From an uncultured Chloroflexia bacterium (GTDB lineage: Bacteria > Chloroflexota > Anaerolineae > CG2-30-64-16): 64,000 nt of DNA. Shown in pieces: positions 1-64,000 of this stretch. The stretch lies in the NCBI GenBank assembly GCA_963774265.1, contig CAVZDU010000002.1:352001-416000 (forward strand). Direction: 5' to 3'. The notes under the pieces were generated by a model. That model saw only the letters and a program-made list of their open reading frames with translations. It was not told the DNA's origin and ran no database searches. The position numbers were made by a program, and so were the translations under genes. How positions within the stretch are numbered: the first letter of the stretch is position 1; each line of letters starts with the position of its first letter.

Positions 1-1
1 C

Positions 2-1276
2 GCCGAGCTGGGCATGCTGGCCTCGCGCACCGACTTCCCCATCGTCAGCACCAATCTGGATGTCAGCGCGGAGCCTGCATTGGCCGGGAGCCTCGTCCCC
101 TACACCATCGTGGGGCGCGGCGGCCAAGATGTCGCGATCCTGGGTGTCACCACGACGGAACTCCCCGACATTTCCAGCCCCGGCAAGAACGTAGTGGTCG
201 ATGACCCGGTCGCGAGCGTACAGGCCACGGTGGACAAGCTGGAAGGCCAGGGCATCGACAAATTCGTTCTCCTCAGCCATCTGGGCTACGAAGTAGACAA
301 GACGTTGGCAGCGGCCGTGAGCGGCGTGGATGTTATCGTCGGCGGACACAGCCACACTTTCCTCTATAATCCGACGACAGCCCAGACGTTCACTCCACCC
401 AACCTTGCTCTCACGCCTGCCGGGGCCTACCCGACCATCATCGAAAGCGCGGCAGAGGAACCCGTCCTCGTCGTCACCGCCTTCGAGTGGGGCAAGTTCC
501 TGGGCCGGCTCAACGTCAAGTTCGATGTCGATGGCATCATCGTCGGCTATGACGGCAACCCCATCTACGTGAGCAACACGATCGCCAAAGACCCGGGCAT
601 CGAAACGATGCTGGCGCCCTACCGCGCGGACGTAAACGCGCTGATGACTCAGAAAGTCGGTGAGATCACGGTAGATGCGCCTCTCAGCGTCAGCGGCAAA
701 CGCATCTGCCGCCTGGGCGAGTGCCTGCTGGGCAACCTGGTCACTGACACCATGCTCTGGCAGGTCAATACGATGGGCGGCGGCGACTATCAGATCGCGG
801 TTACAAACGGCGGTGGCCTGCGCGCAGCGCTCCTGGCTGGCGACGTGACTTTCGGCGGCGTGATGGGCGTGCTGCCCTTCGGCAACACCATCGCCACGAT
901 GGGGCTCAAGGGCCAGGACCTGCTGGCGGCGCTGGAACACAGCGTCCGGCTATATCCGGCCGAAAACGGGGGCTTCCTGCAAGTCTCCGGCATGCGTTAC
1001 ACCTTCGATCCCGCACTGGCGGCTGGCTCGCGCATCGTCAGCGCAGAAGTTCGGAAAGGCGCGACGTGGGAAGCGATCCAACCGAACACCATCTACAAGG
1101 TCGTGACCAACAACTTCACGCGTAACGGCGGCGACGGCTACACCTGGTTCCGTGACAACTCCGTCAACCCCTACGATTTCGGCCCGATGCTGCACGATGC
1201 AGTGATCGATTTCTTCTTGACCTTCACCCCGGTAACCCCGGTCATCGAAGGTCGCATCAACGCAGTTGCACCGTAA
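2..1276 (+). CDS. 5'-nucleotidase / UDP-sugar hydrolase family protein (5' end outside window)
   Basis: Metallophosphoesterase motifs LSHLG and IVGGHSHT, followed by the 5'-nucleotidase C-domain (GNLVTD, NGGGLRA, LPFGNT, FLQVSG, GGDGY). Confidence 0.92.
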   Translation, partial: AELGMLASRTDFPIVSTNLDVSAEPALAGSLVPYTIVGRGGQDVAILGVTTTELPDISSPGKNVVVDDPVASVQATVDKLEGQGIDKFVLLSHLGYEVDKTLAAAVSGVDVIVGGHSHTFLYNPTTAQTFTPPNLALTPAGAYPTIIESAAEEPVLVVTAFEWGKFLGRLNVKFDVDGIIVGYDGNPIYVSNTIAKDPGIETMLAPYRADVNALMTQKVGEITVDAPLSVSGKRICRLGECLLGNLVTDTMLWQVNTMGGGDYQIAVTNGGGLRAALLAGDVTFGGVMGVLPFGNTIATMGLKGQDLLAALEHSVRLYPAENGGFLQVSGMRYTFDPALAAGSRIVSAEVRKGATWEAIQPNTIYKVVTNNFTRNGGDGYTWFRDNSVNPYDFGPMLHDAVIDFFLTFTPVTPVIEGRINAVAP

Positions 1277-1307
1277 CCGCTGATCGTCAGCGGTTCGCGA
1301 GTAGAGG

Positions 1308-1392
1308 AGGTGCCGGGCACTTTGAAAGTGCCCGGCACCTGCGAAGACTGCTAACGCAAAACGGGAGCCGCTGCATGCAGCGGCTCCCGTTT
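1308..1392. terminator. Two perfect hairpins between the convergent nucleotidase and tRNA-Ser (probable bidirectional terminator region)
   Basis: aggtgccgggcacttt-g-aaagtgcccggcacct (1308-1340) and aaacgggagccgctgca/tgcagcggctcccgttt (1359-1392). Confidence 0.7.
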
Positions 1393-1396
1393 CTTG

Positions 1397-1487
<91 letters not shown>

Positions 1488-1504
1488 GTGACGAACTAAC
1501 GTCT

Positions 1505-1532
1505 ATTCTACGCGCTTTGCGCGGATCGTCAA
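1505..1532 (-). promoter_or_regulatory. sigma70-type promoter of tRNA-Ser(GGA)
   Basis: TTGACG-N16-TAGAAT on the minus strand, 17 nt upstream of the tRNA 5' end. Confidence 0.65.
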
Positions 1533-1595
1533 AATAGTGGCCCAAGTGCCTCCGAACGCCCCGGGTCGCCATTGGGCACACGCCTGCGCACGGGC
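1521..1595 (+). repeat. 75-bp direct repeat, copy 1
   Basis: 68/75 identical by manual alignment to 3696-3770. Confidence 0.9.
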
Positions 1596-1777
1596 GCTCC
1601 GCCCAGACCTGTACGAGGACGCGGCCGCCTCCGCGGCGCGTGCGCTCGTGCCGCCCGGCACCACCACTGAACCGCCGGCCTGGATGGGGCCGATCATCAT
1701 GCGTTCACTGTGGCACTGTGGCGCCACGCTTGACGAAGGAGAACAGTCATGCGAGGATATTGAGGAAGTTTAGATTA

Positions 1778-1854
1778 AGTGTGGCGGTCAACAAGGTGCC
1801 AGTTGACGCCGAGGGCAACAAGACGAGAAGGTCAAGTGGTTCCGGGTCACCTGC
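1778..1854 (+). pseudogene. Probable fragment of a single-stranded DNA-binding protein (SSB) gene
   Basis: Reads SVAVNKVPVDAEGNK then, in the -1 frame, DEKVKWFRVTC. This matches the SSB pattern FSVAVN...D..G...E.T.WFRV; no start or C-terminal part is seen. Confidence 0.55.
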
Positions 1855-1970
1855 GACCGGGCCTGGAGCGAGAAGGAAGGAGGTGAGCCGACCGCCCGTC
1901 GAGCAAAACAATCTCCACTTGTAGGTTTGCGAAATCCGCCCGATCATAGAAGTTCCTGGAGGGTGAAATC

Positions 1971-3485
1971 GTGGCAGGCAAGCAACCTGAGGCAATGCAA
2001 ATCGGCGTCAGCCGGCCTGAACTGCCGCTGGACGATCTGCCGACACCTGAAGAGGTGTTCAACAAACCCAAGATAGGCATCAAGGAAGTCATCACCTCGG
2101 TGCTTGGCCCCAGCATGATCGCACTGGGTGCAGCCCTCGGTTCGGGCGAGTGGCTGCTCGGGCCGTTGGCATTTGGGAAATACGGCTTCACGGGCCTTGG
2201 CTGGCTCATCACGATCTCCGCGATCCTGCAAGTCCTCTACAACGTCGAGAACGCCCGCTACACCATAGCCACCGGTGAGGTGCCGATCGTCGGCTTCACC
2301 CGCACGCCGCCCGGCTTCAAATTCTGGGCGCTAGTAACCCTCTTCGTCATCTACATCAGCTGGATCTGGGGTGGCTGGGCGGCTGCCGCCGGGCAGAGCA
2401 TCTTCGCCATTTTCGCCGGCCGCAGCTATGACGTGAAAAATCCGACTGAGGTGGAGACCTATCGTCTCATTGCCATCGGCCTGATGTTCCTGTCTCTGCT
2501 GATCTATACGTTCGGCAAGAAGATTGCCCGCACCATGGAGCTCATTGATACGTTCCTGGTGATCTTCACCCTGACCACGATCACCGTTCTAGCCATCATC
2601 TTTGCACCTGTGAGGCTATGGGGTGAGATGCTGACGAGCATCGTGACGCCAGGGGCTTTGCCCAAAGGCATTGACGCCATCACCCTCGGTTCGATCATCG
2701 GTTACACCGGCTTTGGCGCAGGCATGAACTTCCTGCTGATCAACTACTATCGCGACCACGGCTATGGTATGGGGCACAAAGTCGGCTTCTACTCGGGCCT
2801 GATTGGCGGCAAGAAGCAGGAGGTGCTGGCATCCGGCGTGACCTTCCGCGAGAGCGAGCGGAATACGAAGGTCTGGAACCGCTGGTTCCGCTATCTGATG
2901 ATAGACCAGTGGGTCGTGTTCTTCGTCGGCGCCATGATCGGCATGTTCATCCCAAGCGTGCTGGTGCGTTTTCTCGCGAGCCTTCCTGGCGCGGGGACGC
3001 CCACCACCGCCAACATGCCCGTGTACGCCGCGACCGAACTGGGCAAGCAAGGAGCGTTCTTCTTCCCCTTCCTGTTGGTGATCGGTTCCTTGATCCTTTT
3101 CAAGACGCAGACGACGATCCTGGAGATGTTGATCCGCAACACGACAGACGCCGCCCTCGCTGTGAGCCCGAGCTTGCGCAAGCTGATCCACGGTGATCCG
3201 CGACGGGCTTACTACCTGATGGCTCTGCTGTTCATTATCATCATCGCGATCATCATCCACGTGGCGCTGCCGATCCGACTGCTGCAGATCTCCGGCAACA
3301 TGTCGAACCTGGCATCGCTGATCTACCCAATCGTGCTGATCTACCTGAACACGAAGCTGCCGAGGCCAGCCAAGGCCAGGTGGTGGTCGATTCTGGCGCT
3401 GGTGCTGAATTTCCTGTTCTTTGGTTTCTGGTTCATCAACTTTGCAGTGAATATGATCGCCGGCCATCCGCTGGTGCAGTTCTAG
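1971..3485 (+). CDS. Nramp/APC-superfamily secondary transporter, substrate unknown
   Basis: 504 aa, about 11-12 hydrophobic segments, GPSMIALGAALGSGEW and ENARYTIATGE motifs; SD ggaggg before GTG. Confidence 0.8.
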   Translation: MAGKQPEAMQIGVSRPELPLDDLPTPEEVFNKPKIGIKEVITSVLGPSMIALGAALGSGEWLLGPLAFGKYGFTGLGWLITISAILQVLYNVENARYTIATGEVPIVGFTRTPPGFKFWALVTLFVIYISWIWGGWAAAAGQSIFAIFAGRSYDVKNPTEVETYRLIAIGLMFLSLLIYTFGKKIARTMELIDTFLVIFTLTTITVLAIIFAPVRLWGEMLTSIVTPGALPKGIDAITLGSIIGYTGFGAGMNFLLINYYRDHGYGMGHKVGFYSGLIGGKKQEVLASGVTFRESERNTKVWNRWFRYLMIDQWVVFFVGAMIGMFIPSVLVRFLASLPGAGTPTTANMPVYAATELGKQGAFFFPFLLVIGSLILFKTQTTILEMLIRNTTDAALAVSPSLRKLIHGDPRRAYYLMALLFIIIIAIIIHVALPIRLLQISGNMSNLASLIYPIVLIYLNTKLPRPAKARWWSILALVLNFLFFGFWFINFAVNMIAGHPLVQF

Positions 3486-3695
3486 GCGCACGACTCCGTC
3501 CGGCCGGTAGGGGCCCGCCGGGACCCTGCCGGTTGTCTCGTAGTCGCCCGGCGCCAGGCAGGAATAGCCTGCTTCTGTACTCACAGTCTGCGAGTTTCAC
3601 CTTGCGACGGGTTTTGGAGGCACAGGGCGCCCGGAGTATGAAGGGGCGAAGTTGACCGAACTGCGACGCAGAGAGTCGGCCAGGCTATTCTGAAT

Positions 3696-3770
3696 GCGGA
3701 TCGTCAAATCACTGGCCCAGGTGCCTCCGAACGCCCTGGGTCGCCATTGGGCACGCGCCTGCGCATGGGC
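3696..3770 (+). repeat. 75-bp direct repeat, copy 2 (overlaps the coxE 3' end)
   Basis: Matches 1521-1595. Confidence 0.9.
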
Positions 3771-4954
3771 CGCGGTCCGCCGACCTGCTTCAGGATCTCT
3801 ACCAGGCGTTCGAGGCTGGTCAGGTTATGCACAGGCAAGAAATCATCCACGTAGGGCAGAACGGTCTGGATCCCCAGGACTAATGGCTTGTAGCCAGGAG
3901 CACCGATCAGCGGGTTCAACCAGATCAGGCGGCGACAACTGAGCTGCAGGCGGCAGATTTCCGAACGCAGTAAGTCCAAATCACCGCGGTCCCAGCCGTC
4001 GCTGATGATGAGCACCGTCGGTCCGTGACCCAAAACCCGACGCGCCCAGTCAAAATTAAAGGTCTTGAGTGACTCGCCGATGCGGGTTCCGCCGCCCCAG
4101 TCATTCACGGCAGCGGCAGCCTCGTGCAGCGCCTGGTCGATATCCGTCCTGTGCAGTTGGCGGGTCACCCGCGTCAGCCGGGTGCCAAATGCAAACGTCT
4201 CGACGTCCGCCAGCCCGTTAGTGATCGCGTACAGGAACTGCAACAGCACCCGCGAATAGAGTGCCATCGATCCGCTGACGTCACACAAGACCACAACCGG
4301 CCGTCGCTTGATCTTCGGCCGCTGCCACGCCAGCTCGATCATCTCCCCACCATATCGCAGCCCGGACCGCAGCGCACGACCGAGGTCGAGGCGTGTGCCG
4401 TGCGACGCCGGCCGCCTCCGGCGCGATCGCCTCAGATCGGGTCGCCAACGGATGTTGTGGATCAGATCCGTGACGCTGTGCAGCTCTTCTTCGGAGAGCC
4501 CGGCGAAATCCTTCTCGCGCAGCACTTCGAGCGCACTGTAGGACATCAGCGGGTCAGGCTCCGGCTCTTCAGACGGCTCCTCTTCGGGCGGTTCTTCAGG
4601 CGTTTCTTCGTCAGAAGACTCGTCTCGCCTCTCCTGCTGGTCCTTTGGAGGGGGCGCCTTTTCTGCTTCGCCGGCTTCGGGCATCTCCCGCTCTTCGGTG
4701 CTCCACGCGTGCCAAAACAGATCGAAGGCGCGGTCGAACACTTCGGCCTGGTCACGGCTGGTCACGAGCGTCGCCCGCGAGGCGTCTCTGAATTCGTCTT
4801 TTCGCCGCAGGTCCAGGTAGGGCAGCACCCGAACGAGGTCCACCAACTGATCCGGGCTGGCGGGGACCCCAACGCTGCGCAGCAGCCTGGCGAACAGCAC
4901 CAGATTGCGCAGGAGGTTCCCGCGTGGGCGGATGAGCGCCGATTCCAGCTCCAT
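3704..4954 (-). CDS. coxE: CoxE-like VWA domain protein
   Basis: DVSGSM MIDAS motif, FAFGTRLTRVT, WGGGTRIG, ISDGWD, WLNPL; adjacent to a MoxR ATPase. Confidence 0.9.
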   Translation of the reverse strand: MELESALIRPRGNLLRNLVLFARLLRSVGVPASPDQLVDLVRVLPYLDLRRKDEFRDASRATLVTSRDQAEVFDRAFDLFWHAWSTEEREMPEAGEAEKAPPPKDQQERRDESSDEETPEEPPEEEPSEEPEPDPLMSYSALEVLREKDFAGLSEEELHSVTDLIHNIRWRPDLRRSRRRRPASHGTRLDLGRALRSGLRYGGEMIELAWQRPKIKRRPVVVLCDVSGSMALYSRVLLQFLYAITNGLADVETFAFGTRLTRVTRQLHRTDIDQALHEAAAAVNDWGGGTRIGESLKTFNFDWARRVLGHGPTVLIISDGWDRGDLDLLRSEICRLQLSCRRLIWLNPLIGAPGYKPLVLGIQTVLPYVDDFLPVHNLTSLERLVEILKQVGGPRPMRRRVPNGDPGRSEAPGPVI

Positions 4955-4966
4955 CGGGAAGAGGCC

Positions 4967-5887
4967 CTAGCTTGCGATCTTCTTGAGGATGCGGTGTGCG
5001 ATCCCACCCCGCACCTGGCGGATGTCATCCTGGTACTTGAGGACTGCCCCAAGCGTGTCGTTGACCGTCTCCTCGTCCAGCGCGCGCTGGTCAAGCGCTA
5101 CCAGGGCGTTGAGCCAGTCGATTGTTTCGGCGACGCCAGGCCGCTTGTAGAGGTCCGTATTCCGCAAATCCTGGACGAAGGCAACCACCTGCTGCGCTAA
5201 TAGCTCGGGAGCGGCGGGCACGCGCGCATGCACGATGCGGACTTCCTTCTCCAACGATGGGTAGTCGATCCAATGGTACAGGCAGCGCCGCTTCAAGGCA
5301 TCGTGAATCTCGCGCGTCCGGTTCGACGTAATGATCACCACCGGCGGCTCTGGCGCTCGAATGGTGCCAAGCTCAGGCACAGTCACCTGGTACTCGGCGA
5401 GCAGCTCCAGCAAGAACGCCTCGAACTCCTCATCGGCGCGGTCCAATTCATCGATCAGCAGCACCGGCGCCCGGCCATCCGCCTGGTCCACCGCCTGCAG
5501 CAGCGGGCGCTTGAGTAAGAAGTCGGGCGTGAAGATATCCTTGATCCTATGGCGCTCATTCCCCTCGCAGTCGGCGCCCGCGAGCTCACCGGCCGCCTCC
5601 CAGAGCCGGATTTGCAGGATCTGTTCGGCATAGTTCCACTCGTACAACGCAGAAGATACGTCAAGGCCCTCGTAGCACTGGAGACGGATGAGCGGGCGCT
5701 GCAAGACCTCGGAGAGAACCTTTGCGATCTCCGTCTTGCCTACGCCTGCTTCGCCCTCCACAAACAGCGGCTTGTGCAGCTTGATCGACAGATGGATGGC
5801 GGTCGCCAGGCTGCGCTCAGCGATGTACAGATGGGCGGCAAGCTTCTCCTGCCAGAGCCCGACCGATGCGGGCACTTCGACGGTCAT
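4967..5887 (-). CDS. coxD: CoxD-like MoxR AAA+ ATPase
   Basis: Walker A GEAGVGKT, RLQCYEGLD, Walker B LLIDELDRAD, TSNRTREIHDALKRRC. Confidence 0.92.
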   Translation of the reverse strand: MTVEVPASVGLWQEKLAAHLYIAERSLATAIHLSIKLHKPLFVEGEAGVGKTEIAKVLSEVLQRPLIRLQCYEGLDVSSALYEWNYAEQILQIRLWEAAGELAGADCEGNERHRIKDIFTPDFLLKRPLLQAVDQADGRAPVLLIDELDRADEEFEAFLLELLAEYQVTVPELGTIRAPEPPVVIITSNRTREIHDALKRRCLYHWIDYPSLEKEVRIVHARVPAAPELLAQQVVAFVQDLRNTDLYKRPGVAETIDWLNALVALDQRALDEETVNDTLGAVLKYQDDIRQVRGGIAHRILKKIAS

Positions 5888-6709
5888 TTTGCCTCCCGAG
5901 TTGAACGACGACTTTCAGCAGAAAGAATCGCCTCCAGCACACCGCCGGCGATCGCCAGCGACTTCTCCGAGATCTCGAAGCAGTGCGAGACGGCGGCGCG
6001 CGGGTCCACGTCGCCGATCTTGGTCCCAACGGACACCACCGTCCCATCGCGCACCATGCCCCGGAGGACCCCTGCCGCGCCGGCGTAGACGTCGCACCCC
6101 CCGACCCCCGCCACCACCTGGCCCTCGGCCACCCGGTCACCGATCGCGGCCCGGCCTGTCACCACGCCGGTGATGGGTGCGCGCAATATCCGCTCCGCCG
6201 TCTTGCCGCCCACTTCGCCGGGCCGGCCGGTGTCGGGCTCCGCGGCGCCCCTGTAGATCGGCCGCCCCAGCCGGTGCCCACGATTGGTCTCGATCACCAC
6301 GTGACAATCAACGCCAGCCATGAACCCGGGACCCAACGCGATTACAAGCGGTGCGTCGTCGATCGCTGTCCCGGTATTGTGCTTGGCCATAATCGCGTCC
6401 ACGACCACCGCGGGCGCCAGCTCGGCACGGTACGCACCGTCGGGATCCACCAGAACCGGGACCACGTGCTCGGACAACGCCTGGCGCACCGCAGCGGCAT
6501 CGCTCGACGCGGCGGGCGCGGATGCCTTCCACCTGGGCTTCTCCATCGTACACCGCCTCCGCAAACGCCACTGTCCGGCGCACCACCAGGGGCTGCGGCA
6601 GCTCGGTCATCACCACAGGGAACCCGCACCTGTGCAGCCGCGCCGCGACGCCGGTGGCCAGGTCGCCTGCGCCGCGGATCAAAACGAGGGTATCGAACAC
6701 GTTATGCAT
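5884..6709 (-). CDS. yqeB: Selenium-dependent molybdenum hydroxylase system protein YqeB (frameshift near 6505)
   Basis: N-part IRGAGDLATGVA...RRTVAFAEAVY; C-part VDAIMAK, ALGPGF, ETNRGHRLG, GTKIGDVDPR, ISEKSLAIAGGVLEA. Confidence 0.88.
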
Positions 6710-6818
6710 TCCATGACTACCGATCGAAGATAACAGATTGAAGATTGAAGCCCGAACCGGCGAGCGTGCGCAAGTCGGGCCTCGATCTTCACTTCAGTCG
6801 TGCACTCCAGTCGTCGCT

Positions 6819-7127
6819 CTACGCGATGACGACCTTCTCCTCCATAAACACATGGGTGCGAGAAGAGCAGTGCGCCGCAGCGTCCGCGCCGGCCGCCTTC
6901 CCGGCGTCCGTTGCGAATCCGGCATTGCGCGCCTCCATGTTGTCGAACCACATCTCAGAGACAGCGTCCGGCGTCGCGGGGTTATCTTCCAGCACGACGT
7001 TCATCCGATAGTGCCGCATGCCCGGGATCTTCTTCCCCAACTCGACGTGCTCTTCGAGCGCCCAGGTGCGGAACTCCTCCAGGGTCATACCTTCTTTGCG
7101 CTTCAACAGCGAAAAGATCTTCAGCAT
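6819..7127 (-). CDS. EthD-family (dimeric alpha/beta barrel) protein
   Basis: MLKIFSLLKRKEGMTLEEFR..W..EH...IPG.RHY...DAVSEMWFD; SD ggagg upstream. Confidence 0.8.
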   Translation of the reverse strand: MLKIFSLLKRKEGMTLEEFRTWALEEHVELGKKIPGMRHYRMNVVLEDNPATPDAVSEMWFDNMEARNAGFATDAGKAAGADAAAHCSSRTHVFMEEKVVIA

Positions 7128-7161
7128 TCGATCCTCCGTTTGTGATGATGGGGGCGGCCCA

Positions 7162-7219
7162 GGGCGGCCACATAGGGCCGCCCCTACCGCCTCGGGCGGC
7201 CACACAGGGCCGCCCCTAC
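7162..7219 (-). repeat. Two tandem GTAG-type REP elements
   Basis: GTAGGGGCGGCCCT(G/A)TGTGGCCGCCC at 7194-7219 and 7162-7187; the TAG of one copy is the stop codon of the upstream gene. Confidence 0.8.
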
Positions 7220-8211
7220 ATTGCTTCCAACGCCCGCAGGACCACTTCGGGTGTGACGGGATGGCAGCTGATCTCGGTCCCCAGGGCGTTGTTGATGGCA
7301 TTGACGATGGCCGGGATCGGCGCGTTGGCCGTCATCTCGCCGAAGCCCTTCACGCCGTAGGGGCCGTTCGCCGAGGGGTACTCGAGCACCTTCGTCACCA
7401 TTTGGGGAATGTCGGGCGCAAGCGGCAGCACGTACTCGAAGAACCCGCCCGCGCGGTGTTCCGGGCTGGGGTAGTACGGTTCGGTGGACTCGTAGAGCGC
7501 GTGGGCCATGCCCATGACGGAACCGCCCTTGATCTGTCCATCGACCAGTTCCGGGTTCACCTGGCGGCCGATCTCGTACACGCTGTTCAGGCTCAACACC
7601 TTCACATCGCCGGTCTCGGTGTCGACCTCCACCTCGGCCACCACGCACGCGTGCGCCTCGGTCGAGTCAGGATCCATCTTGCCCGTCTCCGGGTCGACGC
7701 CCAAGTTGGGCTTGAAGAAGATGCCGCGCCCCGCGACCGTCTTACCGTACTTGAAATGCGCGTTCAGCGCAACGTTGACCAGGTGCACTTTGCGATCGGG
7801 CGAACCTTTGACGTAGATAAAGCCCGCGCCGTCGGTGTCCACATCCTCCGGGCGCGCTTCCAGGTCATCCGCAGCGACCTCCAGCAACGTCTTCCTGGCC
7901 TCCAGCGCCGCCATAATAATGGCGTTGCCGGCCCGGTGGGTCGTACGGCTGGCGAAGCTGCCCATGCAGTGGGGGCCCGTATCGGTGTCGCCGGTTTCGA
8001 TCAACACATTCTCGAACGGCACGCCGAGCGTCTCGGCGCCGATCTGCGCCAGCACCGTCTTCAGGCCCTGGCCCAGCTCAGCGCTGGCCAGGCTGATGAT
8101 GAACGTGCCCGTCGTGGTCATGTGGATCAGCGCCTGGGTGGGGTCGCCGCCCAGGTTCATGCCTGTCGGGTAGTTGACGGAAGAAATGCCGGTACCTCTC
8201 ACCTTAGCCAT
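7216..8211 (-). CDS. Mo-hydroxylase I, medium molybdopterin subunit (NdhM-like, C-terminal half of a split Mo subunit)
   Basis: ELGQG, GDTD, SFASR, VNPELVDGQIKGG, KGFGE (catalytic Glu); 331 aa. Confidence 0.88.
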   Translation of the reverse strand: MAKVRGTGISSVNYPTGMNLGGDPTQALIHMTTTGTFIISLASAELGQGLKTVLAQIGAETLGVPFENVLIETGDTDTGPHCMGSFASRTTHRAGNAIIMAALEARKTLLEVAADDLEARPEDVDTDGAGFIYVKGSPDRKVHLVNVALNAHFKYGKTVAGRGIFFKPNLGVDPETGKMDPDSTEAHACVVAEVEVDTETGDVKVLSLNSVYEIGRQVNPELVDGQIKGGSVMGMAHALYESTEPYYPSPEHRAGGFFEYVLPLAPDIPQMVTKVLEYPSANGPYGVKGFGEMTANAPIPAIVNAINNALGTEISCHPVTPEVVLRALEAM

Positions 8212-8212
8212 G

Positions 8213-9590
8213 TCAGCTTTTCTCCTTTGCGGTCACCGGCTCAGGCCGCGCCGGCGAGTAGTCGCGGTCCCACGAGCTCATCGCCTGGAAGCGTTCGCCC
8301 AGCGGATGTCCGACCAGCTCGGCAGCCGCCTGGACGACCTCCACCAGGGTGGCGTCGCCTACGACCTTCTGATACGGCCGCATGTCCCCATTGCGGTAAC
8401 CGTTGAGGATGCGAATCTCGAACGGGTCCATCCCGACCGTGCGCGCGATCTTGTCCATCTGGACTTCAGTGGAGAATGAAGCGGACGTCACGCCAAGACC
8501 GCGCATGGAGCTAGTGGGCACGCGGTTGGTATAGACGCAGTAGGCGTCAATGTAGACATTCGGGATGGTGTACGGCCCGGCGAGATTCGCCGCATGTTTG
8601 GTCGTGGAATAGGGCGTATGACGATTGTAAGCCCCCGAATCGCTGTAACTCGTCACCTTGCGAGCGAGGATGCGACCGTCTTTCGTCACGCCGTCCTTGA
8701 AGTAGATGCGATAGGGAATGCGGGTGGAGGAGACATTGAACTCCTCGCTGCGGGTGTACAGGTACTTGACGGGGCGGCCGGTCTTCATGGCCGCCAATGC
8801 GGCGATCGGCTCGACGATGACATCGTTCTTGCCGCCGAAACCGCCGCCCACCTGGCCGCCCACGAAGTGCAGCTTGTTGAACGGCACCTGCAGGATCAGC
8901 GCGGTGTTGTCCATTGAGAAGTAAAGCGCCTGGGTGTTCGTGTACACCGTGATGCGGCCGTCTGCCTCGGGCTTCGCCACGCAGCCGGTGGTCTCCAGCG
9001 GCGCGTGCTCCATCGGCTTCGGCTCGTAACAGCCTTCGACGATGTAGTCGGCCTCCGCGAAGCCCTTCTCGACGTCGCCGAAGCGGATGCGCCGGCAGTG
9101 GTGGCCCTCGTAGACGAAGTAGTTTGTGCCCCAGGGCTTGAGAATGGGCGCACCTGGCTTCAGGGCTTCTTCCACGTCAAAGACCGCCGGCAGCTCCTCG
9201 AGGTCCAGCCTGGACGCGCGCGACGGCTTCGTTGGCTGCCTCTTCCGTCTCGGCCACGATGGCGGCGATCGGCTCGCCCTTGTAGAGCACTCTGTCCTCC
9301 GCCAGCACAGATTCCTCGTCGGGGCCGACGCCGATCAGGCAGAGGATGGTGTAGATGTTCTTCGGCACATCCTTGTAGGTGAAGGCGCGCACGAAGCCGG
9401 GCACCTTCTCCGCTTCAGAGAAATCAATCCCGCGGATGCGCGCGTGATGCAGCGGGCTGCGCACCATCTTCAGGTGCAGCATGTCGGGGAAACGGATGTC
9501 GTCGATGTACTGCGTCTTGCCCGTGACGTGGCTCATGCCGTCACGGCGCAGCACCGACTGCCCCACAACCTTGAGGTCTTGCTCAGCCAT
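8213..9590 (-). CDS. Mo-hydroxylase I, large molybdopterin subunit (NdhL-like; frameshift near 9210)
   Basis: VGQSVLRRDG..HVTG..YIDD, RSPLHHARI, HAPLET, VGGGFGGK, SSMRGLG. Confidence 0.88.
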
Positions 9591-10065
9591 GGTTGCCTCC
9601 ATTGCGCGCCGGCGGCCTGCTGCACGGCGGCGATGATGGGATCGTAGCCAGTGCACCGGCACAGGTTGCCGCTCAAAGCCTCGGCGATCTCCGCGCGACT
9701 CGGCTGCGGGTTGTGATCGAGCAGCGCCTTGCTGATCATGATCATGCCGGGCGTGCAAAAGCCACACTGCACGGCGTATTTCTCATGGAACGCCTGCTGA
9801 AGCGGATGCAACCCCTCCGCGGGGTGATGCCTTCGAGGGTCAGCACGTCCTGGCCCTCCACGTCTTCCGCGGGCAGGATGCACGAGAGCATCGGCTCGCC
9901 GTTGACCAGCACGGTGCAGCTCCCGCAGTTGCCCTCGTAGCAGCCGCACTTGGTGGCATTGAAGCCCAGCCGCTCGCGCAGCGCCTTGGCCAGGGTCGTG
10001 AACGGCTTGACCATCACTTCGGTCTCCTTACCGTTCAGCGTGAAGGTGACGATTTTAGATGCCAT
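9533..10065 (-). CDS. Mo-hydroxylase I, 2x[2Fe-2S] subunit (frameshift near 9815; 3' end uncertain)
   Basis: GCYEGNCGSC...C in one frame and QCGFCTPG...GNLCRCTGY in the next. Confidence 0.88.
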
Positions 10066-10909
10066 GCTGTTCCTCCTGGGCCGCGACCTGTTCCAGCGCG
10101 CGCTGGACGAAGACACCGGCCATCTTGCGCCGGTACCACTCGGTCGCGATGGGATCGGTGAACGGTTCGCACTCGGCCGCGGCAGCGCCGGCCGCGGCAG
10201 CGATGGTTTCGGCGTTCAAGGCTGAGCCGGCCAGCGCAGCCTCGGCGCCGCGGGCGCGCAGCGGATGCGGTCCGACGGCATTGAGCGCGACGCGCACGTC
10301 CCTGGTCTTGCCGTTGTCGGACATCACGTGCACCGCGACGCTCACGATCGCCGGCGTGTTCGTGTAGAGCCGGCCGTGCTTCAGCAGGACGGTCTTGCCC
10401 GCGGGCCGGGGGACCTGGATCTCGACCACCAGCTCGTCCGGCTCAACCACCGTCGCCATGAAACCGGTGTAAAACTCGGCCAGGGGCACGATGCGCTCGC
10501 CACGAGCTCTGCTGGCCAGCTTGATCCTGGCATCCAGCGCCAGGAACGCAACCGCCAGGTCGCCCGCGGGCGGCGGCGCAAACAGGTTGCCGCCCGCGGT
10601 CCCCATGTTCTGGATGGCCCAGCCCCCGACATTTTTGGCCGCCTCGGCCAGCATGGGGATGCCGGCCTCCTGGCGGACCTGCGTCAGGGTCGCTGCGGCG
10701 CCGATATGCACCGCACCGTTCACCTGGCGCACGTAGTTGAGCCCCGCCCGGCGAAGCCCAAGCACCCTCTCCGGCTTGGAGACGCCCTTGTTCACCAGCG
10801 GGACGGCCAGGGTGCCGCCGGCCATGACAAGGAGCGCAGGGCCGTGCTGGTCCAGCAGGCTCAGCGCCTCGTTCAATGACTGCGGCTGGAGATACGCTTG
10901 CGTTGTCAC
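10055..10909 (-). CDS. Mo-hydroxylase I, FAD-binding subunit
   Basis: MAGGT, IGAAATL, IQNMGTAGGNL, D..AT.WYRR. Confidence 0.9.
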   Translation of the reverse strand: MTTQAYLQPQSLNEALSLLDQHGPALLVMAGGTLAVPLVNKGVSKPERVLGLRRAGLNYVRQVNGAVHIGAAATLTQVRQEAGIPMLAEAAKNVGGWAIQNMGTAGGNLFAPPPAGDLAVAFLALDARIKLASRARGERIVPLAEFYTGFMATVVEPDELVVEIQVPRPAGKTVLLKHGRLYTNTPAIVSVAVHVMSDNGKTRDVRVALNAVGPHPLRARGAEAALAGSALNAETIAAAAGAAAAECEPFTDPIATEWYRRKMAGVFVQRALEQVAAQEEQHGI

Positions 10910-11024
10910 ATTAACACCTCCATTGAGTGTACGGTCACGCCGCGGCGGCCAAGAACCGCGCGGCCATTTTGCGAAAGTTGAGTGGGCCCCTTCAGCGCCT
11001 CCTCGATGGCAGCTCTCTGGGCCC

Positions 11025-11414
11025 TCAGCTTCCCACCAGGCCCTGTTTGATCATCACCAGCGCCGGGTCCGGGCCCTTATAGCCGATCAGATACTCCATG
11101 CGGATCGGTGCAAAGCACTCGTAGAAGACGACATCTTCCTCGCTCAACTTGCGAAAGCCATGGACCACGTTCGAGTTGACGATGAGCAGGGCGCCGGGGC
11201 CGACCTCCTGCTCCTCGTCGCCCACTTTCGCCCAAAGGCGGCCCTGGGCCACCAGCATAATCTGCTCGGCTTCATGCCTGTGCGCCGGAATGGTGACCTC
11301 GCCCTGGTAGGTAATGCGGGTCATCATGACCTTCTCGCCGCACACGGCCTGGCGGAGAACGCCGGGAACATAGGGGTAGGCCGGGAACTCATCCCACGTG
11401 GTGATTTGTGACAT
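11025..11414 (-). CDS. Cupin domain protein
   Basis: PAHRHEAEQ...G...HG metal-binding cupin motifs, F.P.R.EY; SD caggagg. Confidence 0.85.
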   Translation of the reverse strand: MSQITTWDEFPAYPYVPGVLRQAVCGEKVMMTRITYQGEVTIPAHRHEAEQIMLVAQGRLWAKVGDEEQEVGPGALLIVNSNVVHGFRKLSEEDVVFYECFAPIRMEYLIGYKGPDPALVMIKQGLVGS

Positions 11415-11446
11415 GTCATCCTCCTGATGTGATGATAGCCTGTGCA

Positions 11447-12209
11447 CTATCCTGAGCAGCGGCCTCCTGCAGGCTGCCCTGGATGGTCTCGAGGTGCTGC
11501 CGCATGATGGCAGCAGCCGCCTCCGGGTCCCGGCGCGCCAGTGCCTCCACGATGGCCAAGGTGATCTTGAACCGACTGGGACCGCACCCCGGACAGGGTT
11601 GCGGTTCGCCTGCGGCTGGCCGTGCCCAGCCGGGTCAAGCTATCCATGATGCGCGCGATGATCTGGTTGTGGGCCGCCGCGCTGATGATCTGGTGCAGCT
11701 CGAGGTCGGCCGTCAGAAAAGACCTCGGGATCGTCAACATGCGCGGCGGCGCGACTGACGCAAGCACGCAACCGGGCCAATTCCTCGTCGGTCGCGCGGG
11801 TCGCCGCCGCAGCCGCGAGGCCGGGTTCCAGCATCTGACGTGCTTCCAGCAGTTCCGCGAAGGTCGAATCGTCGAGGGCAAAAACAAAGTCGAGATGCTC
11901 GATCAGCACCTCAGGCTTGAGGGAGCTGACGTAGGTGCCCGAACCCTGGCGGATTTCCACGATGTTCAGCATGGCAAGTGCCCGCAAGGCCTCGCGTAGC
12001 GAAGGGCGGCTGACTTGCATCGTAGCCGCAAGGTCCCGCTCAGAGGGCAGCTTGTCGCCCGGTCGCAGCTTGCGCTCGGCGATCAGTGAAAGCAGGCGCG
12101 CTGCGATGCGTTCGGGGAGCACATCACGGGCGACTATACCATAGGTTGGGGCCGTGGAACCAGGCTCTGACACAGCATACACCTCCGGGGTTGAGTCGAC
12201 TGTGTTCAT
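11447..12209 (-). CDS. FadR/GntR-family transcriptional regulator (frameshifted)
   Basis: wHTH KLPSERDLA..MQVSRPSLREAL...GSGTYV; FCD domain ADLELHQII..AAHN in the next frame. Confidence 0.88.
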
Positions 12210-12703
12210 TCATTTCTAGAACGCAAGGGGGGCGCATCGACACCCGTAGTCAGCGCCGCAGCTGCACGCTTGCGCGCCAGCTCCGGCAGCCTGGCCAGCC
12301 CCTGCCGGATGAGCGTTTGGGCCACGCCTTCAGCAAAGCGCGGGCTCATGCCAGCCAGGGGACCGCTGATCTGGGCATCTCCCTGGTAGACGATGCGTGT
12401 CTGCTGCCCCTGGGGCTGCAGAGAGAAACTTGCCTGGCCGGCCACACCTCCGGTCGGCCCACTCGCCTCACCCTGGAACTTGCAGAAGTTGGGCGCCTCG
12501 AATTCCAGCAGCTTGACCCAGGTCTCGTAGGAGCCTGCGATACCCGGGACGCGGAGCGTCATGCGGGCCCGGTACTCGTCGGGCGCCACCTGAACCACGT
12601 CTTCGCAGCCCGGCAATAGCTCAAGCAAGGTGCTTGGGTCGAAGACAAGCGGCCAGATCGCGTCGGACGCAGCATCGATAAGGGACTGTCCGTTGACTTT
12701 CAT
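12206..12703 (-). CDS. coxG: CoxG/SRPBCC-family protein
   Basis: W...DP..L...LPGC, GDAQISGPLA; first gene of the Mo-hydroxylase I operon. Confidence 0.8.
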   Translation of the reverse strand: MKVNGQSLIDAASDAIWPLVFDPSTLLELLPGCEDVVQVAPDEYRARMTLRVPGIAGSYETWVKLLEFEAPNFCKFQGEASGPTGGVAGQASFSLQPQGQQTRIVYQGDAQISGPLAGMSPRFAEGVAQTLIRQGLARLPELARKRAAAALTTGVDAPPLRSRNE

Positions 12704-12730
12704 TTGAGTGCAATATCGGGAGATGAGAAT

Positions 12731-12741
12731 TGGTCAGACCA
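12731..12741. promoter_or_regulatory. FadR-type operator
   Basis: Palindrome TGGTCAGACCA between the promoter and the coxG start of an operon that encodes a FadR regulator. Confidence 0.75.
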
Positions 12742-12757
12742 CTTGACCGCCAGAGCG

Positions 12758-12786
12758 AATTTAGCACGCTTCACCCCGCCTGTCAA
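12758..12786 (-). promoter_or_regulatory. sigma70-type promoter of the Mo-hydroxylase I operon
   Basis: TTGACA-N17-TAAATT with extended -10 TGc. Confidence 0.75.
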
Positions 12787-12940
12787 CCCCTTTGAGCGAA
12801 ACTTTAAGGTGAAGTCATGTTGAGCGTCAAGTGCGAGTCAAATGAGTTCGCCCCGTATGACAGCCATCATAGCCGCCACCATCCCGCCGCACTACAATGA
12901 ACTGACATTGCCGTCGTCAAGACATCCGACGCGCTTAACA

Positions 12941-12969
12941 AAGAAACCCCACACAGCGGTGGGGTTCTT
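12941..12969 (-). terminator. Intrinsic terminator after tRNA-Ser(CGA)
   Basis: Stem aaccccac/gtggggtt followed by tctttgtt on the minus strand. Confidence 0.65.
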
Positions 12970-12979
12970 CATTATCAGG

Positions 12980-13066
12980 CGGAGAGGGTGGGATTCGAAC
13001 CCACGATCCCTTTCGAGGATACGCGTTTTCGAGACGCGCGCACTAGGCCAACTATGCGACCTCTCC
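12980..13066 (-). tRNA. tRNA-Ser(CGA), CCA not encoded
   Basis: Reverse complement GGAGAGG...cgcgt-ct-CGA-aa-acgcg...GGTTCGAATCC...CCTCTCCG followed by CCT; long variable arm. Confidence 0.95.
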
Positions 13067-13079
13067 GTAGATGTCTGCA

Positions 13080-13108
13080 ATCATAGCATACGACCAACCC
13101 GGCGGCAA
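13080..13108 (-). promoter_or_regulatory. Promoter of tRNA-Ser(CGA)
   Basis: TTGCCG-N17-TATGAT with extended TGc. Confidence 0.65.
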
Positions 13109-13124
13109 GAAAAGGGCTCTTATC

Positions 13125-14669
13125 ATGAAGGATAAACTCGCAGAACTCCGAGCGATGCGCGCCAAGGCGAAGCTGGGCGGAGGTCAGAGCCGCATCGACG
13201 ACCAGCATTCCCGCGGCAAGCTCACTGGACGCGAACGCATTGATGCGCTGGTGGACTCCGGCACGTTCCAGGAACTGGGCCGGCTGGCCACCCACAACTT
13301 CAGCGATTTCGGCATGGCTGAGAAGCGCTATCCCGGCGACGGCGTTGTCACAGGGTTTGCAAAAATCGACGGCCGGCGCGTCGCCCTCTACGCCCAGGAC
13401 TTCACTGTCCTCGGCGGATCGTTCTCTGAAGTCCAGTCCCAGAAGGTCTGCAAGATCATGGAGCTGGCCATGGAGAGCGGCATCCCCGTCGTGGCGCTGC
13501 TCGACTCGGGCGGCGCGCGCATCCAGGAGGGTGTCCGCAGCCTGGCGGCGTACGGTGAGCTGTTCGTGCGCAACGTTATGGCCTCCGGCGTTGTGCCCCA
13601 GATTTCCGTCCAGATGGGACCTTGCGCGGGCGGCGCGGTTTACTCCCCCGCGCTGACAGACTTCGTGGTGATGGTCCGCAAGACCAGCTATATGTTTATC
13701 ACCGGGCCTGACGTGATCAAAGCCGTTACGGGCGAGCATGTCGACTTCGACACCCTGGGCGGCGCGGTGGCGCATAACGTCCAATCGGGCGTCGCTCATT
13801 TTGCGGCTGACGATGAGGCGGCGGCGTTTCGTCTTATCAAGGAGATCCTCTCCTATCTGCCCCAAAATAACAGCGAGGACCCGCCCCGCGTTCAGCCATA
13901 CGACGACCCGGGCCGCCGCGACGACATGCTCGACCACCTCATACCCGAGGACTCCAGCCAGCCATACGACATGCGACAGGTCATTGCCAGCGTCTTCGAC
14001 CGGGGCAGCTTTCTCGAAGTGCACGCACATTACGCGAAGAACGCGCTGATCGGCCTGGCCCGGCTCGATGGCTTCCCGGTCGGCGTGGTGGCCAACCAGC
14101 CCATGACCCTGGCCGGCGTTCTCGACATTGATTCCTCCGACAAGATCGCACGCTGGGTGCGCTTCTGCGACGCGTTCAACCTGCCGGTCATCACCTTCGT
14201 CGATACACCGGGATATATGCCGGGCGTTGCCCAGGAGCATGCCGGAATCATTCGCCACGGCGCAAAGGTCATCTATGCCTACTGCGAGGCAACGGTGCCC
14301 AAAATCAGCGTTGTGATCCGCAAGGCGATGGGTGGCGCGTACATTGCCATGAGCAGCAAGCAGATGCGCACCGATCTGGCCTACGCATGGCCCACCGCCG
14401 AGATCGCAGTCATGGGTCCGGAGGGCGCGATCAACATCCTCTACCGCGATGAGCTCAAGCGGGCCGAGAATCCCAATGAGCTTCGAAAGAAGCTGCTGCA
14501 GGATTACGTGGACCGCTTCCACAACCCCTACGCAGCCGCAGATATGGGCCAGATCGACGAGGTGATCGAGCCGAGCTACACCCGCCTGCGCCTCGTCAAC
14601 GCGCTCGAGATCCTGCGCTCCAAGGTGGCCAGCAATCCGCCGAAGAAGCACGGCTTGATGCCGGTGTGA
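13125..14669 (+). CDS. mmdA: Acyl-CoA carboxyltransferase, (methyl)malonyl-CoA decarboxylase alpha subunit
   Basis: GKLTGRERI, QDFTVLGGS, DSGGARIQEG, GPCAGGAVYSPA, VDTPGY, AVMGPEGA, PPKKHG; followed by delta, gamma and beta genes, with no biotin carboxylase. Confidence 0.88.
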   Translation: MKDKLAELRAMRAKAKLGGGQSRIDDQHSRGKLTGRERIDALVDSGTFQELGRLATHNFSDFGMAEKRYPGDGVVTGFAKIDGRRVALYAQDFTVLGGSFSEVQSQKVCKIMELAMESGIPVVALLDSGGARIQEGVRSLAAYGELFVRNVMASGVVPQISVQMGPCAGGAVYSPALTDFVVMVRKTSYMFITGPDVIKAVTGEHVDFDTLGGAVAHNVQSGVAHFAADDEAAAFRLIKEILSYLPQNNSEDPPRVQPYDDPGRRDDMLDHLIPEDSSQPYDMRQVIASVFDRGSFLEVHAHYAKNALIGLARLDGFPVGVVANQPMTLAGVLDIDSSDKIARWVRFCDAFNLPVITFVDTPGYMPGVAQEHAGIIRHGAKVIYAYCEATVPKISVVIRKAMGGAYIAMSSKQMRTDLAYAWPTAEIAVMGPEGAINILYRDELKRAENPNELRKKLLQDYVDRFHNPYAAADMGQIDEVIEPSYTRLRLVNALEILRSKVASNPPKKHGLMPV

Positions 14670-14685
14670 GCATAGAGGTAGTCGC

Positions 14686-15111
14686 GTGAACCCAACCGTC
14701 GGAGAACTCCTTCAATCGGGGCTGACCATCACCGTTCTGGGAATGGGGCTGGTGTTTGCCGCCCTGGTGCTCCTGTGGGGCTTGCTTCGCCTCCTTTCAA
14801 CCGTTTTCCAGGACAAGGTGGAACCGCCGCCACAGATCAGCACAGCCCTCGATGAAGCCGAGGCGGCCGAGGTGCGGGCCGCGCTGGAAGCCGCTGCAGC
14901 CTTGACCGAGGAACGCGGCCAGGTCGCGGCGCTGGTGGCAGGGGCGTTGCTGGCGAACGCGCTGCCTTTACTCTTCGAGGCGCCCACCGGCCCCGCTTTC
15001 GAGCACGGCCGCACTGCGCCCTCCTGGGTGACAGGTAACCGGGCGCGGGCGCTGAGTTCATGGCAGCCTCCGCGCACACCCGAACCGAATCCACACCAGG
15101 GCACGGAATGA
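14686..15111 (+). CDS. mmdD: Na+-pumping decarboxylase membrane anchor (OadG/MmdD family)
   Basis: N-terminal helix ITVLGMGLVFAALVLL, E..VAALVAGA, SW..GNR. Confidence 0.78.
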   Translation: MNPTVGELLQSGLTITVLGMGLVFAALVLLWGLLRLLSTVFQDKVEPPPQISTALDEAEAAEVRAALEAAAALTEERGQVAALVAGALLANALPLLFEAPTGPAFEHGRTAPSWVTGNRARALSSWQPPRTPEPNPHQGTE

Positions 15112-15139
15112 TGCCGTTAATACGAGAAAGGGAAGTCCT

Positions 15140-15599
15140 GTGCCAACCTTCGATGTGATGATCCAGGGCAAGAAATACCATGTCGAGATCCCTGACCCCG
15201 GCGCCACCCCGCTGCAGGTCATTGTCGACGGGGAGCCGTTCGATGTGGAGGTGTCGGGCACCGAGTCCACAGTCCACGCCGACCCTCCGCGCGGCGGCGC
15301 CCCGGCCCGCGCCCGAGCCCCCCAAGCTGCCACCCCTGCCGAACGTGAAGGTCGCCCGGCCTGCGGCGCCCAGCGGCCCAAGCGGCGGACACGACATCCT
15401 CTCGCCGATGCCGGGCACGATTCTGTCTATAGAGGTTAAGGTCGGTGAAGCGGTCGAGTCCGGCCAGGTCGTCGCCGTGCTCGAAGCGATGAAGATGAAA
15501 AACCCGATCCGCGCCAACTTCGACGGGACCGTGAGTGAGATCGCGGCGACCCCTGGCCAGGCCGTGGCCTACGGTGACGTGTTGGTCCGACTGGCCTGA
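15140..15599 (+). CDS. mmdC: Biotin carboxyl carrier subunit (frameshift near 15285)
   Basis: SPMPGTI...VLEAMKMKN biotinylation motif; Pro/Ala linker. Confidence 0.88.
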
Positions 15600-15610
15600 A
15601 GGGGGCAGCC

Positions 15611-16776
15611 ATGAGCATCGGTTGGGACACTCTGCTGTCCATTTTCGCCGGGTTGGGAGAGCTGACCTGGGCCAACGTGCTGATGATCGCGGTCGGCGCG
15701 GTGCTCATCTACCTGGCCATCGCCAAAGAGTACGAGCCGGTCCTGCTGATCCCCATCGGCGTGGGCGCGATCCTGGCGAACATCCCAGGCGCAGGCATGG
15801 GACTCGACCTGCGGGCCATCATGGCCGGCGAACCCCAGGAAGGCAGCGTCTTCTACGCGCTGTACAAAGCAGGCATCGAGACCGAGCTCTTCCCGTTGAT
15901 CCTCTTCATCGGGATCGGCGCCATGACCGACTTCGGACCGCTGCTGTCGAACCCGCGGATGGTGCTGGTCGGCGCAGCGGGCCAGTTCGGCATCTTCGCC
16001 GTCCTGCTGCTCGCGCTGGCGACCGGCCGTTTCTCCCTGCCCGAGGCCGCGTCGATCGGCATCATCGGCGCCATCGACGGCCCGACCAGCATTTTCGTCG
16101 CATCCAAGCTGGCGCCGCACTTGCTGGCGCCCATCGCCGTCTCTGCGTATACCTACATGAGCCTGGTGCCGATCATTCAGCCGCCCATCATGCGCCTGCT
16201 CACGACGAAGGCCGAGCGCCGGATCCGCATGCCGTATATCGAGCGCCCGGTCAGCAAGCGCGCTCGCATCATCTTCCCCCTGGTGGTCACCCTTCTGACC
16301 GGCTTCCTGGCGCCCCAGGCCAGCCCCCTCATCGGCACGCTGATGTTCGGGAACCTGATGCGCGAGTCGGGCGTGGTGGACCGTCTGGTCAAGACCGCCG
16401 GCAACGAGCTAGCGAATATCGCCACCATCTTCCTGGGCATCACGATCGGTGCGACCATGGTCGGCGACGTCGTTCGCCAACGTTCAGACGCTCATCATCC
16501 TGGTCCTGGGCATCCTGGCCTTTGCGCTGGACACCGCAGCCGGCGTGCTGTTCGGCAAGCTGCTCAACGTGCTCACGCGCGGCAAATTCAACCCGCTTGA
16601 TCGGCGCGGCGGGCATCAGTGCATTCCCGATGGCTGCGCGGGTCGTCAATCGCGTGGGTCTCGAGGAAGATTATGACAACTTCCTGCTGATGCACGCGAT
16701 GGGCGCAAACACTGCCGGTCAGGTGGCTTCGGTCCTGGCCGGCGGCATTGTGCTGGCAATCATGACAGGAATCTAG
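15611..16776 (+). CDS. mmdB: Na+-translocating carboxybiotin decarboxylase beta subunit (two frameshifts near 16470 and 16595)
   Basis: [74 protein letters not shown]. Confidence 0.92.
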
Positions 16777-16778
16777 CT

Positions 16779-18359
16779 ATGCCAATTCTGACTCGCATCA
16801 AGCCTTCAGAGTATCACGACTCGATCACCCTCATGCAGGCAGCGGCCGCGCTCCTGGACATGCCTGGGATTACGGATGCGGCCGTGATCATGGGCACCCC
16901 CGCGAACCACGAGATCGTCTCGGGCGCGGGATTGCTGACGCCGGAGGCCGCGGCGACGCGGCCGGACGATCTGGTCATCATCGTCAAAGCTGCCGATGAT
17001 GCGGCCGGCCAGGCCGCGCTGGCGAAAGCTGAGGAAATCCTGTCGCGGCGGGCCGAACGCACGGAGGCGAATTCAGCGCGCCCCAAGTCGCTGGCATCAG
17101 CCATCGCGGCCGATCCCCGGGCGAACCTGGCGGTGATCTCGGTCGCAGGCCGCTATGCCGCACAAGAAGCGCGCACCGCGCTCGAAGCCGGGTTGCACGT
17201 GCTCCTCTTCTCGGACAACGTGCCCCTGGAAGACGAGATCAGCCTCAAGGAGCTGGCAGCAAGCAAGGGCTTGCTGTGCATGGGGCCGGACGCCGGCACC
17301 GCGATCATCAACGGCGTCGCGCTGGGGTTTGCGAACGCAGTCCCGCGCGGCAGCATCGGGTTGGTCAGCGCAGCGGGCACCGGGCTGCAGGGGGTGACCT
17401 CCGGAATTGCACGCCGCGGCGTGCGCGGCGCCGCGAGCGGCGCGGGCGTGTCGCAGGCCATCGGCACGGGCGGCCGCGACCTGAGCGAGGCGGTCGGCGG
17501 CAAGATGATGCTCCAGGGGCTGAAGATGCTCCAGGAGGACCCCGAGACAGAGGTGATTGTCCTCATCTCGAAGCCGCCTGCCCCGGCGGTTGCCCAGAAG
17601 GTGCTCGGCGCGATCACCAAGGCCAAGCCCACAGTCGTGTGTTTCCTCGGCGCAGACCTAGGCGCGATCGAGAAGGCCGGCGCACTCCCAGCGACGACAC
17701 TGACGCAGGCGGCTGTGATCGCGGCCAGCCTGACCACCGGCGGCAACTACTGTGAAGCGTTGATGGGTTTGGAAGACTTCAGTCAGGATCTGATCCCCCT
17801 GGCTGAAGGCGAGCGCAGGAAGCTCGCTCCAGGCCAAACTGCGCTGCGCGGCCTCTTCGTCGGCGGCACTTTCTGCTACGAGGCCCAGCTCCTGCTCAAG
17901 AACCTGCCCGAGCCGGTGCACAGCAACGCGCCGCTGATCGAGGCGAACAAGCTGGGGGCTGAGACATACAAGCACACGATCATCGACCTCGGTGAGGACG
18001 AATTCACTCAGGGACGCCCGCATCCGATGATCGACCCGACGCTGCGAAACCGGCGCATCACCCAGGAGGCAGGGGATCCCTCTGTCGGGGTGATCCTGCT
18101 CGACTTCGTGCTCGGCTATGGCAGCCACATCGACCCTGCTGGCGCAGCGCTGGAGGCAATTCGCCAGGCGCAGCGAACTGCGCGGGAGGCCGGCCATAAC
18201 CTGGTCTTCGTCGCTTCAGTCTGCGGCACGGAGGCCGATCCCCAGCGCCTGAGCGACCAGGAGGCGAAGCTGCGCGGGGCTGGCGTGATCGTCCTGCCCG
18301 ACAATGCGTCGGCTGCGAGACTGGCGGGCTTGATCAGCCAGGGATTGGACGAAGCCTGA
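16779..18359 (+). CDS. FdrA-family protein, YahF-type architecture (succinyl-CoA synthetase-like fold)
   Basis: YHDSITLM, MGTPAN, LFSDNV, MGPDAGT, GTGGRDL, DLGEDEFTQGRPHPMIDP, DFVLGYGSH; starts 2 nt after the mmdB stop. Confidence 0.9.
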   Translation: MPILTRIKPSEYHDSITLMQAAAALLDMPGITDAAVIMGTPANHEIVSGAGLLTPEAAATRPDDLVIIVKAADDAAGQAALAKAEEILSRRAERTEANSARPKSLASAIAADPRANLAVISVAGRYAAQEARTALEAGLHVLLFSDNVPLEDEISLKELAASKGLLCMGPDAGTAIINGVALGFANAVPRGSIGLVSAAGTGLQGVTSGIARRGVRGAASGAGVSQAIGTGGRDLSEAVGGKMMLQGLKMLQEDPETEVIVLISKPPAPAVAQKVLGAITKAKPTVVCFLGADLGAIEKAGALPATTLTQAAVIAASLTTGGNYCEALMGLEDFSQDLIPLAEGERRKLAPGQTALRGLFVGGTFCYEAQLLLKNLPEPVHSNAPLIEANKLGAETYKHTIIDLGEDEFTQGRPHPMIDPTLRNRRITQEAGDPSVGVILLDFVLGYGSHIDPAGAALEAIRQAQRTAREAGHNLVFVASVCGTEADPQRLSDQEAKLRGAGVIVLPDNASAARLAGLISQGLDEA

Positions 18360-18363
18360 AAGG

Positions 18364-19773
18364 ATGACCGACATGGACCTGTTCCGCCAACCCTTGAAGC
18401 CGATCAACGTCGGCCTGGAATCGTTCTACGAAAGCATGGTCAGCCAGGGGCGCCGGCCGTCGCTGTGGACTGGCGGCCGCCGCTCGAGGGCTACGTCGAG
18501 ATGCTGCGCACACGCGACGGGGTCGACATCGAGGCGGCCAACGCCGAGGCCTTCGCGCGCATCACCGCGGGCCGCCCGATGCTCGTCGGCATGGGCATGG
18601 CACAGCGACGTGATCCCCGGCTTCGCGCCGGCGCACGGCGCGGATGCTGATCACGCACAGCGGGCCGCCGATCGCGTGGGAGCGCATGTGCGGCCCGACG
18701 CGCGGCGCAGTCATGGGCGCGCTGATCTACGAAGGGCTGGCCGAGACGCCCGAAGACGGCCGCGGCCCTGGCCGCGTCCGGCGAGATCGAGTTCGCACCC
18801 TGCCATCACTACGGCGCGGTCGGGCCGATGGCGGGCATCATCAGCCCATCGATGCCGGTGTTCATCGTCAAGAACGAGGCATTCGGCAACGTCGCCTACG
18901 CCACGCAGAACGAGGGGCTGGGCAAGGTGCTGCGCTACGGCGCGTACGGGCCCGGAGGTGATCCGCCGGCTCAAGTGGATGGAGACGGTGCTCTACCCAG
19001 CGCTCAAGGCGGCGCTGGAGGTCAGCGGCCCGATCGATCTGCGCAGCATGACCGCACAGGCGCTGCACATGGGCGACGAGTGCCACAACCGCAACAAGGC
19101 CGGCACTTCGCTCTTCATCCGGCTGATCGCGCCGGCGCTGGTGGAGGCGGTGAAGGATCGCGGCAGTCGTTGCCGAGGTGCTGCGCTTCATCGACGGCAA
19201 CGACCACTTCTTTCTGAATCTCTCGATGCCGGCGATGAAGGCAATGCTGGCTGCCCGCCGAAAACATCCCCGGCTGCACGGTCGTGACCATGATGGCGCG
19301 CAACGGGACGGATTGGGGCATCCGCGTCAGCGGCACGGGCGACCGCTGGTTCACCGCGCCCGCGCCGTTGGTCGCAGGGCTCTGGCTGCCCGGCTTCACC
19401 GCGGCCGACGCCAACCCGGACATCGGCGACAGCGCGATCACCGAGACGGGCGGGATCGGCGGGTTTGCGCTGGCCGGCGCGCCGGCCATCGTCAAGTTCG
19501 TCGGCGGCACGCCGGCCGACGCGCTGAACGCGACGCTGGAGATGTACGAGATCACGCAGGGCGAACACACCGCGTTCACGATCCCCGGCGCTCAATTTCC
19601 GCGGCACGCCCGTCGGCATCGACGTGCGCAAGGTGATGCGCACCGGGATCACGCCGCGGCTGAACACCGGCATCGCACACCGGGAGCCGGGCGTGGGCAT
19701 GGTGGGCGCCGGGCTGGTGTAGGCGCCGAAGGGGTGTTTTGTGGCCGCGTTTGAGGCGCTAAAAGCGATCTGA
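18364..19773 (+). CDS. DUF1116 protein, YahG-type (several frameshifts; in-frame TAG at 19720)
   Basis: INVGLESF...DWRPP N-module, HSGPP, PCHH..AVGPMAG, NEGLGKVLRYGA, MGDECHNRN, DIGDSAITET.GIGG, NTGIAH. Confidence 0.88.
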
Positions 19774-19809
19774 CCGCCCATCTTGTGATACATTTCTCGC
19801 ATTGAGTGC

Positions 19810-19838
19810 TTGCACAATCCGGCAAAGCTGTGTATAGT
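19810..19838 (+). promoter_or_regulatory. sigma70-type promoter, probably leaderless transcript
   Basis: TTGCAC-N17-TATAGT; the ATG at 19845 follows the -10 box after 6 nt, with no SD. Confidence 0.6.
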
Positions 19839-19844
19839 GTCACC

Positions 19845-20858
19845 ATGCACATGAAAAACAACCGGTTCTCCTGGCTGTTCCTCGTGCTGGTTACCATCAT
19901 CATGCTTAGCCTGGCCCCAGCCGCACAAGCGGCAGGTCGTGGCGCGCCGCTTCCGCCCTCCGGCGGAAAATACACCGTGCGCGTCAACGACACCCTATGG
20001 GACATCGCCGCCAGGTACGGCATGACCGTAGCACAGTTAACAGCCGCGAACCCAGGCGTCAACCCGGCGGCCCTCCGCCCCGGCCAGATCCTGACAATCT
20101 CCTCTGCAAGATCGCAAGTTTCCGATACCGTTCCCGAAGCTCCCTGCGCCGTCTATGCCGTAATGCCCAATGACACCTTGTGGGACATTGCCGCCAATTA
20201 CGGCCTGACGCTCGACGATCTGCTCGCCGCAAATCCCGGGGTCGATCCCAAGCGCCTCATGGTGGGGCAGGAACTGACGATTCCAGGCATCAGTCAAGAC
20301 ATGCTCTCGGCCCAGACGACCGCGGCGCCAGCACCCGGAGGGGAGGTAGCCCCTGCAGCCGAAGCCGCACCTGCTGCCGAGGCAGCGCTTCCGGTCGCGG
20401 CAGCACCTGCAGCCGAGGCGGCAGCGGCGCCCGGCGTGGGGGCTGCTCCTGCGGCCGCGCCGGAAGTCAGCCCAATGGCCCAGGAGATGCTGAACCGCAT
20501 CAACGAGAAACGCAGCGCGGGTGGACTTGCCGCGCTGACATGGAATGGCCAATTGGCCGCCGCGGCGCAAGCACACGCAGAGGATTGCGCCACAAGAAAC
20601 CGCGGCAGCCACGTAGGTTCGGACGACGCGCGGCTTGCCGCACGGCTCCAGCGCGCGGGCTATGCCCCGAGCTGGTCCGGCGAGAACTGGGCCAATGCCC
20701 GCAGCGTCGAGCGAGCCATGCAGATGTGGTGGAACGAGCCACGCGGCGCAGATCCGCACGTGCAGAACATCATGGCCCGCCGCGCAACGGAAATCGGCAT
20801 CGGAGTCGCCCGGGGCGCCTGGGGCATTTACTTCATCGCCGATTTTGGGAGCCAATGA
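19845..20858 (+). CDS. Secreted 2xLysM + CAP(SCP) domain protein
   Basis: Signal peptide, two Y.V..NDTLWDIA..YG.T...L.AANP repeats, Ala/Pro linker, CAP motifs (IN..R, AAQAH, H.GSD, GEN, H..NI, EIGIG). Confidence 0.88.
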   Translation: MHMKNNRFSWLFLVLVTIIMLSLAPAAQAAGRGAPLPPSGGKYTVRVNDTLWDIAARYGMTVAQLTAANPGVNPAALRPGQILTISSARSQVSDTVPEAPCAVYAVMPNDTLWDIAANYGLTLDDLLAANPGVDPKRLMVGQELTIPGISQDMLSAQTTAAPAPGGEVAPAAEAAPAAEAALPVAAAPAAEAAAAPGVGAAPAAAPEVSPMAQEMLNRINEKRSAGGLAALTWNGQLAAAAQAHAEDCATRNRGSHVGSDDARLAARLQRAGYAPSWSGENWANARSVERAMQMWWNEPRGADPHVQNIMARRATEIGIGVARGAWGIYFIADFGSQ

Positions 20859-20875
20859 TAAGGAGGCATACAGTA

Positions 20876-21749
20876 ATGAAGCTCATCGATCTCACCATCC
20901 CTCTGGGCATCGGCACGCCGGCCTGGCCCACCTATGAGCCGCTGCAGGTCAAGTACTTCAAGCGGCTGGCGCCCAACGGCGCGAACGGCCAGCTGCTCAC
21001 CCACTCGAACCACCTCGGCACCCACCTGGACGGCGAAATCCACTTCTACACGCCCGGCAAGGACATTGCCAGCCTGGATATGGACTTCCTGGTCGGCCCG
21101 ACGGCCATCGTGGATCTCTCGGACGTCTGCGGCAACTACGATATCTACACGTCGCAGATGATCGAGGAGCGGGTCGAGGTGCGCGAGGGCGACATCCTGA
21201 TCATCCACACCGGCTACCATCACTTCGGCTGGGACATGCCCACGGCCGACGAAATCCGCTACATGGTGCAGCATCCGGGCCCGGACCGGGAGTTCTCGGT
21301 CTGGGCGAAGCAGAAGGGCATCAAGTGGATCGGCGTGGACTGCGGCAGCGCGGATCATCCGATGAACACGATCATCCGCCAGTGGATGCCGCGCCAGGCC
21401 AAGGAGGCCGACGCTCACTTCCAGAAGAAATACGGCGTCGAGCCTGGCCGAACGCTTCGACGATTCCAAGTACCAGCTCATGCACATCGAGATGTTCCCC
21501 GATCACATCATCCACGCGGAGTGCATCGGCGGCGAGATCGACCTGCTGCTGAACCGCCGGGTGACCGTCGGCTTCTTCCCCTGGCGCTTCGTGGACGGCG
21601 AGAGCAGCATCGGACGCTGCGTGGCCTTCGTCGAGGATGACGAGTACGAAGAGCTGATGGCGAAGAAGGCGGCGCTCAAGACCACGAAGTTCGGCGACGC
21701 ATTCAATCCGGCGCACGTGGAGCGGATCAATGCGTTGACGCGGACGTAG
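20876..21749 (+). CDS. Cyclase-family (kynurenine formamidase/isatin hydrolase-like) metal amidohydrolase (frameshift near 21440)
   Basis: DLTIPL, HLGTHLDG metal motif, GDILIIHTG, GVDCGSADHP, HAE; SD aaggagg. Confidence 0.88.
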
Positions 21750-21796
21750 GCAGCGAGCGAAGAGGAAGAAGGAAAAAGGAAGAAGGAAGAGGGAAG

Positions 21797-22702
21797 ATGC
21801 AACGCTTCACCGCAGCCTGCGCACAGTTCGCCATTGCGCCGATGGACATCACGGCCAATGTCGCGAAATCGGTCGCGTGGACGCGCCGGGCGGTTGAGGA
21901 ATCCGGCGCGCAGCTCGTCGTACTCCCTGAGACCATCACCACCGGCTTCGTCCCCCGTGTGGGCCCGGGCGATCTTTGGGATCTGGTTGACACGTTGCCC
22001 GGACGCCTGTTCGAGCCACTGCAGTCCGCGGCGCAGGAGTTGGGGATCTATCTGGCGTTCGGAACCTACGAACGCGGGCTGACACGCGGCGTCGTGTACA
22101 ACTCGGCCGCGCTGCTCGGGCCGGGCGGCGACATCCTGGGGGTCTACCGCAAGACCCATCTCTTCCCTACCGAACGGATCGGTCCCCGCCGCGATCCAGC
22201 CGACCCCAACAGTGCCAATGGCTGGTCGACGCCGGCCGATGACCCGGTGGTGGTCGAAACCCCGCTGGCCAACATCGGCCTCACCATTTGCTTCGACGGC
22301 GACTTCCCGGAGCTGTATCGCGCGGAAGCGCTCATGGGCGCCGAGGTGATCATCCGCACCAGCGCGTTGCTCCGTTCTTTCGAGATCTGGGAGTTGACCA
22401 ATCGAGCCCGCGCTTATGACAACCACGTCTACCTGATTGGCTGCAACTACGTTGGACCCGATGCTGGCGGTAACTACTACTTCGGTCACAGCATGATCGT
22501 CAATCCCATTGCTCAAAAACTGGCCCAGGCGCGCGGCACCGAAGAGGTTTGCTTTGCCGAGCTCGACCCGGACCCGCTCAAGCACATCACCTACGGCACG
22601 GTCAGCCCAATGATCTTCGAACACCTGCGGGAGCGCAACCTGGCTGCCTATCGGAACATCCTGACACCGGGTGAAGGCGCGTTTCAGCCAGCAAAGAGAT
22701 AG
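21797..22702 (+). CDS. Carbon-nitrogen hydrolase (nitrilase superfamily amidase/carbamoylase)
   Basis: Glu-Lys-Cys triad: VLPE, YRKTHL, ICFDGDFPE; ARAYDN; GHSMIV. Confidence 0.92.
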   Translation: MQRFTAACAQFAIAPMDITANVAKSVAWTRRAVEESGAQLVVLPETITTGFVPRVGPGDLWDLVDTLPGRLFEPLQSAAQELGIYLAFGTYERGLTRGVVYNSAALLGPGGDILGVYRKTHLFPTERIGPRRDPADPNSANGWSTPADDPVVVETPLANIGLTICFDGDFPELYRAEALMGAEVIIRTSALLRSFEIWELTNRARAYDNHVYLIGCNYVGPDAGGNYYFGHSMIVNPIAQKLAQARGTEEVCFAELDPDPLKHITYGTVSPMIFEHLRERNLAAYRNILTPGEGAFQPAKR

Positions 22703-22705
22703 TCC

Positions 22706-23896
22706 ATGCAGCCACTGGATGGTATCCGCGTCATTGACCTGACCGAGGCTTTGGCCGGGCCGATCTGCACGATGATGCTCGGTGACCTGGGTGCGGACGT
22801 GGTCAAGATCGAACGGCCCGGCACGGGCGACATGTCGCGCGGCTGGGCGCCACCCTTCGTCGGCCCGGAGAGCGCCTACTTTCTCAGCGTCAACCGCAAC
22901 AAACGTAGCTTGACCCTCAATCTGCGCGAGCCAGAGGCGCGCACCGTCCTCCAGAGGCTGGTCGGTCAGGCGGACGTGTTCGTCGTCAACCAGCCGCGAC
23001 TCGACTCGCTGCAGCGGCTGGGCGCGGACCCGGACACGCTGTGCACGATCAACCCGCGGCTGGTGTATTGCGCGGTCAGCGGCTACGGAATGACCGGCCC
23101 TTACGCCGGGCAGGCCGGCTACGACATCCTGGCCCAGGCCGCCTCAGGTCTGATGGCGCTCACCGGCGAGCCGGGTCAGGGGCCCATCCGTTACCCTGTC
23201 CCGCTGAGCGACGCGTCCGCGGGACTGAACAGCGTCATCGGGATCCTGTCAGCGTTGCTCGCCCGCACGGTTTCGGGCCGGGGCCAGTTCGTGGATGTTG
23301 CGCTGCTCGACAGCCAGGTCGCCTGGCTCACCAATATCGCTGGCGCTTTCTTTGCCACCGGGGTCCGGCCTCCCAAGCTGGGCAACGCGCATCCCAATAT
23401 CGTGCCCTACCAGCCGTTCCAGGCGCGGGACAAGCACTTTATCGTCGCGGTGGGCAGCGAGCGGCTTTGGGAGCGCTTCTGTCAGGTCCTGGGCATCACC
23501 GAAACCATCGGCCGTGACCCGCGCTTCGCGACCAACGCCGACCGGTTGCGCCATCGCGACGAGTTGGTATCCGAGCTGGCGCGCATCTTTGAAACGCAGG
23601 ATGCTGAGCATTGGCTCGTACGGCTCAAGGCAGCTGATATTCCGGCCGGGCCCATCAATGAAGTGGACGAGGCGCTCACCGATCCGCACGTGCTGGCGCG
23701 CGGGATGGTCGTCGAGATGGAGCATCCGGCGGCTGGACCAGTGCGTTCGCTCGGCACTCCGGCCCATCTCCGAGATACGCCGGCTACCTATCGACTGCCC
23801 CCGCCCACGCTGGGGCAGCATACGATCGAGATTCTGGCACACCTGGGGTACTCGCAGGCGCAGATCGAGCAGCTTGAGAAGCAAGGGGTGGTCTGA
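22706..23896 (+). CDS. Class III CoA-transferase (CaiB/BaiF/Frc family)
   Basis: PLDGIRVIDL, LAGP, LGADVVKIE, NRNKRS, GYD..AQA.SG, catalytic Asp in PLSD. Confidence 0.93.
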   Translation: MQPLDGIRVIDLTEALAGPICTMMLGDLGADVVKIERPGTGDMSRGWAPPFVGPESAYFLSVNRNKRSLTLNLREPEARTVLQRLVGQADVFVVNQPRLDSLQRLGADPDTLCTINPRLVYCAVSGYGMTGPYAGQAGYDILAQAASGLMALTGEPGQGPIRYPVPLSDASAGLNSVIGILSALLARTVSGRGQFVDVALLDSQVAWLTNIAGAFFATGVRPPKLGNAHPNIVPYQPFQARDKHFIVAVGSERLWERFCQVLGITETIGRDPRFATNADRLRHRDELVSELARIFETQDAEHWLVRLKAADIPAGPINEVDEALTDPHVLARGMVVEMEHPAAGPVRSLGTPAHLRDTPATYRLPPPTLGQHTIEILAHLGYSQAQIEQLEKQGVV

Positions 23897-23916
23897 TCGC
23901 CCCGGAAAATCGCCAG

Positions 23917-23945
23917 TTGACACTGCCCCGCGGCGATGCTATACT
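23917..23945 (+). promoter_or_regulatory. Near-consensus sigma70 promoter of the fdrA-ylbE-cyclase-Mo-hydroxylase II operon
   Basis: TTGACA-N17-TATACT with extended TGc. Confidence 0.8.
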
Positions 23946-24043
23946 GGCCCTCGCCGGTAATCTTGAGGCTGCTCCGAGTTTGTTCCACACCTGTCCGAAA
24001 TCAGTTCGAGCGGACTGAGCCACAACCTGACATCGGAGTCATC

Positions 24044-25789
24044 ATGACGGTCGTCCAAGCTGAGGTACGGCGCAGTGCCTATTACGACTCCATTGTCCTC
24101 ATGCAGTTGCGTGCCGCGCTTTCCGAGCTGCCCGGCGTCATCGACGCCGGCGTGGTAATGGGCACGCCAGCCAACCTCGAATTACTGACTCAAAGCAATC
24201 TCCTCCCTCCGGAGGCGCAGGGCGCCAGACCCGACGATCTGATCATCACCATCGAAGCGCACGATGAGGCCGCGGCCCGCGCGGCATTGGCGCAAGTCGA
24301 CGCGCTGCTCACCCGGCGGAGATCAACCTTGCAGCAAGAGCACCGTCCGCAGAGCCTGGAAACGGCCGCGGACCTGGCGCCAGAGGCCGCCTGGGTGCTG
24401 ATTTCCGTGGCCGGCCGGTACGCAGCCGGGATCGCGCGCGCCGCGCTCAACCTTGGCAAGCACGTTTTCCTGTTCAGTGACAACGTCCCGGTCGAGGACG
24501 AGATCGCACTCAAAGCGAGAGCGGCGGCTCGGGGCCTACTGGTGATGGGGCCTGACTGCGGCACCGCAATCATCAACGGGATCGGACTGGGTTTCGCCAA
24601 TAAGGTGCGTCGAGGCTCAATCGGCGTTGTGGCCGCGGCGGGCACGGGTCTGCAACAGGTCACGGCGCGCATCCATCAGTTGGGCGGCGGCGTCACCCAC
24701 GGCATCGGCACGGGGGGCCGTGACCTGACAGAAAAAGTCGGAGCGGTCACGTTCCGTCAGGCGCTCGACGTGCTCGCCCGCGACTCCGAAACGCGCGTCA
24801 TTACCCTGGTGTCCAAGCCGCCTGCGCCAAAGGTTGCGGAAGAGATGCTGTCGCTGGCCCGACTGGCGCCGAAACCAGTCGTGGTGAACTTCATCGGGCG
24901 TGCCGCGTCGACTTGGCAGATAGACAATCTTCACTTCGCAACAGGGCTCGACGATGCAGCGCGGTTGGCGGTGGAGTTGACGACCAGGGACTGGCCGGCA
25001 GCCCTTCCGGGAGACAAAGCCGGGAGATCAGGTTCGGGACAGGGGGGAGATTTCGCACCTGGCCAGCGCTACCTGCGCGGGCTTTACTCCGGAGGCACCC
25101 TGGCCTACGAGGCGCAATATCTCCTCCAGGACTACCTGCCGCAGGTCTGGGCCAACGCACCGCTCGACAAAGCCAACCGGATACCCAACTCCCTGGTGAG
25201 CCAGCAACACACGATCATTGACCTGGGCGAGGACGAATTCACCGTGGGCCGGCTGCACCCCATGATGGATAACGAGCTGCGTATCCTCCGGCTGAGCCAG
25301 GAGGCCGCCGATCCGGAGACAGCCGTGATCTTGCTGGATGTGGTGCTCGGCTATGGCTCGCACCCCGACCCCGCAGGCGAGCTGGCCCCCGTGATCGCCG
25401 GCGCGAAGGCAGCAGCCCAGGCTGCTGGCCGTCACCTCGAGATCGCCGCGGTCGTCACCGGCACGGACGAAGACCCGCAGAACTTCAGCAGTCAGATCGA
25501 GCAGTTGCGCGCCGCCGGCGCCTGGGTAGATGCCAGCAACGAGGCGGTCGTGCGCTATGCAGGCCGGATCTTGCGGACACTAAATCCCCAGTCCCGCGTA
25601 CCGGATCGCCAACAACCCGTAGACCTGGCCACCCTGCAAAGAAACCTCTCCGCCATCAACGTCGGCCTGGAGTCTTTCGCCGAGAATCTGATCGCCCAGG
25701 GCGCGCAGGCCATCCAGGTGGACTGGAGGCCGCCCGCCGGGGGGAACCAGAAGCTGATGGGGATTCTGGAGCGAATGAAGAGGAGCTAG
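24044..25789 (+). CDS. fdrA: FdrA/AllF-type protein carrying the C-terminal INVGLESF module
   Basis: YYDSIVLM, LFSDNV, MGPDCGT, GTGGRDL, GRLHPMMD, C-terminal INVGLESF...DWRPPAGGN. Confidence 0.88.
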   Translation: MTVVQAEVRRSAYYDSIVLMQLRAALSELPGVIDAGVVMGTPANLELLTQSNLLPPEAQGARPDDLIITIEAHDEAAARAALAQVDALLTRRRSTLQQEHRPQSLETAADLAPEAAWVLISVAGRYAAGIARAALNLGKHVFLFSDNVPVEDEIALKARAAARGLLVMGPDCGTAIINGIGLGFANKVRRGSIGVVAAAGTGLQQVTARIHQLGGGVTHGIGTGGRDLTEKVGAVTFRQALDVLARDSETRVITLVSKPPAPKVAEEMLSLARLAPKPVVVNFIGRAASTWQIDNLHFATGLDDAARLAVELTTRDWPAALPGDKAGRSGSGQGGDFAPGQRYLRGLYSGGTLAYEAQYLLQDYLPQVWANAPLDKANRIPNSLVSQQHTIIDLGEDEFTVGRLHPMMDNELRILRLSQEAADPETAVILLDVVLGYGSHPDPAGELAPVIAGAKAAAQAAGRHLEIAAVVTGTDEDPQNFSSQIEQLRAAGAWVDASNEAVVRYAGRILRTLNPQSRVPDRQQPVDLATLQRNLSAINVGLESFAENLIAQGAQAIQVDWRPPAGGNQKLMGILERMKRS

Positions 25790-25798
25790 CACAGAACT

Positions 25799-27067
25799 AT
25801 GATAGACATCGAGCTGGCCAATCGCACAACCGTCGAACGCATGATGGAGGCCCGGCCGGTACTGATCGGAGTGGGCCTTGCGCGGGACGTGATCCCCGGG
25901 ATGCGGGACAACCTGCTGCTGCACGCGGGACCGCCGGTCACCTGGCAGCGCATGGCCGGCCCGATGAAGGGCGCGGCCGTGGGCGCACTGATCCTCGAGG
26001 GCAAGGCAAACGGTTGGGACGACGCGGAGGCGCTGATCGCATCAGGCGCGATCGAGTTCGAGCCGTGCCACCATCACTCAGCCGTGGGCCCAATGGCGGG
26101 CCTCATCTCGCCTTCGATGATGGTCTATATCGTGGAGGATCAAGCCTCGGGTCCGGGCGGCGCACGCGCCTTCTCAGGCATCAACGAAGGCCGCGGGAAG
26201 GTGCTGCGCATGGGCGCGTACAGCGAGGACGTGCTGGCCCGTCTGCGCTGGCTAAACGAGGTGATGGCGCCCGTGTTGGATGCAGCAATCCGGCGATCTG
26301 GCGATCGCGGGAGCGGGGGCATCGATATGCGCGCCCTGCTGGCGCAATCGCTCCACATGGGGGATGACGGCCACAACCGGATGCAGGCCGGCTCGCTGCT
26401 CTTTCTCAAAAGCCTGGACCCCTTCATAACCAGGGTCGCGCCCTCCCCAGAGATCGCCTCCGACATCCTGCGGGAAATCGGCGACAACCCTTTGGCGGTT
26501 CTGAACGCGGGCATGGCGGCGTGCAAGCTCATGACCCTGGCCGGGCATGGGATTGCCGGCAGCACCATCGTCACCACGATGAGCCGCAACGGCACCGACT
26601 TTGGCATCCGTGTCAGCGGTCTGGGTGACCGCTGGTTCACTGCCCCGGCCGGCAAGGTGAAGGCGCTATATTTCTCCGAGTTCACCGAGGCCGACGCCAA
26701 CCCTGACATCGGCGACAGCACCATCACCGAGACGTCCGGCATCGGCGGGTTCGCCATGGCCTCGGCGCCGGCTATCGTCCAGTTCATCGGCGGCTCGGCC
26801 CACGACGCGGTGAACACCACACTCGAAATGTACGAGATCACCTACGCCGAGCACAAATACTTCACGATGCCGCCCCTGGATTTTCGCGGCACCCCGACCG
26901 GCATCGATATCCGCAAGGTGGTGGAAAAAGGGATTCTGCCCCGCGTCAACACCGGCGTCGCGCATCGGGAGCCGGGCATCGGCCAGGTGGGCGCGGGCAT
27001 CGTAACCGCGCCGATGAGTGTATTCGAGGATGCGTTGGTGGCGTACGCGGAGGAGTACGGGTATTAG
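25799..27067 (+). CDS. ylbE: DUF1116 protein, YlbE/AllG-type architecture
   Basis: LLHAGPP, PCHHH.AVGPMAG, NEGRGKVLRMGA, MGDDGHNR, DIGDSTITET, NTGVAH...QVGAG. Confidence 0.88.
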   Translation: MIDIELANRTTVERMMEARPVLIGVGLARDVIPGMRDNLLLHAGPPVTWQRMAGPMKGAAVGALILEGKANGWDDAEALIASGAIEFEPCHHHSAVGPMAGLISPSMMVYIVEDQASGPGGARAFSGINEGRGKVLRMGAYSEDVLARLRWLNEVMAPVLDAAIRRSGDRGSGGIDMRALLAQSLHMGDDGHNRMQAGSLLFLKSLDPFITRVAPSPEIASDILREIGDNPLAVLNAGMAACKLMTLAGHGIAGSTIVTTMSRNGTDFGIRVSGLGDRWFTAPAGKVKALYFSEFTEADANPDIGDSTITETSGIGGFAMASAPAIVQFIGGSAHDAVNTTLEMYEITYAEHKYFTMPPLDFRGTPTGIDIRKVVEKGILPRVNTGVAHREPGIGQVGAGIVTAPMSVFEDALVAYAEEYGY

Positions 27068-27148
27068 GAAGGAGCGCCCCGTGGGTTTCACCACCTTTCG
27101 TAGATCGACCGCAATCGGAAACCATCGACGCTGAAAGGATCGACGTAC

Positions 27149-28828
27149 ATGAACCGGGATCAATTCATCACCATGATGGCAAACGCCAAACTCTACGATC
27201 TCACCCAGGATTGCGGCATCTTCACGCCTCCGTGGCCCGGAGAGAAGTCGCTTGAAGTGCACTTTTTCAAGCGGGTCACTGGCGCCTATGGGGGCGGTCA
27301 GGGCGCGAACGGGCAGATCCTTAACTGGAGCAACACCGTCGGCACACACCTTGTGGGCGAGCGGGCGTTCCACTCCGGCGCGCGCGCGCTCTCCGATGTC
27401 CCGTTGACTGATGTGTGTGGGCCGGGTGTCGTCGTGGACATCTCGGACCTCGTGTCAGACTACAGCCTCTACACTCCGGAGATGATCACGAGCCGGGCAG
27501 CTGTCAGGCCTGGCGACATCCTGATCATCAACACCGGGTATCATCGCTACTCGTGGGATCAACCGGATGTCCTCAACCCGGATGCGCAGGGCGGCGTCGA
27601 GTCCAAGGAGTTCGGCTTCCTGGTGCGCCATCCCGGTCCATCGCCCGACTTCTTCAGGTGGGCCCTGGAAATGAAGCTGAAGGTAGTAGGCGTCGACTGC
27701 GGGTGCGCCGAGCATCCCATGAACACACCCATCCGCCGGATGCACGACAACCATTTCCGGCTGGCCGAGGCCAAGCTGCAGCAGGAGTACGGCACGACCT
27801 GGGATGAGATGTTCCCCCAGGACGAGTACTACGAGCTCACTCATGTCACCATGCCCAAGGCCCATTTGCTCCTGGCCGAATGCATCGTGGGCGAAATCGA
27901 CAAGATCAAGAACCAGCGGGCCTGGATTGCCATTATGCCGATCCCCTTTATGGAGGTTGAGACGGCATGGGCACGCGTGGCCGCCTATCAGGCGCCTGAT
28001 GGCGTCAGCGAGGACGAGTTCTTCTCGGCCATGGCATCCGCCGAGATGCTGGACATGACGATCCCATTCAGCGTTCAGACGCCGCAGTGGGCCAACTACG
28101 TACCCCTCACCGTTAACTACACCAAGCGGGTTGGCGGGCAACACTTCGGCATGGGCCGCAATGGCTCCATCTGCAATGCCAGCATCCACCTCGCCACGCA
28201 CATGGACGGCGAGAAGCACTTCTGGCCCGCGGGCCGCAGCATCGGCCAGGTCCCGTTGAGCGAGTGGGTGGGCCCCGGCGTCATTGCCGATATTTCGCAT
28301 CTTGTGAGCGATTCCAGTGTTTATACGCCGCAGATGATCGAGTCGGTCGTGGACGTGCGGCCGGGCGATATCCTGATCACCAAGACCGGCTGGCACCGAT
28401 ACGGCTGGATCAGCCCGGATTCGGACGAATTTCGATACATGATCCGGCACCCGGGCCCGTCCCCCGACTTCGCCCACTGGTGTGTCGAAAAGCAAATCAA
28501 GTGGCTTGGCGTAGATGCGGTGAGCCAGGATCATCCAATGAACACGATACAGCGGCTCTGGCACCCAAAGACCTTCGCCGAGGCAAACGCCAAGCTGATA
28601 CGCGACTTTGGCAAGGACTGGGACGAGATGTTCCCGCTGGATAAGTTCTACCAGGATACACACCTTAACTTGTTTCCCAAGAAGATCGTCCACGCCGAGA
28701 ATCTGGGCGGCGATATCGCCAAGGCGACGAGCGGCCGCTACTACATCGGCTGTTACCCGCAGAAGGTCATGGAGGCGGAGTCGATGTGGGGACGGTTCGT
28801 GGCGTGGCGTGAAGGAGAAGCTGCCTAG
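27149..28828 (+). CDS. Tandem two-domain cyclase-family amidohydrolase
   Basis: Two homologous halves, each with GPGV..DIS.LVSD.S.YTP.MI, RPGDILI..TG.HRY.W, RHPGPSPDF, HPMNT. Confidence 0.88.
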   Translation: MNRDQFITMMANAKLYDLTQDCGIFTPPWPGEKSLEVHFFKRVTGAYGGGQGANGQILNWSNTVGTHLVGERAFHSGARALSDVPLTDVCGPGVVVDISDLVSDYSLYTPEMITSRAAVRPGDILIINTGYHRYSWDQPDVLNPDAQGGVESKEFGFLVRHPGPSPDFFRWALEMKLKVVGVDCGCAEHPMNTPIRRMHDNHFRLAEAKLQQEYGTTWDEMFPQDEYYELTHVTMPKAHLLLAECIVGEIDKIKNQRAWIAIMPIPFMEVETAWARVAAYQAPDGVSEDEFFSAMASAEMLDMTIPFSVQTPQWANYVPLTVNYTKRVGGQHFGMGRNGSICNASIHLATHMDGEKHFWPAGRSIGQVPLSEWVGPGVIADISHLVSDSSVYTPQMIESVVDVRPGDILITKTGWHRYGWISPDSDEFRYMIRHPGPSPDFAHWCVEKQIKWLGVDAVSQDHPMNTIQRLWHPKTFAEANAKLIRDFGKDWDEMFPLDKFYQDTHLNLFPKKIVHAENLGGDIAKATSGRYYIGCYPQKVMEAESMWGRFVAWREGEAA

Positions 28829-30273
28829 ATGAAACCAGCTCCCTTTGCGTATTACGCCCCCAGAAGCCTTGACGAGACCCTGGTTCATCTGGCTGAGTTG
28901 GGGTACTCCGGCAAAGTCCTCGCCGGTGGCCAAAGCCTGATCCCGGCCATGAACTTCCGCCTCGCACAACCGGGTGCTCTGGTCAATCTGAACACGGTCC
29001 CCGAGCTATCGTATATTCAGGTTGCGGCCGGCGGCGGAGTGCTGATCGGCGCGATGACGCGTACCAGCACCGTCGAGCACGACCCCTTGATCGCGCAGCG
29101 CGCCCCCTGCTGACTGAATCGATACCTCACATTGCCTGGGCACAGATCCGCAACCGGGGTACGTTTGGCGGGAATGTTGCGCATGCGGACCCTGCCGGCC
29201 ATCTGCCCGCCATCACTGTCACCCTGAACGCCCGCCATCATGTGCAGAGCCGACGCGGCGACCGCTGGCTCTCATCAGATGACTTCTTCACCGGCGCGTT
29301 CATGACGGCGCTGGAGCCAGACGAACTGCTGGTCGAAGTGGCCGTGCCGCCCATGCCGCCGCGCAGCGGGTGGAGCTACAAACAGGCCGCACGACAGGCC
29401 GGCGCCGAAGCGATGGTCGGCGCGGCTGCCCTGGTCAGCCTGGATGAACATGGCCGCTGCTCGCAGGCGCGCCTCTCGTACATCAGTGTAGGCGAAGTGC
29501 CCCCTCTCGCCCGCAACGCGGCCAAAGTGCTGGTTGGCGAGGCGCCCACACTTGAGGCCATCCGGGCGGCTGCCGAGGCCGCGATCTCAGACGTCGATCC
29601 GGGCGAGGACATCCACGCGACGGCTGATTACCGCCGCTTCCTCGTGCGAACGCTGACCCGACAAGTGCTCACCCAGGCATTTGAACGTGCGAGCACGGGG
29701 TATTCGATTTTGGGTTCTGAAGTCTCTCATAGTCGCCCAGACCGCGCCGCCACCCACCACCCCATACCCGATATCCAGGCCCTGAAGACCGAACCTGCCT
29801 GCCCGACTCTCCCCATCATCGTCACCGTCAACGACGTCCGTTACGAACGCACAGTCGAACCCCGCCTGCTCCTGAGTGATTTCATCCGCCATGAGCTTGG
29901 GCTCACCGGCACCCATGTCGGCTGCGAGCACGGAGTCTGTGGCACCTGCACCGTCTTGCTGGACGGACAGCCGATCCGCTCCTGCCTGACCTTCGCGGTT
30001 CAGGCCCACGGCCATAACGTCCGCACGGTGGAGGGCTTGGGGACGATCGACAACTTACACCCGCTGCAGGAAGCGTTCCGCGACGCGCACGGCCTCCAAT
30101 GTGGCTTCTGCACGCCGGGCTTCTTGATGACCCTGCTGCCGTTCCTGGATGAAAACCCGAACCCATCAGAGCAGGAGATCCGTGAGGCGATCTCGGGCAA
30201 CCTGTGCCGGTGCACCGGGTATCAGCACATCGTCGAGGCGGTGAGGCTGGCCGCGGAAAGGATGCCGAGATGA
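28829..30273 (+). CDS. Mo-hydroxylase II FAD subunit (CoxM-like; frameshift near 29105) continuing in frame into the 2x[2Fe-2S] subunit (CoxS-like)
   Basis: MKPAPFAY, LAGGQSL, IRNRGTFGG, DIHATADYR, then GCEHGVCGTC, QCGFCTPG and NLCRCTGY in the same frame. Confidence 0.82.
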
Positions 30274-32621
30274 AGTACGTGGGTCAACGCATCAAGCGCA
30301 ATGAGGATCCTCGCCTGCTGACCGGGCAGGCGCTCTTCGTGGACGATGTGCAAATCCCAGGCATGCTGCATGCCGGATTCCTGCGCAGCGACTATGCCCA
30401 TGCACGCATCCGCAGCATCGACGTATCGAAGGCGCGGATGCGACCTGGCGTGGTGGCTGTCTACACCGCGGAAGACATGGGCGACTTCTGGAAACCCGGC
30501 CCCCTGCTGGTGCCCGCGCCCCACTCGATTCCCGGCCTGATCTTCAACAAACGCACGCAACTCCCCATGGCCCGCGCCGGGGATAAGGTCCGCCACGCCG
30601 GAGAGGCGCTTGCCTGTGTCATCGCCGAGAGCCGCTACATCGCCGAGGACGCGTTCCAGGACATCGAGGTTGACGTGGAACCGCTCGGGGTCGTCGCTGA
30701 CCTGGAAGGCGCCCTGGAACCGGGTGCACCTCTGGTCCACGATGAGTTAGGTACGAACCTCGCCTCTTATGTCAAGCAAGAAAAGGGCGACTACGCTACT
30801 GCCCGCGCCCAGGCCGACACGGTAATCAGCCGCCGGATAGTGATCGATCGTGGGGCCGCGGCTGCGCTGGAGAACCGCGGTTACGTCTCCTGGTGGGATC
30901 CAAAAACCCAGGAGTTGACCGTTTGGGCGACCACCCAGGCGCCCATCGCCTACCGCAACGTCATCGCCGGCTTGTTGGGGCTGTCCGAGAGCCAGGTGCG
31001 GGTGATCGCGCCCTTTGTCGGCGGCGGTTTCGGCCCCAAGATTATGCTCGGCCAACCCGAGGAGCAGTTGCTTGCCTGGAGCACCCTTCGCCTGGGCCGG
31101 CCGATCAAATGGATCGAGGACCGCCAGGAGAACTTCTTGACTACCACTCAAGAGCGCATGCAAGTCCACGACGTGGAGATAGCATTGACGCGAGATGGCA
31201 AGATCCTCGGGCTGAAGGATGTCTTCATCCACGACACGGGCGCATACAACCCCTACGCCTTGACGGTCCCGCTGAACACGCAGACCCACACCATGGGGCC
31301 GTACGAGATCCCGAACTTTCACACCGAATACAGGGTGGTCTTCACCAACCGCATCATCGTCACCCCGGTGCGCGGCGCGGGCCGGCCCCAGGGCGTCTTT
31401 GTGATGGAGCGCATGCTCGATCTGGCGGCCAAAGAGCTGGGCCTGGACGTTACCGAGATCCGGGCGATGAACATGATCCGGCCCGATGAGTTCCCCCACC
31501 CACAGGGGATCATCGGCCAGGACTTCACCGAGCTCATCTACGATAGCGGCAACTTCCCTGCGACGCTGGAAAAGGCGAAGGCCCTGATCGGTTACGACCA
31601 GTTCGTACACGAGGAGCAGCCCAGGCTGCGCGCCGAGGGCAAACTCATCGGCATCGGCGTGGCCTGCTTCACTGAGGGTAGTGCCGTGGGGCCGTATGAA
31701 GGCGCCCGGGTAACTGTGGAATCGAGCGGCAAGGTGAATGTAGCGACAGGCGTCGGCACGCAGGGCCAGGGGCACTTCACGTCATTCGCCCAGATCGTGG
31801 CTGACCAGGTGGGGGTGCCGCCTTCCGACGTGCACATCACCACCGGCGACACGCAGAAGTTCCACTGGGGCACCGGCACCTTCGCCAGCCGCGGTGCGAC
31901 GATTGCGGGCAACGCCATCAACGCTGCAAGTGCGAGCGTGCGCGCCAAGATCCTCAAGCTGGCCAGCAAGGTGCTCGAAACGCCGGAGCAGGAGCTGGAG
32001 ATAGTCGACGGCCTCGTACGGGTGGGCGACATCCCCGAAAAATCGATTACGCTGGCTGAACTGGCGGTGAAAGCCAACCCCATGCGCGGGTCGGTGGAGC
32101 CGGGGACAGAGCCTGGCCTGGAAGCCACCTCTTACTTCGGTCCCAAATACGGCGCGACCGGCGCAGGCACGTGCGCGATGATCGTGGAAGTGGACCCCGA
32201 CACGATGCTGGTAGAGATCAAGCGCTACGTGATCGCCCACGACTGCGGTACGGTGCTCAACCCGCTGATCGTCGATGGCCAGATCCACGGCGGCGTGTCG
32301 ATGGGCATCGGCCAATCATTCTATGAGAAGCTGGCGTGGGATGAGAACGGCCAACTGCTTAACGCCAATCTGGGCGACTACCTGCTGCCACGCGCCACCG
32401 ACATGCCGATCATGCAGATAGGCCACCTCAACACGCCATCGCCGCTCAACCCGATGGGCTCGAAGGGAGTCGGCGAGGCTGGCGCTATCCCCACGCCTGC
32501 CTGCTTTGTCCAGGCGGTGGAAAACGCGCTGATCCGATACGATCTGGAGATCCTGGAATCGCCGCTAAGCCCGAATCGGCTGTTCGAAGTAGTTCATGGC
32601 CAACCAGAAGGGATCGAGTAG
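30270..32621 (+). CDS. Mo-hydroxylase II large subunit (CoxL-like, not a CO dehydrogenase)
   Basis: R.EDPRLLTG, VGGGFGPK, PVRGAGRPQ active-site loop, GQGH, FASR, GQIHGG, KGVGE. Confidence 0.9.
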   Translation: MKYVGQRIKRNEDPRLLTGQALFVDDVQIPGMLHAGFLRSDYAHARIRSIDVSKARMRPGVVAVYTAEDMGDFWKPGPLLVPAPHSIPGLIFNKRTQLPMARAGDKVRHAGEALACVIAESRYIAEDAFQDIEVDVEPLGVVADLEGALEPGAPLVHDELGTNLASYVKQEKGDYATARAQADTVISRRIVIDRGAAAALENRGYVSWWDPKTQELTVWATTQAPIAYRNVIAGLLGLSESQVRVIAPFVGGGFGPKIMLGQPEEQLLAWSTLRLGRPIKWIEDRQENFLTTTQERMQVHDVEIALTRDGKILGLKDVFIHDTGAYNPYALTVPLNTQTHTMGPYEIPNFHTEYRVVFTNRIIVTPVRGAGRPQGVFVMERMLDLAAKELGLDVTEIRAMNMIRPDEFPHPQGIIGQDFTELIYDSGNFPATLEKAKALIGYDQFVHEEQPRLRAEGKLIGIGVACFTEGSAVGPYEGARVTVESSGKVNVATGVGTQGQGHFTSFAQIVADQVGVPPSDVHITTGDTQKFHWGTGTFASRGATIAGNAINAASASVRAKILKLASKVLETPEQELEIVDGLVRVGDIPEKSITLAELAVKANPMRGSVEPGTEPGLEATSYFGPKYGATGAGTCAMIVEVDPDTMLVEIKRYVIAHDCGTVLNPLIVDGQIHGGVSMGIGQSFYEKLAWDENGQLLNANLGDYLLPRATDMPIMQIGHLNTPSPLNPMGSKGVGEAGAIPTPACFVQAVENALIRYDLEILESPLSPNRLFEVVHGQPEGIE

Positions 32622-33269
32622 ATGAAGCTAGACGGCGAACACGTTTTCCACGGACCGCGTGATGCGGTCTGGGCGTTGATACGCGACCCGGAGGCGCTGG
32701 CCCAGGCGCTGCCCGGCACAGAGACCCTCACGAAGCTCAGCGAGAACGAGTACGAGGGCCGGATGAACGTGCGCATCGGCCCGGTATCCGGCGTCTTTTC
32801 CGGCAAGGTGCTGGTGTCGGACGAGGCGCCACCTGAAACCTGCACCCTCACCGCAGAGGGCAAGGGGGCGCAGGGTTTTGCCAAAGGCGTAGGTCGAATA
32901 CAATTGATCGATCAGGCTGACGGCACGACGCTGATGAAGTACGAGGGCGACGTGCAGATCGGCGGCAAGCTGGCAAGCGTCGGCCAAAGGTCGCTGGACA
33001 CAGTGAGCAAAAGCATGATCCGCCAGGGCCTGACCGCTCTGGACGCCGCCCTGGAAGCACGCATGGTGGCCGCCGCGGCCGGCAAGGAGGTTGCGTACCA
33101 GCCCCCGACCGAAGCCGAGTTCGCTGCGGCCGTCGCCAAAGATGTGGCCAAAGAAGTGGCCGGCGACCTGAGAGAGCGGGCAATGACCAGCCAATCTGCG
33201 CGCATGCTGTTGGTCATCATTCCGCTCGTCGTCATTCTGGTGATCATTGCGCTGATCGTGTCCAGATGA
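32622..33269 (+). CDS. coxG: CoxG-family protein with C-terminal membrane anchor
   Basis: VW..IRDPEALAQALPG, IGGKLASVGQR, hydrophobic C-terminus. Confidence 0.85.
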   Translation: MKLDGEHVFHGPRDAVWALIRDPEALAQALPGTETLTKLSENEYEGRMNVRIGPVSGVFSGKVLVSDEAPPETCTLTAEGKGAQGFAKGVGRIQLIDQADGTTLMKYEGDVQIGGKLASVGQRSLDTVSKSMIRQGLTALDAALEARMVAAAAGKEVAYQPPTEAEFAAAVAKDVAKEVAGDLRERAMTSQSARMLLVIIPLVVILVIIALIVSR

Positions 33270-33440
33270 TGCGGCCGATCTCAGACCCACTCGCGGGATC
33301 GAAAGGAGGTGATAACCTGCCGTTACGTCGATCGTTGTCCTAGCGTCCACCAGCGTGGCACAGATCGCAGGTCCCGCTGTCCTGGGCAGTGAGAGGAATT
33401 GGAAGCGACGCATTTCCACCCCCAAGTAAGGAAGGTAATA

Positions 33441-34859
33441 ATGGCTGCTACCGCCACCAAGTCGAAGGTCATGGGATACCTGCCGAACGACACTCCGCCG
33501 ATCGGCCAGATGATCCTTCTGGGCTTCCAGCACGTCCTCACCATGTTCCCGGCCACCGTGCTGTGCGCCATCCTGATGCATTTCCCCGTCAGCACGGTGT
33601 TGACCATCACCGGACTGGGTACGGTCATCACCCTGGTCGTCAGCAAACTGACTATCGGCACCTATATCCCCCTCTATTATGGCTCCAGCTTCAGCTACAT
33701 CACAGCCGTGCTGGGCATCATGGCCGCTAAGGGCGTCACCGAGGGCACTGCACCGCCGGAGGTCGTCTCTGTGGTCACCGCCGGTTTCATCGCCACCGCC
33801 ATCATCAATGTGGTGGTCGGCCTGATCATCCGCGTCACGGGCGGCAAGAAGGGTCTGGACCATGTCCTGCCCGCCATCATCACCGGCCCGGTGGCCTGCA
33901 CCATCGGCATCGGCCTGGGCGCTTCGGCGCTGCAAATGGCGAGCGGCACCTGCTGCGGGGTCAGCGATCCCGGCATGCAGCTCAAGTGGTGGGCCGCGGC
34001 CATCATCACGCTGTTGGCCGCCTACATCCTGTCGGTCTACCTCCAGGGCAAGGGCTTCGTCGGCATGCTGCCAATCCTGTTGGCTGCCATCATCGGCTAC
34101 CTCGTCTCCATTCCGCTCGGCCTGGTGAACTGGGGGGCGTTCGGCCAGGAGGCCTTCCTGCGGGCCCCGGTCATCACGCTTCCGCGCTTCAACGACCCGC
34201 TGACCCTCACGGCGGTTGTTGGCATCGGGATCATGGCCATCGCCACTATCCCTGAATCCACGGCGCACTTGTACCAGATCAGCCTGTACGTGGATCACCT
34301 GGCCGAAGAACAGGGCCGCAAGAAGTACGGCCTTGCGGAGTATATCGGCTTGAACCTGATACTGGACGGACTTGACGACTTTATCAACGGCCTGTTCGGC
34401 TCCACCGCCGGCACCAATTACGGCGAGAACAACTCGCTCATGGTGATCACCCGCAACTATGCCGGCCCAGCCCTGATCACTGCTGGGTTGATCGCGGTCG
34501 TGCTCGGCTTCATCGGCCCGCTGGCCGAGGCGATCTCCAGCATCCCGACCGCAGTCTCAGGTGGTCTGGCGATCTACCTGTTCGGCGTCATCGGCATGCA
34601 GGGTATCGCGCTCATGATGGCCGAGAAGGTGAATCTGTACGACCCGAAGCAGTTGGCAATCGGCGCGACCATCCTGATCATCGGCATCGGCGGAAACATC
34701 GGCTTCCCCGGAGGCTTCCTGCCGATCCCGCTGCTGACCGGGATCTTCCCCAGCGGCTGGCCGGCGATCGCGACCGGCGCAGTGGTCGGCATCCTGCTGA
34801 ACCTGATCACGCTGGCCTGGAAGCCGCCCATGGAGCGCACGAACATCCTGAACCGCTAG
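33441..34859 (+). CDS. NCS2/NAT nucleobase permease, UraA/RutG-like (pyrimidine-type residues)
   Basis: QH..MF, GSSFSY, E.T.H in TM8 (IPESTAHL), and NAT motif YGENN..M.ITR with Glu, as in UraA. Confidence 0.85.
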   Translation: MAATATKSKVMGYLPNDTPPIGQMILLGFQHVLTMFPATVLCAILMHFPVSTVLTITGLGTVITLVVSKLTIGTYIPLYYGSSFSYITAVLGIMAAKGVTEGTAPPEVVSVVTAGFIATAIINVVVGLIIRVTGGKKGLDHVLPAIITGPVACTIGIGLGASALQMASGTCCGVSDPGMQLKWWAAAIITLLAAYILSVYLQGKGFVGMLPILLAAIIGYLVSIPLGLVNWGAFGQEAFLRAPVITLPRFNDPLTLTAVVGIGIMAIATIPESTAHLYQISLYVDHLAEEQGRKKYGLAEYIGLNLILDGLDDFINGLFGSTAGTNYGENNSLMVITRNYAGPALITAGLIAVVLGFIGPLAEAISSIPTAVSGGLAIYLFGVIGMQGIALMMAEKVNLYDPKQLAIGATILIIGIGGNIGFPGGFLPIPLLTGIFPSGWPAIATGAVVGILLNLITLAWKPPMERTNILNR

Positions 34860-34980
34860 TCCTGGTCCCAGGACCCAATCGAGTGTTGCATGAGGCGGTA
34901 AATGTGTTGCGCAGCGCCGCCTCACGCAGCATTCGCTGCCCAATCAGCCGCTGTCGCACCGCGGGACACCAGAGGACGAC

Positions 34981-35475
34981 ATGATCCTTGATTTCAACCT
35001 TGCCACCACCAAAGAGATGATGCACGCGAGTGCGCCCCAAGCCGAGTTTCAGGCCGAGCTGCGCGCCATCGTAGGCTATCACATGCCGACCAAACGCATC
35101 GTTGCGATCGGCGATACCGCGGACGACATCCACAGGAATGCTCCCGAATACTGGGAGAAGAACGGCAAGCAGATTGAATTTGTCCACCCCTTCGACTTCG
35201 CCCACGCGCGCTCCACCTCCCACCCCTACGAACCGCTGATTGCGGCGCGAGTGGTATCCTGGTTGGCCAACAAGGCCTTCAGCCAGATGAAACACCAGGG
35301 CTTCAAGCGCCTTTTGCTGAGCCCATGGGTGGATCGCGTTAATTACAACCTTCAGCTCGAGGGCTTCGAAAAACTGCCGGTCGACGTCCGCCGTCAATTT
35401 GTAAAGCATCTCAAGAAGCTCCTGGTTGCAGTCCGGCGCGTGGAAATCAACGGAGAGAAGGTGTTGGGGCGGTGA
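34981..35475 (+). CDS. Hypothetical protein, possibly MreB/actin domain-I-only
   Basis: 164-aa ORF with SD gagga; weak resemblance to the MreB N-half (IVGYHMPTKRIVAIG, FVHPF, LPVDVRR). Confidence 0.55.
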   Translation: MILDFNLATTKEMMHASAPQAEFQAELRAIVGYHMPTKRIVAIGDTADDIHRNAPEYWEKNGKQIEFVHPFDFAHARSTSHPYEPLIAARVVSWLANKAFSQMKHQGFKRLLLSPWVDRVNYNLQLEGFEKLPVDVRRQFVKHLKKLLVAVRRVEINGEKVLGR

Positions 35476-35506
35476 CCCAGGTCTCCAAATACGGAGGTTG
35501 ACAACG

Positions 35507-36402
35507 TTGCAACCCTTTGACTACGTCATTCCCAAAGACTATCAGGAGGCCAGTGCGCTGTTGGCGGCTGGCAATGGGTCCGTGCGCGCGCGCTACAGGG
35601 CGGCACGGACCTTTTGATTCGCATCCGCAACGGATTCGTTCGCCCCAAACGCGTCATCGATCTCAAGGGCCTGCCCGGCATGCGCGAAATTCGCGTGAGT
35701 GCCGACGGCTGGCTGGTCGTTGGCGCCGCGTGCACGATGAACCAGGTGGGCCTGCATCCGCTGGTGTGCGAGAGCTATGGCGTGCTTGCCGAGGGATGCA
35801 ACTCGGTCGCGTCGTATCAGCTCCGAAACCGCGCGACCGTCGGCGGCAACTGCTGCAACGCCAGCCCCGCCGCGGACACGGCGCCCGCCCTCCTCTGCCT
35901 CGAGGGCGTGGTTGAGATCTTCGGTCCCGATGGAACTCGCCGGGCAGCAGTCAACGACTTCTTCACCGGACCAGGGCGCACGGTGCTCCGGAAGGGTGAG
36001 TTCCTCACCAGCATTCATCTTCCGCCCTTTCCTGGACGCTCCGCGGGTGCATACCATAAGCTCGGCCGGACACGAATCGGCGACATATCACTGGTCAGCG
36101 TCGCCGTGCACTATCACCAGGCGGAAAATGGCGCGACCTGGCGCATCGCGATCGGCGCGGCGGGTCCCACGCCCCTGCACGCGCCCGAGGCCGAGCTATC
36201 CCTGGCACAAGATACGTCAGCGGATGGTATCGCGCGTGCGGCGGACCTGGTCTCGTCGGCCGCGTGGCCCATCGATGACATCCGCGGCAGCGCAGCCTAT
36301 CGCCGGGCGATGGTGGCCGTGCTGGCCCGACGCGGCATCGAACGCGTGCTGGCGGCGCTTAGCTCTCGCAGCACTCCTCCCGCGACAGGAGGACAGGCAT
36401 GA
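35507..36402 (+). CDS. Mo-hydroxylase III FAD subunit (frameshift near 35595)
   Basis: TTG start with SD ggagg; (G)GTDL, IDLKG, LRNRATVGGN..NASPAAD, IDDIRGSAAYR. Confidence 0.87.
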
Positions 36403-36893
36403 AACATCGAATACAGTTTACTGTCAACGGCGAGCCGTATGACATCGAAGTTCCCTCGCACCACACGCTGCTGCAGGTGCTGCGCGAGCAATTGGTGCTG
36501 ACCGGCACGAAGAACGGCTGCGAGGCAGGTGAATGCGGCGCGTGCGCAGTGCTCATGAACGGTGAGCCGGTCAATTCATGCATGGTACTGGCGCCTGAAG
36601 CCGACGGCGCCGCCATCACGACCATCGAGGGCCTGGCGCACGACAGCGAGCTCGACCCGCTGCAGGAGGCATTCGTCGCGACCGGCGCGACGCAATGCGG
36701 TTTCTGCACGCCGGGCATCCTCGTCAATGCCCGCGCCCTGCTGGATCGGAACGCCAATCCGACCGATGCGGAGATTCGCGAGGCATTGGTGGGCAACCTG
36801 TGCCGCTGCACGGGCTACATCCGCATCATCGACGCGATCAAGATCGCGGCGATCAAAATCGCGGCCCGGCAGCGCAGCGAGGTGCTCCGATGA
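36399..36893 (+). CDS. Mo-hydroxylase III 2x[2Fe-2S] subunit
   Basis: GTKNGCEAGECGAC, QCGFCTPG, GNLCRCTGY. Confidence 0.95.
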   Translation: MKHRIQFTVNGEPYDIEVPSHHTLLQVLREQLVLTGTKNGCEAGECGACAVLMNGEPVNSCMVLAPEADGAAITTIEGLAHDSELDPLQEAFVATGATQCGFCTPGILVNARALLDRNANPTDAEIREALVGNLCRCTGYIRIIDAIKIAAIKIAARQRSEVLR

Positions 36894-39232
36894 CCACGAA
36901 GAAAAAGACCGCCGTTGTCGGCGCCAGCCCCTTGCGCATCGATGGGCGCGACAAGGTCACGGGCGCGGCGACGTACGTTGACGATATTCAGTTTGGGCCG
37001 AACTTGCTGTGGGGTGCGCTAAAGCGGAGCCCGATTGCGCACGGGCTAATCAAACGAATCGACGTGAGCAAGGCGAAGGCGCTGCCGGGCGTGCGCGTCG
37101 TGGTGGCCGGCGAGGATTTTCCCGGTTTCACAGGCCTCTATCTGAAAGATCGCCGGATCTTCGCGCTCGACCGAGTGCGCTACATCGGTGAAGCTGTCGC
37201 CGGTGTGGCCGCTGACACACTGGAGGTCGCACAGCAGGGCGTTGAGTTGATCGAGGTGGAATACGAGGAATTGCCGGGCGTCTTCGACCCCGAGTACGGG
37301 GCAAGCCCCGAGTCCCCGGTGCTTCATCCGGACCTGGCATCCTATGAATATGTCCCCTTCATCTTCCCTCAGGCGGGCACGAACATCTCGAACTGGATGA
37401 AGGTGCGCAAGGGCGATATGGAGGGCGGCTGGGCCGAGGCGGACCTGGTGTACGAGCACAAATACAAAGTGCCGCACGTCCAGCACGTGCCCCTGGAGAC
37501 CCATGTGTGTGTCGCCCAGCAGAATGTCAACGGGAAGATCACCTTGTGGTCTTCGAGCCAGTCGCCGTTCGCACAGCGCAACCTGATCGCCAAAGCGCTG
37601 CACATCGACCACTCAATGCTCCGCGTCATCACCCCCCACGTGGGAGGCGGGTTTGGCTCCAAAGCCGGTGTAAGTATGGAAGGCGCGGCTGTTGCGCTGG
37701 CCATGCACGCTAAGGGCCGGCCAGTGAAGCTGAGGATGTCGCGAGAGGAGGAGTTCTACACCACGTTCGTGCGACAGGGGCTCACCGCCAGGATCAAGAT
37801 GGGGATGACCCACGATGGCCGCATCACTGCGATGCAGAACACCTTCTACTGGGATGGCGGCGCCAGCACCGAGTATGGCGTGAACATCACGCGCGCGGCC
37901 GGTTACTCCGGCACCGGCCCGTACTTTGTGCCAAACATTCATGTCGACAGCTACTGCGTGTACACCAACCACCCGGTGGGCGGCGCGATGCGCGGGTTCG
38001 GCATGCCGGAAATCCACTTCGGCATCGAACAGCACATCGATGTGATGGCGCACAAGCTGGGGCTCGATCCGGTCGAGGTGCGGCTGAAGAACTGCCTGAA
38101 AGACGGCGACGAGACGCTGACAGGCATGAAAATGCACCCGACGGGTCTCAGCCAGTGCATCCGCCGCGCGGCGGACGCGATCGGTTGGGGGCAGGCCAGC
38201 ACTCCATCTGCGCCGTACAAGGTGCGCGGCAAGGGGTTGGCGGCCATGTGGAAGGCGCCAGCCATGCCGCCGAACCCGGGATCGAGCGCGGTGGTGCGAA
38301 TGAATGAGGACGGCACGGCAACTGTCAGCATCGGAGGCGTCGATATCGGGCAGGGCGCGCTCACGGCCATGGCCCAGTTCGCCGCCGAAGGACTTGGCAT
38401 CAAGGTCACAGACGTGCGGGTGAACACAGTGGACACTGACTACAGCCCGTATGAGTGGCAAACCGTGGCGTCACGTCTTACGTGGAGCATGGGCAACGCG
38501 GTATTGCAGGCAGCCGAAACCGCGCGGATGCAGGTGTTGACCGCAGTGGCCGAAGCCTGGGACGAGGACATCAATGACCTGGACATCATCGATGGGGAGG
38601 TGATCAGCTACAAGTCCGAGGAATCGGTCCCGTTGAAGGACATCGCCATCTACGGCGTACAACGCAAGGACGGCACCTTTGTCGGTGCGCCGGTGGTGGC
38701 CCAGGGTCGCTTTATGCCCGACTACGTCACCCCGCTCGATCCGGAGACCGGGCAGGGCCCACGCGCGGTGGTTCACTTCACCACGGGCGCGCAGGCCGTC
38801 GAGGTCGAAATCGACACGGAGACGGGTGAAATCCAGGTGTTGAAAATCGTCTCGGCTTACGATGTGGGAAAGGCAATCAACCCGGAGATGGTGCGCACCC
38901 AGATGGAGGGCGGCGCGGTGCAAGGGATGAGCACGGCCCTTCTCGAGGCCATCATCCTCGATCAGGGGCGGCCGCGCAACCCGAATTTCACGGACTACCG
39001 CATCGCGACCGCCGTGGATGCGCCGCTGGAGACAGAAAACATCATCATCGAAGTGCCGCAGGACGATGGACCGTTCGGCGCACGCGGCGTCGGCGAGCAT
39101 CCGATGGTTCCCACGGCTCCCGCCATCGCGAACGCGGTGTTCAATGCGGCGGGCGTGCGGATCGACAGCATGCCCCTGACCAGTCAGAAGGTTTGGGAGG
39201 CGCTGCAATCGCGGCTGCACTCGCGAATGTAA
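36890..39232 (+). CDS. Mo-hydroxylase III molybdopterin subunit (xanthine dehydrogenase XdhA/PucD-like)
   Basis: RIDGRDKVTG, VGGGFGSK, GAMRGFG, DIGQG, TVASR, QMEGG, RGVGE. Confidence 0.92.
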   Translation: MTTKKKTAVVGASPLRIDGRDKVTGAATYVDDIQFGPNLLWGALKRSPIAHGLIKRIDVSKAKALPGVRVVVAGEDFPGFTGLYLKDRRIFALDRVRYIGEAVAGVAADTLEVAQQGVELIEVEYEELPGVFDPEYGASPESPVLHPDLASYEYVPFIFPQAGTNISNWMKVRKGDMEGGWAEADLVYEHKYKVPHVQHVPLETHVCVAQQNVNGKITLWSSSQSPFAQRNLIAKALHIDHSMLRVITPHVGGGFGSKAGVSMEGAAVALAMHAKGRPVKLRMSREEEFYTTFVRQGLTARIKMGMTHDGRITAMQNTFYWDGGASTEYGVNITRAAGYSGTGPYFVPNIHVDSYCVYTNHPVGGAMRGFGMPEIHFGIEQHIDVMAHKLGLDPVEVRLKNCLKDGDETLTGMKMHPTGLSQCIRRAADAIGWGQASTPSAPYKVRGKGLAAMWKAPAMPPNPGSSAVVRMNEDGTATVSIGGVDIGQGALTAMAQFAAEGLGIKVTDVRVNTVDTDYSPYEWQTVASRLTWSMGNAVLQAAETARMQVLTAVAEAWDEDINDLDIIDGEVISYKSEESVPLKDIAIYGVQRKDGTFVGAPVVAQGRFMPDYVTPLDPETGQGPRAVVHFTTGAQAVEVEIDTETGEIQVLKIVSAYDVGKAINPEMVRTQMEGGAVQGMSTALLEAIILDQGRPRNPNFTDYRIATAVDAPLETENIIIEVPQDDGPFGARGVGEHPMVPTAPAIANAVFNAAGVRIDSMPLTSQKVWEALQSRLHSRM

Positions 39233-39250
39233 ACTTGCTGTCAGTGGAGC

Positions 39251-39279
39251 TTGATATCTGCGAAGTTTTGTCCTATAAT
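39251..39279 (+). promoter_or_regulatory. sigma70-type promoter
   Basis: TTGATA-N17-TATAAT upstream of the lipoprotein pair. Confidence 0.75.
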
Positions 39280-39332
39280 AGTCTGCGAGTTGCTCGTTTA
39301 CTTAATAGCCTGACTACCCCATGAGGTGCGTG

Positions 39333-40292
39333 ATGAAACAAAGACTGTTGCTCCTTCTCGTGGTCTTCTCGGTGGTAATGGCCGGCTGTGGCGGCCAGGG
39401 TGTGGAGCCCGCAACCGGACCGACCACATCGACCGGCGAGCTGTTCCAAGTCGCGTTGCCACGCCTCGTCGTTGACGTTGACGCAGAGGGCAACCCAACC
39501 CTCCTCGGCATCTCGCCCGCCCTGCTCAGCGCTTTCGGAGTTGACGTCTCGGGGTTCAGGCTTCCCAAGACGCTCGTCGATCAATTCGTCAATGCGGGGG
39601 TCCAGCACTTTGAAATCGCATCGGTCGGCGACCGTTTGATGTTCTTTGTGGACAGCAAACCGTTGCCCCATCTCGGTTGGACCCCTGACTCGCTCACGCG
39701 GCTGCTCAGCACAATGCAAACGTTGCAGGTGCAGAATGTTGAGGCAATCCAACGCATCCTGCCCATCGTCACCCGGTTAGGTCTCGATGTGGTGTTGCGC
39801 TTTCCGCGGAGCGCGGGCACGGCAGAAATCCCCTTTGTCGACACTGGAACTGTTCGCAGTTTCCAGCCAACGGTCACCACCGATCCAGCCTCGGCCATCA
39901 TCAAATTCGAGGTGCGATTCAACGAGCAAGGCCAGGCCGGCATGATGGGCCTCACCGCCGATGACCTCGCGGCCCTCGGTTTGGGGAGTATGGCCCAGCT
40001 CTCTCCCGATATGCTGAGCAATTTTCAAAAAGGAGATATTCAGCACGTCGAGATCCGTACCAAACCGGACGGTGCTTACGTCTACGTTAATAATGAACCG
40101 CTGCCCAGATTAATCTGGGACACTCAGTTGTTGTCGAACATCGTCGAGTTGTACTCAAGGCTGTCGCCTGAAGCCGGGCTGCTGCCGCTGATTCAGCAGA
40201 TTGGGCCTTACCTCGACCGGACAGACATCGGCATCCTGCTGCGCTTCCCCGTGGCAGCGGGTCGAACTGAGATACCGGCCGAGTTACACTAA
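39333..40292 (+). CDS. Uncharacterised lipoprotein with two internal repeat domains
   Basis: Lipobox VMAG-C; repeated unit ..QH.EI....D.....V...PLP.L.W...L...(L)D..LRFP. Confidence 0.75.
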   Translation: MKQRLLLLLVVFSVVMAGCGGQGVEPATGPTTSTGELFQVALPRLVVDVDAEGNPTLLGISPALLSAFGVDVSGFRLPKTLVDQFVNAGVQHFEIASVGDRLMFFVDSKPLPHLGWTPDSLTRLLSTMQTLQVQNVEAIQRILPIVTRLGLDVVLRFPRSAGTAEIPFVDTGTVRSFQPTVTTDPASAIIKFEVRFNEQGQAGMMGLTADDLAALGLGSMAQLSPDMLSNFQKGDIQHVEIRTKPDGAYVYVNNEPLPRLIWDTQLLSNIVELYSRLSPEAGLLPLIQQIGPYLDRTDIGILLRFPVAAGRTEIPAELH

Positions 40293-40320
40293 TGTCACCG
40301 TTCATCGAAGGAGGTGCATA

Positions 40321-41298
40321 ATGCACAGGTTCGCTCTGGTGGTCCTGGTATTGATCAGCCTGCTGGCGACGTCCTGCGGTCCGGCGATTATGCCGGCTGC
40401 AGCGCCGGAAACGGAATCCGGGGAAGTATTCGTAGTCGCCCTGCCCCGGATCGTGATTACATTCGATGACCAGGGTAATCCCGGTGTGGAGGGTGTCGCC
40501 CTGGAGGAGCTCGCCCGCAGCGCCGGCTTTGCTTTGGACCTCAGCCAATACCGGATCGATCCGTTCTATCCGGCATGGATGAAAGCCGCCAACATCCAGC
40601 ACATCGAGCTGCGCCAGACGGGTGACGGCATCGCTCTGCTTGCGAATGGCGAGCTGCTGCCCAGCCTTTCGTTCCAGGGTGGATCGCTGGCGCGAATGAG
40701 TGACATTGCACCGCTACTGGGTCAAAACGGTCCGGCCATTGGGCAGTTGATCGCGAAGTTCGCGCCGCTCGTGCAGCGGCTCGGGCTGTCGATCGTGCTG
40801 AAGTTCCCCCCGCAGGACGGCGCCCAGGCTATCAACTATGGGGTGGATGACGTCAGGCTCTCCGCCCTCGCGCCTTCACCTGAGGCGGCCTCCGCAGTCG
40901 TGAAGTTCGAGGTCCGCTACGACGAGCAGGGTGTGCCCTCCATCCTGGGCATCTCGGCTCGTGATCTCGAGGCGGTTGGGGTAAAAGCCGACATCGCGCT
41001 CGCCCCAAGCGTCCTCGGGCAGTTGCAGGCGAACAACGTTCAGCACATCCAACTCAGCACCAAGTCCAACGGCCTGTACCTCTACGTCAACGGCAGCCCG
41101 CTGCCTGCGATTGCATGGGATAACAAGTCGCTCGACAATGCCGTACAGGTGTATGAGCAGATGAACCCGGGAGTGCCGAAGACGACCCTGGATCTGATCA
41201 AGACGTTCGTTCCCATGCTTGGAAAAACGGACATGTCAGTTATGATCCATTTCCCGTTGGGAGCTGGCGTAGAGCCGATCCCGGCGAAGATGCAGTAA
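40321..41298 (+). CDS. Paralogous uncharacterised lipoprotein
   Basis: SD aaggagg, lipobox LATS-C; same two-repeat architecture (GE.F.VALPR..., KFEVR..EQG, QHI.L, PLP...WD). Confidence 0.78.
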   Translation: MHRFALVVLVLISLLATSCGPAIMPAAAPETESGEVFVVALPRIVITFDDQGNPGVEGVALEELARSAGFALDLSQYRIDPFYPAWMKAANIQHIELRQTGDGIALLANGELLPSLSFQGGSLARMSDIAPLLGQNGPAIGQLIAKFAPLVQRLGLSIVLKFPPQDGAQAINYGVDDVRLSALAPSPEAASAVVKFEVRYDEQGVPSILGISARDLEAVGVKADIALAPSVLGQLQANNVQHIQLSTKSNGLYLYVNGSPLPAIAWDNKSLDNAVQVYEQMNPGVPKTTLDLIKTFVPMLGKTDMSVMIHFPLGAGVEPIPAKMQ

Positions 41299-41309
41299 CA
41301 CTTGGCCGT

Positions 41310-41351
41310 AAGGTCTGCGGCGGATGGGTCCAGCCCTGCACCGCAGACCTT
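41310..41351. terminator. Hairpin after the lipoprotein pair
   Basis: aaggtctgcgg...ccgcagacctt inverted repeat; no long U-tract. Confidence 0.45.
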
Positions 41352-41375
41352 GCTCCAGAAAGGGATAACGCCGTT

Positions 41376-41657
41376 ATGGACGTACCTCGCAAGTACGGTT
41401 TGGTGCGCGCGATTGCCGCGTTCTTGAAGGTGCTGGCGGTCATCATCCTCATCCTGGGAATTGTCGCGGTGGTGGGTTCGTTGCAGTGGGGCAAACAGTT
41501 TGCTTTGCCCCAGTGGATAACGCTTGGGGGTGCGGTCGCCGCGCCTCTCATCGCGCTCCTGACGTTCTTGCAGCTCTATGCGTTTGGCAGCATTCTTTCT
41601 TTGCTGGTCAAGATCGAGGAACACACCCGTTCCATGCTCCAGACGCCACCCAAATAG
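41376..41657 (+). CDS. Small two-helix membrane protein
   Basis: 93 aa; RKY..VR.I start, two hydrophobic helices, L...IEEHTR end. Confidence 0.7.
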   Translation: MDVPRKYGLVRAIAAFLKVLAVIILILGIVAVVGSLQWGKQFALPQWITLGGAVAAPLIALLTFLQLYAFGSILSLLVKIEEHTRSMLQTPPK

Positions 41658-41827
41658 ACTGCCCCTTCCTGCGCGCACCAATAGCCCGGATCAGGCACAG
41701 GCCGCTTCTACCTCGAAGTGGCCTGTGTCATTTCATACAACACCCATCCAACTTGCGAAAACCCCCTACTACAACTAAAATCTAACGTTGGCAGCATATG
41801 GCATTCTTCTCCTCAGGAGAGCAATTT

Positions 41828-43012
41828 ATGACACCTGTTAAGACCCTTGGCATCCTGACCGGCGGCGGCGACGTCCCCGGCCTGAACCCCTGTATCAAAG
41901 CTGTTGTGGACCGCGCCGTGGACGATGGCATGGAGGTCATCGGTTTTCGTCGGGGTTGGGCCGGCCCCATCAACGTCAACCCAAATGATCCCTCGGAAGA
42001 CTGGCGTTGGGTGATGCGGCTCAACAAAGCCGTCGTCCGCAAGATCGACCGCTCTGGCGGCACCTTCCTGCACACCTCGCGCACGCGTCCCTCGCATGTC
42101 AAACCGCAAGAGGTCCCTTCTTTTCTCAAGGATCAATTCAAGGTGACCGATGCGGCGCCTCAGGCGACAAGCGACACCGTTGACCTGACGCCCCACATCC
42201 TGCACGTGCTGGAACATCTCAAGATCGATGGCCTGGTTGCGATCGGCGGCGACGACACCCTGAGCTACGCCGCCCGCCTGCACCAGGAGAATTTTCCCGT
42301 CGTGGCCATCCCGAAGACGATGGACAACGATGTGTATGGCACTGACTACTGCATCGGATTCAGCACGGCTGTCACCCGCAGCGTGGACCTGATCGCCGGC
42401 CTGCGCACCCCCGCCGGCTCCCATGAGCGCATCGCCGTGGTCGAGCTCTTCGGCCGCAATTCCGGTGAGACCTCGCTCTTCGCCGCATATCTCGGAGGCG
42501 TCGATCGCGCGATCATCTCGGAGGTGCCGTTCGACATCGAGAAGCTGGGCGCGTTCCTGGTCGAGGACAAGCGGGCCAATCCGAGCAATTACGCGATTAT
42601 GACAATCTCCGAGGGCGCGACCATGACCGGCGGCGACATTGTCGAGGCCGGCGAGGCAGACGCCTACGGTCACCGCAAGCTCGGCGGCGTTGGCCAGATG
42701 ACCGGTGACCTGATCAAGAAGCTCACCGGCGAGAACATCATCTACCAGCAACTCGGCTATCTCATGCGCTCGGGTGCACCTGACTCCCTGGATCGCATGG
42801 TCGCGCTAAGCTATGCCAATCTGGCAACCGATTTGATCGTCCAGGGGCGGTCCGGCCGCATGGTGGCCCTGCGAGATGGAAAGTACACCCATATCCCGCT
42901 CAGCACCGTGATCTCAGGCATCAAGCGCGTGGACGTGGATGAGCTGTACGATAAGCAGAACTACCGGCCGAAGGTCGCCAACATGCTTGGCAAACCGATG
43001 TTCCTGTACTAA
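41828..43012 (+). CDS. pfkA: 6-phosphofructokinase, PPi-type signature
   Basis: [43 protein letters not shown]. Confidence 0.92.
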
Positions 43013-43037
43013 ACCGGACATCCTCGAAGTCTCTGCT

Positions 43038-43072
43038 AACCCGCACTTGGGCGACAAGTGCGGGTTTCTTAT
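43038..43072 (+). terminator. Intrinsic terminator after pfk
   Basis: aacccgcacttg-ggcga-caagtgcgggtt followed by tcttatt. Confidence 0.75.
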
Positions 43073-43146
43073 TAATACGATGAACACAAAACTTAGCTAT
43101 GTGGTATACTTTTCTGACGGACCGCTCCAGCGCAGGGGCAGCACTC

Positions 43147-44861
43147 ATGGCCGACACGTATGTCTACACCCCGGATCTCTGGCTACCGTTAGCTGGCGTC
43201 ATCGCCTTGGCCGTCCTGAGCCTGCATAGCTGGCGGCGCCGCAGCGTGCCCGCCGCGCTGCCGCTGGCCGCCGGCTCGCTTTTTGGGATGCTGTGGCTGC
43301 TGGGAATCGCTTTGGGAGTCTCGGCCGTTGCCCCGGCCACGAAAATCGCGTGGCACATATTCCAGGCTGCCTGGCAGCTGCCCGTGGCCACCGCCATGAC
43401 CTGTTTCGCGCTGGAATACGCCTATCCCGGCCGCTGGCTGACCCGCCGCAACCTGATGCTGCTCGCGCTGCCTCCGCTTCTGGTGCTGCTCCTGATGGTC
43501 TGCAGCAATACGCAGTTCATGTGGCGCCGGCTGGAAATCGCACCGGACGGATCGGTTGCGCGGGACCTTGCCATGCCGGGCGCGATGCTGGTGGTTTATG
43601 GATTGAGCCTGGTCCTGGTTAACATCACGGCCTTCCTCTGGCTCTTCATCCGCTCTCCGCAGCATCGCTGGCCCGCGGCGTTGATGCTATCCGGCGATCT
43701 CGCGAGCCGCGGCATGTACGCACTGTACCTGCTAAACGTCGCGCCGGCGCGTTCGCTGAGCTTGCTCGATTCTTTCGTCGTCGCTCAGCTCCTGGGCTGG
43801 AGCCTGTATGCCATCGCACTGTTCGGCTTCCGCATCTTTGACCCGCTGCCGGCCGCGCACGCGACGGCCGTGGCGCAGATGCCGGAGGGAATGGTGGTCT
43901 TCGATGCGCAGTGGCGCGTTGCAAGCCTTAACCCGCGGCCGCGGGTATGCTGTCGCTTCCGGCAGCACACATCCGCGGCAAGCTGCTGGCAGAGATCCTG
44001 CCGGAATACCGCGACGAGGTGGCGCGTTGCGCAGATACGGATGTCGTGCCCACGGAAATTAGCCTCGGGTCCGGCGCCAGCTTCCACCAGTACGACCTCG
44101 ACTTCAGCGTGCTTCAGGACTTTCGCGGGCTGGCCATCGGGCACCTGCTGATGCTGCGCGATGTGACCGAACGGCGCCGAATGCAGGCGCAGGTCCTGGA
44201 GCAACAGCAGACGCTGGCGGTGATCCGCGAGCGAGAGCATTTGGCACGCGAGCTGCACGACAACCTGGGCCAGGTGCTGGCGTTCGTGACGGCTCAGGGG
44301 CAGGCGATCCACCGCCTCCTGGCCCGCGGCGAGATCGCCGCGGCAGACGCCCACGTGGGGCGACTGGTCGAGGTGGCAAGCGAAGCTGACACGGACATAC
44401 GCGAGTCGATCCTCGGCCTGCGAGTTGCTTTCGACGCGCAGGGACTGCTGTCCGCGTTAGCGACCTACCTGAACCAGTACGAAAAGCGGTACGGAATCCA
44501 CACCACCCTGAATGCACCCCAGTCGCTCAGCGACGGCGCCTTTGAGCCCCTGACCGAGGTGCAGCTGCTGCGCATCATTCAAGAGGCGCTCACCAATGCG
44601 CGGAAGCATGCGCATGCGCGTTCTGTGGACGTCACATTCACTGTCACAGACGGCCATGCGCAAGTCACGGTGCAGGATGATGGATTCGGCTTCGATCGGC
44701 AGGCAATCTCAAGCGATCCAGGAGACCGGGTCGGCCTGCGCGTAATCCGCGAGCGCGCCGAAGAGGTCGGCGGTGCGCTCGCGGTGCAGTCGGCGGCGGG
44801 CGAGGGAACGCAGGTGATCGTGGCGGTTCCGCTGCGAAGGGCAGGGCGAATCGCGCCATGA
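43147..44861 (+). CDS. Sensor histidine kinase (7TM sensor, PAS, HisKA_3/HATPase; frameshift near 43935)
   Basis: Multi-pass N-terminus, MPEGMVVFD PAS start, ARELHDNLGQ, QEALTNARKH, DDGFGF, GLRVIRERA. Confidence 0.88.
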
Positions 44862-44873
44862 AAGGTGGGGCTC

Positions 44874-45566
44874 ATGCGGGTTCTGCTGGTTGATGATCAC
44901 CGGCTCTTTCTCGAAGGCCTGCGTAATCTGCTCACCTCGGAGGGCATTGAGGTTATCGGGCAGGCGCACGACGGACTGGAGGCGTTGGCTGCGGCGCGTC
45001 GTCTGCGGCCGGACGTGATCCTGATGGACATCCATATGCCACGCTGCAACGGGCTGTGCGCCACGCGCCTGATCAAGGCGGAGATGCCGGAGTGCAACAT
45101 CGTTATTCTGACCATGTCGGAAGAAGAACAGGAGTTGTTCGAGGCAGTTAAGAGCGGCGCGTCGGGCTACCTGCTCAAACGCCTGGACGCTGAGGAGTTC
45201 TTTACCTATCTTGCGGAGCTGCAGGCCGGCCATCCCCCCTTCTCGCCCGGGCTGGCCGAAAAGATCCTGCAGGAATTCGCCCACGCCTCGCTCCGGCGCG
45301 AAGTTTCGTCCCCTCCGTCCGCCACACCGGGGTACGATCTGCCCACAGAGGACGGGGAGGAAGCCTCCTTGTCACCCCGGCAGATGCAAATCCTGACGCT
45401 CGTCAGCCAGGGCCAGACCTACCGGCAGGTCGCCCAGACGATCGGCATTGCCGAGCGCACCGTCAAGTACCATATGACCGAGATCCTCGCCCGGCTGCAC
45501 CTGGACAACCGCGCCCAGGTGATTGCCTATGCCACGCGCCTTGGGCTGACGAGCAAAATGAAGTAA
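44874..45566 (+). CDS. NarL/LuxR-family response regulator
   Basis: VLLVDDH, LMDIHMP, GASGYLLK, HTH LSPRQ..IL...G.....VA..IGIAERTVKYH. Confidence 0.94.
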   Translation: MRVLLVDDHRLFLEGLRNLLTSEGIEVIGQAHDGLEALAAARRLRPDVILMDIHMPRCNGLCATRLIKAEMPECNIVILTMSEEEQELFEAVKSGASGYLLKRLDAEEFFTYLAELQAGHPPFSPGLAEKILQEFAHASLRREVSSPPSATPGYDLPTEDGEEASLSPRQMQILTLVSQGQTYRQVAQTIGIAERTVKYHMTEILARLHLDNRAQVIAYATRLGLTSKMK

Positions 45567-45575
45567 TGTCCGCCA

Positions 45576-45638
45576 CTGTACTTAAGTGCAGTCTCGTGAG
45601 CTGCGAGACTGCACTTTTTTTCGCTTCCGGCTGCACCT
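45576..45638. promoter_or_regulatory. Terminator hairpin overlapping a phased CTGYACYT site array
   Basis: Hairpin aagtgcagtctcg/cgagactgcactt with T-run; CTGYACYT at 45576, 45609 and 45631. Confidence 0.55.
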
Positions 45639-45704
45639 TCGTACGTTCCCCTTATCCTGCGCCAGGCGTAGCATGAGATGTGACGCCGATGCGTGAGGTG
45701 GGTT

Positions 45705-46037
45705 ATGAGCCCCAGAACTCGGGTGGCAGTGTGCGGCAGTTCCCTTTACATGGCTGGCCTGGCGGTCAGCCTGCGAGCGCACCAGGATTTCGACGTTGTG
45801 CGTATCCCGGCGATTACCGTTGCCCTGGCGCAAGGCCCTGACGAGCAGGCACCCGCGGTGGTCGCGTTTGATCTGGACGAAGTGACGGGGAACCTCGCCG
45901 TTGCGCTTCTGCGCGAGCGCCCGGACCTTCTGCTGATCGGCGTGGACCCTGACAGCGACAAGCTGCTCGTCCTGTCCGGCCATGCTGAGCAGGCGCTCAG
46001 TGTGGCCGATTTGGTGAAGGTCATCCACAAGAAGTAA
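45705..46037 (+). CDS. Small hypothetical protein, degenerate receiver-like
   Basis: SD gaggtg; beta/alpha pattern RVAVCG...VVAFDL...LLIGV. Confidence 0.6.
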   Translation: MSPRTRVAVCGSSLYMAGLAVSLRAHQDFDVVRIPAITVALAQGPDEQAPAVVAFDLDEVTGNLAVALLRERPDLLLIGVDPDSDKLLVLSGHAEQALSVADLVKVIHKK

Positions 46038-46070
46038 TCCAATTGAAAGAAACTCGCGAGGAGGAAACCC

Positions 46071-48283
46071 ATGCACAACAAAGCGATGCTCGTGCTGCTA
46101 TCGTTGTGTCTCCTGCTGCTTGCTGCGAGCCTGTGGGCCTGCAGCCCGGCCCCGATCATCCCTACCGCGCCGACACCGGCGCCCCGGTCGACCGAGCCGC
46201 CTGCCGCACCCACGCCCGAGGCTGCCGTGCAAGACGAATGGAGCCGGGTCCAGGCCGCGGGCGTGCTCCGCGTCGGCTGTCCGCTGGACAACCCGCCCTT
46301 CAACATGTACAACGCCGATTTCCAGCCTGACGGCTTTGACGTGGCCCTGATGACCGAGGTCGCTCAGCGGCTGGGGCTCAAGGTCGAGTTCAACGATTTC
46401 GCCTTCGATGGCCTGCTCGGTGCACTGCAATTGGGACGGGTCGATGCGGTGATCGCGGCGATGGCCGTTACGGACGAACGCCGGGCGGTCGTGGACTTCA
46501 CGAGTTCGTACTACCAGGGCGAAGACGTCATTCTGGCCGCGGCCAACTCGATGATCACGGCCGTTGCCGGCCGGGCTGACCTGGCACAGCGCCGGGTCGG
46601 CGTGCAGCGCGGCACCGTGTACGAAAGCTGGCTGCTCCGCAACATGGTGCAGACCGGCGAAATGCCGGCCGCGAACCTGCAGGCGTACTCTCAGCCCGCG
46701 GATGCGCTGGCCGCCCTTGCCGCGCGGCGCATCGAACTGGTCATCATGGATCGCGTGCCCGGCCTCCAGCAGGTGGCGCAGGGCAAAGCGAAGCCGGTGG
46801 GCAAAAGCCTGTACGTCCAGGATTTCGCGATCGCGACGCAGAGGGGCTCAGCCCTGACGCCGCAGCTGAACCGGGCGCTGGCCAGGGTCCTGGCCGACGG
46901 AACCGCCGCCCGGCTGGCCGAGAGCTATCTGCAGATCCCGGAGGATCAGTACACCCCGGTCCCACCGTCGCCTACCGATGAGCCGCAGCCCACGGCGGCT
47001 CCGACCGCGAAGCGGCTCCGACCGCGGCCCCCTCTCCCCCGCCTGCACTCATCGATGACATGGCCTGGGAGGATGACCTTTCTTACGACGACGAGGCCGG
47101 AGCGCCCGTCGTGCAGCCCGGCCAGGCGCTTCAAAAAGGCTGGCGCATCAGCAACAGCGGAACCACTACGTGGAGCGCGGACTACCGGTTCGTCTACGCC
47201 AATGGCAACTCACCGGTTTCGAACATGGGGGGCATGCCGGTCATGATCGGCCAGGCCGTCCCGCCCGGCCAGATGATCGACATTTACGTCGACCTCATCG
47301 CGCCGCAAGCGCCCGGCGTGTACCAGGGCTTCTGGCAGATGAAAAGCGCGGCCGGCAAGGGCTTTGGCGAGAAGGTGTGGATCAAGGTGCGGGTGCCCGC
47401 ACCGCCCACGGCTGTCCCGCCTCCCACCGCCGTCCCCGCGACAGGCATCTCTTTCACGGCCGACCGCTACCAGATCACGGCCGGGGAATCCGTCTGGCTC
47501 AATTGGAACGTGACGGGCGTTCAGAGCGTGTGGTTCTGCACCCCGCCCGGTCCCACATGCAGGGGCGTGGCGGGGCAGAGCCGGGAAAACGTGTGGCCCT
47601 CTGCGACCACGACCTATGTGCTGCGCGTGCAGCACATGGACGGCCGGACCCAGGAGGTGCCATTGACGATTACGGTGGGGCCGCCGGCAAACGCACCGAC
47701 CATCGTCGACTTCAACGCCGAGCGCTTAAACATCCGCGCGGGCGAGAGCCTGAATCTGTGGTGGAAGGTGCAGGGCAATGCCAGCCGGATCGCGCTGGTT
47801 CGCAATGGACACGCGCTCCGGGATTACGCCCTCTCGGAGGAGGGCCACCTGGACCAGCCGCCCGGCACTGGCCAGGTCATCTATGAACTCCAGGTGTGGG
47901 GACCGGGCGGCGGCGAGCCGGTGGCCAGACGCCAGATAGGCGTTATGATCGAGGCGGCGCCAGCGCCACCGCAGCCGGTCACCGTAGACGTCTACGGCTG
48001 CGGGGACGGCAAGAACTTACACCCCGGCGACACTTTGAGGGTCCACCTCGAGTCCGCAGGAGGAACGGGCTACGAGTGGGACCTGAAAGAAGTCGATCCG
48101 AACGTGCTCGTGCCCAGGGGGATTGATCGGCAGGAGGCAGGTGGGCTGGGCGGACCGGTCGTCTATACCTTCTCCTACCTGGCACAGCGAGGCACGACGA
48201 CGGTGGTTCTGGTCTTGTACCGCCCTTCCGAGGGCCCTCAGTTGGCAATCGAGACGTGCTACATCCCGGTGAATGTGCAATAG
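46071..48283 (+). CDS. Lipoprotein: family-3 solute-binding domain + NBR1-like Ig + Ig-like repeats + chagasin/I42-like domain (frameshift near 47040)
   Basis: Lipobox LWA-C; PPF...GFDV, FDGLL.AL..GRVD, TDER...VDFT; K.WRI.N.G...W...PG.YQG.WQM; GTGYEW...YRPSE. Confidence 0.75.
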
Positions 48284-48381
48284 CGCACGGGTCCACGTAG
48301 GAGCAACCCAATGGCAGGGGCGGGTCGTGCAATGCGACCCGCCCGACCAGGAGTCAGGCAGGTCCATCGAGGAGGAACACC

Positions 48382-50826
48382 ATGAAGATCTCACGTCGGA
48401 ACTTTGTGAAGGGGTGGGCGGCCGCCACCGCAGCGCTTGCGACGGGAGGTAGCGTGGGGCAGCCGGCACAGGCAGCACCCGGCGAGGCGCCCAAAAAGCC
48501 GGGCGGGCGGGAAATCCTGCCCATGCCCGACATACAGCAGCCATACCCCTCAGCCTTGTACGGCAAGGATGTGGCGCCCCAACCGGCGAAGCCACTGCGC
48601 CCACCGGAGGGCGCGCCGAACGTCGTCATCATCCTGATCGACGACATGGGCTTTGGCGCCCCGAGCGCCTTCGGCGGCCCGATCAACATGCCCACCCTGG
48701 AACGCGTGGCGGCCGAGGGCCTGACGTACAATCGCTTTCACACCACCGCGCTCTGCTCGCCGACGCGCCAGGCGCTGCTCACCGGGCGCAACCATCACTC
48801 GGTCGGCATGGGCAGCATCACCGAGACGGCCACCACCGCGCCCGGCTACAACTCGATGCGCCCCAACAGCGCGGCCACCATCGCCGAGACGCTGCGGCTG
48901 AACGGCTACAACACGGCCGCCTACGGCAAGATGCACCAGACGCCGGTCTGGGAGGTCAGCCCCTCCGGTCCGTTCGACCACTGGCCGACCGGCGAGGGCT
49001 TCGAGAAGTTCTACGGCTTCGTCGGCGCCGAGACCAACCAGTGGGCGCCGACCCTCTTCGACGGCACCACCCCGGTCGAGCCGCCGGACGACCCGGAGTA
49101 TCACCTGACGCCGGACCTGGTGAACCACGCCATCGCCTGGGTGCAGGCGCAGCAGGCGCTGACGCCCGACAAGCCCTTCTTCGTCTATCTCTCGTTCGGC
49201 GCCACCCATGCGCCGCATCACGTGCCCAAGGAGTGCAGCGACAAGTACGCCGGCAAGTTCGACCAGGGCTGGGATGCGGTGCGCGAGACGACGCTGGCCA
49301 ACCAGAAGAAGCTGGGCGTCGTGCCGCAGGACGCGCAACTGACGCCCCGTTCGGATGGGATCCCGGCCTGGACGGAGCTGACCGCCGACGAGAAGCGCCT
49401 GGCCACCCGCCTGATGGAGGTCTATGCCGGCTTCGCCGAGCACACCGACGAGTACGCCGGGCGGTTCCTGGACGCGCTGCAGGCGATGGACGTGCTGGAC
49501 AACACCCTCGTCTTGTTCATCGCCGGCGACAACGGCGCCAGCGCCGAGGGTCTGCGAACGGGCACGTACAACGAAATGCTCACGATCAACTATGTGCCGG
49601 ATACGGTGGAGAACACATTGGCCCACCTCGACGACCTCGGCACCGTCAAGTCCTACAACCACTATCCGGCGGGCTGGGCGCATGCCATGAACTGCCCTTA
49701 CCAGTGGACGAAGCAGATCGCCTCGCACTGGGGCGGCACGCGCAACGGCATGGCCGTGCGCTGGCCCAAGGGCATCAAGGCCAAGGGCCAGGTGCGCAGC
49801 CAGTTCCACCACGTGATCGACATCGCGCCCACCATCCTCGAGTGTGCCGGGCTGCCCGAGCCGGTGATGGTGCACGGCGTGACCCAGAAGCCGATCGAGG
49901 GCGTCAGCATGGCCTACACCTTCGACGACGCCAAGGCGCCCGACCGCCACGTCACGCAGTACTTCGAGATGTTCGGCAACCGGGGCATCTACCACCAGGG
50001 TTGGAGCGCGGTGGTGCAGCACCACAGCTCGTTCGCGAGAGATACACGCACGTGGGCTGACGATCGCTGGGAGCTGTACGACGGCAACACCGATTGGACC
50101 CAGGCCGTGGACGTGGCGGCCAAGCACCCCGAGAAGCTGGCGGAGTTGAAGGATCTATTCCTGATCGAGGCCGGCAAGTACAACGTCTTCCCGCTGGACG
50201 ACCGCCGCACCGAGCTTACCAATCCCGAGCTCGCCGGGCGGCCGGACCTGCTGGGCGGGCGCACCTCGATGACGTTCTACACCGGCATGGGCCAACTGAT
50301 GGAGAATACCGTCCCTAACGTCAAGAACAAATCGCACACGATCACCGCTGACCTGGAGGCGCCGGCAAACGCCAACGGCGTAATCGTGGCGCAGGGCGGC
50401 CGCTTCGGCGGCTGGACGCTGTACGTGAAGGACGGCATTCTCAAGTACTGCCACAACTACGTGGGGATCGCCGAATACCCGGTCGTCGCGTCCGAGCCGC
50501 TGCCCGCCGGCCGGGTGACCGTGCAGTACAAGTTCACCTACGAGGGCGGTGCAAAGACGGGTGGGGGCGGTACGGGCGCCCTGTACGTGGGCAAAAAGAA
50601 GGTGGGCGAGGGCCGCATCGAGAAGACGGTTCCCTTCACGTTCTCATTCGACGAGACGCTGGACGTTGGGCGCGACCCGGCCACGCCGGTCACCGAAGAC
50701 TACCCGGCGCGCGACAACGACTTCAACGGCAAGATCTATTCGGTGACCGTCGACATCGGCAAGGACGCAGTGGCGTACTACGAGCCGCCGGAGAACATCT
50801 ACAACCGCCTGATGGCGAACCAGTAA
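48382..50826 (+). CDS. Tat-exported Cys-type (formylglycine) arylsulfatase
   Basis: SRRNFVK Tat motif, PNVVIILIDDMG, CSPTR.ALLTG, GKMH, GDNG; C-terminal beta-sandwich domain. Confidence 0.94.
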   Translation: MKISRRNFVKGWAAATAALATGGSVGQPAQAAPGEAPKKPGGREILPMPDIQQPYPSALYGKDVAPQPAKPLRPPEGAPNVVIILIDDMGFGAPSAFGGPINMPTLERVAAEGLTYNRFHTTALCSPTRQALLTGRNHHSVGMGSITETATTAPGYNSMRPNSAATIAETLRLNGYNTAAYGKMHQTPVWEVSPSGPFDHWPTGEGFEKFYGFVGAETNQWAPTLFDGTTPVEPPDDPEYHLTPDLVNHAIAWVQAQQALTPDKPFFVYLSFGATHAPHHVPKECSDKYAGKFDQGWDAVRETTLANQKKLGVVPQDAQLTPRSDGIPAWTELTADEKRLATRLMEVYAGFAEHTDEYAGRFLDALQAMDVLDNTLVLFIAGDNGASAEGLRTGTYNEMLTINYVPDTVENTLAHLDDLGTVKSYNHYPAGWAHAMNCPYQWTKQIASHWGGTRNGMAVRWPKGIKAKGQVRSQFHHVIDIAPTILECAGLPEPVMVHGVTQKPIEGVSMAYTFDDAKAPDRHVTQYFEMFGNRGIYHQGWSAVVQHHSSFARDTRTWADDRWELYDGNTDWTQAVDVAAKHPEKLAELKDLFLIEAGKYNVFPLDDRRTELTNPELAGRPDLLGGRTSMTFYTGMGQLMENTVPNVKNKSHTITADLEAPANANGVIVAQGGRFGGWTLYVKDGILKYCHNYVGIAEYPVVASEPLPAGRVTVQYKFTYEGGAKTGGGGTGALYVGKKKVGEGRIEKTVPFTFSFDETLDVGRDPATPVTEDYPARDNDFNGKIYSVTVDIGKDAVAYYEPPENIYNRLMANQ

Positions 50827-50848
50827 GGGACGGCGCAGGAGCAGACCG

Positions 50849-52342
50849 ATGACCGCACCGGCCGCAAACGGTCCGCATAAGGGTAAGGGCGGGGCTTGCC
50901 CCCGCCCGGTAGTTGGCTCGCGCCCAGGAGAAACGTGGCAGGGGCAAGCCCTGCCACTACCACAGGTGCGATCACCGGCACATGCGGCAGATTATGAGGA
51001 GGCGACGGGGCAGGGGCAAGCCCTGCCCCTACAGGACGCGCCCCCCTACTTCCACGTGTTGACCAAACCCACGGGGTCCGCCTGCAATCTCGCCTGCAAG
51101 TACTGCTTCTCCCTGGCCAAGGAGGCATTCTATCCCGGCAGCCGTTTCCGCATGAGCGACGAGCTGCTCCAGACCTATATCCGCCAGTATCTCGAGGCGC
51201 AGCGCACCGACCAGGCGACCATCGCATGGCAGGGCGGCGAGCCCACCCTCATGGGGCTCGATTTCTACCGGCGCGCGGCGGGCTACGCTGCCCAATACGC
51301 GCGGCCGGGCATGCAGATCGAGCACACCATCCAGACCAACGGCACACTGCTGAACGACGACTGGTGCGCGTTCTTCCGCGAGCACAACTTCCTGGTGGGA
51401 CTGAGCATCGACGGGCCGCGGCCGCTGCACGACGCGTATCGCGTGGACAAAGGAGGCGGACCTACCTTCGACCGGGTGCTGGCCGCGGCCCGGCTGCTCC
51501 AGAAGCACGGGGTCGACTTCAACATCCTCACGACGGTCCATGCCGCCAATGCCGATCACCCGCTGGACGTCTACCGCTTCATGCGCGACGAGTTGGGCGT
51601 CCAGTGGGTGCAGTTCATCCCCATCGTCGAGCGCGTCAACTCGGACGGCCGCACGCTCCTGCAGGAGGGGCGCACCGTCACCGAGCGCTCGGTCACGGCG
51701 GAGCAGTGGGGGCGCTTCCTGATCGCCATCTTCAACGAGTGGGTGCGCCGCGACGTGGGCAACATGTATCTGCCCCTGTTCGAGGCCAGCCTGGCATCGT
51801 GGCTGGGGGGACCCGCGTCGCTGTGCATCTTCAGCGAGACGTGCGGCGATGCCCTGGCGGTCGAGCACAACGGCGATGTCTATCCCTGCGATCATTTCGT
51901 GGAGCCGAATTATCTACTTGGCAATATCCAGGAACGCCACCTAGTCGAGCTGGTCGCCTCGGACCGGCAGCGCGGGTTCGGTGCAGCGAAGCGGGACACC
52001 CTGCCAGCCACCTGCCGCGAATGCCAGGTGCGCTTCGCGTGTCATGGCGAATGCCCCAAGAACCGTTTCATCGAGACGCCGGACGGCGAGCCTGGCCTGA
52101 ACTACCTGTGTGCGGGTTATAAGGCCTTTTTCACCCATATCGACCGGCCGATGCGCATCATGGCGCAGTTGTACCGCGCGAGCCGTTCGCCCGCAGAAAT
52201 CATACCCATGCTTGCCGACTGGGATGCCAGGCTGCAAGCAGCGTTCGCTGGGGCGAATCGAAACGATCCCTGCCCCTGCGGCAGCGGGAGGAAGTTCAAG
52301 CACTGCCACGGAGCCAGTACAGCAGCCAGCAAGACACGCTGA
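50849..52342 (+). CDS. Anaerobic sulfatase-maturating radical SAM/SPASM enzyme with C-terminal SEC-C motif
   Basis: CNLACKYC, WQGGEP, QTNG, SIDG, SPASM cysteines, RNDPCPCGSGRKFKHCHG. Confidence 0.94.
   Translation: MTAPAANGPHKGKGGACPRPVVGSRPGETWQGQALPLPQVRSPAHAADYEEATGQGQALPLQDAPPYFHVLTKPTGSACNLACKYCFSLAKEAFYPGSRFRMSDELLQTYIRQYLEAQRTDQATIAWQGGEPTLMGLDFYRRAAGYAAQYARPGMQIEHTIQTNGTLLNDDWCAFFREHNFLVGLSIDGPRPLHDAYRVDKGGGPTFDRVLAAARLLQKHGVDFNILTTVHAANADHPLDVYRFMRDELGVQWVQFIPIVERVNSDGRTLLQEGRTVTERSVTAEQWGRFLIAIFNEWVRRDVGNMYLPLFEASLASWLGGPASLCIFSETCGDALAVEHNGDVYPCDHFVEPNYLLGNIQERHLVELVASDRQRGFGAAKRDTLPATCRECQVRFACHGECPKNRFIETPDGEPGLNYLCAGYKAFFTHIDRPMRIMAQLYRASRSPAEIIPMLADWDARLQAAFAGANRNDPCPCGSGRKFKHCHGASTAASKTR
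50883..51032. repeat. Three GTAG-type REP elements (one forward, two reverse) inside the maturase N-terminus
   Basis: Related to GTAGGGGCAGGGCTTGCCCCTGCCC, at 50883-50907 (+), 50937-50960 (-) and 51008-51032 (-). Confidence 0.75.
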
Positions 52343-52457
52343 ATAACAGGAATTCAGGCCAAGACACGTGGTGCGACGACCATGCAAGGAGCGCCGCACC
52401 ATGTGCAGGGGCGATCAGCCGGTCGCCCCACCATTCATGGAGATCGGAGCAAGCACC

Positions 52458-54750
<2,293 letters not shown>

Positions 54751-54820
54751 CGAGGACCATCGGAGACGTGCGCATATCGATCATCACGCTAAATAGATCT
54801 CAGAAGAGAGAGATAATCAA

Positions 54821-56458
54821 ATGACTAACTTCAACGAATCAGAACACAGCAGTCTGACGAGGCGTGAGGCGCTGAAGCTCGCGGGCATGGCCGCAGGCGG
54901 CTTGGCCATCGGGAGCGCCATGGCCGGCCCGGCATTGGGCAACGCCCACGCAAACACATGCGAAGACGCTGCGTGCGTCTGCCCCGACGGGCCTACCTGC
55001 AAATGGGACCATCCCGTCAGATCGCAGCGGTACACCTACTTCGAACAGCTTCCCCCGTTCTACCCCTTCAGAGATCCCCCGGCCACGAAGGTCCCGCTGA
55101 ACTCGACCATCCCGCTTCTGGGCAAGGACGAGATGCGGATCACGTTCTTGGGATCCTCCATCCCCGGCAATCTACGCAAGAAACAGCAGATGATGAGCGT
55201 CTTTGTTGAGGTGGGCTGGGATGATGCGAGACAAACGCCCCTGGACAACTTCGTATTCGACTGCGGCTCCGGCGTGTGCACCAACTACAACGCCATGAAT
55301 GTCGGATTCGGCAGGATGAACAAGGTCTTCATTAACCATCTGCACGGCGACCACATGAGCGACCTGACGCACATCTACTGCTTCGGCCCTTCCGCAGACC
55401 GGCTGTCGCCACTGTACGTCTTCGGACCCAAGGCTTCCGGCGTGAAAGACCCGAAGTACCCGGGCAAGGTTCACGACGATGGCACCCGGGCCTTCTGTGA
55501 GCACCTCCGGGCCGCCTGCCGTTGGCACACGGAGAGCTTCAGCTTCCAGCAGACAAACTATACGCCCAAAGTGTCCGATCCCAGAACTCTCGTCCAGAAA
55601 TGGGGAGTGCCGTACGAACCCAAGCCTGTGGGGGATCCTGAGGCGCCCGATGATCCCAACGACAGCTACGCCCTGATCCCCATCGAACTCGACTGGGAGA
55701 AGGGCGGCATCGCCTATCACAACGAGGATACCGGCGTCAAGATCACCTACTTCAAGGTGATCCATGCCCGCAAGGGCTCCCTCGGCTACAAGCTCGAATG
55801 GACGCCTCCCGGCATCCCCGGCGCTAAAACCCTGTCCATGATCTACTCGAGCGACACCAAGCCCGAGGAGCTCTGCATTGAGAATGCCGTGAACGGGGGC
55901 AAGGGCGTAGACGTGTTCATTCACGAGATGATCGTGCCGGCCGAGGTATGGGCCATGAAGGCGGTCCACTTAACAGACCCCAGCCTGGTTCCTCCGTCTA
56001 CCGTCCAGCAGATCCAGATGGTTCAGAACAGCTCGCACACTCCCCAGGGAGCCTTCGGTTACCTCCTCAGCCAGATCGAACCCAAGCCGCGGCTCACCGC
56101 TGCCACCCACTTCCCGGCGTCCGACGACACGGTCGCATGCGCGCTGAAAAGCGTGGCGGAGCACTGCAACGTCGTTCAGGGCCGGGATCCGAAACCGAAG
56201 GAGAAAGCTGCCCGCATCACCTGGTCCTTCGACTGCATGGTGATCACCGTATCTAAGAATCGGATCCTCGAGCAAAGAGGCGTGGTCTCGGACTTCGAGT
56301 GGAATTTCATCCCCCAGCCGGTCCCGGGTGTGCGGAATCCGGCAAAGTACAGCAAGGATGGCGTTGGGGATCCATACGCACAGATCGACGAATCGACGGC
56401 GATACCGGCCTGCAATAGCGATACGGGAGAGTGCAACTACCGCGCGGACGGGTATTGA
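54821..56458 (+). CDS. Tat-exported metallo-beta-lactamase-fold hydrolase (RNase Z/AtsA/GntH-like)
   Basis: TRREALK Tat motif, MRITFLGS, FDCGSG, HLHGDH, IH.R, SSDT, FIHE, SHT, ATH. Confidence 0.82.
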   Translation: MTNFNESEHSSLTRREALKLAGMAAGGLAIGSAMAGPALGNAHANTCEDAACVCPDGPTCKWDHPVRSQRYTYFEQLPPFYPFRDPPATKVPLNSTIPLLGKDEMRITFLGSSIPGNLRKKQQMMSVFVEVGWDDARQTPLDNFVFDCGSGVCTNYNAMNVGFGRMNKVFINHLHGDHMSDLTHIYCFGPSADRLSPLYVFGPKASGVKDPKYPGKVHDDGTRAFCEHLRAACRWHTESFSFQQTNYTPKVSDPRTLVQKWGVPYEPKPVGDPEAPDDPNDSYALIPIELDWEKGGIAYHNEDTGVKITYFKVIHARKGSLGYKLEWTPPGIPGAKTLSMIYSSDTKPEELCIENAVNGGKGVDVFIHEMIVPAEVWAMKAVHLTDPSLVPPSTVQQIQMVQNSSHTPQGAFGYLLSQIEPKPRLTAATHFPASDDTVACALKSVAEHCNVVQGRDPKPKEKAARITWSFDCMVITVSKNRILEQRGVVSDFEWNFIPQPVPGVRNPAKYSKDGVGDPYAQIDESTAIPACNSDTGECNYRADGY

Positions 56459-56510
56459 TCGTCGCCGTCAGGGCGTCTTAATGCCCTGACGGCGCACCTG
56501 CATCCATGCA

Positions 56511-56553
56511 AGATCGGAGCAAGCACCATGAAACGACTGAATCTCACCCTGAC
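56511..56553 (+). repeat. 43-bp exact repeat covering RBS and signal-peptide start, copy 2
   Basis: Identical to 52441-52483. Confidence 0.92.
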
Positions 56554-59029
56554 GATACTGCTGTTCGCAGTGCTTCTGCCCGGTGCAGGCTGCCCCGTGT
56601 CAGCGGCGCGGCCGGCGGATGCACCGGCGGCCGCGGCCGGCCGCATCCCCCTGAAGGATGCGCTCGACACGCTGGAGCCCCGGGACGTGTGGCAGAACTT
56701 CTATGTCCTGACACAGATTCCGCGACCGTCGCAGCACGAGGAGCAGATCCGGGATTTCCTGGCAAAGTTCGGCCGGGACCTGGGCTTCGAAACCATGATC
56801 GACGACGTGGGCAACGTGATCATCCGGAAGCCGGCGGCCAGAGGCATGGAGCGCCGCCAGGGTGTGATCCTGCAGGCCCACATGGACATGGTGCCCCAGC
56901 AGACCCCTGAGAGCACCCATGACTTCCTGACCGACCCGATCGATGCCTACGTCGAGGGCGACTGGGTGGTGGCCGACGGCACGACCCTGGGCGCGGACGA
57001 CGGCAGCGGCTTGGCCATTGCGATGGCCATCCTGCAGTCGAAGACACTCTCCCTGGGTCCGATCGAGGCGCTGTTCACCGTCAATGAAGAAGCGGGGATG
57101 GACGGCGCGATGGGCCTGCAAGCGGGCGTGCTGCAGGGCAGCATCCTGATCAACCTGGACTCGGAGAACGAAGGGGAGTTCACCATCGGCAGCGCCGGGG
57201 GCGAGTCTGGCACGGTCCTGTCCACGTATGCGGAGTCGACGGCGCCGGCCGGGATGTCCGCATATACGCTGAGTGTCCGCGGCCTCAAGGGCGGCCATTC
57301 CGGCGTGGACATCGACCGGGGCCGCGGTCACGCGGCCAGGCTGCTGGCGCGCTTCCTCAAGGAAGCCGCCGGCAAGTACGGAGTGCGGGTGGCCCGGATC
57401 GCCAGCGGGACCGCGGGCAATGCCATCCCGCGCGATGCATCGGCACTCATGGTCGTGCCTGCCGGCCAGGTCGATGCATTCCTGAAGAGCGTGCAGGGGT
57501 ACGAAGCGATCGTCAAGAGCGAGCTGGCGGCGACCGAACCCGATCTCAGCGTGCAGGCCGAACCTGCCGGCGATGGTGCGCCTGCCAGGGTCATGGAAGA
57601 GAAAGCCCAGCGGACGCTGATCAATGCCCTGTACGGCGCCCCGCAGGGGGTGATGCGCATGAGCGATGCAGTGCCTGGCCTCGTCGAGACCTCCACCAAC
57701 ATGGGGATCGTCAATATCGGGGATGGGCAGGTGGAGGTCAGATACTACTTGCGCAGCTCAGTGGACTCGGCGCTGGAGGATCTGGGCCAGATGATCGCCA
57801 GCGTGTGGGATCTGGCAGGCGTCGAGGTTACCTTCAGCGGGGGCTATTCCGGGTGGAATCCAAATCCAAACTCGCCGATCCTTCTCCTGATGCAGGGTGT
57901 CTATCAGGAGCTGTACGGCAAGGACCCGAAGGTTTCTGCCGTCCACGCCGGACTGGAATGCGGCACGATCGTCAGCAAATATCCGGGCATGGACGCGATT
58001 TCCATCGGCCCGACCCTGCAGGATGTGCACACGCCGAGCGAAAGGATGGAGGTCGCCAGCGTCAAGAAGCTGTACGACCTGTTGCTCGAAACCCTCTCAC
58101 AGATACCTGAGACGTCCGCGGCCATTGACCCGCTGCCCTCCTGGAACCCTGGTCCGGCGAAGGACGCGATCCTGAAGTTCGTTGCGGATGTGGCCGACCC
58201 CACCGGCCCATCCTACGTCCCGCCGGCCGAGCGCATCGCGGTCACCGATAACGATGGCACGCTGTGGACCGAGAAGCCAATACCCAGCCAGGCAGCCTTC
58301 CTGTTCGCCCGCATCGCGGCGATGGCGCCCGACCATCCCGAGTGGAAGACGACCCAGCCGTACCAGGCTGTCCTGGAAGCCGACAGCAAGGCCCTTGCGG
58401 GCCTGGGGATGGAAGATGTCGAGAAGCTCCTCTTAGCGACCCACGCAGGCATGACCGAAGAGGAGTTCGAGGCGACCGCCAAGGCATTTCTGGACACGGC
58501 AAGGCATCCACGCTTCGGCGTGCCCTACACGGAGACGGTCTACCAGCCCATGCTCGAGTTATTGGCGCTCCTTCGGGCTAATGATTTCAAGACGTTCATC
58601 GTATCGGGCGGCGGCGTCGAGTTCATGCGCGTCTTCTCCGAGGAGGTCTACGGCATCCCGCGCGAGAACGTGATCGGCAGCAGCCTGCAATACAAGTTCC
58701 AACTGACGCCGGAGGGAAGCGTCCTGGTCCGCCAGCCGGAGCTGGTCTCCCTGGACGACCGGCAAATGAAGCCGGTCAATATCCAGCTCCACATCGGCCG
58801 CAGGCCGATCATGGCCATCGGCAACTCGGACGGCGACCTGGCGATGTTCCAGTATACCGCCAGTCGTAAAGGACCGTACCTGAACCTGCTGGTCGTCCAC
58901 GACGATGCCGAACGCGAGTACGAGGTGTTGACCGGGACCGATGCGATGATGGCCGCGGCCGCGCAAAGCCCGTGGGTGTTCGCCAGCATGAAGCGGGATT
59001 TCAAGATCGTGTTTCCGATCGGGAAATGA
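56528..59029 (+). CDS. Signal peptide + PepD-like M20C dipeptidase fused to a HAD-family phosphatase
   Basis: IPRPS..E, LQAHMDMV, GTTLGADDG, NEEAG, NLDSE, GGHSG, HAGLECG, HTPSE; then DPLPSW, DNDGTLW, VSGG, GNSDGD, HDDAEREY. Confidence 0.88.
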   Translation: MKRLNLTLTILLFAVLLPGAGCPVSAARPADAPAAAAGRIPLKDALDTLEPRDVWQNFYVLTQIPRPSQHEEQIRDFLAKFGRDLGFETMIDDVGNVIIRKPAARGMERRQGVILQAHMDMVPQQTPESTHDFLTDPIDAYVEGDWVVADGTTLGADDGSGLAIAMAILQSKTLSLGPIEALFTVNEEAGMDGAMGLQAGVLQGSILINLDSENEGEFTIGSAGGESGTVLSTYAESTAPAGMSAYTLSVRGLKGGHSGVDIDRGRGHAARLLARFLKEAAGKYGVRVARIASGTAGNAIPRDASALMVVPAGQVDAFLKSVQGYEAIVKSELAATEPDLSVQAEPAGDGAPARVMEEKAQRTLINALYGAPQGVMRMSDAVPGLVETSTNMGIVNIGDGQVEVRYYLRSSVDSALEDLGQMIASVWDLAGVEVTFSGGYSGWNPNPNSPILLLMQGVYQELYGKDPKVSAVHAGLECGTIVSKYPGMDAISIGPTLQDVHTPSERMEVASVKKLYDLLLETLSQIPETSAAIDPLPSWNPGPAKDAILKFVADVADPTGPSYVPPAERIAVTDNDGTLWTEKPIPSQAAFLFARIAAMAPDHPEWKTTQPYQAVLEADSKALAGLGMEDVEKLLLATHAGMTEEEFEATAKAFLDTARHPRFGVPYTETVYQPMLELLALLRANDFKTFIVSGGGVEFMRVFSEEVYGIPRENVIGSSLQYKFQLTPEGSVLVRQPELVSLDDRQMKPVNIQLHIGRRPIMAIGNSDGDLAMFQYTASRKGPYLNLLVVHDDAEREYEVLTGTDAMMAAAAQSPWVFASMKRDFKIVFPIGK

Positions 59030-59045
59030 AAGCGCAGGTCAGGCT

Positions 59046-59765
59046 ATGGCCGAAGAGACCGAAGACACGAGGCAAACGCGGTCAGTCGTCAATGTGTATC
59101 CGGAGGCTGAGGGACTGACCGCGGTGGAACGATTCAGCTACCGGCTGTTCATCGGCTGCGTGAGCCTTAACGCGCTGGCCGTCCTCCTTGCCTACACCCT
59201 CCTGCCCCTGCCTCAGCCGGTGCGCGAGGTGCTCGCCATCATCGACGGCCTCAACGCGGCCATCTTCCTGGTCGACTTCCTCACGCAGCTCATCACCAGC
59301 GACAACAAGGTGCGCTACTTCTTCCGCGTGGGCGGCTGGCTCGACCTTCTCGGCTGCCTGCCATTTCATCCGTGGTTCCGGTTCTTGCGCATCATACGCA
59401 GCATCCGCCTCTGGCGCCGCCTCGCCGCAACCACCCCGGTCGAAATCCGGCTGGAAGCGCAGCGGCGCCTGGCGGAGAGCAGCCTTTTCGTAGTTGCCAG
59501 CCTCGTGCTCGTCGTCGTGACGGCCGGCAGCACTGCGCTGGCCTCGATCGAGCCGCGGGCAGCCGGCGCCACCATCCGCGGGGGCAGCGATGCGGTCTGG
59601 TTTGTTTTCGCGACCATCGCCACCGTGGGCTATGGCGACACCTACCCGGTGACAGATGCCGGGCGTTTCGTCGGCGTGGTGCTCATGATCGCCGGCGTCA
59701 GTGTCTTTTCGGTTCTGACGAGCTACATCGCTTCCACATTCATGTCGAGGGGGAGAAACACATGA
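59046..59765 (+). CDS. Potassium channel, voltage-sensor type (6TM-like), no cytoplasmic regulatory domain
   Basis: S4-like RFLRIIRSIR; selectivity filter TVGYGD. Confidence 0.88.
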   Translation: MAEETEDTRQTRSVVNVYPEAEGLTAVERFSYRLFIGCVSLNALAVLLAYTLLPLPQPVREVLAIIDGLNAAIFLVDFLTQLITSDNKVRYFFRVGGWLDLLGCLPFHPWFRFLRIIRSIRLWRRLAATTPVEIRLEAQRRLAESSLFVVASLVLVVVTAGSTALASIEPRAAGATIRGGSDAVWFVFATIATVGYGDTYPVTDAGRFVGVVLMIAGVSVFSVLTSYIASTFMSRGRNT

Positions 59766-61213
59766 AAACTCGAACAGCAACGGTCCTGACATTGATCCTT
59801 ACGGCAGCCCTGAGCTTGGCCTCGTGTTATCCTGCACCCCAGGCAATGGCGCCGCCGGCAGAGTCCCAACCAGTCATCGAAACGACGGCAACCGCGGCGG
59901 CACAGGCGCCACAGGAAAGCGTGGCGGCGCCGCAAGAAACCGCGGCGATTGCCAACCCGGCGTCGCAGAACTGCATCAGCCAGGGCGGCAAACTGGAGAT
60001 CGAGGAACGCGGGGACGGTGCCGTCACGGACGGTGCCGCTGCGAGCGGCGCGCAGTTCGGCGTTTGCTATTTCGAAGACAACCTCCAATGCGAGGAATGG
60101 GCGCTCATGCGCGGTGAGTGTCCCGTGGGCGGCGTCAAGGTTACCGGTTACACCACGCCGGCCGCGCGCTACTGTGCGATCACCGGCGGGGAGTATGTCG
60201 TCACAGACAACGGCGGCCAGGCTGACGAGCAGGGCGCCTGCACGTTGAAGAACGGCTCGCAGTGCGAGGCCTGGAGCTTCTATAACGGCGAATGCCTGGC
60301 CGTCGGGGACGGCACCGTCCCCATTCCAACGCCCGCGCCGGCAAGTCCGGCCCTGCAAATCCCCATCGCCGAGGTGTGCAACGGCATGGCGCAGGCGCTG
60401 CTGGAGGCTGCGTCACGAGCCGCGACACCACCTTCATACGTCGAAGTGACCCAATCTGACGAGCCCGTTCCCCTGACCGATCCCTCGACCATGGCCAGCG
60501 GCACGGCCTGCCGCGCGACGGTCACGGGAACCGGCGCAGAGTTCGCCGGCCCGGACGCGATCGTGAAGGAGATCACCGCGGTCCTGACCGGCGGGGGCTG
60601 GGAGGAGGACATGCAGCTTGCGTCCGGTGGGCCGACCGGGATGGGATCGGGATACCGCTCCGGAGACCTGGTCTGCATCGCGGGCGCCATCTGGCACCCC
60701 GATGCCTCGGCCAACTGCCCGACCGATAAACCAATCTCCGAATGCAAGGTCACACCCGAGCAGCAGCTCTACACCATCACCATCGACTGTGCGCAGGCCA
60801 CGGCACAGATGCCGCAAGAAGGCGCCGCGATGGTCAACCCCGCGTCGCAGAACTGTATCGCACAGGGCGGCAAACTGGAGATCGAGGAGCGCGGGGACGG
60901 TGCCGTCACGGACGGTGCCGTCACGGACGGTGCCGCTGCGAGCGGCGGGCAGTTCGGAGTCTGCTATTTCGAGGACAACCGGCAGTGCGAGGAGTGGGCG
61001 CTGCTGCGGGGCGAGTGCCCCGCGGGCGGCGTCAAGGTTACCGGCTACAACACGCCCGCCGCACGCTATTGCGCGATCACGGGAGGCACGTATACCATCA
61101 CCGGCACGACCCCCGATGGCATGGAAGCCGGAGACTGCGCCTTGCCGAACGGGGAGGTCTGCTACGTCTGGCATTACTACAACAGATACTGTGGAGCGCC
61201 TGCTGGCCCCTAA
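59762..61213 (+). CDS. Cys-rich lipoprotein with DUF333 repeats
   Basis: Lipobox LAS-C; two NPASQNCI.QGG..GVC.F....CEEWAL.RGEC and PAARYC..TGG modules. Confidence 0.82.
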   Translation: MKTRTATVLTLILTAALSLASCYPAPQAMAPPAESQPVIETTATAAAQAPQESVAAPQETAAIANPASQNCISQGGKLEIEERGDGAVTDGAAASGAQFGVCYFEDNLQCEEWALMRGECPVGGVKVTGYTTPAARYCAITGGEYVVTDNGGQADEQGACTLKNGSQCEAWSFYNGECLAVGDGTVPIPTPAPASPALQIPIAEVCNGMAQALLEAASRAATPPSYVEVTQSDEPVPLTDPSTMASGTACRATVTGTGAEFAGPDAIVKEITAVLTGGGWEEDMQLASGGPTGMGSGYRSGDLVCIAGAIWHPDASANCPTDKPISECKVTPEQQLYTITIDCAQATAQMPQEGAAMVNPASQNCIAQGGKLEIEERGDGAVTDGAVTDGAAASGGQFGVCYFEDNRQCEEWALLRGECPAGGVKVTGYNTPAARYCAITGGTYTITGTTPDGMEAGDCALPNGEVCYVWHYYNRYCGAPAGP

Positions 61214-61452
61214 GGGTTGGAACGCGTCGCCGACCACCTATCTTCTCATTCCAGAAGGAGCGACGGGGGGCCGCCTTTACGCGGATGGCGCTGGCTTCCA
61301 TGTTGGCCTTCCGGGGAAGTGTGCCCGTCACGAAAATGTCAACGAACCGGGCCACAAGCTCCTCGGTGCTCAACTGCTTGCATTATGTCAGGGCCGGCTC
61401 GTTTGTCAAGCGCCGATCGACCGCCACGCATGGGCACCCTAGGCGATCCGTT

Positions 61453-61482
61453 TTGCCAAACACCGGGGGGGCATGCCATAAT
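61453..61482 (+). promoter_or_regulatory. Possible promoter of the SPFH gene
   Basis: TTGCCA-N18-CATAAT with TGc extension. Confidence 0.45.
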
Positions 61483-61526
61483 GGCTGTGTCGGTCTGCCC
61501 TATATTCTCCAACATAAGGTGAGGCA

Positions 61527-62633
61527 ATGAGAAGCTCAGGTATTCGTCCCTCTCTCAACATGAGCGTGGTACGCGCGGTCGCCATCGCGATCGTAATATT
61601 CATCGCGGTCGTGGTATTGACGAGTAGTAGTCTCTTCTACATCATGCAACGCGTCGAACAACAGGAGGTCGGCGTGCGGTTCCGCGGCGGCCGGATCGTC
61701 GACGTCGTGGGACCCGGCCTCTACACGGACGTCGGCTTCTATGTCGAGCTCAAGAAAGTGCCGAGCTCCGCTGTGCCGTTCACGGTCGAGGACGATGAAA
61801 TCATCACCCAGGACAAGCAGCGGCTGGGTTTGGTAGTGGCGGGCGATATTTTCCGGCCCAATCTCTCTCAAGGCGACATCCTCAAGGCAAACTGGGCCCA
61901 GTACAGCGAACTGTACTTGCAGGAGCCCATCCTCCAGAATCGGGTGGAGGGTCTGGCGCGCCAGGCGATGAAAGTCTGCATCGGCGAGCGCACGTTCAAC
62001 GACAACGTGATCGGCACGGCCCGAGACGTATTGCGCGAGTGCATCGACACGGAGCTGAGCCGGTTGGCGGAGAACTATGGCCTGCAGATATCAAACGTGG
62101 TCGTGCCCAATATCATCCTGTCTGCCGAAGCTCAAGCGGTCCTGGACGCGATCACCCAGAGCCGGCTCAATACGGAGAAGGCCGCGCAAGACCGACTGAA
62201 GGCCGAGGCCGAAGCCTCGGCCGAGCAAGCACGCCAACAAGGTGAAGTGCGCGTGGCGCAGAGCCGGGTCCAGGAGGAAGCGCGGCAGCAGACCAGTTTG
62301 GCGCAATTAGAGAAGGAGCGAGCTCAGGCGCAAAATGCAGTGATTGAGGCACAAAAGGCCAACGAGCTGTTGACCGCTCAACGCGACTTCGAGATCAGCC
62401 AGGCACGGGCGCGGGCGGCTGCGGAACAAGCGAAGGCGGACTTAGCGCCCGAGATTGCGAAGGCTCAACTCTATGAGACGAACCCAGCCTATGTAGCGCT
62501 GCAGACTGCCTTGGCGAACGCGAACGCTTTCAAGGCGACAGATAAGTTAATCTTCACGCCCCTGGGGACAGTACCCACGATCATCGTGCCGGGGCCTGGC
62601 GTGCAGCCGACAGTGAACACCTCGCCGCAATAG
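61527..62633 (+). CDS. SPFH/Band 7 domain protein with coiled-coil
   Basis: N-terminal TM helix, RV...EVGV.FRGG..GPGL, ITQDKQ, YGLQI..V, Ala/Glu/Gln-rich coil. Confidence 0.82.
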   Translation: MRSSGIRPSLNMSVVRAVAIAIVIFIAVVVLTSSSLFYIMQRVEQQEVGVRFRGGRIVDVVGPGLYTDVGFYVELKKVPSSAVPFTVEDDEIITQDKQRLGLVVAGDIFRPNLSQGDILKANWAQYSELYLQEPILQNRVEGLARQAMKVCIGERTFNDNVIGTARDVLRECIDTELSRLAENYGLQISNVVVPNIILSAEAQAVLDAITQSRLNTEKAAQDRLKAEAEASAEQARQQGEVRVAQSRVQEEARQQTSLAQLEKERAQAQNAVIEAQKANELLTAQRDFEISQARARAAAEQAKADLAPEIAKAQLYETNPAYVALQTALANANAFKATDKLIFTPLGTVPTIIVPGPGVQPTVNTSPQ

Positions 62634-62635
62634 AA

Positions 62636-63112
62636 TCAGGCGAAGGGGTCGATGCCGAACAACGTGCTGTACAGCGCCTTGCATTCAATTGTTGCACCCA
62701 TCGCCGCTGCGAGCGACGCAACTTCGACCAGGCCATCCCGACACAAGGGGTGGCCTGCGCCGATGATGTAGGTGAACCAGCGCAACATCTTGGACTTCCA
62801 ATGACTATCTTTCGAAGCCGCGCGCGTGAAGCAGATGGCCATCAGTTCCGACTCGTCATCTGAGTCATCGGTCATCTCGTCGTAACGATCGAGGACGCGG
62901 AGATAGTCACCAGGAGAGAGGACGCGCTCAATCAGGCGTTCAGCAACGCAGCTGCGGCGTGGATCGACCAGAGCGACTGTGTCTATGAGGATCAACTCCA
63001 GGAGCTGTTCATCAAGCCGTTCCTTCGGAAACGGCATAGCCAGTCGATCCTGCAATTCGGGCACGTGTCGAGTGATTATCCGGCTGGGACTTGGCCGTTG
63101 TGATTCGGGCAT
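62636..63112 (-). CDS. Hypothetical protein
   Basis: 158-aa ORF filling the gap between convergent SPFH and divergent mocA; no family recognised. Confidence 0.45.
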   Translation of the reverse strand: MPESQRPSPSRIITRHVPELQDRLAMPFPKERLDEQLLELILIDTVALVDPRRSCVAERLIERVLSPGDYLRVLDRYDEMTDDSDDESELMAICFTRAASKDSHWKSKMLRWFTYIIGAGHPLCRDGLVEVASLAAAMGATIECKALYSTLFGIDPFA

Positions 63113-63245
63113 CGGTGCACCTAATTGACACAAATAGACGACGGATAGCTTTATAGCACACTCTAAAATAAAATGCAAGTCCCATTGGGCACAAACTACT
63201 GCACATGGTGTAAGCAATGTTGATACACACAATATGCGGGCATCG

Positions 63246-63839
63246 ATGACCACTTCTCAGTGTGTTGCCGCAATAGTAGTTGCCGCTGGACTCTCCCGCC
63301 GTATGGGCGCCTTCAAACTGACGTTGCCATGGGAAGGCGCGACCGTCATCGAACAAGTCGTCTCGACCCTTAGTTCCGCACCACTATGCGAAATCGTCGT
63401 CGTCACGGGTCACCGTGGCGAGGAAGTCCAAAAAGCCCTGGAAAACGCCCCCATTCGCTGCGTTCCAAACCCGCGGTACGAGACCGGTGAGATGTTAAGT
63501 TCAATCCAGGCCGGCCTGGCTGCTATTACGGAAGGCGTCGACGCCGCGCTGGTCTGTCTCGGCGATCAGCCACAAATGGAGATCGCCACCGTCCTGGCTC
63601 TGCTGAGAGAGGCAGAGCACACCGGTTGGCGCAGAGTCATCATTCCGAGTTATGATATGCGCGCTGGTCATCCTATTCTACTGCCGAGACTGCTTTGGAT
63701 GCAAATAATGAATACATCAGAAAGCTTACGGTCCGTGTTACGAGCGAACAGAGATCTGGTAGACTATCTCGCCCTTGACACGCCAAGCATCCTGGCTGAC
63801 CTGGACACACCCGACGACTATCAACAAGCCAAACCTTGA
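63246..63839 (+). CDS. mocA: Molybdenum cofactor cytidylyltransferase (MocA/YgfJ-like)
   Basis: AAGLSRRMG.FKL.L, NP.Y..GEMLSSI..GL, LGDQP, GHPIL, DLDTPDDY. Confidence 0.82.
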   Translation: MTTSQCVAAIVVAAGLSRRMGAFKLTLPWEGATVIEQVVSTLSSAPLCEIVVVTGHRGEEVQKALENAPIRCVPNPRYETGEMLSSIQAGLAAITEGVDAALVCLGDQPQMEIATVLALLREAEHTGWRRVIIPSYDMRAGHPILLPRLLWMQIMNTSESLRSVLRANRDLVDYLALDTPSILADLDTPDDYQQAKP

Positions 63840-63860
63840 CTCAACGGAGATGATAAGATC

Positions 63861-64000
63861 ATGCGTCTGAGCAAACTCTTCGGCCGCACATTGCGTGAGG
63901 CGCCGACTGACGTCGAAGGCATTGGTCACCAGCTGCTGGTGCGTGCGGCGTTCGTGCGCAGCTTTGGCGCGGGACGATATGCGTATCTTCCGCTGGGACA
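63861..64000 (+). CDS. proS: Prolyl-tRNA synthetase N-terminus (runs off the window)
   Basis: [31 protein letters not shown]...AG.YAYLPLG. Confidence 0.85.

Follow-up and report, generated by a model that had tools for sequence, protein, structure and literature searches.

A recurrent gene cluster of anaerobic Anaerolineae that may encode an undescribed, Na+-exporting fermentation of pyrimidine-like rings

Which substrate might be degraded by a gene cluster that joins a Na+-pumping decarboxylase to molybdenum (Mo) hydroxylases, cyclase-family hydrolases and a nucleobase permease? Such a cluster spans 26 kb (positions 13125-39232) on the plus strand of the window, the stretch of 64,000 nucleotides analyzed here, which stems from a metagenome-assembled genome (MAG) of the Anaerolineae (Chloroflexota). 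An earlier note, made from the sequence alone, had proposed that uracil or thymine is oxidized to a barbiturate, opened, stripped of its carbamoyl unit and finally decarboxylated as a CoA ester with export of Na+. We found no published description of such a pathway. Our data point, tentatively and at somewhat less than even confidence, toward a functional, catabolic operon of an anaerobic Anaerolineae bacterium that would act on an N-heterocycle resembling uracil, with uracil and/or thymine as the likeliest substrates.

Gene content and integrity of the cluster

Pfam and NCBIfam profile matches placed all gene classes named in the earlier note on the plus strand at the positions given there (Table 1). 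The genes are separated by 0-129 bp, mostly by less than 90 bp, with the exception of 647 bp between the permease gene and the following FAD subunit gene. From the CoA-transferase to the CoxG gene (22.7-33.3 kb), the core, which relatives keep, is interrupted by a second module of paralogs. The cluster has Mo-hydroxylase, cyclase and AllF/AllG-like genes in two paralogous sets, which probably serve two related substrates. Embedded in the operon is a LysM-CAP gene whose product has a signal-peptide-like N-terminus; it is found in only 7 of 80 cyclase loci (see below) and is probably no pathway enzyme. Upstream of the cluster, the minus strand carries the fragments of a third Mo-hydroxylase together with coxD/coxE.

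Table 1. Predicted genes of the cluster, with positions in the window and supporting profile matches
Gene or product	Position	Strand	Matches and remarks
mmdA	13125..14669	+	PF01039 E 3.4e-188; acyl-CoA carboxyltransferase subunit, biotin-dependent decarboxylase
mmdD	14686..15111	+	PF04277 (OAD_gamma) E 5e-10; small membrane subunit
mmdC	15180..15599	+	PF00364 biotinyl domain E 9.3e-20; biotin carrier subunit
mmdB	15611..16776	+	PF03977 (OAD_beta), split over frames; Na+-translocating decarboxylase beta subunit
AllF/FdrA-like protein 1 ("YahF" of the earlier note)	16779..18359	+	PF00549 E 1.9e-38, PF02629
AllG/DUF1116-like protein 1 ("YahG" of the earlier note)	about 18364..19770	+	PF06545 in pieces
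LysM-LysM-CAP protein, secreted	19806..20858	+	PF01476 E 3.9e-29, PF00188 E 6.9e-21
cyc1, cyclase/kynurenine-formamidase-family metal hydrolase	20873..21746	+	PF04199 E 3.6e-29
CN hydrolase (nitrilase superfamily), Nit2-like	21797..22702	+	PF00795 E 4.2e-50
Class III CoA-transferase	22706..23896	+	PF02515 E 1.6e-128
AllF/FdrA-like protein 2	23936..25789	+	NF004760 554.2 bits (cut-off 433), PF00549
AllG/DUF1116 protein 2, intact	25799..27067	+	PF06545 E 6.3e-87, positions 1-215 of 215
Double cyclase	27149..28828	+	PF04199 E 5e-56, two stretches/domains
Mo-hydroxylase 1 fused FAD-binding + [2Fe-2S] subunit	28829..30273	+	PF00941, PF03450, PF00111, PF01799
Mo-hydroxylase 1 large subunit, CoxL-like	30204..32621	+	PF02738, PF20256, PF01315
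CoxG-family protein	32622..33269	+	PF06240 E 3.5e-22
NCS2 nucleobase permease, UraA-like	33399..34859	+	PF00860
Mo-hydroxylase 2 FAD subunit	35507..36402	+	PF00941, PF03450
Mo-hydroxylase 2 [2Fe-2S] subunit	36399..36893	+	PF01799, PF00111
Mo-hydroxylase 2 large subunit	36800..39232	+	PF02738, PF20256, PF01315

The reading frame is broken at least eight times: twice in mmdB, at least three times in AllG-like gene 1 and once each in cyc1 and the two FAD subunit genes. In mmdB, the breaks lie near 16468 and 16597 (PF03977 positions 2-252 in one frame, 293-348 in another), and the three pieces align to the intact protein of a related genome, G004; likewise, the pieces of AllG-like protein 1, in frames 1, 2, 3 and 1, align to an intact G004 protein of 491 amino acids. 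The two pieces of cyc1 (break near 21436-21439) align to orthologs of 291 amino acids, and those of the Mo-hydroxylase 2 FAD subunit (break near 35587-35590) again to a G004 protein. The break in the fused subunit of Mo-hydroxylase 1, near 29110, leaves PF00941 positions 2-87 in the frame 28829-29113 and the remainder of PF00941, together with PF03450, PF00111 and PF01799, in the frame 28897-30273. Since rpoB and rpoC of this genome also change frame, the breaks are most likely assembly errors. Consistent with this, the contigs of relatives are one base shorter at five of the six breaks predicted in 15500-22000, including those at 16468, 16597, 19249/19250 and 19583; the completeness of the MAG, 84% in only 10 contigs, and a GATC at four of eight break sites were also counted toward errors.

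Conservation of the linkage in other genomes

Four related genomes (G004, G014, G024 and G012) share the core of mmdADCB, AllF-like, AllG-like, cyclase, CN hydrolase, permease, FAD, FeS and Mo subunit in this order, and six further relatives have it in partial form; the CoA-transferase is absent at the corresponding position in the former four. We then considered the 80 best cyclase loci in GTDB genomes of the Anaerolineae, about half of which are cut by contig ends. By tblastn, the Mo subunit was present in 54 of them, AllG-like in 42, FdrA-like in 41, the permease in 29 and mmdA, the CN hydrolase and the CoA-transferase in 16 each. Unbiased clustering of open reading frames at the same loci gave Mo 52, AllF 40, AllG 40, AllH 35 (in other lineages), permease 26 and mmd 16. 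The earlier note had named beforehand a lack of conserved linkage in relatives as a finding that would speak against its reading; the linkage is conserved, with the Mo subunit at 52-54 and AllF/AllG-like genes at 40-42 of the 80 loci. Furthermore, of 151 genomes from the class, 49 encode the cyclase as well as AllG, 2 only the cyclase, 5 only AllG and 95 neither.

The association extends to P0137, an archaeal-type cyclase homolog (40-50% identical) whose 90% cluster has named members from Nitrososphaerota or Conexivisphaerales MAGs. Its neighbors in 69 metagenome loci belong to the same families: two types of Mo subunit (23 and 10 loci), FdrA-like (19 and 8) and AllG-like proteins (17 and 9), GNAT (14), mmdA-like (10) and carbamate kinase (2). 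For the large subunit of Mo-hydroxylase 1, the homologs next to the archaeal-type cyclase show 57-64% identity. Chance does not account for the gene arrangement, since these gene families surround the cyclase in other genomes, too, in several orders, and a gene set that recurs in distant anaerobes probably encodes an undescribed fermentation of a pyrimidine-like ring.

Downstream of the cyclase, most relatives encode a GNAT-fold protein (36/80) and a thiolase (30/80) with a DUF35 protein (16/80), whereas the cluster studied here has the CN hydrolase, the CoA-transferase and Mmd instead; thiolase and Mmd never occur together in the 80 loci. At 16 of the loci, mmdA/mmdB are part of the cluster, in differing orders. 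Within the class, 39 of 51 cyclase-positive genomes have mmdB, vs 25 of 100 cyclase-negative ones. The latter number implies that Mmd is not exclusive to the proposed pathway.

A putative route from a pyrimidine to (methyl)malonyl-CoA

All steps of the following model derive from enzyme families and gene linkage. The substrate would be taken up by the UraA-type permease, the only such match in the genome. Its best NCBIfam match is the uracil permease model NF007995, whose score of 201.8 bits lies under the cut-off of 477, and alignment to UraA revealed retention of the motifs at E241/H245 and G289-E290 (uracil-binding positions 241, 245 and 290). A three-subunit Mo-hydroxylase may then hydroxylate the ring to a barbiturate-type trione. 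The large subunit of Mo-hydroxylase 2, which from 36800 onward shares 87.6% identity with its G004 counterpart, is of the xanthine dehydrogenase/4-hydroxybenzoyl-CoA reductase branch (closest solved structure, 1rm6; best NCBIfam models all under their cut-offs), and the best model for that of Mo-hydroxylase 1 is CODH_aero_grp5 (862 bits, under the cut-off of 950). Hydrolytic ring opening to an acyl-ureide, e.g., (methyl)ureidomalonate, is assigned in our model to the cyclase-family metal hydrolase. cyc1, 77-84% identical across the class, has kynurenine formamidases as its closest solved structures and retains their metal-binding His/Asp motif; HxGTHxDxxxH is invariant in five orthologs. The double cyclase is 79% identical to a protein of Bellilinea caldifistulae that adjoins homologs of AllG2 and FdrA2. 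An AtzD-type barbiturase was not found by a search whose control also gave no match in any genome.

By analogy with the oxamic transcarbamylase of E. coli, the AllF/AllG-like enzyme would remove the carbamoyl group, and the resulting carbamoyl phosphate could yield ATP by a carbamate kinase encoded elsewhere. The remaining monoamide may be hydrolyzed by the CN hydrolase, in whose translation the Glu, Lys and Cys motifs can be recognized and whose best solved match is the omega-amidase Nit2 (2w1v). CoA would then be transferred onto the dicarboxylate; the NCBIfam models that fit the CoA-transferase best describe succinate-glutarate, oxalate and formyl-CoA transferases, each with a score under its cut-off, and the enzyme appears nearest to those acting on small dicarboxylates. 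Finally, MmdADCB is predicted to decarboxylate (methyl)malonyl-CoA with export of Na+. The product of mmdA is 93% identical to its G004 ortholog from 13125 on, and among solved structures it comes closest to propionyl-CoA carboxylase beta and methylmalonyl-CoA decarboxylase alpha; the G004 MmdA scores 773 bits on TIGR01117, under the cut-off of 998.8. For MmdA, the CoA-transferase, the permease and the Mo subunits, all specific NCBIfam models stay below their cut-offs. The mmdB gene is the only one in the genome, and its G004 ortholog reaches 466 bits on TIGR01109, for which the cut-off is 190.6.

The carbamoyl step and the separation from purine catabolism

The pathway of the earlier note is supported in part, by the conserved linkage, the UraA residues and the Nit2-like hydrolase; several details of its scheme are not supported. 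Both AllF/AllG-like pairs match the same family models and are the only pairs of the genome; AllF-like 1 was matched in 32 of 41 related genomes, and its G004 ortholog reaches 477.9 bits on NF004760 (cut-off 433). According to PMC11326118, AllH is one of three genes encoding the E. coli enzyme, whereas the AllF/AllG-like genes here were found without it: AllH (PF11392), a search for which the earlier note had suggested, was not found in the genome itself, in seven congeners or in G010, G012, G014 and G024. The carbamate kinase likewise suggested there does exist, but as a single gene that belongs to a purine-type cluster of another contig and is unlinked to the locus; the 80 cyclase loci contain none. 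The suggestion in the earlier note that its scheme would explain what the orphan YahFG proteins do is premature. Our scheme also leaves the GNAT-fold protein and thiolase/DUF35 of the relatives without a role.

The purine-type cluster (contig C1, 415-435 kb) encodes a GntR regulator, a Mo enzyme, an M20 peptidase, two OTCase-like proteins, the carbamate kinase, PLP enzymes, a YgfK-like reductase and an amidohydrolase, classes that match those named in the literature for the reductive uric-acid pathway. Purines thus appear to be handled elsewhere than in the cluster studied here. Together with the UraA residues of the permease, the Nit2-like CN hydrolase and the small-dicarboxylate-type CoA-transferase, this separate cluster lends partial, sequence-based support to a pyrimidine as the substrate. 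Speaking against the exact scheme, an adenine deaminase gene adjoins three of the 80 cyclase loci, and a Bmp-type ABC uptake system is found at six.

Gene content and conservation of the cluster

The gene cluster at 13125-39232 is real, conserved, and widespread, and the substrate that we propose for it is deduced from sequence. It is a nearly gap-free run of genes that opens with mmdA, mmdD, mmdC, mmdB, an FdrA/AllF-like gene, an AllG/DUF1116-like gene, a gene for a secreted LysM-CAP protein, the single cyclase gene cyc1, and a CN hydrolase gene. It continues with genes for a class III CoA-transferase, FdrA2, AllG2, a two-domain cyclase, a fused FAD/[2Fe-2S] subunit, a CoxL-like Mo subunit, CoxG, and an NCS2 permease and ends with the FAD, [2Fe-2S], and Mo subunits of a second Mo-hydroxylase (Mo-hydroxylase 2). 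Pfam and NCBIfam assignments across the whole run agree with the inventory of gene classes in the earlier note.

The contigs of four relatives (G004, G014, G024, and G012) cover the entire region, and all four have a core in the order mmdA(DCB), AllF-like, AllG-like, (LysM-CAP), cyc1, CN hydrolase, permease, FAD, FeS, and Mo subunit, followed by two lipoprotein genes; mmdB is missing at its core position in G012. The block from the CoA-transferase gene to CoxG is absent at that position in all four and is therefore considered an insertion in the lineage of the window. It contains a second Mo-hydroxylase, cyclase, and AllF/AllG unit of the same kind as the core. Blocks of this type also occur in other genomes (e.g., loci L032, L038, L044, L077, and L083) and, next to a GNAT gene, in Bellilinea. 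In G004, G014, and G012, a homologue of the CoA-transferase gene is located farther downstream, 5 to 11 kb beyond the Mo subunit gene. The LysM-CAP gene is kept at the same place in G002, G004, G014, and G024 and is present in only 7 of the 80 loci described below. The paralogous genes orfX1 and orfX2 have no Pfam or NCBIfam match (an Atlas search gave only matches of ≤0.80), encode lipoprotein signal sequences, and occur behind the Mo subunit gene only in the closest relatives (6 of 80 loci), and for these reasons we left them outside the pathway. One ORF within the cluster (34981-35475), with no family match and no counterpart in G004, is doubtful.

Relatives of cyc1 are encoded in 566 stretches of GTDB genomes; the best 80 of these were analyzed together with flanks of up to 10 kb, and contig ends truncate about half of them. 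The genomes with the best relatives are titled Anaerolineae, Anaerolineales, or Chloroflexota MAGs, the exceptions being L097 (labelled Syntrophorhabdus) and L100 ("bacterium"), and they include the cultured Bellilinea caldifistulae GOMI-1; the host of the cluster is accordingly placed in the Anaerolineae as an uncultured member. By tblastn, these best 80 of 566 loci encode the Mo subunit (54 loci), AllG-like (42) and FdrA-like (41) proteins, the permease (29), MmdA (16), MmdB (15), the CN hydrolase (16), and the CoA-transferase (16); eight have none of these. Clustering of all ORFs of the same loci gave similar numbers and four extra families, namely, AllH/PF11392 (35 loci), a 230-residue GNAT-fold family (f5; 36), a thiolase (30), and a DUF35/ChsH2-like protein (16). 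In five of the eight loci in which the cyclase had appeared alone, that of Bellilinea among them, AllH and f5 flank it. Since the gene orders vary widely among the 80 loci, the linkage points to selection rather than to shared ancestry of one arrangement.

At the genome level, 151 genomes drawn evenly from the class have both cyclase and AllG in 49 cases, the cyclase only in 2, AllG only in 5, and neither in 95; kin among these genomes are not independent, and the cyclase and AllG matches cover 37 and 41 of 96 genera, respectively. An initial homologue search with the cyclase listed only Anaerolineae-type proteins of ~80% identity and is uninformative on its range. More distant representatives of cyc1 (35 to 51% identity) bear names from Aminicenantes, Nitrososphaerota/Conexivisphaerales, Acidobacteriaceae, and Nitrospinota MAGs. 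Around one of them, an archaeal-named protein (P0137), 69 metagenome loci contain Mo subunits of two types (23 and 10), FdrA-like (19 and 8) and AllG-like (17 and 9) genes, GNAT (14), an mmdA-like carboxyltransferase (10), AllH (4 and 3), the CN hydrolase (3), carbamate kinase (2), and thiolase (1). Because the linkage recurs at the locus level, at the genome level, and in distant lineages, we regard it as old and general. The earlier note had named lack of conservation in relatives as one outcome that would speak against its scheme, and all three samples show the opposite, so that the scheme has come through this first check.

Of the 270 unclassified ORFs that lie no more than 2.5 kb from core genes, 150 were scanned with Pfam; no further recurrent catabolic family emerged, the commonest matches being Peptidase_M1 (5) and Acyltransferase (4). 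In Bellilinea, no Mo subunit was found within the stretches read (L059/L191). In sum, Mo-hydroxylase, cyclase, and AllF/AllG as the core of an uncharacterized pathway are well supported, even if the substrate should be another heterocycle than the one favored here.

Coordinates of features in the window, elsewhere in its genome, and in related genomes
Feature	Location	Strand	Remarks
tRNA-Ser genes (anticodons GGA, CGA)	window 1398-1487, 12978-13066	-	second one 58 bp upstream of mmdA
Third Mo-hydroxylase	window 3704-10909	-	FAD subunit 10055-10909; FeS remnant near 9632-9811; large subunit in three ORF pieces 9767-7216
Third Mo-hydroxylase, further genes		-	EthD-domain protein; MoxR/CoxD-like AAA ATPase 4967-5887; CoxE-like VWA protein 3704-4954
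GntR/FCD candidate regulator and CoxG-family gene	window 11640-12703	-	just upstream of operon
Cluster, mmdA to Mo subunit of Mo-hydroxylase 2	window 13125-39232	+	
AllF-like/AllG-like pair, copy 1	window 16779-19770	+	
Secreted LysM-LysM-CAP protein	window 19806-20858	+	between AllG-like gene and cyclase
cyc1	window 20873-21746	+	
Inserted block, CoA-transferase to CoxG	window 22706-33269	+	
FdrA2/AllG2 pair, copy 2	window 23936-27067	+	
Two-domain cyclase	window 27149-28828	+	two PF04199 domains
orfX1/orfX2	window 39321-41298	+	two paralogous lipoproteins, ~35% identical, each internally duplicated
Phosphofructokinase-family gene	window 41798-43012	+	behind cluster, 499-bp gap
Look-alike of reductive uric-acid/2,8-dioxopurine cluster (L120)	C1:415001-435000		GntR/UTRA regulator; FAD and Mo subunits; M20 peptidase; two OTCase-like genes; carbamate kinase; two PLP enzymes; 1200-aa YgfK-like reductase; amidohydrolase
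Carbamate kinase	C1:425167-426099		within purine-type cluster
DUF4037 gene	L030:7686-8795 (G006), L019:810-1943 (G024)		between AllF-like and AllG-like genes of AllH-less relatives
Bellilinea caldifistulae GOMI-1, first contig	L059/L191		divergent AllH, cyc1, and GNAT on one contig
Bellilinea caldifistulae GOMI-1, second contig (also under L059/L191)			GNAT, FdrA2, AllG2, and double cyclase 79% identical to that of the window

Proposed ring opening and the nature of the substrate

In our model, the Mo enzyme would hydroxylate the ring (uracil to barbiturate), a cyclase-family enzyme would open it by hydrolysis (barbiturate to ureidomalonate), and the AllF/AllG-type enzyme would cleave the ureide (ureidomalonate to malonamate). 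The CN hydrolase would then convert malonamate to malonate and the CoA-transferase malonate to malonyl-CoA, from which MmdADCB would produce acetyl-CoA and CO2 with export of Na+; thymine would pass through the methyl series of the same intermediates. That the cluster encodes one pathway for a urea-containing heterocycle, built on the Mo-hydroxylase/cyclase/AllF-AllG front end, is in our view quite probable. That this heterocycle is a pyrimidine is a tentative reading, which falls somewhat short of probable.

The cyclase genes match PF04199. The motif HxGTHxDxxxH, which we take to be metal binding, is invariant in five orthologues of cyc1 and its counterpart in kynurenine formamidase (4cz1) aligns with it; cyc1 is a distant relative of that enzyme with the His/Asp metal motif intact. 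An AlphaFold2 model of cyc1 from the five-sequence alignment (mean pLDDT, 58.5) was too poor for use. The aerobic oxidative pyrimidine pathway proceeds by uracil/thymine dehydrogenase, barbiturase (AtzD family), and ureidomalonase. The route proposed here would have the same first two steps and the same expected product, malonate, but a cyclase-family metal hydrolase would take the place of barbiturase, the ureide would yield carbamoyl phosphate instead of urea, and the end product would be fed to a Na+-pumping decarboxylase in a host from a lineage of strict anaerobes. Hence, the two routes would share intermediates, not enzymes. As for the absence of barbiturase claimed in the earlier note, the AtzD/TrzD family (PF09663) has no match in the genome of the window; this is weak evidence, since the control matched in none of 14 genomes.

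To our knowledge, pyrimidine breakdown in anaerobes proceeds only by the reductive route, and the oxidative (barbiturate) route has been described solely for a handful of aerobes, in which its genes are ill defined. If the pyrimidine reading is true, the cluster would encode a third, energy-yielding way of degrading pyrimidines. A full-text literature search, with subscription journals outside its scope, found no paper on the cluster or on an anaerobic oxidative pyrimidine route; the families are known, and their combination is not described in the literature searched.

The permease speaks for a pyrimidine. Its best model is that of uracil permease (NF007995), ahead of RutG and the xanthine permease PbuX, with 201.8 bits for the window protein and 241.7 bits for that of G004, both below the cut-off of 477. 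In an alignment of the G004 permease to UraA (5xls and 3qe7), the Glu and His of the "..E...H" motif (UraA positions 241 and 245) and the Glu of "GEN" (position 290) are kept, and the window permease, 51% identical to that of G004, has both motifs. Presumably, these three residues bind uracil, and xanthine/urate carriers have Gln at the last position.

The same chemical logic (hydroxylation, ring opening, and removal of a carbamoyl group) may, however, be applied to another urea-containing heterocycle, be it purine derived (xanthine or urate type), orotate, a hydantoin, or a substituted pyrimidine, with the CoA-dependent end of the pathway handling a different small acid. We regard this as a serious, if rather unlikely, alternative. 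It draws on the permease score below the cut-off and on the Mo subunit of Mo-hydroxylase 2, which scores nearly equally on the XdhA and 4-hydroxybenzoyl-CoA reductase models. The closest solved structure of this subunit is 1rm6, and the Mo subunits all lie below the cut-off of every specific model. Furthermore, the genome has about ten genes for Mo-hydroxylase large subunits (on contigs C1, C2, C7, and C10), which makes many heterocycles plausible as substrates and suggests a specialist in the oxidation of N-heterocycles or aromatics. An adenine deaminase gene adjoins the cluster in three of the 80 loci (L052, L058, and L074), and a Bmp/PnrA-type ABC system is present in six. Elsewhere, in one source, allFGHK genes are discussed in purine, biuret, and oxalurate contexts only (PMC12625717).

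Against another heterocycle stand the three UraA residues in the permease and the set of carboxyltransferase, small-dicarboxylate CoA-transferase, and omega-amidase-like hydrolase, which would fit a three-carbon dicarboxylate such as malonate. A malonate-type dicarboxylate can, as far as we know, be obtained from the pyrimidine ring and not from purine breakdown. In addition, the genome contains a complete reductive purine-type cluster on contig C1, whose enzyme classes are those of the reductive uric-acid pathway of E. coli (bioRxiv 10.1101/2025.05.19.654654), so that purines seem to be catered for elsewhere. The two pathways have in common that they are anaerobic nucleobase pathways, that a Mo enzyme of the xanthine dehydrogenase family comes first, that a ureido group is cleaved, and that carbamate kinase is used. 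Their enzyme families differ entirely after the first step, the reductive uric-acid pathway employing the reductase YgfK, the amidohydrolases SsnA and HyuA, the OTCase-like YgeW, the M20 protein YgeY, and the PLP lyase YgeX and ending in pyruvate, not in an acyl-CoA.

An Rfam scan of the whole window gave only two tRNA-Ser genes and no riboswitch, and RNA therefore offers no clue to the ligand.

Proposed ureide cleavage and end of the pathway

Both AllF-like proteins exceed the cut-off of the FdrA family model NF004760 (433 bits), copy 2 with 554.2 bits and copy 1, by way of its G004 orthologue, with 477.9 bits. AllG copy 2 matches PF06545 (DUF1116) over the whole profile (E = 6.3e-87); copy 1 matches in pieces owing to frame breaks and is intact in relatives. 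The closest known counterpart of the two pairs is the AllFGH enzyme with the kinase AllK in the anaerobic allantoin/oxalurate branch of E. coli, as described in two papers (PMC11326118 and PMC9843812). According to the first of these, E. coli oxamic transcarbamylase, which converts oxalurate to oxamate and carbamoyl phosphate, is the sole characterized member of the family. By analogy, phosphorolysis of an acyl ureide to an amide and carbamoyl phosphate would be the one-carbon-longer counterpart of oxalurate cleavage. In contrast to the E. coli system, the AllF/AllG pairs here have no allantoin-pathway neighbours and are linked with Mo-hydroxylase and cyclase-family hydrolase genes, with a uracil-type permease, and with a decarboxylase. 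AllFGHK genes of nitrifiers have been noted beside biuret/triuret genes, not together with Mo-hydroxylases and cyclases (PMC12625717).

The missing AllH is the weakest link of the scheme here. The genome search suggested in the earlier note, carried out with the family model (PF11392/DUF2877), with the AllH protein of Bellilinea, and by tblastn with two AllH proteins, found no AllH in the 84%-complete genome, with E. coli matching as the control. Neither was it found in the seven congeners searched or in G010, G012, G014, and G024. In other lineages, AllH belongs to the cluster. It adjoins the AllF-like gene in G009, G022, and G031 and lies just downstream of the CN hydrolase gene of the cluster in G033. 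AllH may be dispensable or replaced in this genus, possibly by the DUF4037 protein of AllH-less relatives, or the pair may work differently, e.g., in a CoA-dependent manner. Carbamate kinase, for which the earlier note had likewise proposed a search, is present in the genome but unlinked to the cluster, the sole full match to TIGR00746 lying in the purine-type cluster on contig C1. None was found in the best 80 of the 566 cyc1 loci; occasional linkage is seen in other lineages.

These observations lead to a second alternative, in which the AllF/AllG-like pair of the AllH-less genus would act like a succinyl-CoA synthetase, forming or consuming a CoA ester and supplying the decarboxylase directly. 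The carbamoyl or urea moiety would be lost by hydrolysis, e.g., with the CN hydrolase as an N-carbamoyl amidohydrolase. We consider this improbable. AllH is, as this alternative would have it, not found in any of the eight genomes of the genus, the AllF-like proteins have CoA-binding and CoA-ligase domains with a weak match to the succinate-CoA ligase alpha subunit, and only 2 bp separate mmdB from the AllF-like gene. N-carbamoyl amidohydrolases belong to the nitrilase superfamily and appear among the weaker matches of the CN hydrolase to solved structures, and in relatives the cyclase is accompanied by the GNAT-fold protein, whose solved look-alikes are mostly N-acyltransferases that use acetyl- or acyl-CoA. 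FdrA itself was long annotated as an acyl-CoA synthetase (PMC11326118). However, transcarbamylation is the only activity assigned by experiment in this family, AllH is regular in the same cluster of other lineages (35 of 80 loci), and carbamate kinase is linked to the cluster in two archaeal-type loci. Moreover, the CN hydrolase is closest to omega-amidases, not to carbamoylases. A search for GH[AS]G, presumably the phosphohistidine motif of succinyl-CoA synthetase, did not find it in the two AllF-like proteins, from which we draw no conclusion.

Returning to the pyrimidine pathway, we find its later enzymes consistent with a small dicarboxylate. Glu, Lys, and Cys motifs are present in the CN hydrolase, and its closest solved relatives, the omega-amidases Nit2 and yeast Nit3, would suit a step in which the monoamide of a dicarboxylate is hydrolyzed. 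The models nearest to the CoA-transferase are those of succinate-glutarate, oxalate, and formyl-CoA transferases. Na+-translocating methylmalonyl-CoA decarboxylases of the MmdADCB type are known from Veillonella and Propionigenium, and a malonate decarboxylation system is known from Malonomonas. The operon in the window encodes the same four subunits, alpha being followed by the small membrane subunit, the biotin carrier, and beta, with matches of MmdB, MmdC, and MmdD to PF03977, PF00364, and PF04277, respectively, and 466 bits for the beta subunit of G004 on TIGR01109 (cut-off, 190.6). It differs from the Veillonella and Propionigenium operons in being embedded in a nucleobase-type catabolic cluster and in its alpha subunit, which matches PF01039 and has PCC beta and MmdA as closest solved structures but remains, with 773.4 bits for the G004 orthologue, below the TIGR01117 cut-off of 998.8. 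Position 422 of S. coelicolor PccB, which we take to be a determinant of acyl-CoA choice, was dropped as a specificity marker: the window MmdA has Ile there, and the three further chains of the alignment, PccB among them, have Ile or Val, so that the position does not discriminate.

The cluster includes mmdA and mmdB in 16 of the 80 loci, flanked by the Mo genes on one side and by the cyclase or AllF-like gene on the other, and the only mmdB of the genome is that of the window. Across genomes, mmdB is enriched with the cyclase but not exclusive to it (39 of 51 cyclase-positive and 25 of 100 cyclase-negative genomes). In most relatives a thiolase/DUF35 pair is present instead of the Mmd operon. 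Because thiolase and Mmd never share a locus (0 of 80) and the CN hydrolase and f5 meet only once (L108), there are alternative end modules behind a common front end. The AlphaFold2 model of f5 (mean pLDDT, 85.1) matched GNAT acyl-CoA N-acyltransferases in Foldseek (E of 1e-7 and weaker; TM about 0.45 to 0.55). Malonyl-CoA decarboxylases also have a GNAT-type catalytic domain, and by this analogy it is conceivable that a CoA-linked malonyl step is carried out by the GNAT-fold protein. The GNAT protein and the thiolase had no well-founded role in the earlier scheme and are the main unexplained observation.

In its widest form, our model holds that Mo-hydroxylase, cyclase-family ring-opening hydrolase, and AllF/AllG(/AllH) are an old, widespread, and undescribed unit, present in Anaerolineae and in the lineages named Nitrososphaerota/Conexivisphaerales, Aminicenantes, Acidobacteriaceae, and Nitrospinota, with which strict anaerobes would ferment pyrimidines oxidatively. 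There would be two forms of energy conservation, ATP made from carbamoyl phosphate and a Na+ gradient built up by decarboxylation of (methyl)malonyl-CoA, and the ends (CN hydrolase, CoA-transferase, and Mmd or GNAT and thiolase/DUF35) would be interchangeable. That all of these parts hold together is doubtful. If they do, the recently discovered AllFGH enzyme class would be extended to new substrates, and a first physiological role would be found for non-allantoin AllFGH paralogues (e.g., E. coli YahEFG) and for this cyclase subfamily. It would also help to explain how Anaerolineae, which abound in digesters, wetlands, and sediments and are seldom cultured, live on cell debris.

Frame breaks and flanking genes

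At least eight frame breaks lie in the 26-kb cluster. Alignment of the intact proteins of the congener G004 to the window placed them in mmdB (about 16465-16470 and 16597-16628), in the first AllG-like gene (about 19162, 19254-19270, and 19585-19598), in cyc1 (about 21423-21436, with an extra base relative to relatives at 21439), and in the FAD gene of Mo-hydroxylase 2 (about 35587-35590); a further break near 29110, in the FAD/FeS gene of Mo-hydroxylase 1, was seen with Pfam. Most likely, they are assembly errors and not pseudogenes. Essential genes, namely, rpoB and rpoC, change frame in the same way, a completeness of 84% is low for an assembly of 5.5 Mb in 10 contigs, and relatives have single open frames at the same genes. 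Furthermore, a single base is missing from short contigs of relatives in four public metagenomes at each of the positions 16468, 16597, 19249/19250, 19583, and 21439, i.e., at five of the six sites predicted within the compared stretch; the break at about 19162 is not among the positions listed. Because the contigs come from relatives and not from the same strain, this evidence is strong without being final. Eight public DNA runs contain only 5 to 8% of the sampled words, and the runs were used for indel positions only. We judge the two breaks in mmdB to be errors as well, and the split large subunit of the third Mo-hydroxylase looks like another case. GATC is found at four of the eight break sites (near 16597, 19155, 19583, and 29090). 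Methylated GATC is a typical site of systematic long-read error, and its presence hints at methylation-linked basecalling error in this assembly.

The frame breaks, the embedded LysM-CAP gene, the frequency of mmdB without the cyclase (25 of 100 genomes), and the insertion relative to sister genomes might suggest that the cluster has no single function. In that case, a housekeeping Mmd operon would merely happen to lie beside hydrolase and oxidoreductase genes with which it has nothing to do, or the cluster would be decaying and full of pseudogenes. This reading is largely refuted and very improbable, given the like breaks in rpoB and rpoC, the intact genes at the same positions in relatives, the absence of the extra bases from their contigs, and the recurrence of the linkage in many gene orders and distant lineages.

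The GntR/FCD protein encoded just upstream is a candidate regulator of the operon; its gene is probably frame broken, the FCD domain matching positions 1 to 44 only. Behind the cluster, the region from 43 to 64 kb is listed as ORFs only, and a phosphofructokinase-family gene follows the cluster after the gap given in the table.

Follow-up and report, generated by a model that had tools for sequence, protein, structure and literature searches.

A sodium-pump decarboxylase operon leading into a putative nucleobase-breakdown island in an uncultured Anaerolineae bacterium

Within the genome of an uncultured Anaerolineae bacterium, the predicted genes of a biotin-dependent sodium-pumping decarboxylase (mmdADCB) run directly into a gene of the AllF/FdrA family. 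This raises the question of which CoA ester such a pump would decarboxylate and whether it shares a pathway with its downstream neighbours. The locus was analysed in a stretch of 64,000 nucleotides (the window) and compared with those of relatives. The way in which the operon leads into the following genes suggests that these bacteria may gain energy by fermenting uracil or thymine. The probability is put at about 0.5 that mmdADCB opens a nucleobase catabolic island, encoded on one strand, which would reach from uracil or thymine to Na+-pumping decarboxylation, all of its steps being predicted. In open-access literature text, the Mmd pump was found connected neither with AllF/AllG nor with the breakdown of pyrimidines.

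The decarboxylase operon and its junction with fdrA1

The operon lies on the forward strand, directly downstream of a tRNA-Ser(CGA) gene on the reverse strand (12978..13066; ARAGORN, Rfam tRNA 54.3 bits), and the same junction of tRNA and mmdA was detected with Rfam in the related loci L031, L033 and L061. It comprises a carboxyltransferase alpha subunit of the PccB/MmdA type (mmdA, 13071..14669; PF01039, 626.7 bits), a small membrane subunit of the OAD_gamma family (mmdD-type, 14686..15111; PF04277, 40.4 bits with a cut-off of 27; TIGR01195, 38.4 bits, above the cut-off of 36.05), a biotin carboxyl carrier (mmdC, 15180..15599; PF00364, 70.7 bits) with the biotinylation motif EAMKM in its translation, and the Na+-translocating beta subunit (mmdB, 15611..16776; PF03977, OAD_beta, here in three frames). 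A profile search of the genome returned mmdB as the only OAD_beta. These matches bear out the order A-D-C-B, followed by an FdrA-family gene, that an earlier sequence-only reading of the locus had named.

The same reading had called the operon a Na+-pump decarboxylase. Against PDB chains, MmdA scored highest with the PccB structures 1vrg (664 bits) and 1x0u (635 bits); chains of the PccB type reached 620-664 bits compared with just 94-109 bits for GcdA, in support of a CoA-ester enzyme of the MmdA/PccB type. An identity as glutaconyl-CoA decarboxylase or oxaloacetate decarboxylase was ruled out by the scores. The mmdA model TIGR01117 gave 763.3 bits, below its cut-off of 998.8, and malonate-decarboxylase models matched the mmd genes weakly and far below their cut-offs (TIGR03136 22.7, TIGR03133 82.3 and TIGR03134 40.3 bits). 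The residue of MmdA aligned to position 422 of the S. coelicolor PccB is Ile, a residue that relaxes the specificity toward the shorter acyl chain. PccB-type carboxyltransferases require a malonyl-type alpha-carbon, and oxalyl-CoA from oxamate was therefore rejected on chemical grounds as a substrate of Mmd. Operation in reverse as acetyl-CoA carboxylase is not needed, as a carboxyltransferase with biotin carboxylase is encoded on contig 1. By its families, mmdADCB encodes a putative biotin-dependent, Na+-translocating decarboxylase of malonyl-type CoA esters of the methylmalonyl-CoA decarboxylase kind, activity and ion being predicted.

Read directly from the sequence, the TAG stop of mmdB occupies 16774-16776 and the ATG of fdrA1 begins at 16779 (...GGA ATC TAG CT ATG CCA...), which confirms the proposed spacing of 2 nt. 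An AGGA stands approx. 11 nt upstream of this ATG, within the 3' end of mmdB. The junction had also been described as free of promoters and terminators; a consensus scan yielded no sites near it, a trivial result given the 2-nt spacer. Concerning the tight coupling that had been claimed, the adjacency is conserved in relatives but the 2-nt spacing is not, the spacers ranging from 9 to 167 nt and, where allH intervenes, reaching about 900-1200 nt. In three relatives with longer spacers (out of 11 distinct spacers of 9-167 nt), the scan for sigma-70-type signals found no consensus promoter or terminator site in any of them. Rfam searches at gathering score of the window and four loci returned tRNAs and SRP RNA only, and no riboswitch. 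Co-transcription of mmd and the island is a prediction from this arrangement.

The downstream island and a putative pyrimidine route

The gene behind mmdB, fdrA1 (16779..18359, forward strand), encodes a short AllF/FdrA-family protein (NF004760, 475.1 bits with a cut-off of 433, positions 3-490 of 555). FdrA1 is 51% identical to FdrA2 and scored 267 bits against E. coli FdrA (3dmy); by these matches it is a member of the FdrA family, within which the models used do not separate YahF from AllF/FdrA. Next on the same strand is allG1 (AllG/DUF1116, 18364..19773), which reads in eight frame pieces and has PF06545 fragments in three ORFs. Residues 2-29 of its product align with the C-terminal end of FdrA2, and the segment missing from the short FdrA1 is apparently encoded at the start of allG1. 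A second pair on the forward strand consists of fdrA2 (23936..25789), which encodes a long AllF/FdrA-family protein (NF004760, 554.2 bits, positions 2-555 of 555), and an intact allG2 (AllG/DUF1116, 25799..27067; PF06545, 291.1 bits, positions 1-215 of 215). A promoter-like site at fdrA2 (23917-23945) matches 11 of 12 positions. AllH (PF11392, DUF2877) had no match in this genome, which is 84% complete, nor in any of 8 genomes of the genus, and was found in 11 of 41 relatives. The sole carbamate kinase above the cut-off (C1:425167-426099) is encoded on another contig than the cluster.

Between and behind the two pairs, further genes follow on the forward strand. The gene of a LysM-LysM-CAP protein (19806..20858; PF01476, 100.8 bits; PF00188, 75.7 bits) occupies the identical position in L026, L028, L031 and L033. 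It is followed by cyclase-family hydrolase 1 (20876..21640; PF04199), which shares 70-96% identity with its Anaerolineae orthologues and has a kynurenine formamidase as its closest PDB match (49 bits), by a CN-hydrolase, an amidase of the nitrilase superfamily (21797..22702; PF00795, 170.9 bits; closest PDB match Nit2, 2w1v, 96.6 bits), and by a family III CoA-transferase (22706..23896; PF02515, 429.3 bits), for which no NCBIfam equivalog reached its cut-off. Downstream of allG2 are an ORF with two tandem cyclase domains (27149..28828; PF04199 in both halves, 85 and 108 bits), Mo hydroxylase 2 (28829..32621; PF00941, PF03450, PF01799, PF02738, PF20256), a CoxG-family protein (32622..33269; PF06240, 79.1 bits), an NCS2 nucleobase permease (33399..34859; PF00860, 160.2 bits) and, by profile searches, the FAD, 2Fe-2S and large subunits of Mo hydroxylase 3 (35614..39232). 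The FAD and 2Fe-2S parts of Mo hydroxylase 2 contain frame breaks, its large subunit extends over 30204-32621, and no NCBIfam equivalog cut-off was met. The permease is nearest to uracil permease (NF007995, 201.8 bits versus 113.5 for xanthine permease, both below their cut-offs). On the reverse strand, a divergent block between two tRNA-Ser genes (3704..12703; Pfam) holds CoxE, a CoxD-like ATPase, Mo hydroxylase 1 with its large subunit in 3 ORFs, a cupin, a GntR/FCD regulator in 2 ORFs and CoxG.

The substrate of the pump had been ascribed to a neighbouring ureide pathway. As an allantoin/oxalurate branch of the E. coli type, this pathway did not hold up in the Pfam searches, with AllH missing and the cluster devoid of carbamate kinase and allantoin genes. 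Judged by its gene families, the downstream neighbour of mmd is instead an uncharacterised nucleobase-breakdown island.

From family membership and gene context, a route can be proposed for which substrates and direction of flux are predicted. Uracil or thymine would be imported by the uracil-permease-like transporter and oxidised by a Mo hydroxylase to (5-methyl)barbiturate, the ring of which would be opened by a cyclase-family amidohydrolase to give (methyl)malonurate. By analogy with the oxamate carbamoyltransferase of E. coli, the AllF/AllG-like enzyme would remove the carbamoyl group as carbamoyl phosphate, from which the carbamate kinase on the other contig could make ATP. The Nit2-like amidase would then release (methyl)malonate, the family III CoA-transferase would form its CoA ester, and Mmd would decarboxylate the ester to acetyl- or propionyl-CoA with export of Na+. 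Several points speak against this route, among them the absence of AllH, which E. coli needs for activity, from this genome and from all 8 genomes of the genus; the location of the carbamate kinase on another contig; the TIGR01117 score under its cut-off; and five distant loci with mmd, allH, fdrA and allG in which no CoA-transferase or amidase was seen within the available DNA, four of them showing no Mo hydroxylase or cyclase there either. If functional, the route would let abundant uncultured Anaerolineae of digesters, wetlands and soils live on the fermentation of pyrimidines and conserve energy twice, as ATP from carbamoyl phosphate and as a sodium gradient from the decarboxylation of (methyl)malonyl-CoA. 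It would give the Mmd-type pump a new physiological role and the uncharacterised cluster of AllF/AllG, cyclase and Mo hydroxylase a defined end product, and it would name a candidate growth substrate for bacteria that rarely grow in culture. Should mmd and the island not be functionally linked, the locus amounts to an ordinary Mmd operon next to another gene cluster.

Recurrence of the linkage and competing readings

The linkage of mmd and FdrA genes, for which a synteny search had been proposed, recurs. In 13 of the 27 relatives with OAD_beta, fdrA is found directly downstream of mmdB (within 2.5 kb), and mmd genes precede fdrA in 22 of 80 FdrA loci, all 22 being among the 40 Chloroflexota-labelled ones. 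Of 301 genomes sampled across the class, 72 had both OAD_beta and FdrA, 44 OAD_beta alone, 37 FdrA alone and 148 neither, an association that is overstated by the counts, as relatives are not independent. Among the 72 genomes with both, mmd and fdrA lie within 2.5 kb in 9 (families f1, f41 and f35) and within 25 kb in 12, where about 1 would be expected at random by our arithmetic for a genome of ~4.5 Mb. In further families, mmd sits elsewhere within the same island, which gives at least three different arrangements. In G235, mmdADCB and a BMP-type ABC transporter are followed by fdrA2, allG2, cyclase and a Mo FAD subunit, with mmd 7.2 kb from fdrA2; G091 carries on one strand fdrA2, further genes, Mo hydroxylase 3, a PLP enzyme and mmdA-gamma-C-B, with gaps of 126 and 33 nt. 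In the congener G007, which has neither fdrA1 nor allG1, unrelated DNA of 26 kb separates mmdB from the remaining island. Two genomes have mmdA and the carrier gene ahead of fdrA but no OAD_beta match anywhere, and the pump is no part of the link there. Nor is Mmd exclusive to the island, since the 44 of 116 OAD_beta genomes class-wide are without FdrA and G023 keeps mmdADCB, with fdrA, allG, cyclase and amidase gone. Distant loci have the tRNA-mmdA junction in common, and shared descent rather than selection may account for much of the adjacency.

Pfam scans of the relatives' loci covered three sets of ORFs, with 105 of the 136 in the first and a selection of 93 from the other two; most ORFs to which tblastn had given an identity before were not included. 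Family III CoA-transferases occur in the related clusters L049, L064 and L070, and thiolase-like genes in L057, L062, L068 and L100, with a DUF35 gene confirmed in L057. The L064 cluster contains an acyl-CoA dehydrogenase with a thiolase as well as a nucleoside phosphorylase, and L060 a DHO_dh-family gene. The CoA-related genes among these count in favour of the proposed route, and the phosphorylase and DHO_dh-family genes hint at pyrimidines, as do the uracil-permease-like score, the Nit2-like amidase and the Ile of MmdA.

The main rival is an ordinary propionate-pathway Mmd, fed from succinate by mutases encoded elsewhere, with the island merely downstream, perhaps read through, and no pathway shared. 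The window was correctly said to contain no mutase or biotin carboxylase, the only matches of the genome for both being on contig 1. The conclusion drawn from it, that the substrate comes from next door, is weak, as contig 1 carries two mutase loci besides the carboxyltransferase linked to biotin carboxylase. Of 41 relatives, 39 have a mutase, as this genome does at two loci, and a succinate-to-propionate role of Mmd is therefore possible, if doubtful; the Mmd of another Chloroflexi genome (RBG-9) is read in this way in a passage of PMC3971608. The genomes with OAD_beta but no FdrA (4 of the 27 relatives and the 44 class-wide) and G023 point in the same direction, as does MmdA itself, whose counterparts in family members without a following fdrA share 82-92% identity with it and are therefore the same orthologue. 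The conserved junction from tRNA/SRP RNA to mmdA favours a stable chromosomal site. Against this stands that mmdADCB together with a mutase and never with yahFG, the pattern to which the sequence-only reading had opposed its own, was not seen: mmd and mutase share a contig in 0 of the 27 relatives, unlike in Xylanibacter, for which PMC11575231 describes mmd genes at the mutAB and epimerase loci. The several arrangements in which mmd is joined to the island, the two OAD_beta-less genomes with mmdA and carrier still ahead of fdrA, and the class-wide association, overstated by kinship as it is, also speak against this rival.

It is improbable that AllF/AllG, with or without AllH, is not a carbamoyltransferase here but a CoA-dependent enzyme akin to succinyl-CoA synthetase that makes the (methyl)malonyl-CoA used by Mmd or turns the acyl-CoA product of Mmd into acid and ATP. 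FdrA1 does match the CoA_binding (27 bits), Ligase_CoA (131.9 bits) and succinyl-CoA synthetase alpha models, the last over residues 104-272, short of the phosphohistidine region, and the NF004760 family was formerly named acyl-CoA synthetase. Moreover, the arrangement best conserved among distant loci is mmdADCB-allH-fdrA-(GNAT-Dabb)-allG, and it is this unit that occurs in the five loci mentioned above, in which no CoA-transferase or amidase was seen. However, the purified AllFGH of E. coli is reported in PMC11326118 to perform carbamoyl transfer between carbamoyl phosphate and oxamate, and the window has its own CoA-transferase and amidase. The retained CoA-binding and CoA-ligase signatures and these five loci also leave room for a variant, itself a long shot, in which the AllF/AllG-type enzyme would move the (methyl)malonyl group from the ring-opened pyrimidine to CoA by phosphate-free thiolysis, giving (methyl)malonyl-CoA and urea. 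If true, mmdADCB-(allH)-fdrA-allG would be a self-contained module from ureide to sodium gradient, for which amidase and CoA-transferase are unnecessary.

The assembly raises a further alternative. The mmdB gene had been taken for one ORF, but its 1166 nt (15611-16776) are no multiple of 3, and PF03977 is matched at positions 2-252, 249-306 and 293-348 in three different frames, together 2-348. Compared with the intact L026 orthologue, the pieces (15599-16468, 16470-16628 and 16597-16773) are 96%, 77% and 100% identical, a pattern that corresponds to two single-base insertions. Programmed frameshifting in mmdB was ruled out, its orthologues being single-frame and intact in 5 of 7 congeners. 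The allG1 gene falls into eight ungapped pieces with 79-92% identity to the intact L026 AllG. Were the breaks real, mmdB and allG1 would be decaying pseudogenes and the coupled unit non-functional in this strain; this is unlikely, although the breaks cluster unevenly (none in mmdA and fdrA1, 2 in mmdB, 7 in allG1), AllH is absent across the genus and G007 is without fdrA1 and allG1. The pieces keep the identities given and cover each profile or orthologue end to end. Frames are broken throughout this genome (10 contigs, 84% complete), other split genes being the second carboxyltransferase (~7 pieces), a mutase, the biotin carboxylase, the large subunit of Mo hydroxylase 1 and GntR, and the sole other congener with a within-contig break in mmdB is a low-contig assembly that is 75% complete. 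In contigs of related metagenomes, a 1-nt indel of the opposite sense occurs at or close to 5 of the 7 switch points of allG1 and over both of mmdB; the two best DNA runs, containing just 0.07 and 0.05 of the sampled words, represent related populations and not this genome. Most likely, the breaks are long-read assembly errors in this Anaerolineae MAG.

Comparison with known systems

The Mmd enzymes of Propionigenium modestum and Veillonella parvula (EC 7.2.4.3) are described as encoded in single operons, their delta subunit corresponding to OAD gamma (PMC11575231). The present operon shares with them all four subunit families and their order (alpha, delta, gamma as the carrier, beta), and likewise has a PccB/MmdA-type carboxyltransferase. 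It differs in its TIGR01117 score (763 bits here, cut-off 998.8), in being joined to a nucleobase island without mutase context and in the broken mmdB of this assembly, and its activity and ion are predicted.

AllF, AllG and AllH of E. coli form an oxamate carbamoyltransferase, for the activity of which AllH is described as needed (PMC11326118). As in the E. coli AllFGH/AllK system, FdrA-family and DUF1116/AllG genes are adjacent, here twice in the window, and cleavage of the same N-acylurea bond is proposed. In contrast, AllH is lacking, carbamate kinase is on another contig, the cluster is without allantoin genes, and the C-terminal segment that the short FdrA1 lacks is apparently encoded at the start of allG1. 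The neighbours here are Mo hydroxylases, cyclase-type hydrolases and Mmd.

Malonomonas rubra possesses a biotin-dependent, Na+-pumping malonate decarboxylase. Like this system, the predicted one would conserve energy from malonate decarboxylation by means of an OadB-like pump and a biotin carrier; unlike it, it has a PccB-like carboxyltransferase of the CoA-ester type, no ACP genes were seen, and malonate-decarboxylase models matched weakly. Aerobic actinobacteria degrade pyrimidines oxidatively with uracil/thymine dehydrogenase, barbiturase and ureidomalonase, by which ureidomalonate is hydrolysed to urea. The intermediates predicted here, barbiturate, ureidomalonate and malonate, would be the same. 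Known barbiturase is assigned to the cyanuric-acid-hydrolase family (PMC4051656, PMC3758960), whereas a cyclase-family protein (PF04199) takes its place in the island, and an AllF/AllG-type enzyme with an amidase is predicted instead of the hydrolysis of ureidomalonate to urea.

Gene layout and the mmdB-fdrA1 junction

The source genome (G000; 5.5 Mb, 10 contigs, 84% complete), in which the window spans C2:352001-416000, encodes an FdrA protein whose closest public relatives are found in Anaerolineae/Anaerolineales MAGs. On the forward strand, the predicted Na+-pumping decarboxylase operon heads a same-strand series with the PccB/MmdA-type carboxyltransferase mmdA (from 13071), followed by an OAD_gamma-type small subunit, the biotin carrier and the OAD_beta subunit mmdB (15611-16776). 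This is the subunit order A-D-C-B claimed in the sequence-only reading. Downstream and on the same strand lie fdrA1 (FdrA family) and allG1 (AllG/DUF1116), a LysM-CAP gene, a cyclase-family hydrolase, a CN-hydrolase, a family III CoA-transferase, the second FdrA-AllG pair (fdrA2, allG2), an ORF with two cyclase domains, Mo hydroxylase 2, CoxG, an NCS2 permease (nearest match: uracil permease) and a third Mo hydroxylase. Upstream of mmdA and divergent from it are Mo hydroxylase 1, CoxD/E/G-type genes, a cupin and a GntR/FCD regulator.

A tRNA-Ser gene (12978-13066) abuts mmdA and a second one is located at 1398-1487; the 11.5 kb between them enclose Mo hydroxylase 1, the CoxD/E/G-type genes, the cupin and the GntR gene. 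Because two tRNAs upstream of mmdA are separated by merely ~300 nt in the FdrA loci L031 and L033, this block appears to have been inserted between the two tRNA genes. Adjoining Mo hydroxylase 1, a CoxD-like AAA ATPase (4967-5887) had 'MadB family AAA-type ATPase' as top NCBIfam match, with 266 bits below the cut-off of 475. The LysM-LysM-CAP gene (19806-20858), of a secreted or cell-wall type, is surrounded by catabolic genes; its position is kept in the loci L026, L028, L031 and L033, and it follows mmdB in genome G023. The ORF at 27149-28828 codes for 559 aa with two complete cyclase domains (PF04199). This tandem form is probably real, since orthologous stretches of equal length (74-81% identity) occur in genomes G235, G216 and G091.

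As reported earlier, the mmdB stop (TAG, 16774-16776) is 2 nt from the fdrA1 start (ATG, 16779). The stretch 15611-16776, previously taken as one gene unit, turned out not to be an ORF: OAD_beta runs over three frames, with switches near 16469 and 16597-16628, each of which amounts to one extra base. allG1 is in a worse state, with eight pieces in alternating frames. Compared with the intact orthologues of L026, the pieces showed 77-100% (mmdB) and 79-92% (allG1) identity and covered the orthologues end to end. OAD_beta is encoded in one full-length frame in five out of seven congeners, while it is in pieces in G001 (40 contigs, 75% complete) and split across two contigs in G005. Further breaks affect the large subunit of Mo hydroxylase 1 (3 ORFs within 7216-9767), the GntR/FCD gene (2 ORFs within 11447-12209), the FAD/FeS subunit of hydroxylase 2 (split, within 28829-30273) and a second carboxyltransferase on contig 1 (G000:C1:1486988-1488456, ~7 pieces). 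Contigs from related wetland and soil populations, which represent relatives and not the source strain, are one letter shorter across each mmdB switch, and one loose end among them runs through the second switch and lacks the additional T. At or near five of the seven allG1 switches, these contigs carry a compensating 1-nt indel, each in the expected direction. Due to the high-identity end-to-end pieces, the intact congeners, the genome-wide breaks and these indels, the breaks in mmdB and allG1 are taken as assembly errors. Genuine breaks, with both genes as pseudogenes in this strain, are improbable, with some chance left because the compared contigs come from relatives; this question is independent of the three pathway readings discussed below.

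Linkage of the decarboxylase genes to the island

OAD_beta was detected in 27 of 41 relatives, 23 of which also encode FdrA. The proposed coupling held in part: fdrA directly follows mmdB in 13 of these 23 genomes, but the tight spacing is not kept. The spacers measure 9-167 nt or ~900-1200 nt, and those long spacers that were inspected contain an allH gene. The distance of 2 nt is unremarkable and not conserved. Among 80 FdrA loci drawn from a species-level genome collection, mmd genes were located upstream of fdrA in 22, namely in 22 of 40 Chloroflexota-labelled loci and in none of the 40 others; of the 18 Chloroflexota loci that lack mmd genes, nine offer less than 3 kb of sequence upstream. 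An even sample of the class (301 genomes) comprised 116 genomes with OAD_beta, 109 with FdrA, 72 with both and 148 with neither. Both genes were at most 2.5 kb apart in at least nine genomes (families f1, f41 and f35), a lower bound as many matches touch contig ends.

The distance was 7.2 kb in G235 and 22 kb in G091 and G216. G235 has the order mmdADCB, BMP-type ABC transporter, fdrA2, allG2, cyclase and Mo FAD subunit. At the island end of G091, Mo hydroxylase 3 is followed by a PLP enzyme and mmdA-gamma-C-B, all in the same orientation and separated by 126 and 33 nt. In G216, mmdC-mmdB was the only part detected, at a distance of 3.3 kb from Mo hydroxylase 3. This recurrence of the same partners in different arrangements argues for selection on the linkage. 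The tRNA-mmdA junction common to several loci shows that some of it is plain inheritance.

Genomes G319 and G320 have the order mmdA, small ORF, biotin carrier and fdrA (L036:7285-11569 and L052:4251-8231), and OAD_beta was found neither in these loci nor elsewhere in the two genomes. The unit consists of carboxyltransferase and carrier, without pump or adjacent biotin carboxylase. Here, it is the carboxyltransferase and not the pump that stays linked to fdrA.

Decarboxylase type and candidate pathway

Against PccB-type chains, MmdA reached 620-664 bits; its score was 580 bits for the 12S transcarboxylase subunit and 94-109 bits for GcdA. It missed the cut-off of the mmdA model TIGR01117 (763 vs 998.8), and scores with malonate-decarboxylase models were far below the cut-offs. 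The biotin carrier contains EAMKM. Judged by the PccB-type scores, the low GcdA and malonate-decarboxylase scores and this motif, the enzyme is a predicted malonyl-type acyl-CoA decarboxylase and as such a new member of the already known Mmd kind. PccB-type carboxyltransferases require a malonyl-type thioester. At the site corresponding to residue 422 of Streptomyces PccB, MmdA has Ile, which presumably relaxes the specificity towards acetyl/malonyl-CoA.

To our knowledge, the pyrimidine skeleton is the only one among ureide routes that yields a malonyl-type thioester. Uracil or thymine would be oxidised at C6 to (5-methyl)barbiturate, ring opening would lead to (methyl)malonurate, a homologue of oxalurate, and carbamoyl removal and amide hydrolysis would release (methyl)malonate. 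The window holds each required gene class, namely permease, hydroxylase, ring hydrolase, AllF/AllG, amidase (nearest match: Nit2), CoA-transferase and Mmd; carbamate kinase is encoded elsewhere in the genome. The whole mechanism is one that we infer from gene content, and the probability that Mmd serves this putative pyrimidine-breakdown island is estimated at about 0.5. In open-access text, mmd genes in such an island context were not found.

It is less probable, and in our view doubtful, that Mmd is a propionate-pathway enzyme unrelated to the island. Such a role agrees with the near-universal mutase (39 of 41 relatives) and with passages of PMC3971608, in which Mmd of a Chloroflexi genome is interpreted as propionate fermentation. 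A dedicated link is also opposed by the pump without FdrA in 44 of the 116 class-sample genomes, by mmdADCB kept beside island remnants in G023, by congener G007, where 26 kb separate mmdB from the island and fdrA1-allG1 are missing, and, as to the pump, by mmdA and carrier preceding fdrA without it in G319 and G320. However, the arrangement that the sequence-only reading had named as counter-evidence, mmd sitting with mutase/epimerase and never with yahFG, was sought for the mutase, and mmd was on a mutase contig in 0 of 27 relatives with OAD_beta. These relatives differ in this respect from Xylanibacter, whose mmd genes are described at mutAB and epimerase loci in passages of PMC11575231.

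That the AllF/AllG partner of Mmd is instead a CoA-dependent enzyme is considered very unlikely.

FdrA-AllG genes and comparison with E. coli

Relative to fdrA2, fdrA1 is shortened: it lacks the INVGLESF-containing segment at the fdrA2 C-terminus (residues 562-589, 25619-25702), which is instead encoded by the 5' end of allG1 (18364-18450). The predicted subunit gene boundary is shifted between fdrA1 and allG1. Fused FdrA-AllG ORFs of ~1000 aa exist in L064 and several class-sample genomes. At 23917-23945, TTGACA and TATACT spaced by 17 nt (11/12 positions) constitute the top sigma-70-like match within 12 kb. Since it overlaps the annotated fdrA2 start and the family-model alignment begins only at residue 40, fdrA2 may begin further downstream and lead a transcript of its own.

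Lentisphaerae, Ignavibacteriaceae, Kiritimatiellae and unclassified MAGs also carry a core of FdrA, AllG, cyclase and Mo hydroxylase, mostly together with AllH. In other phyla (L057, L062, L068 and L100), the place of mmd upstream of allH is taken by a thiolase-like gene together with a small one that matches DUF35/ChsH2 in L057 only; an unnamed 250-aa ORF is also present there in L057, L062 and L068. These neighbours of AllFGH-like genes again point to CoA-ester chemistry nearby. Five distant mmd-allH-fdrA-allG loci (L040, L044, L054, L060 and L061) carry a Dabb-domain gene between fdrA and allG, which is GNAT-fused in four of them and separate in L040, after a DUF4058 gene.

According to passages of PMC11326118, E. 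coli AllF-AllG-AllH is an oxamate carbamoyltransferase that needs all three genes and adjoins carbamate kinase. In contrast, AllH was found neither in the source genome nor in any of the eight genomes of the genus, and carbamate kinase is located on contig 1. In place of allantoin genes, the cluster described here contains Mo hydroxylases, cyclase-type hydrolases, an amidase and a CoA-transferase.
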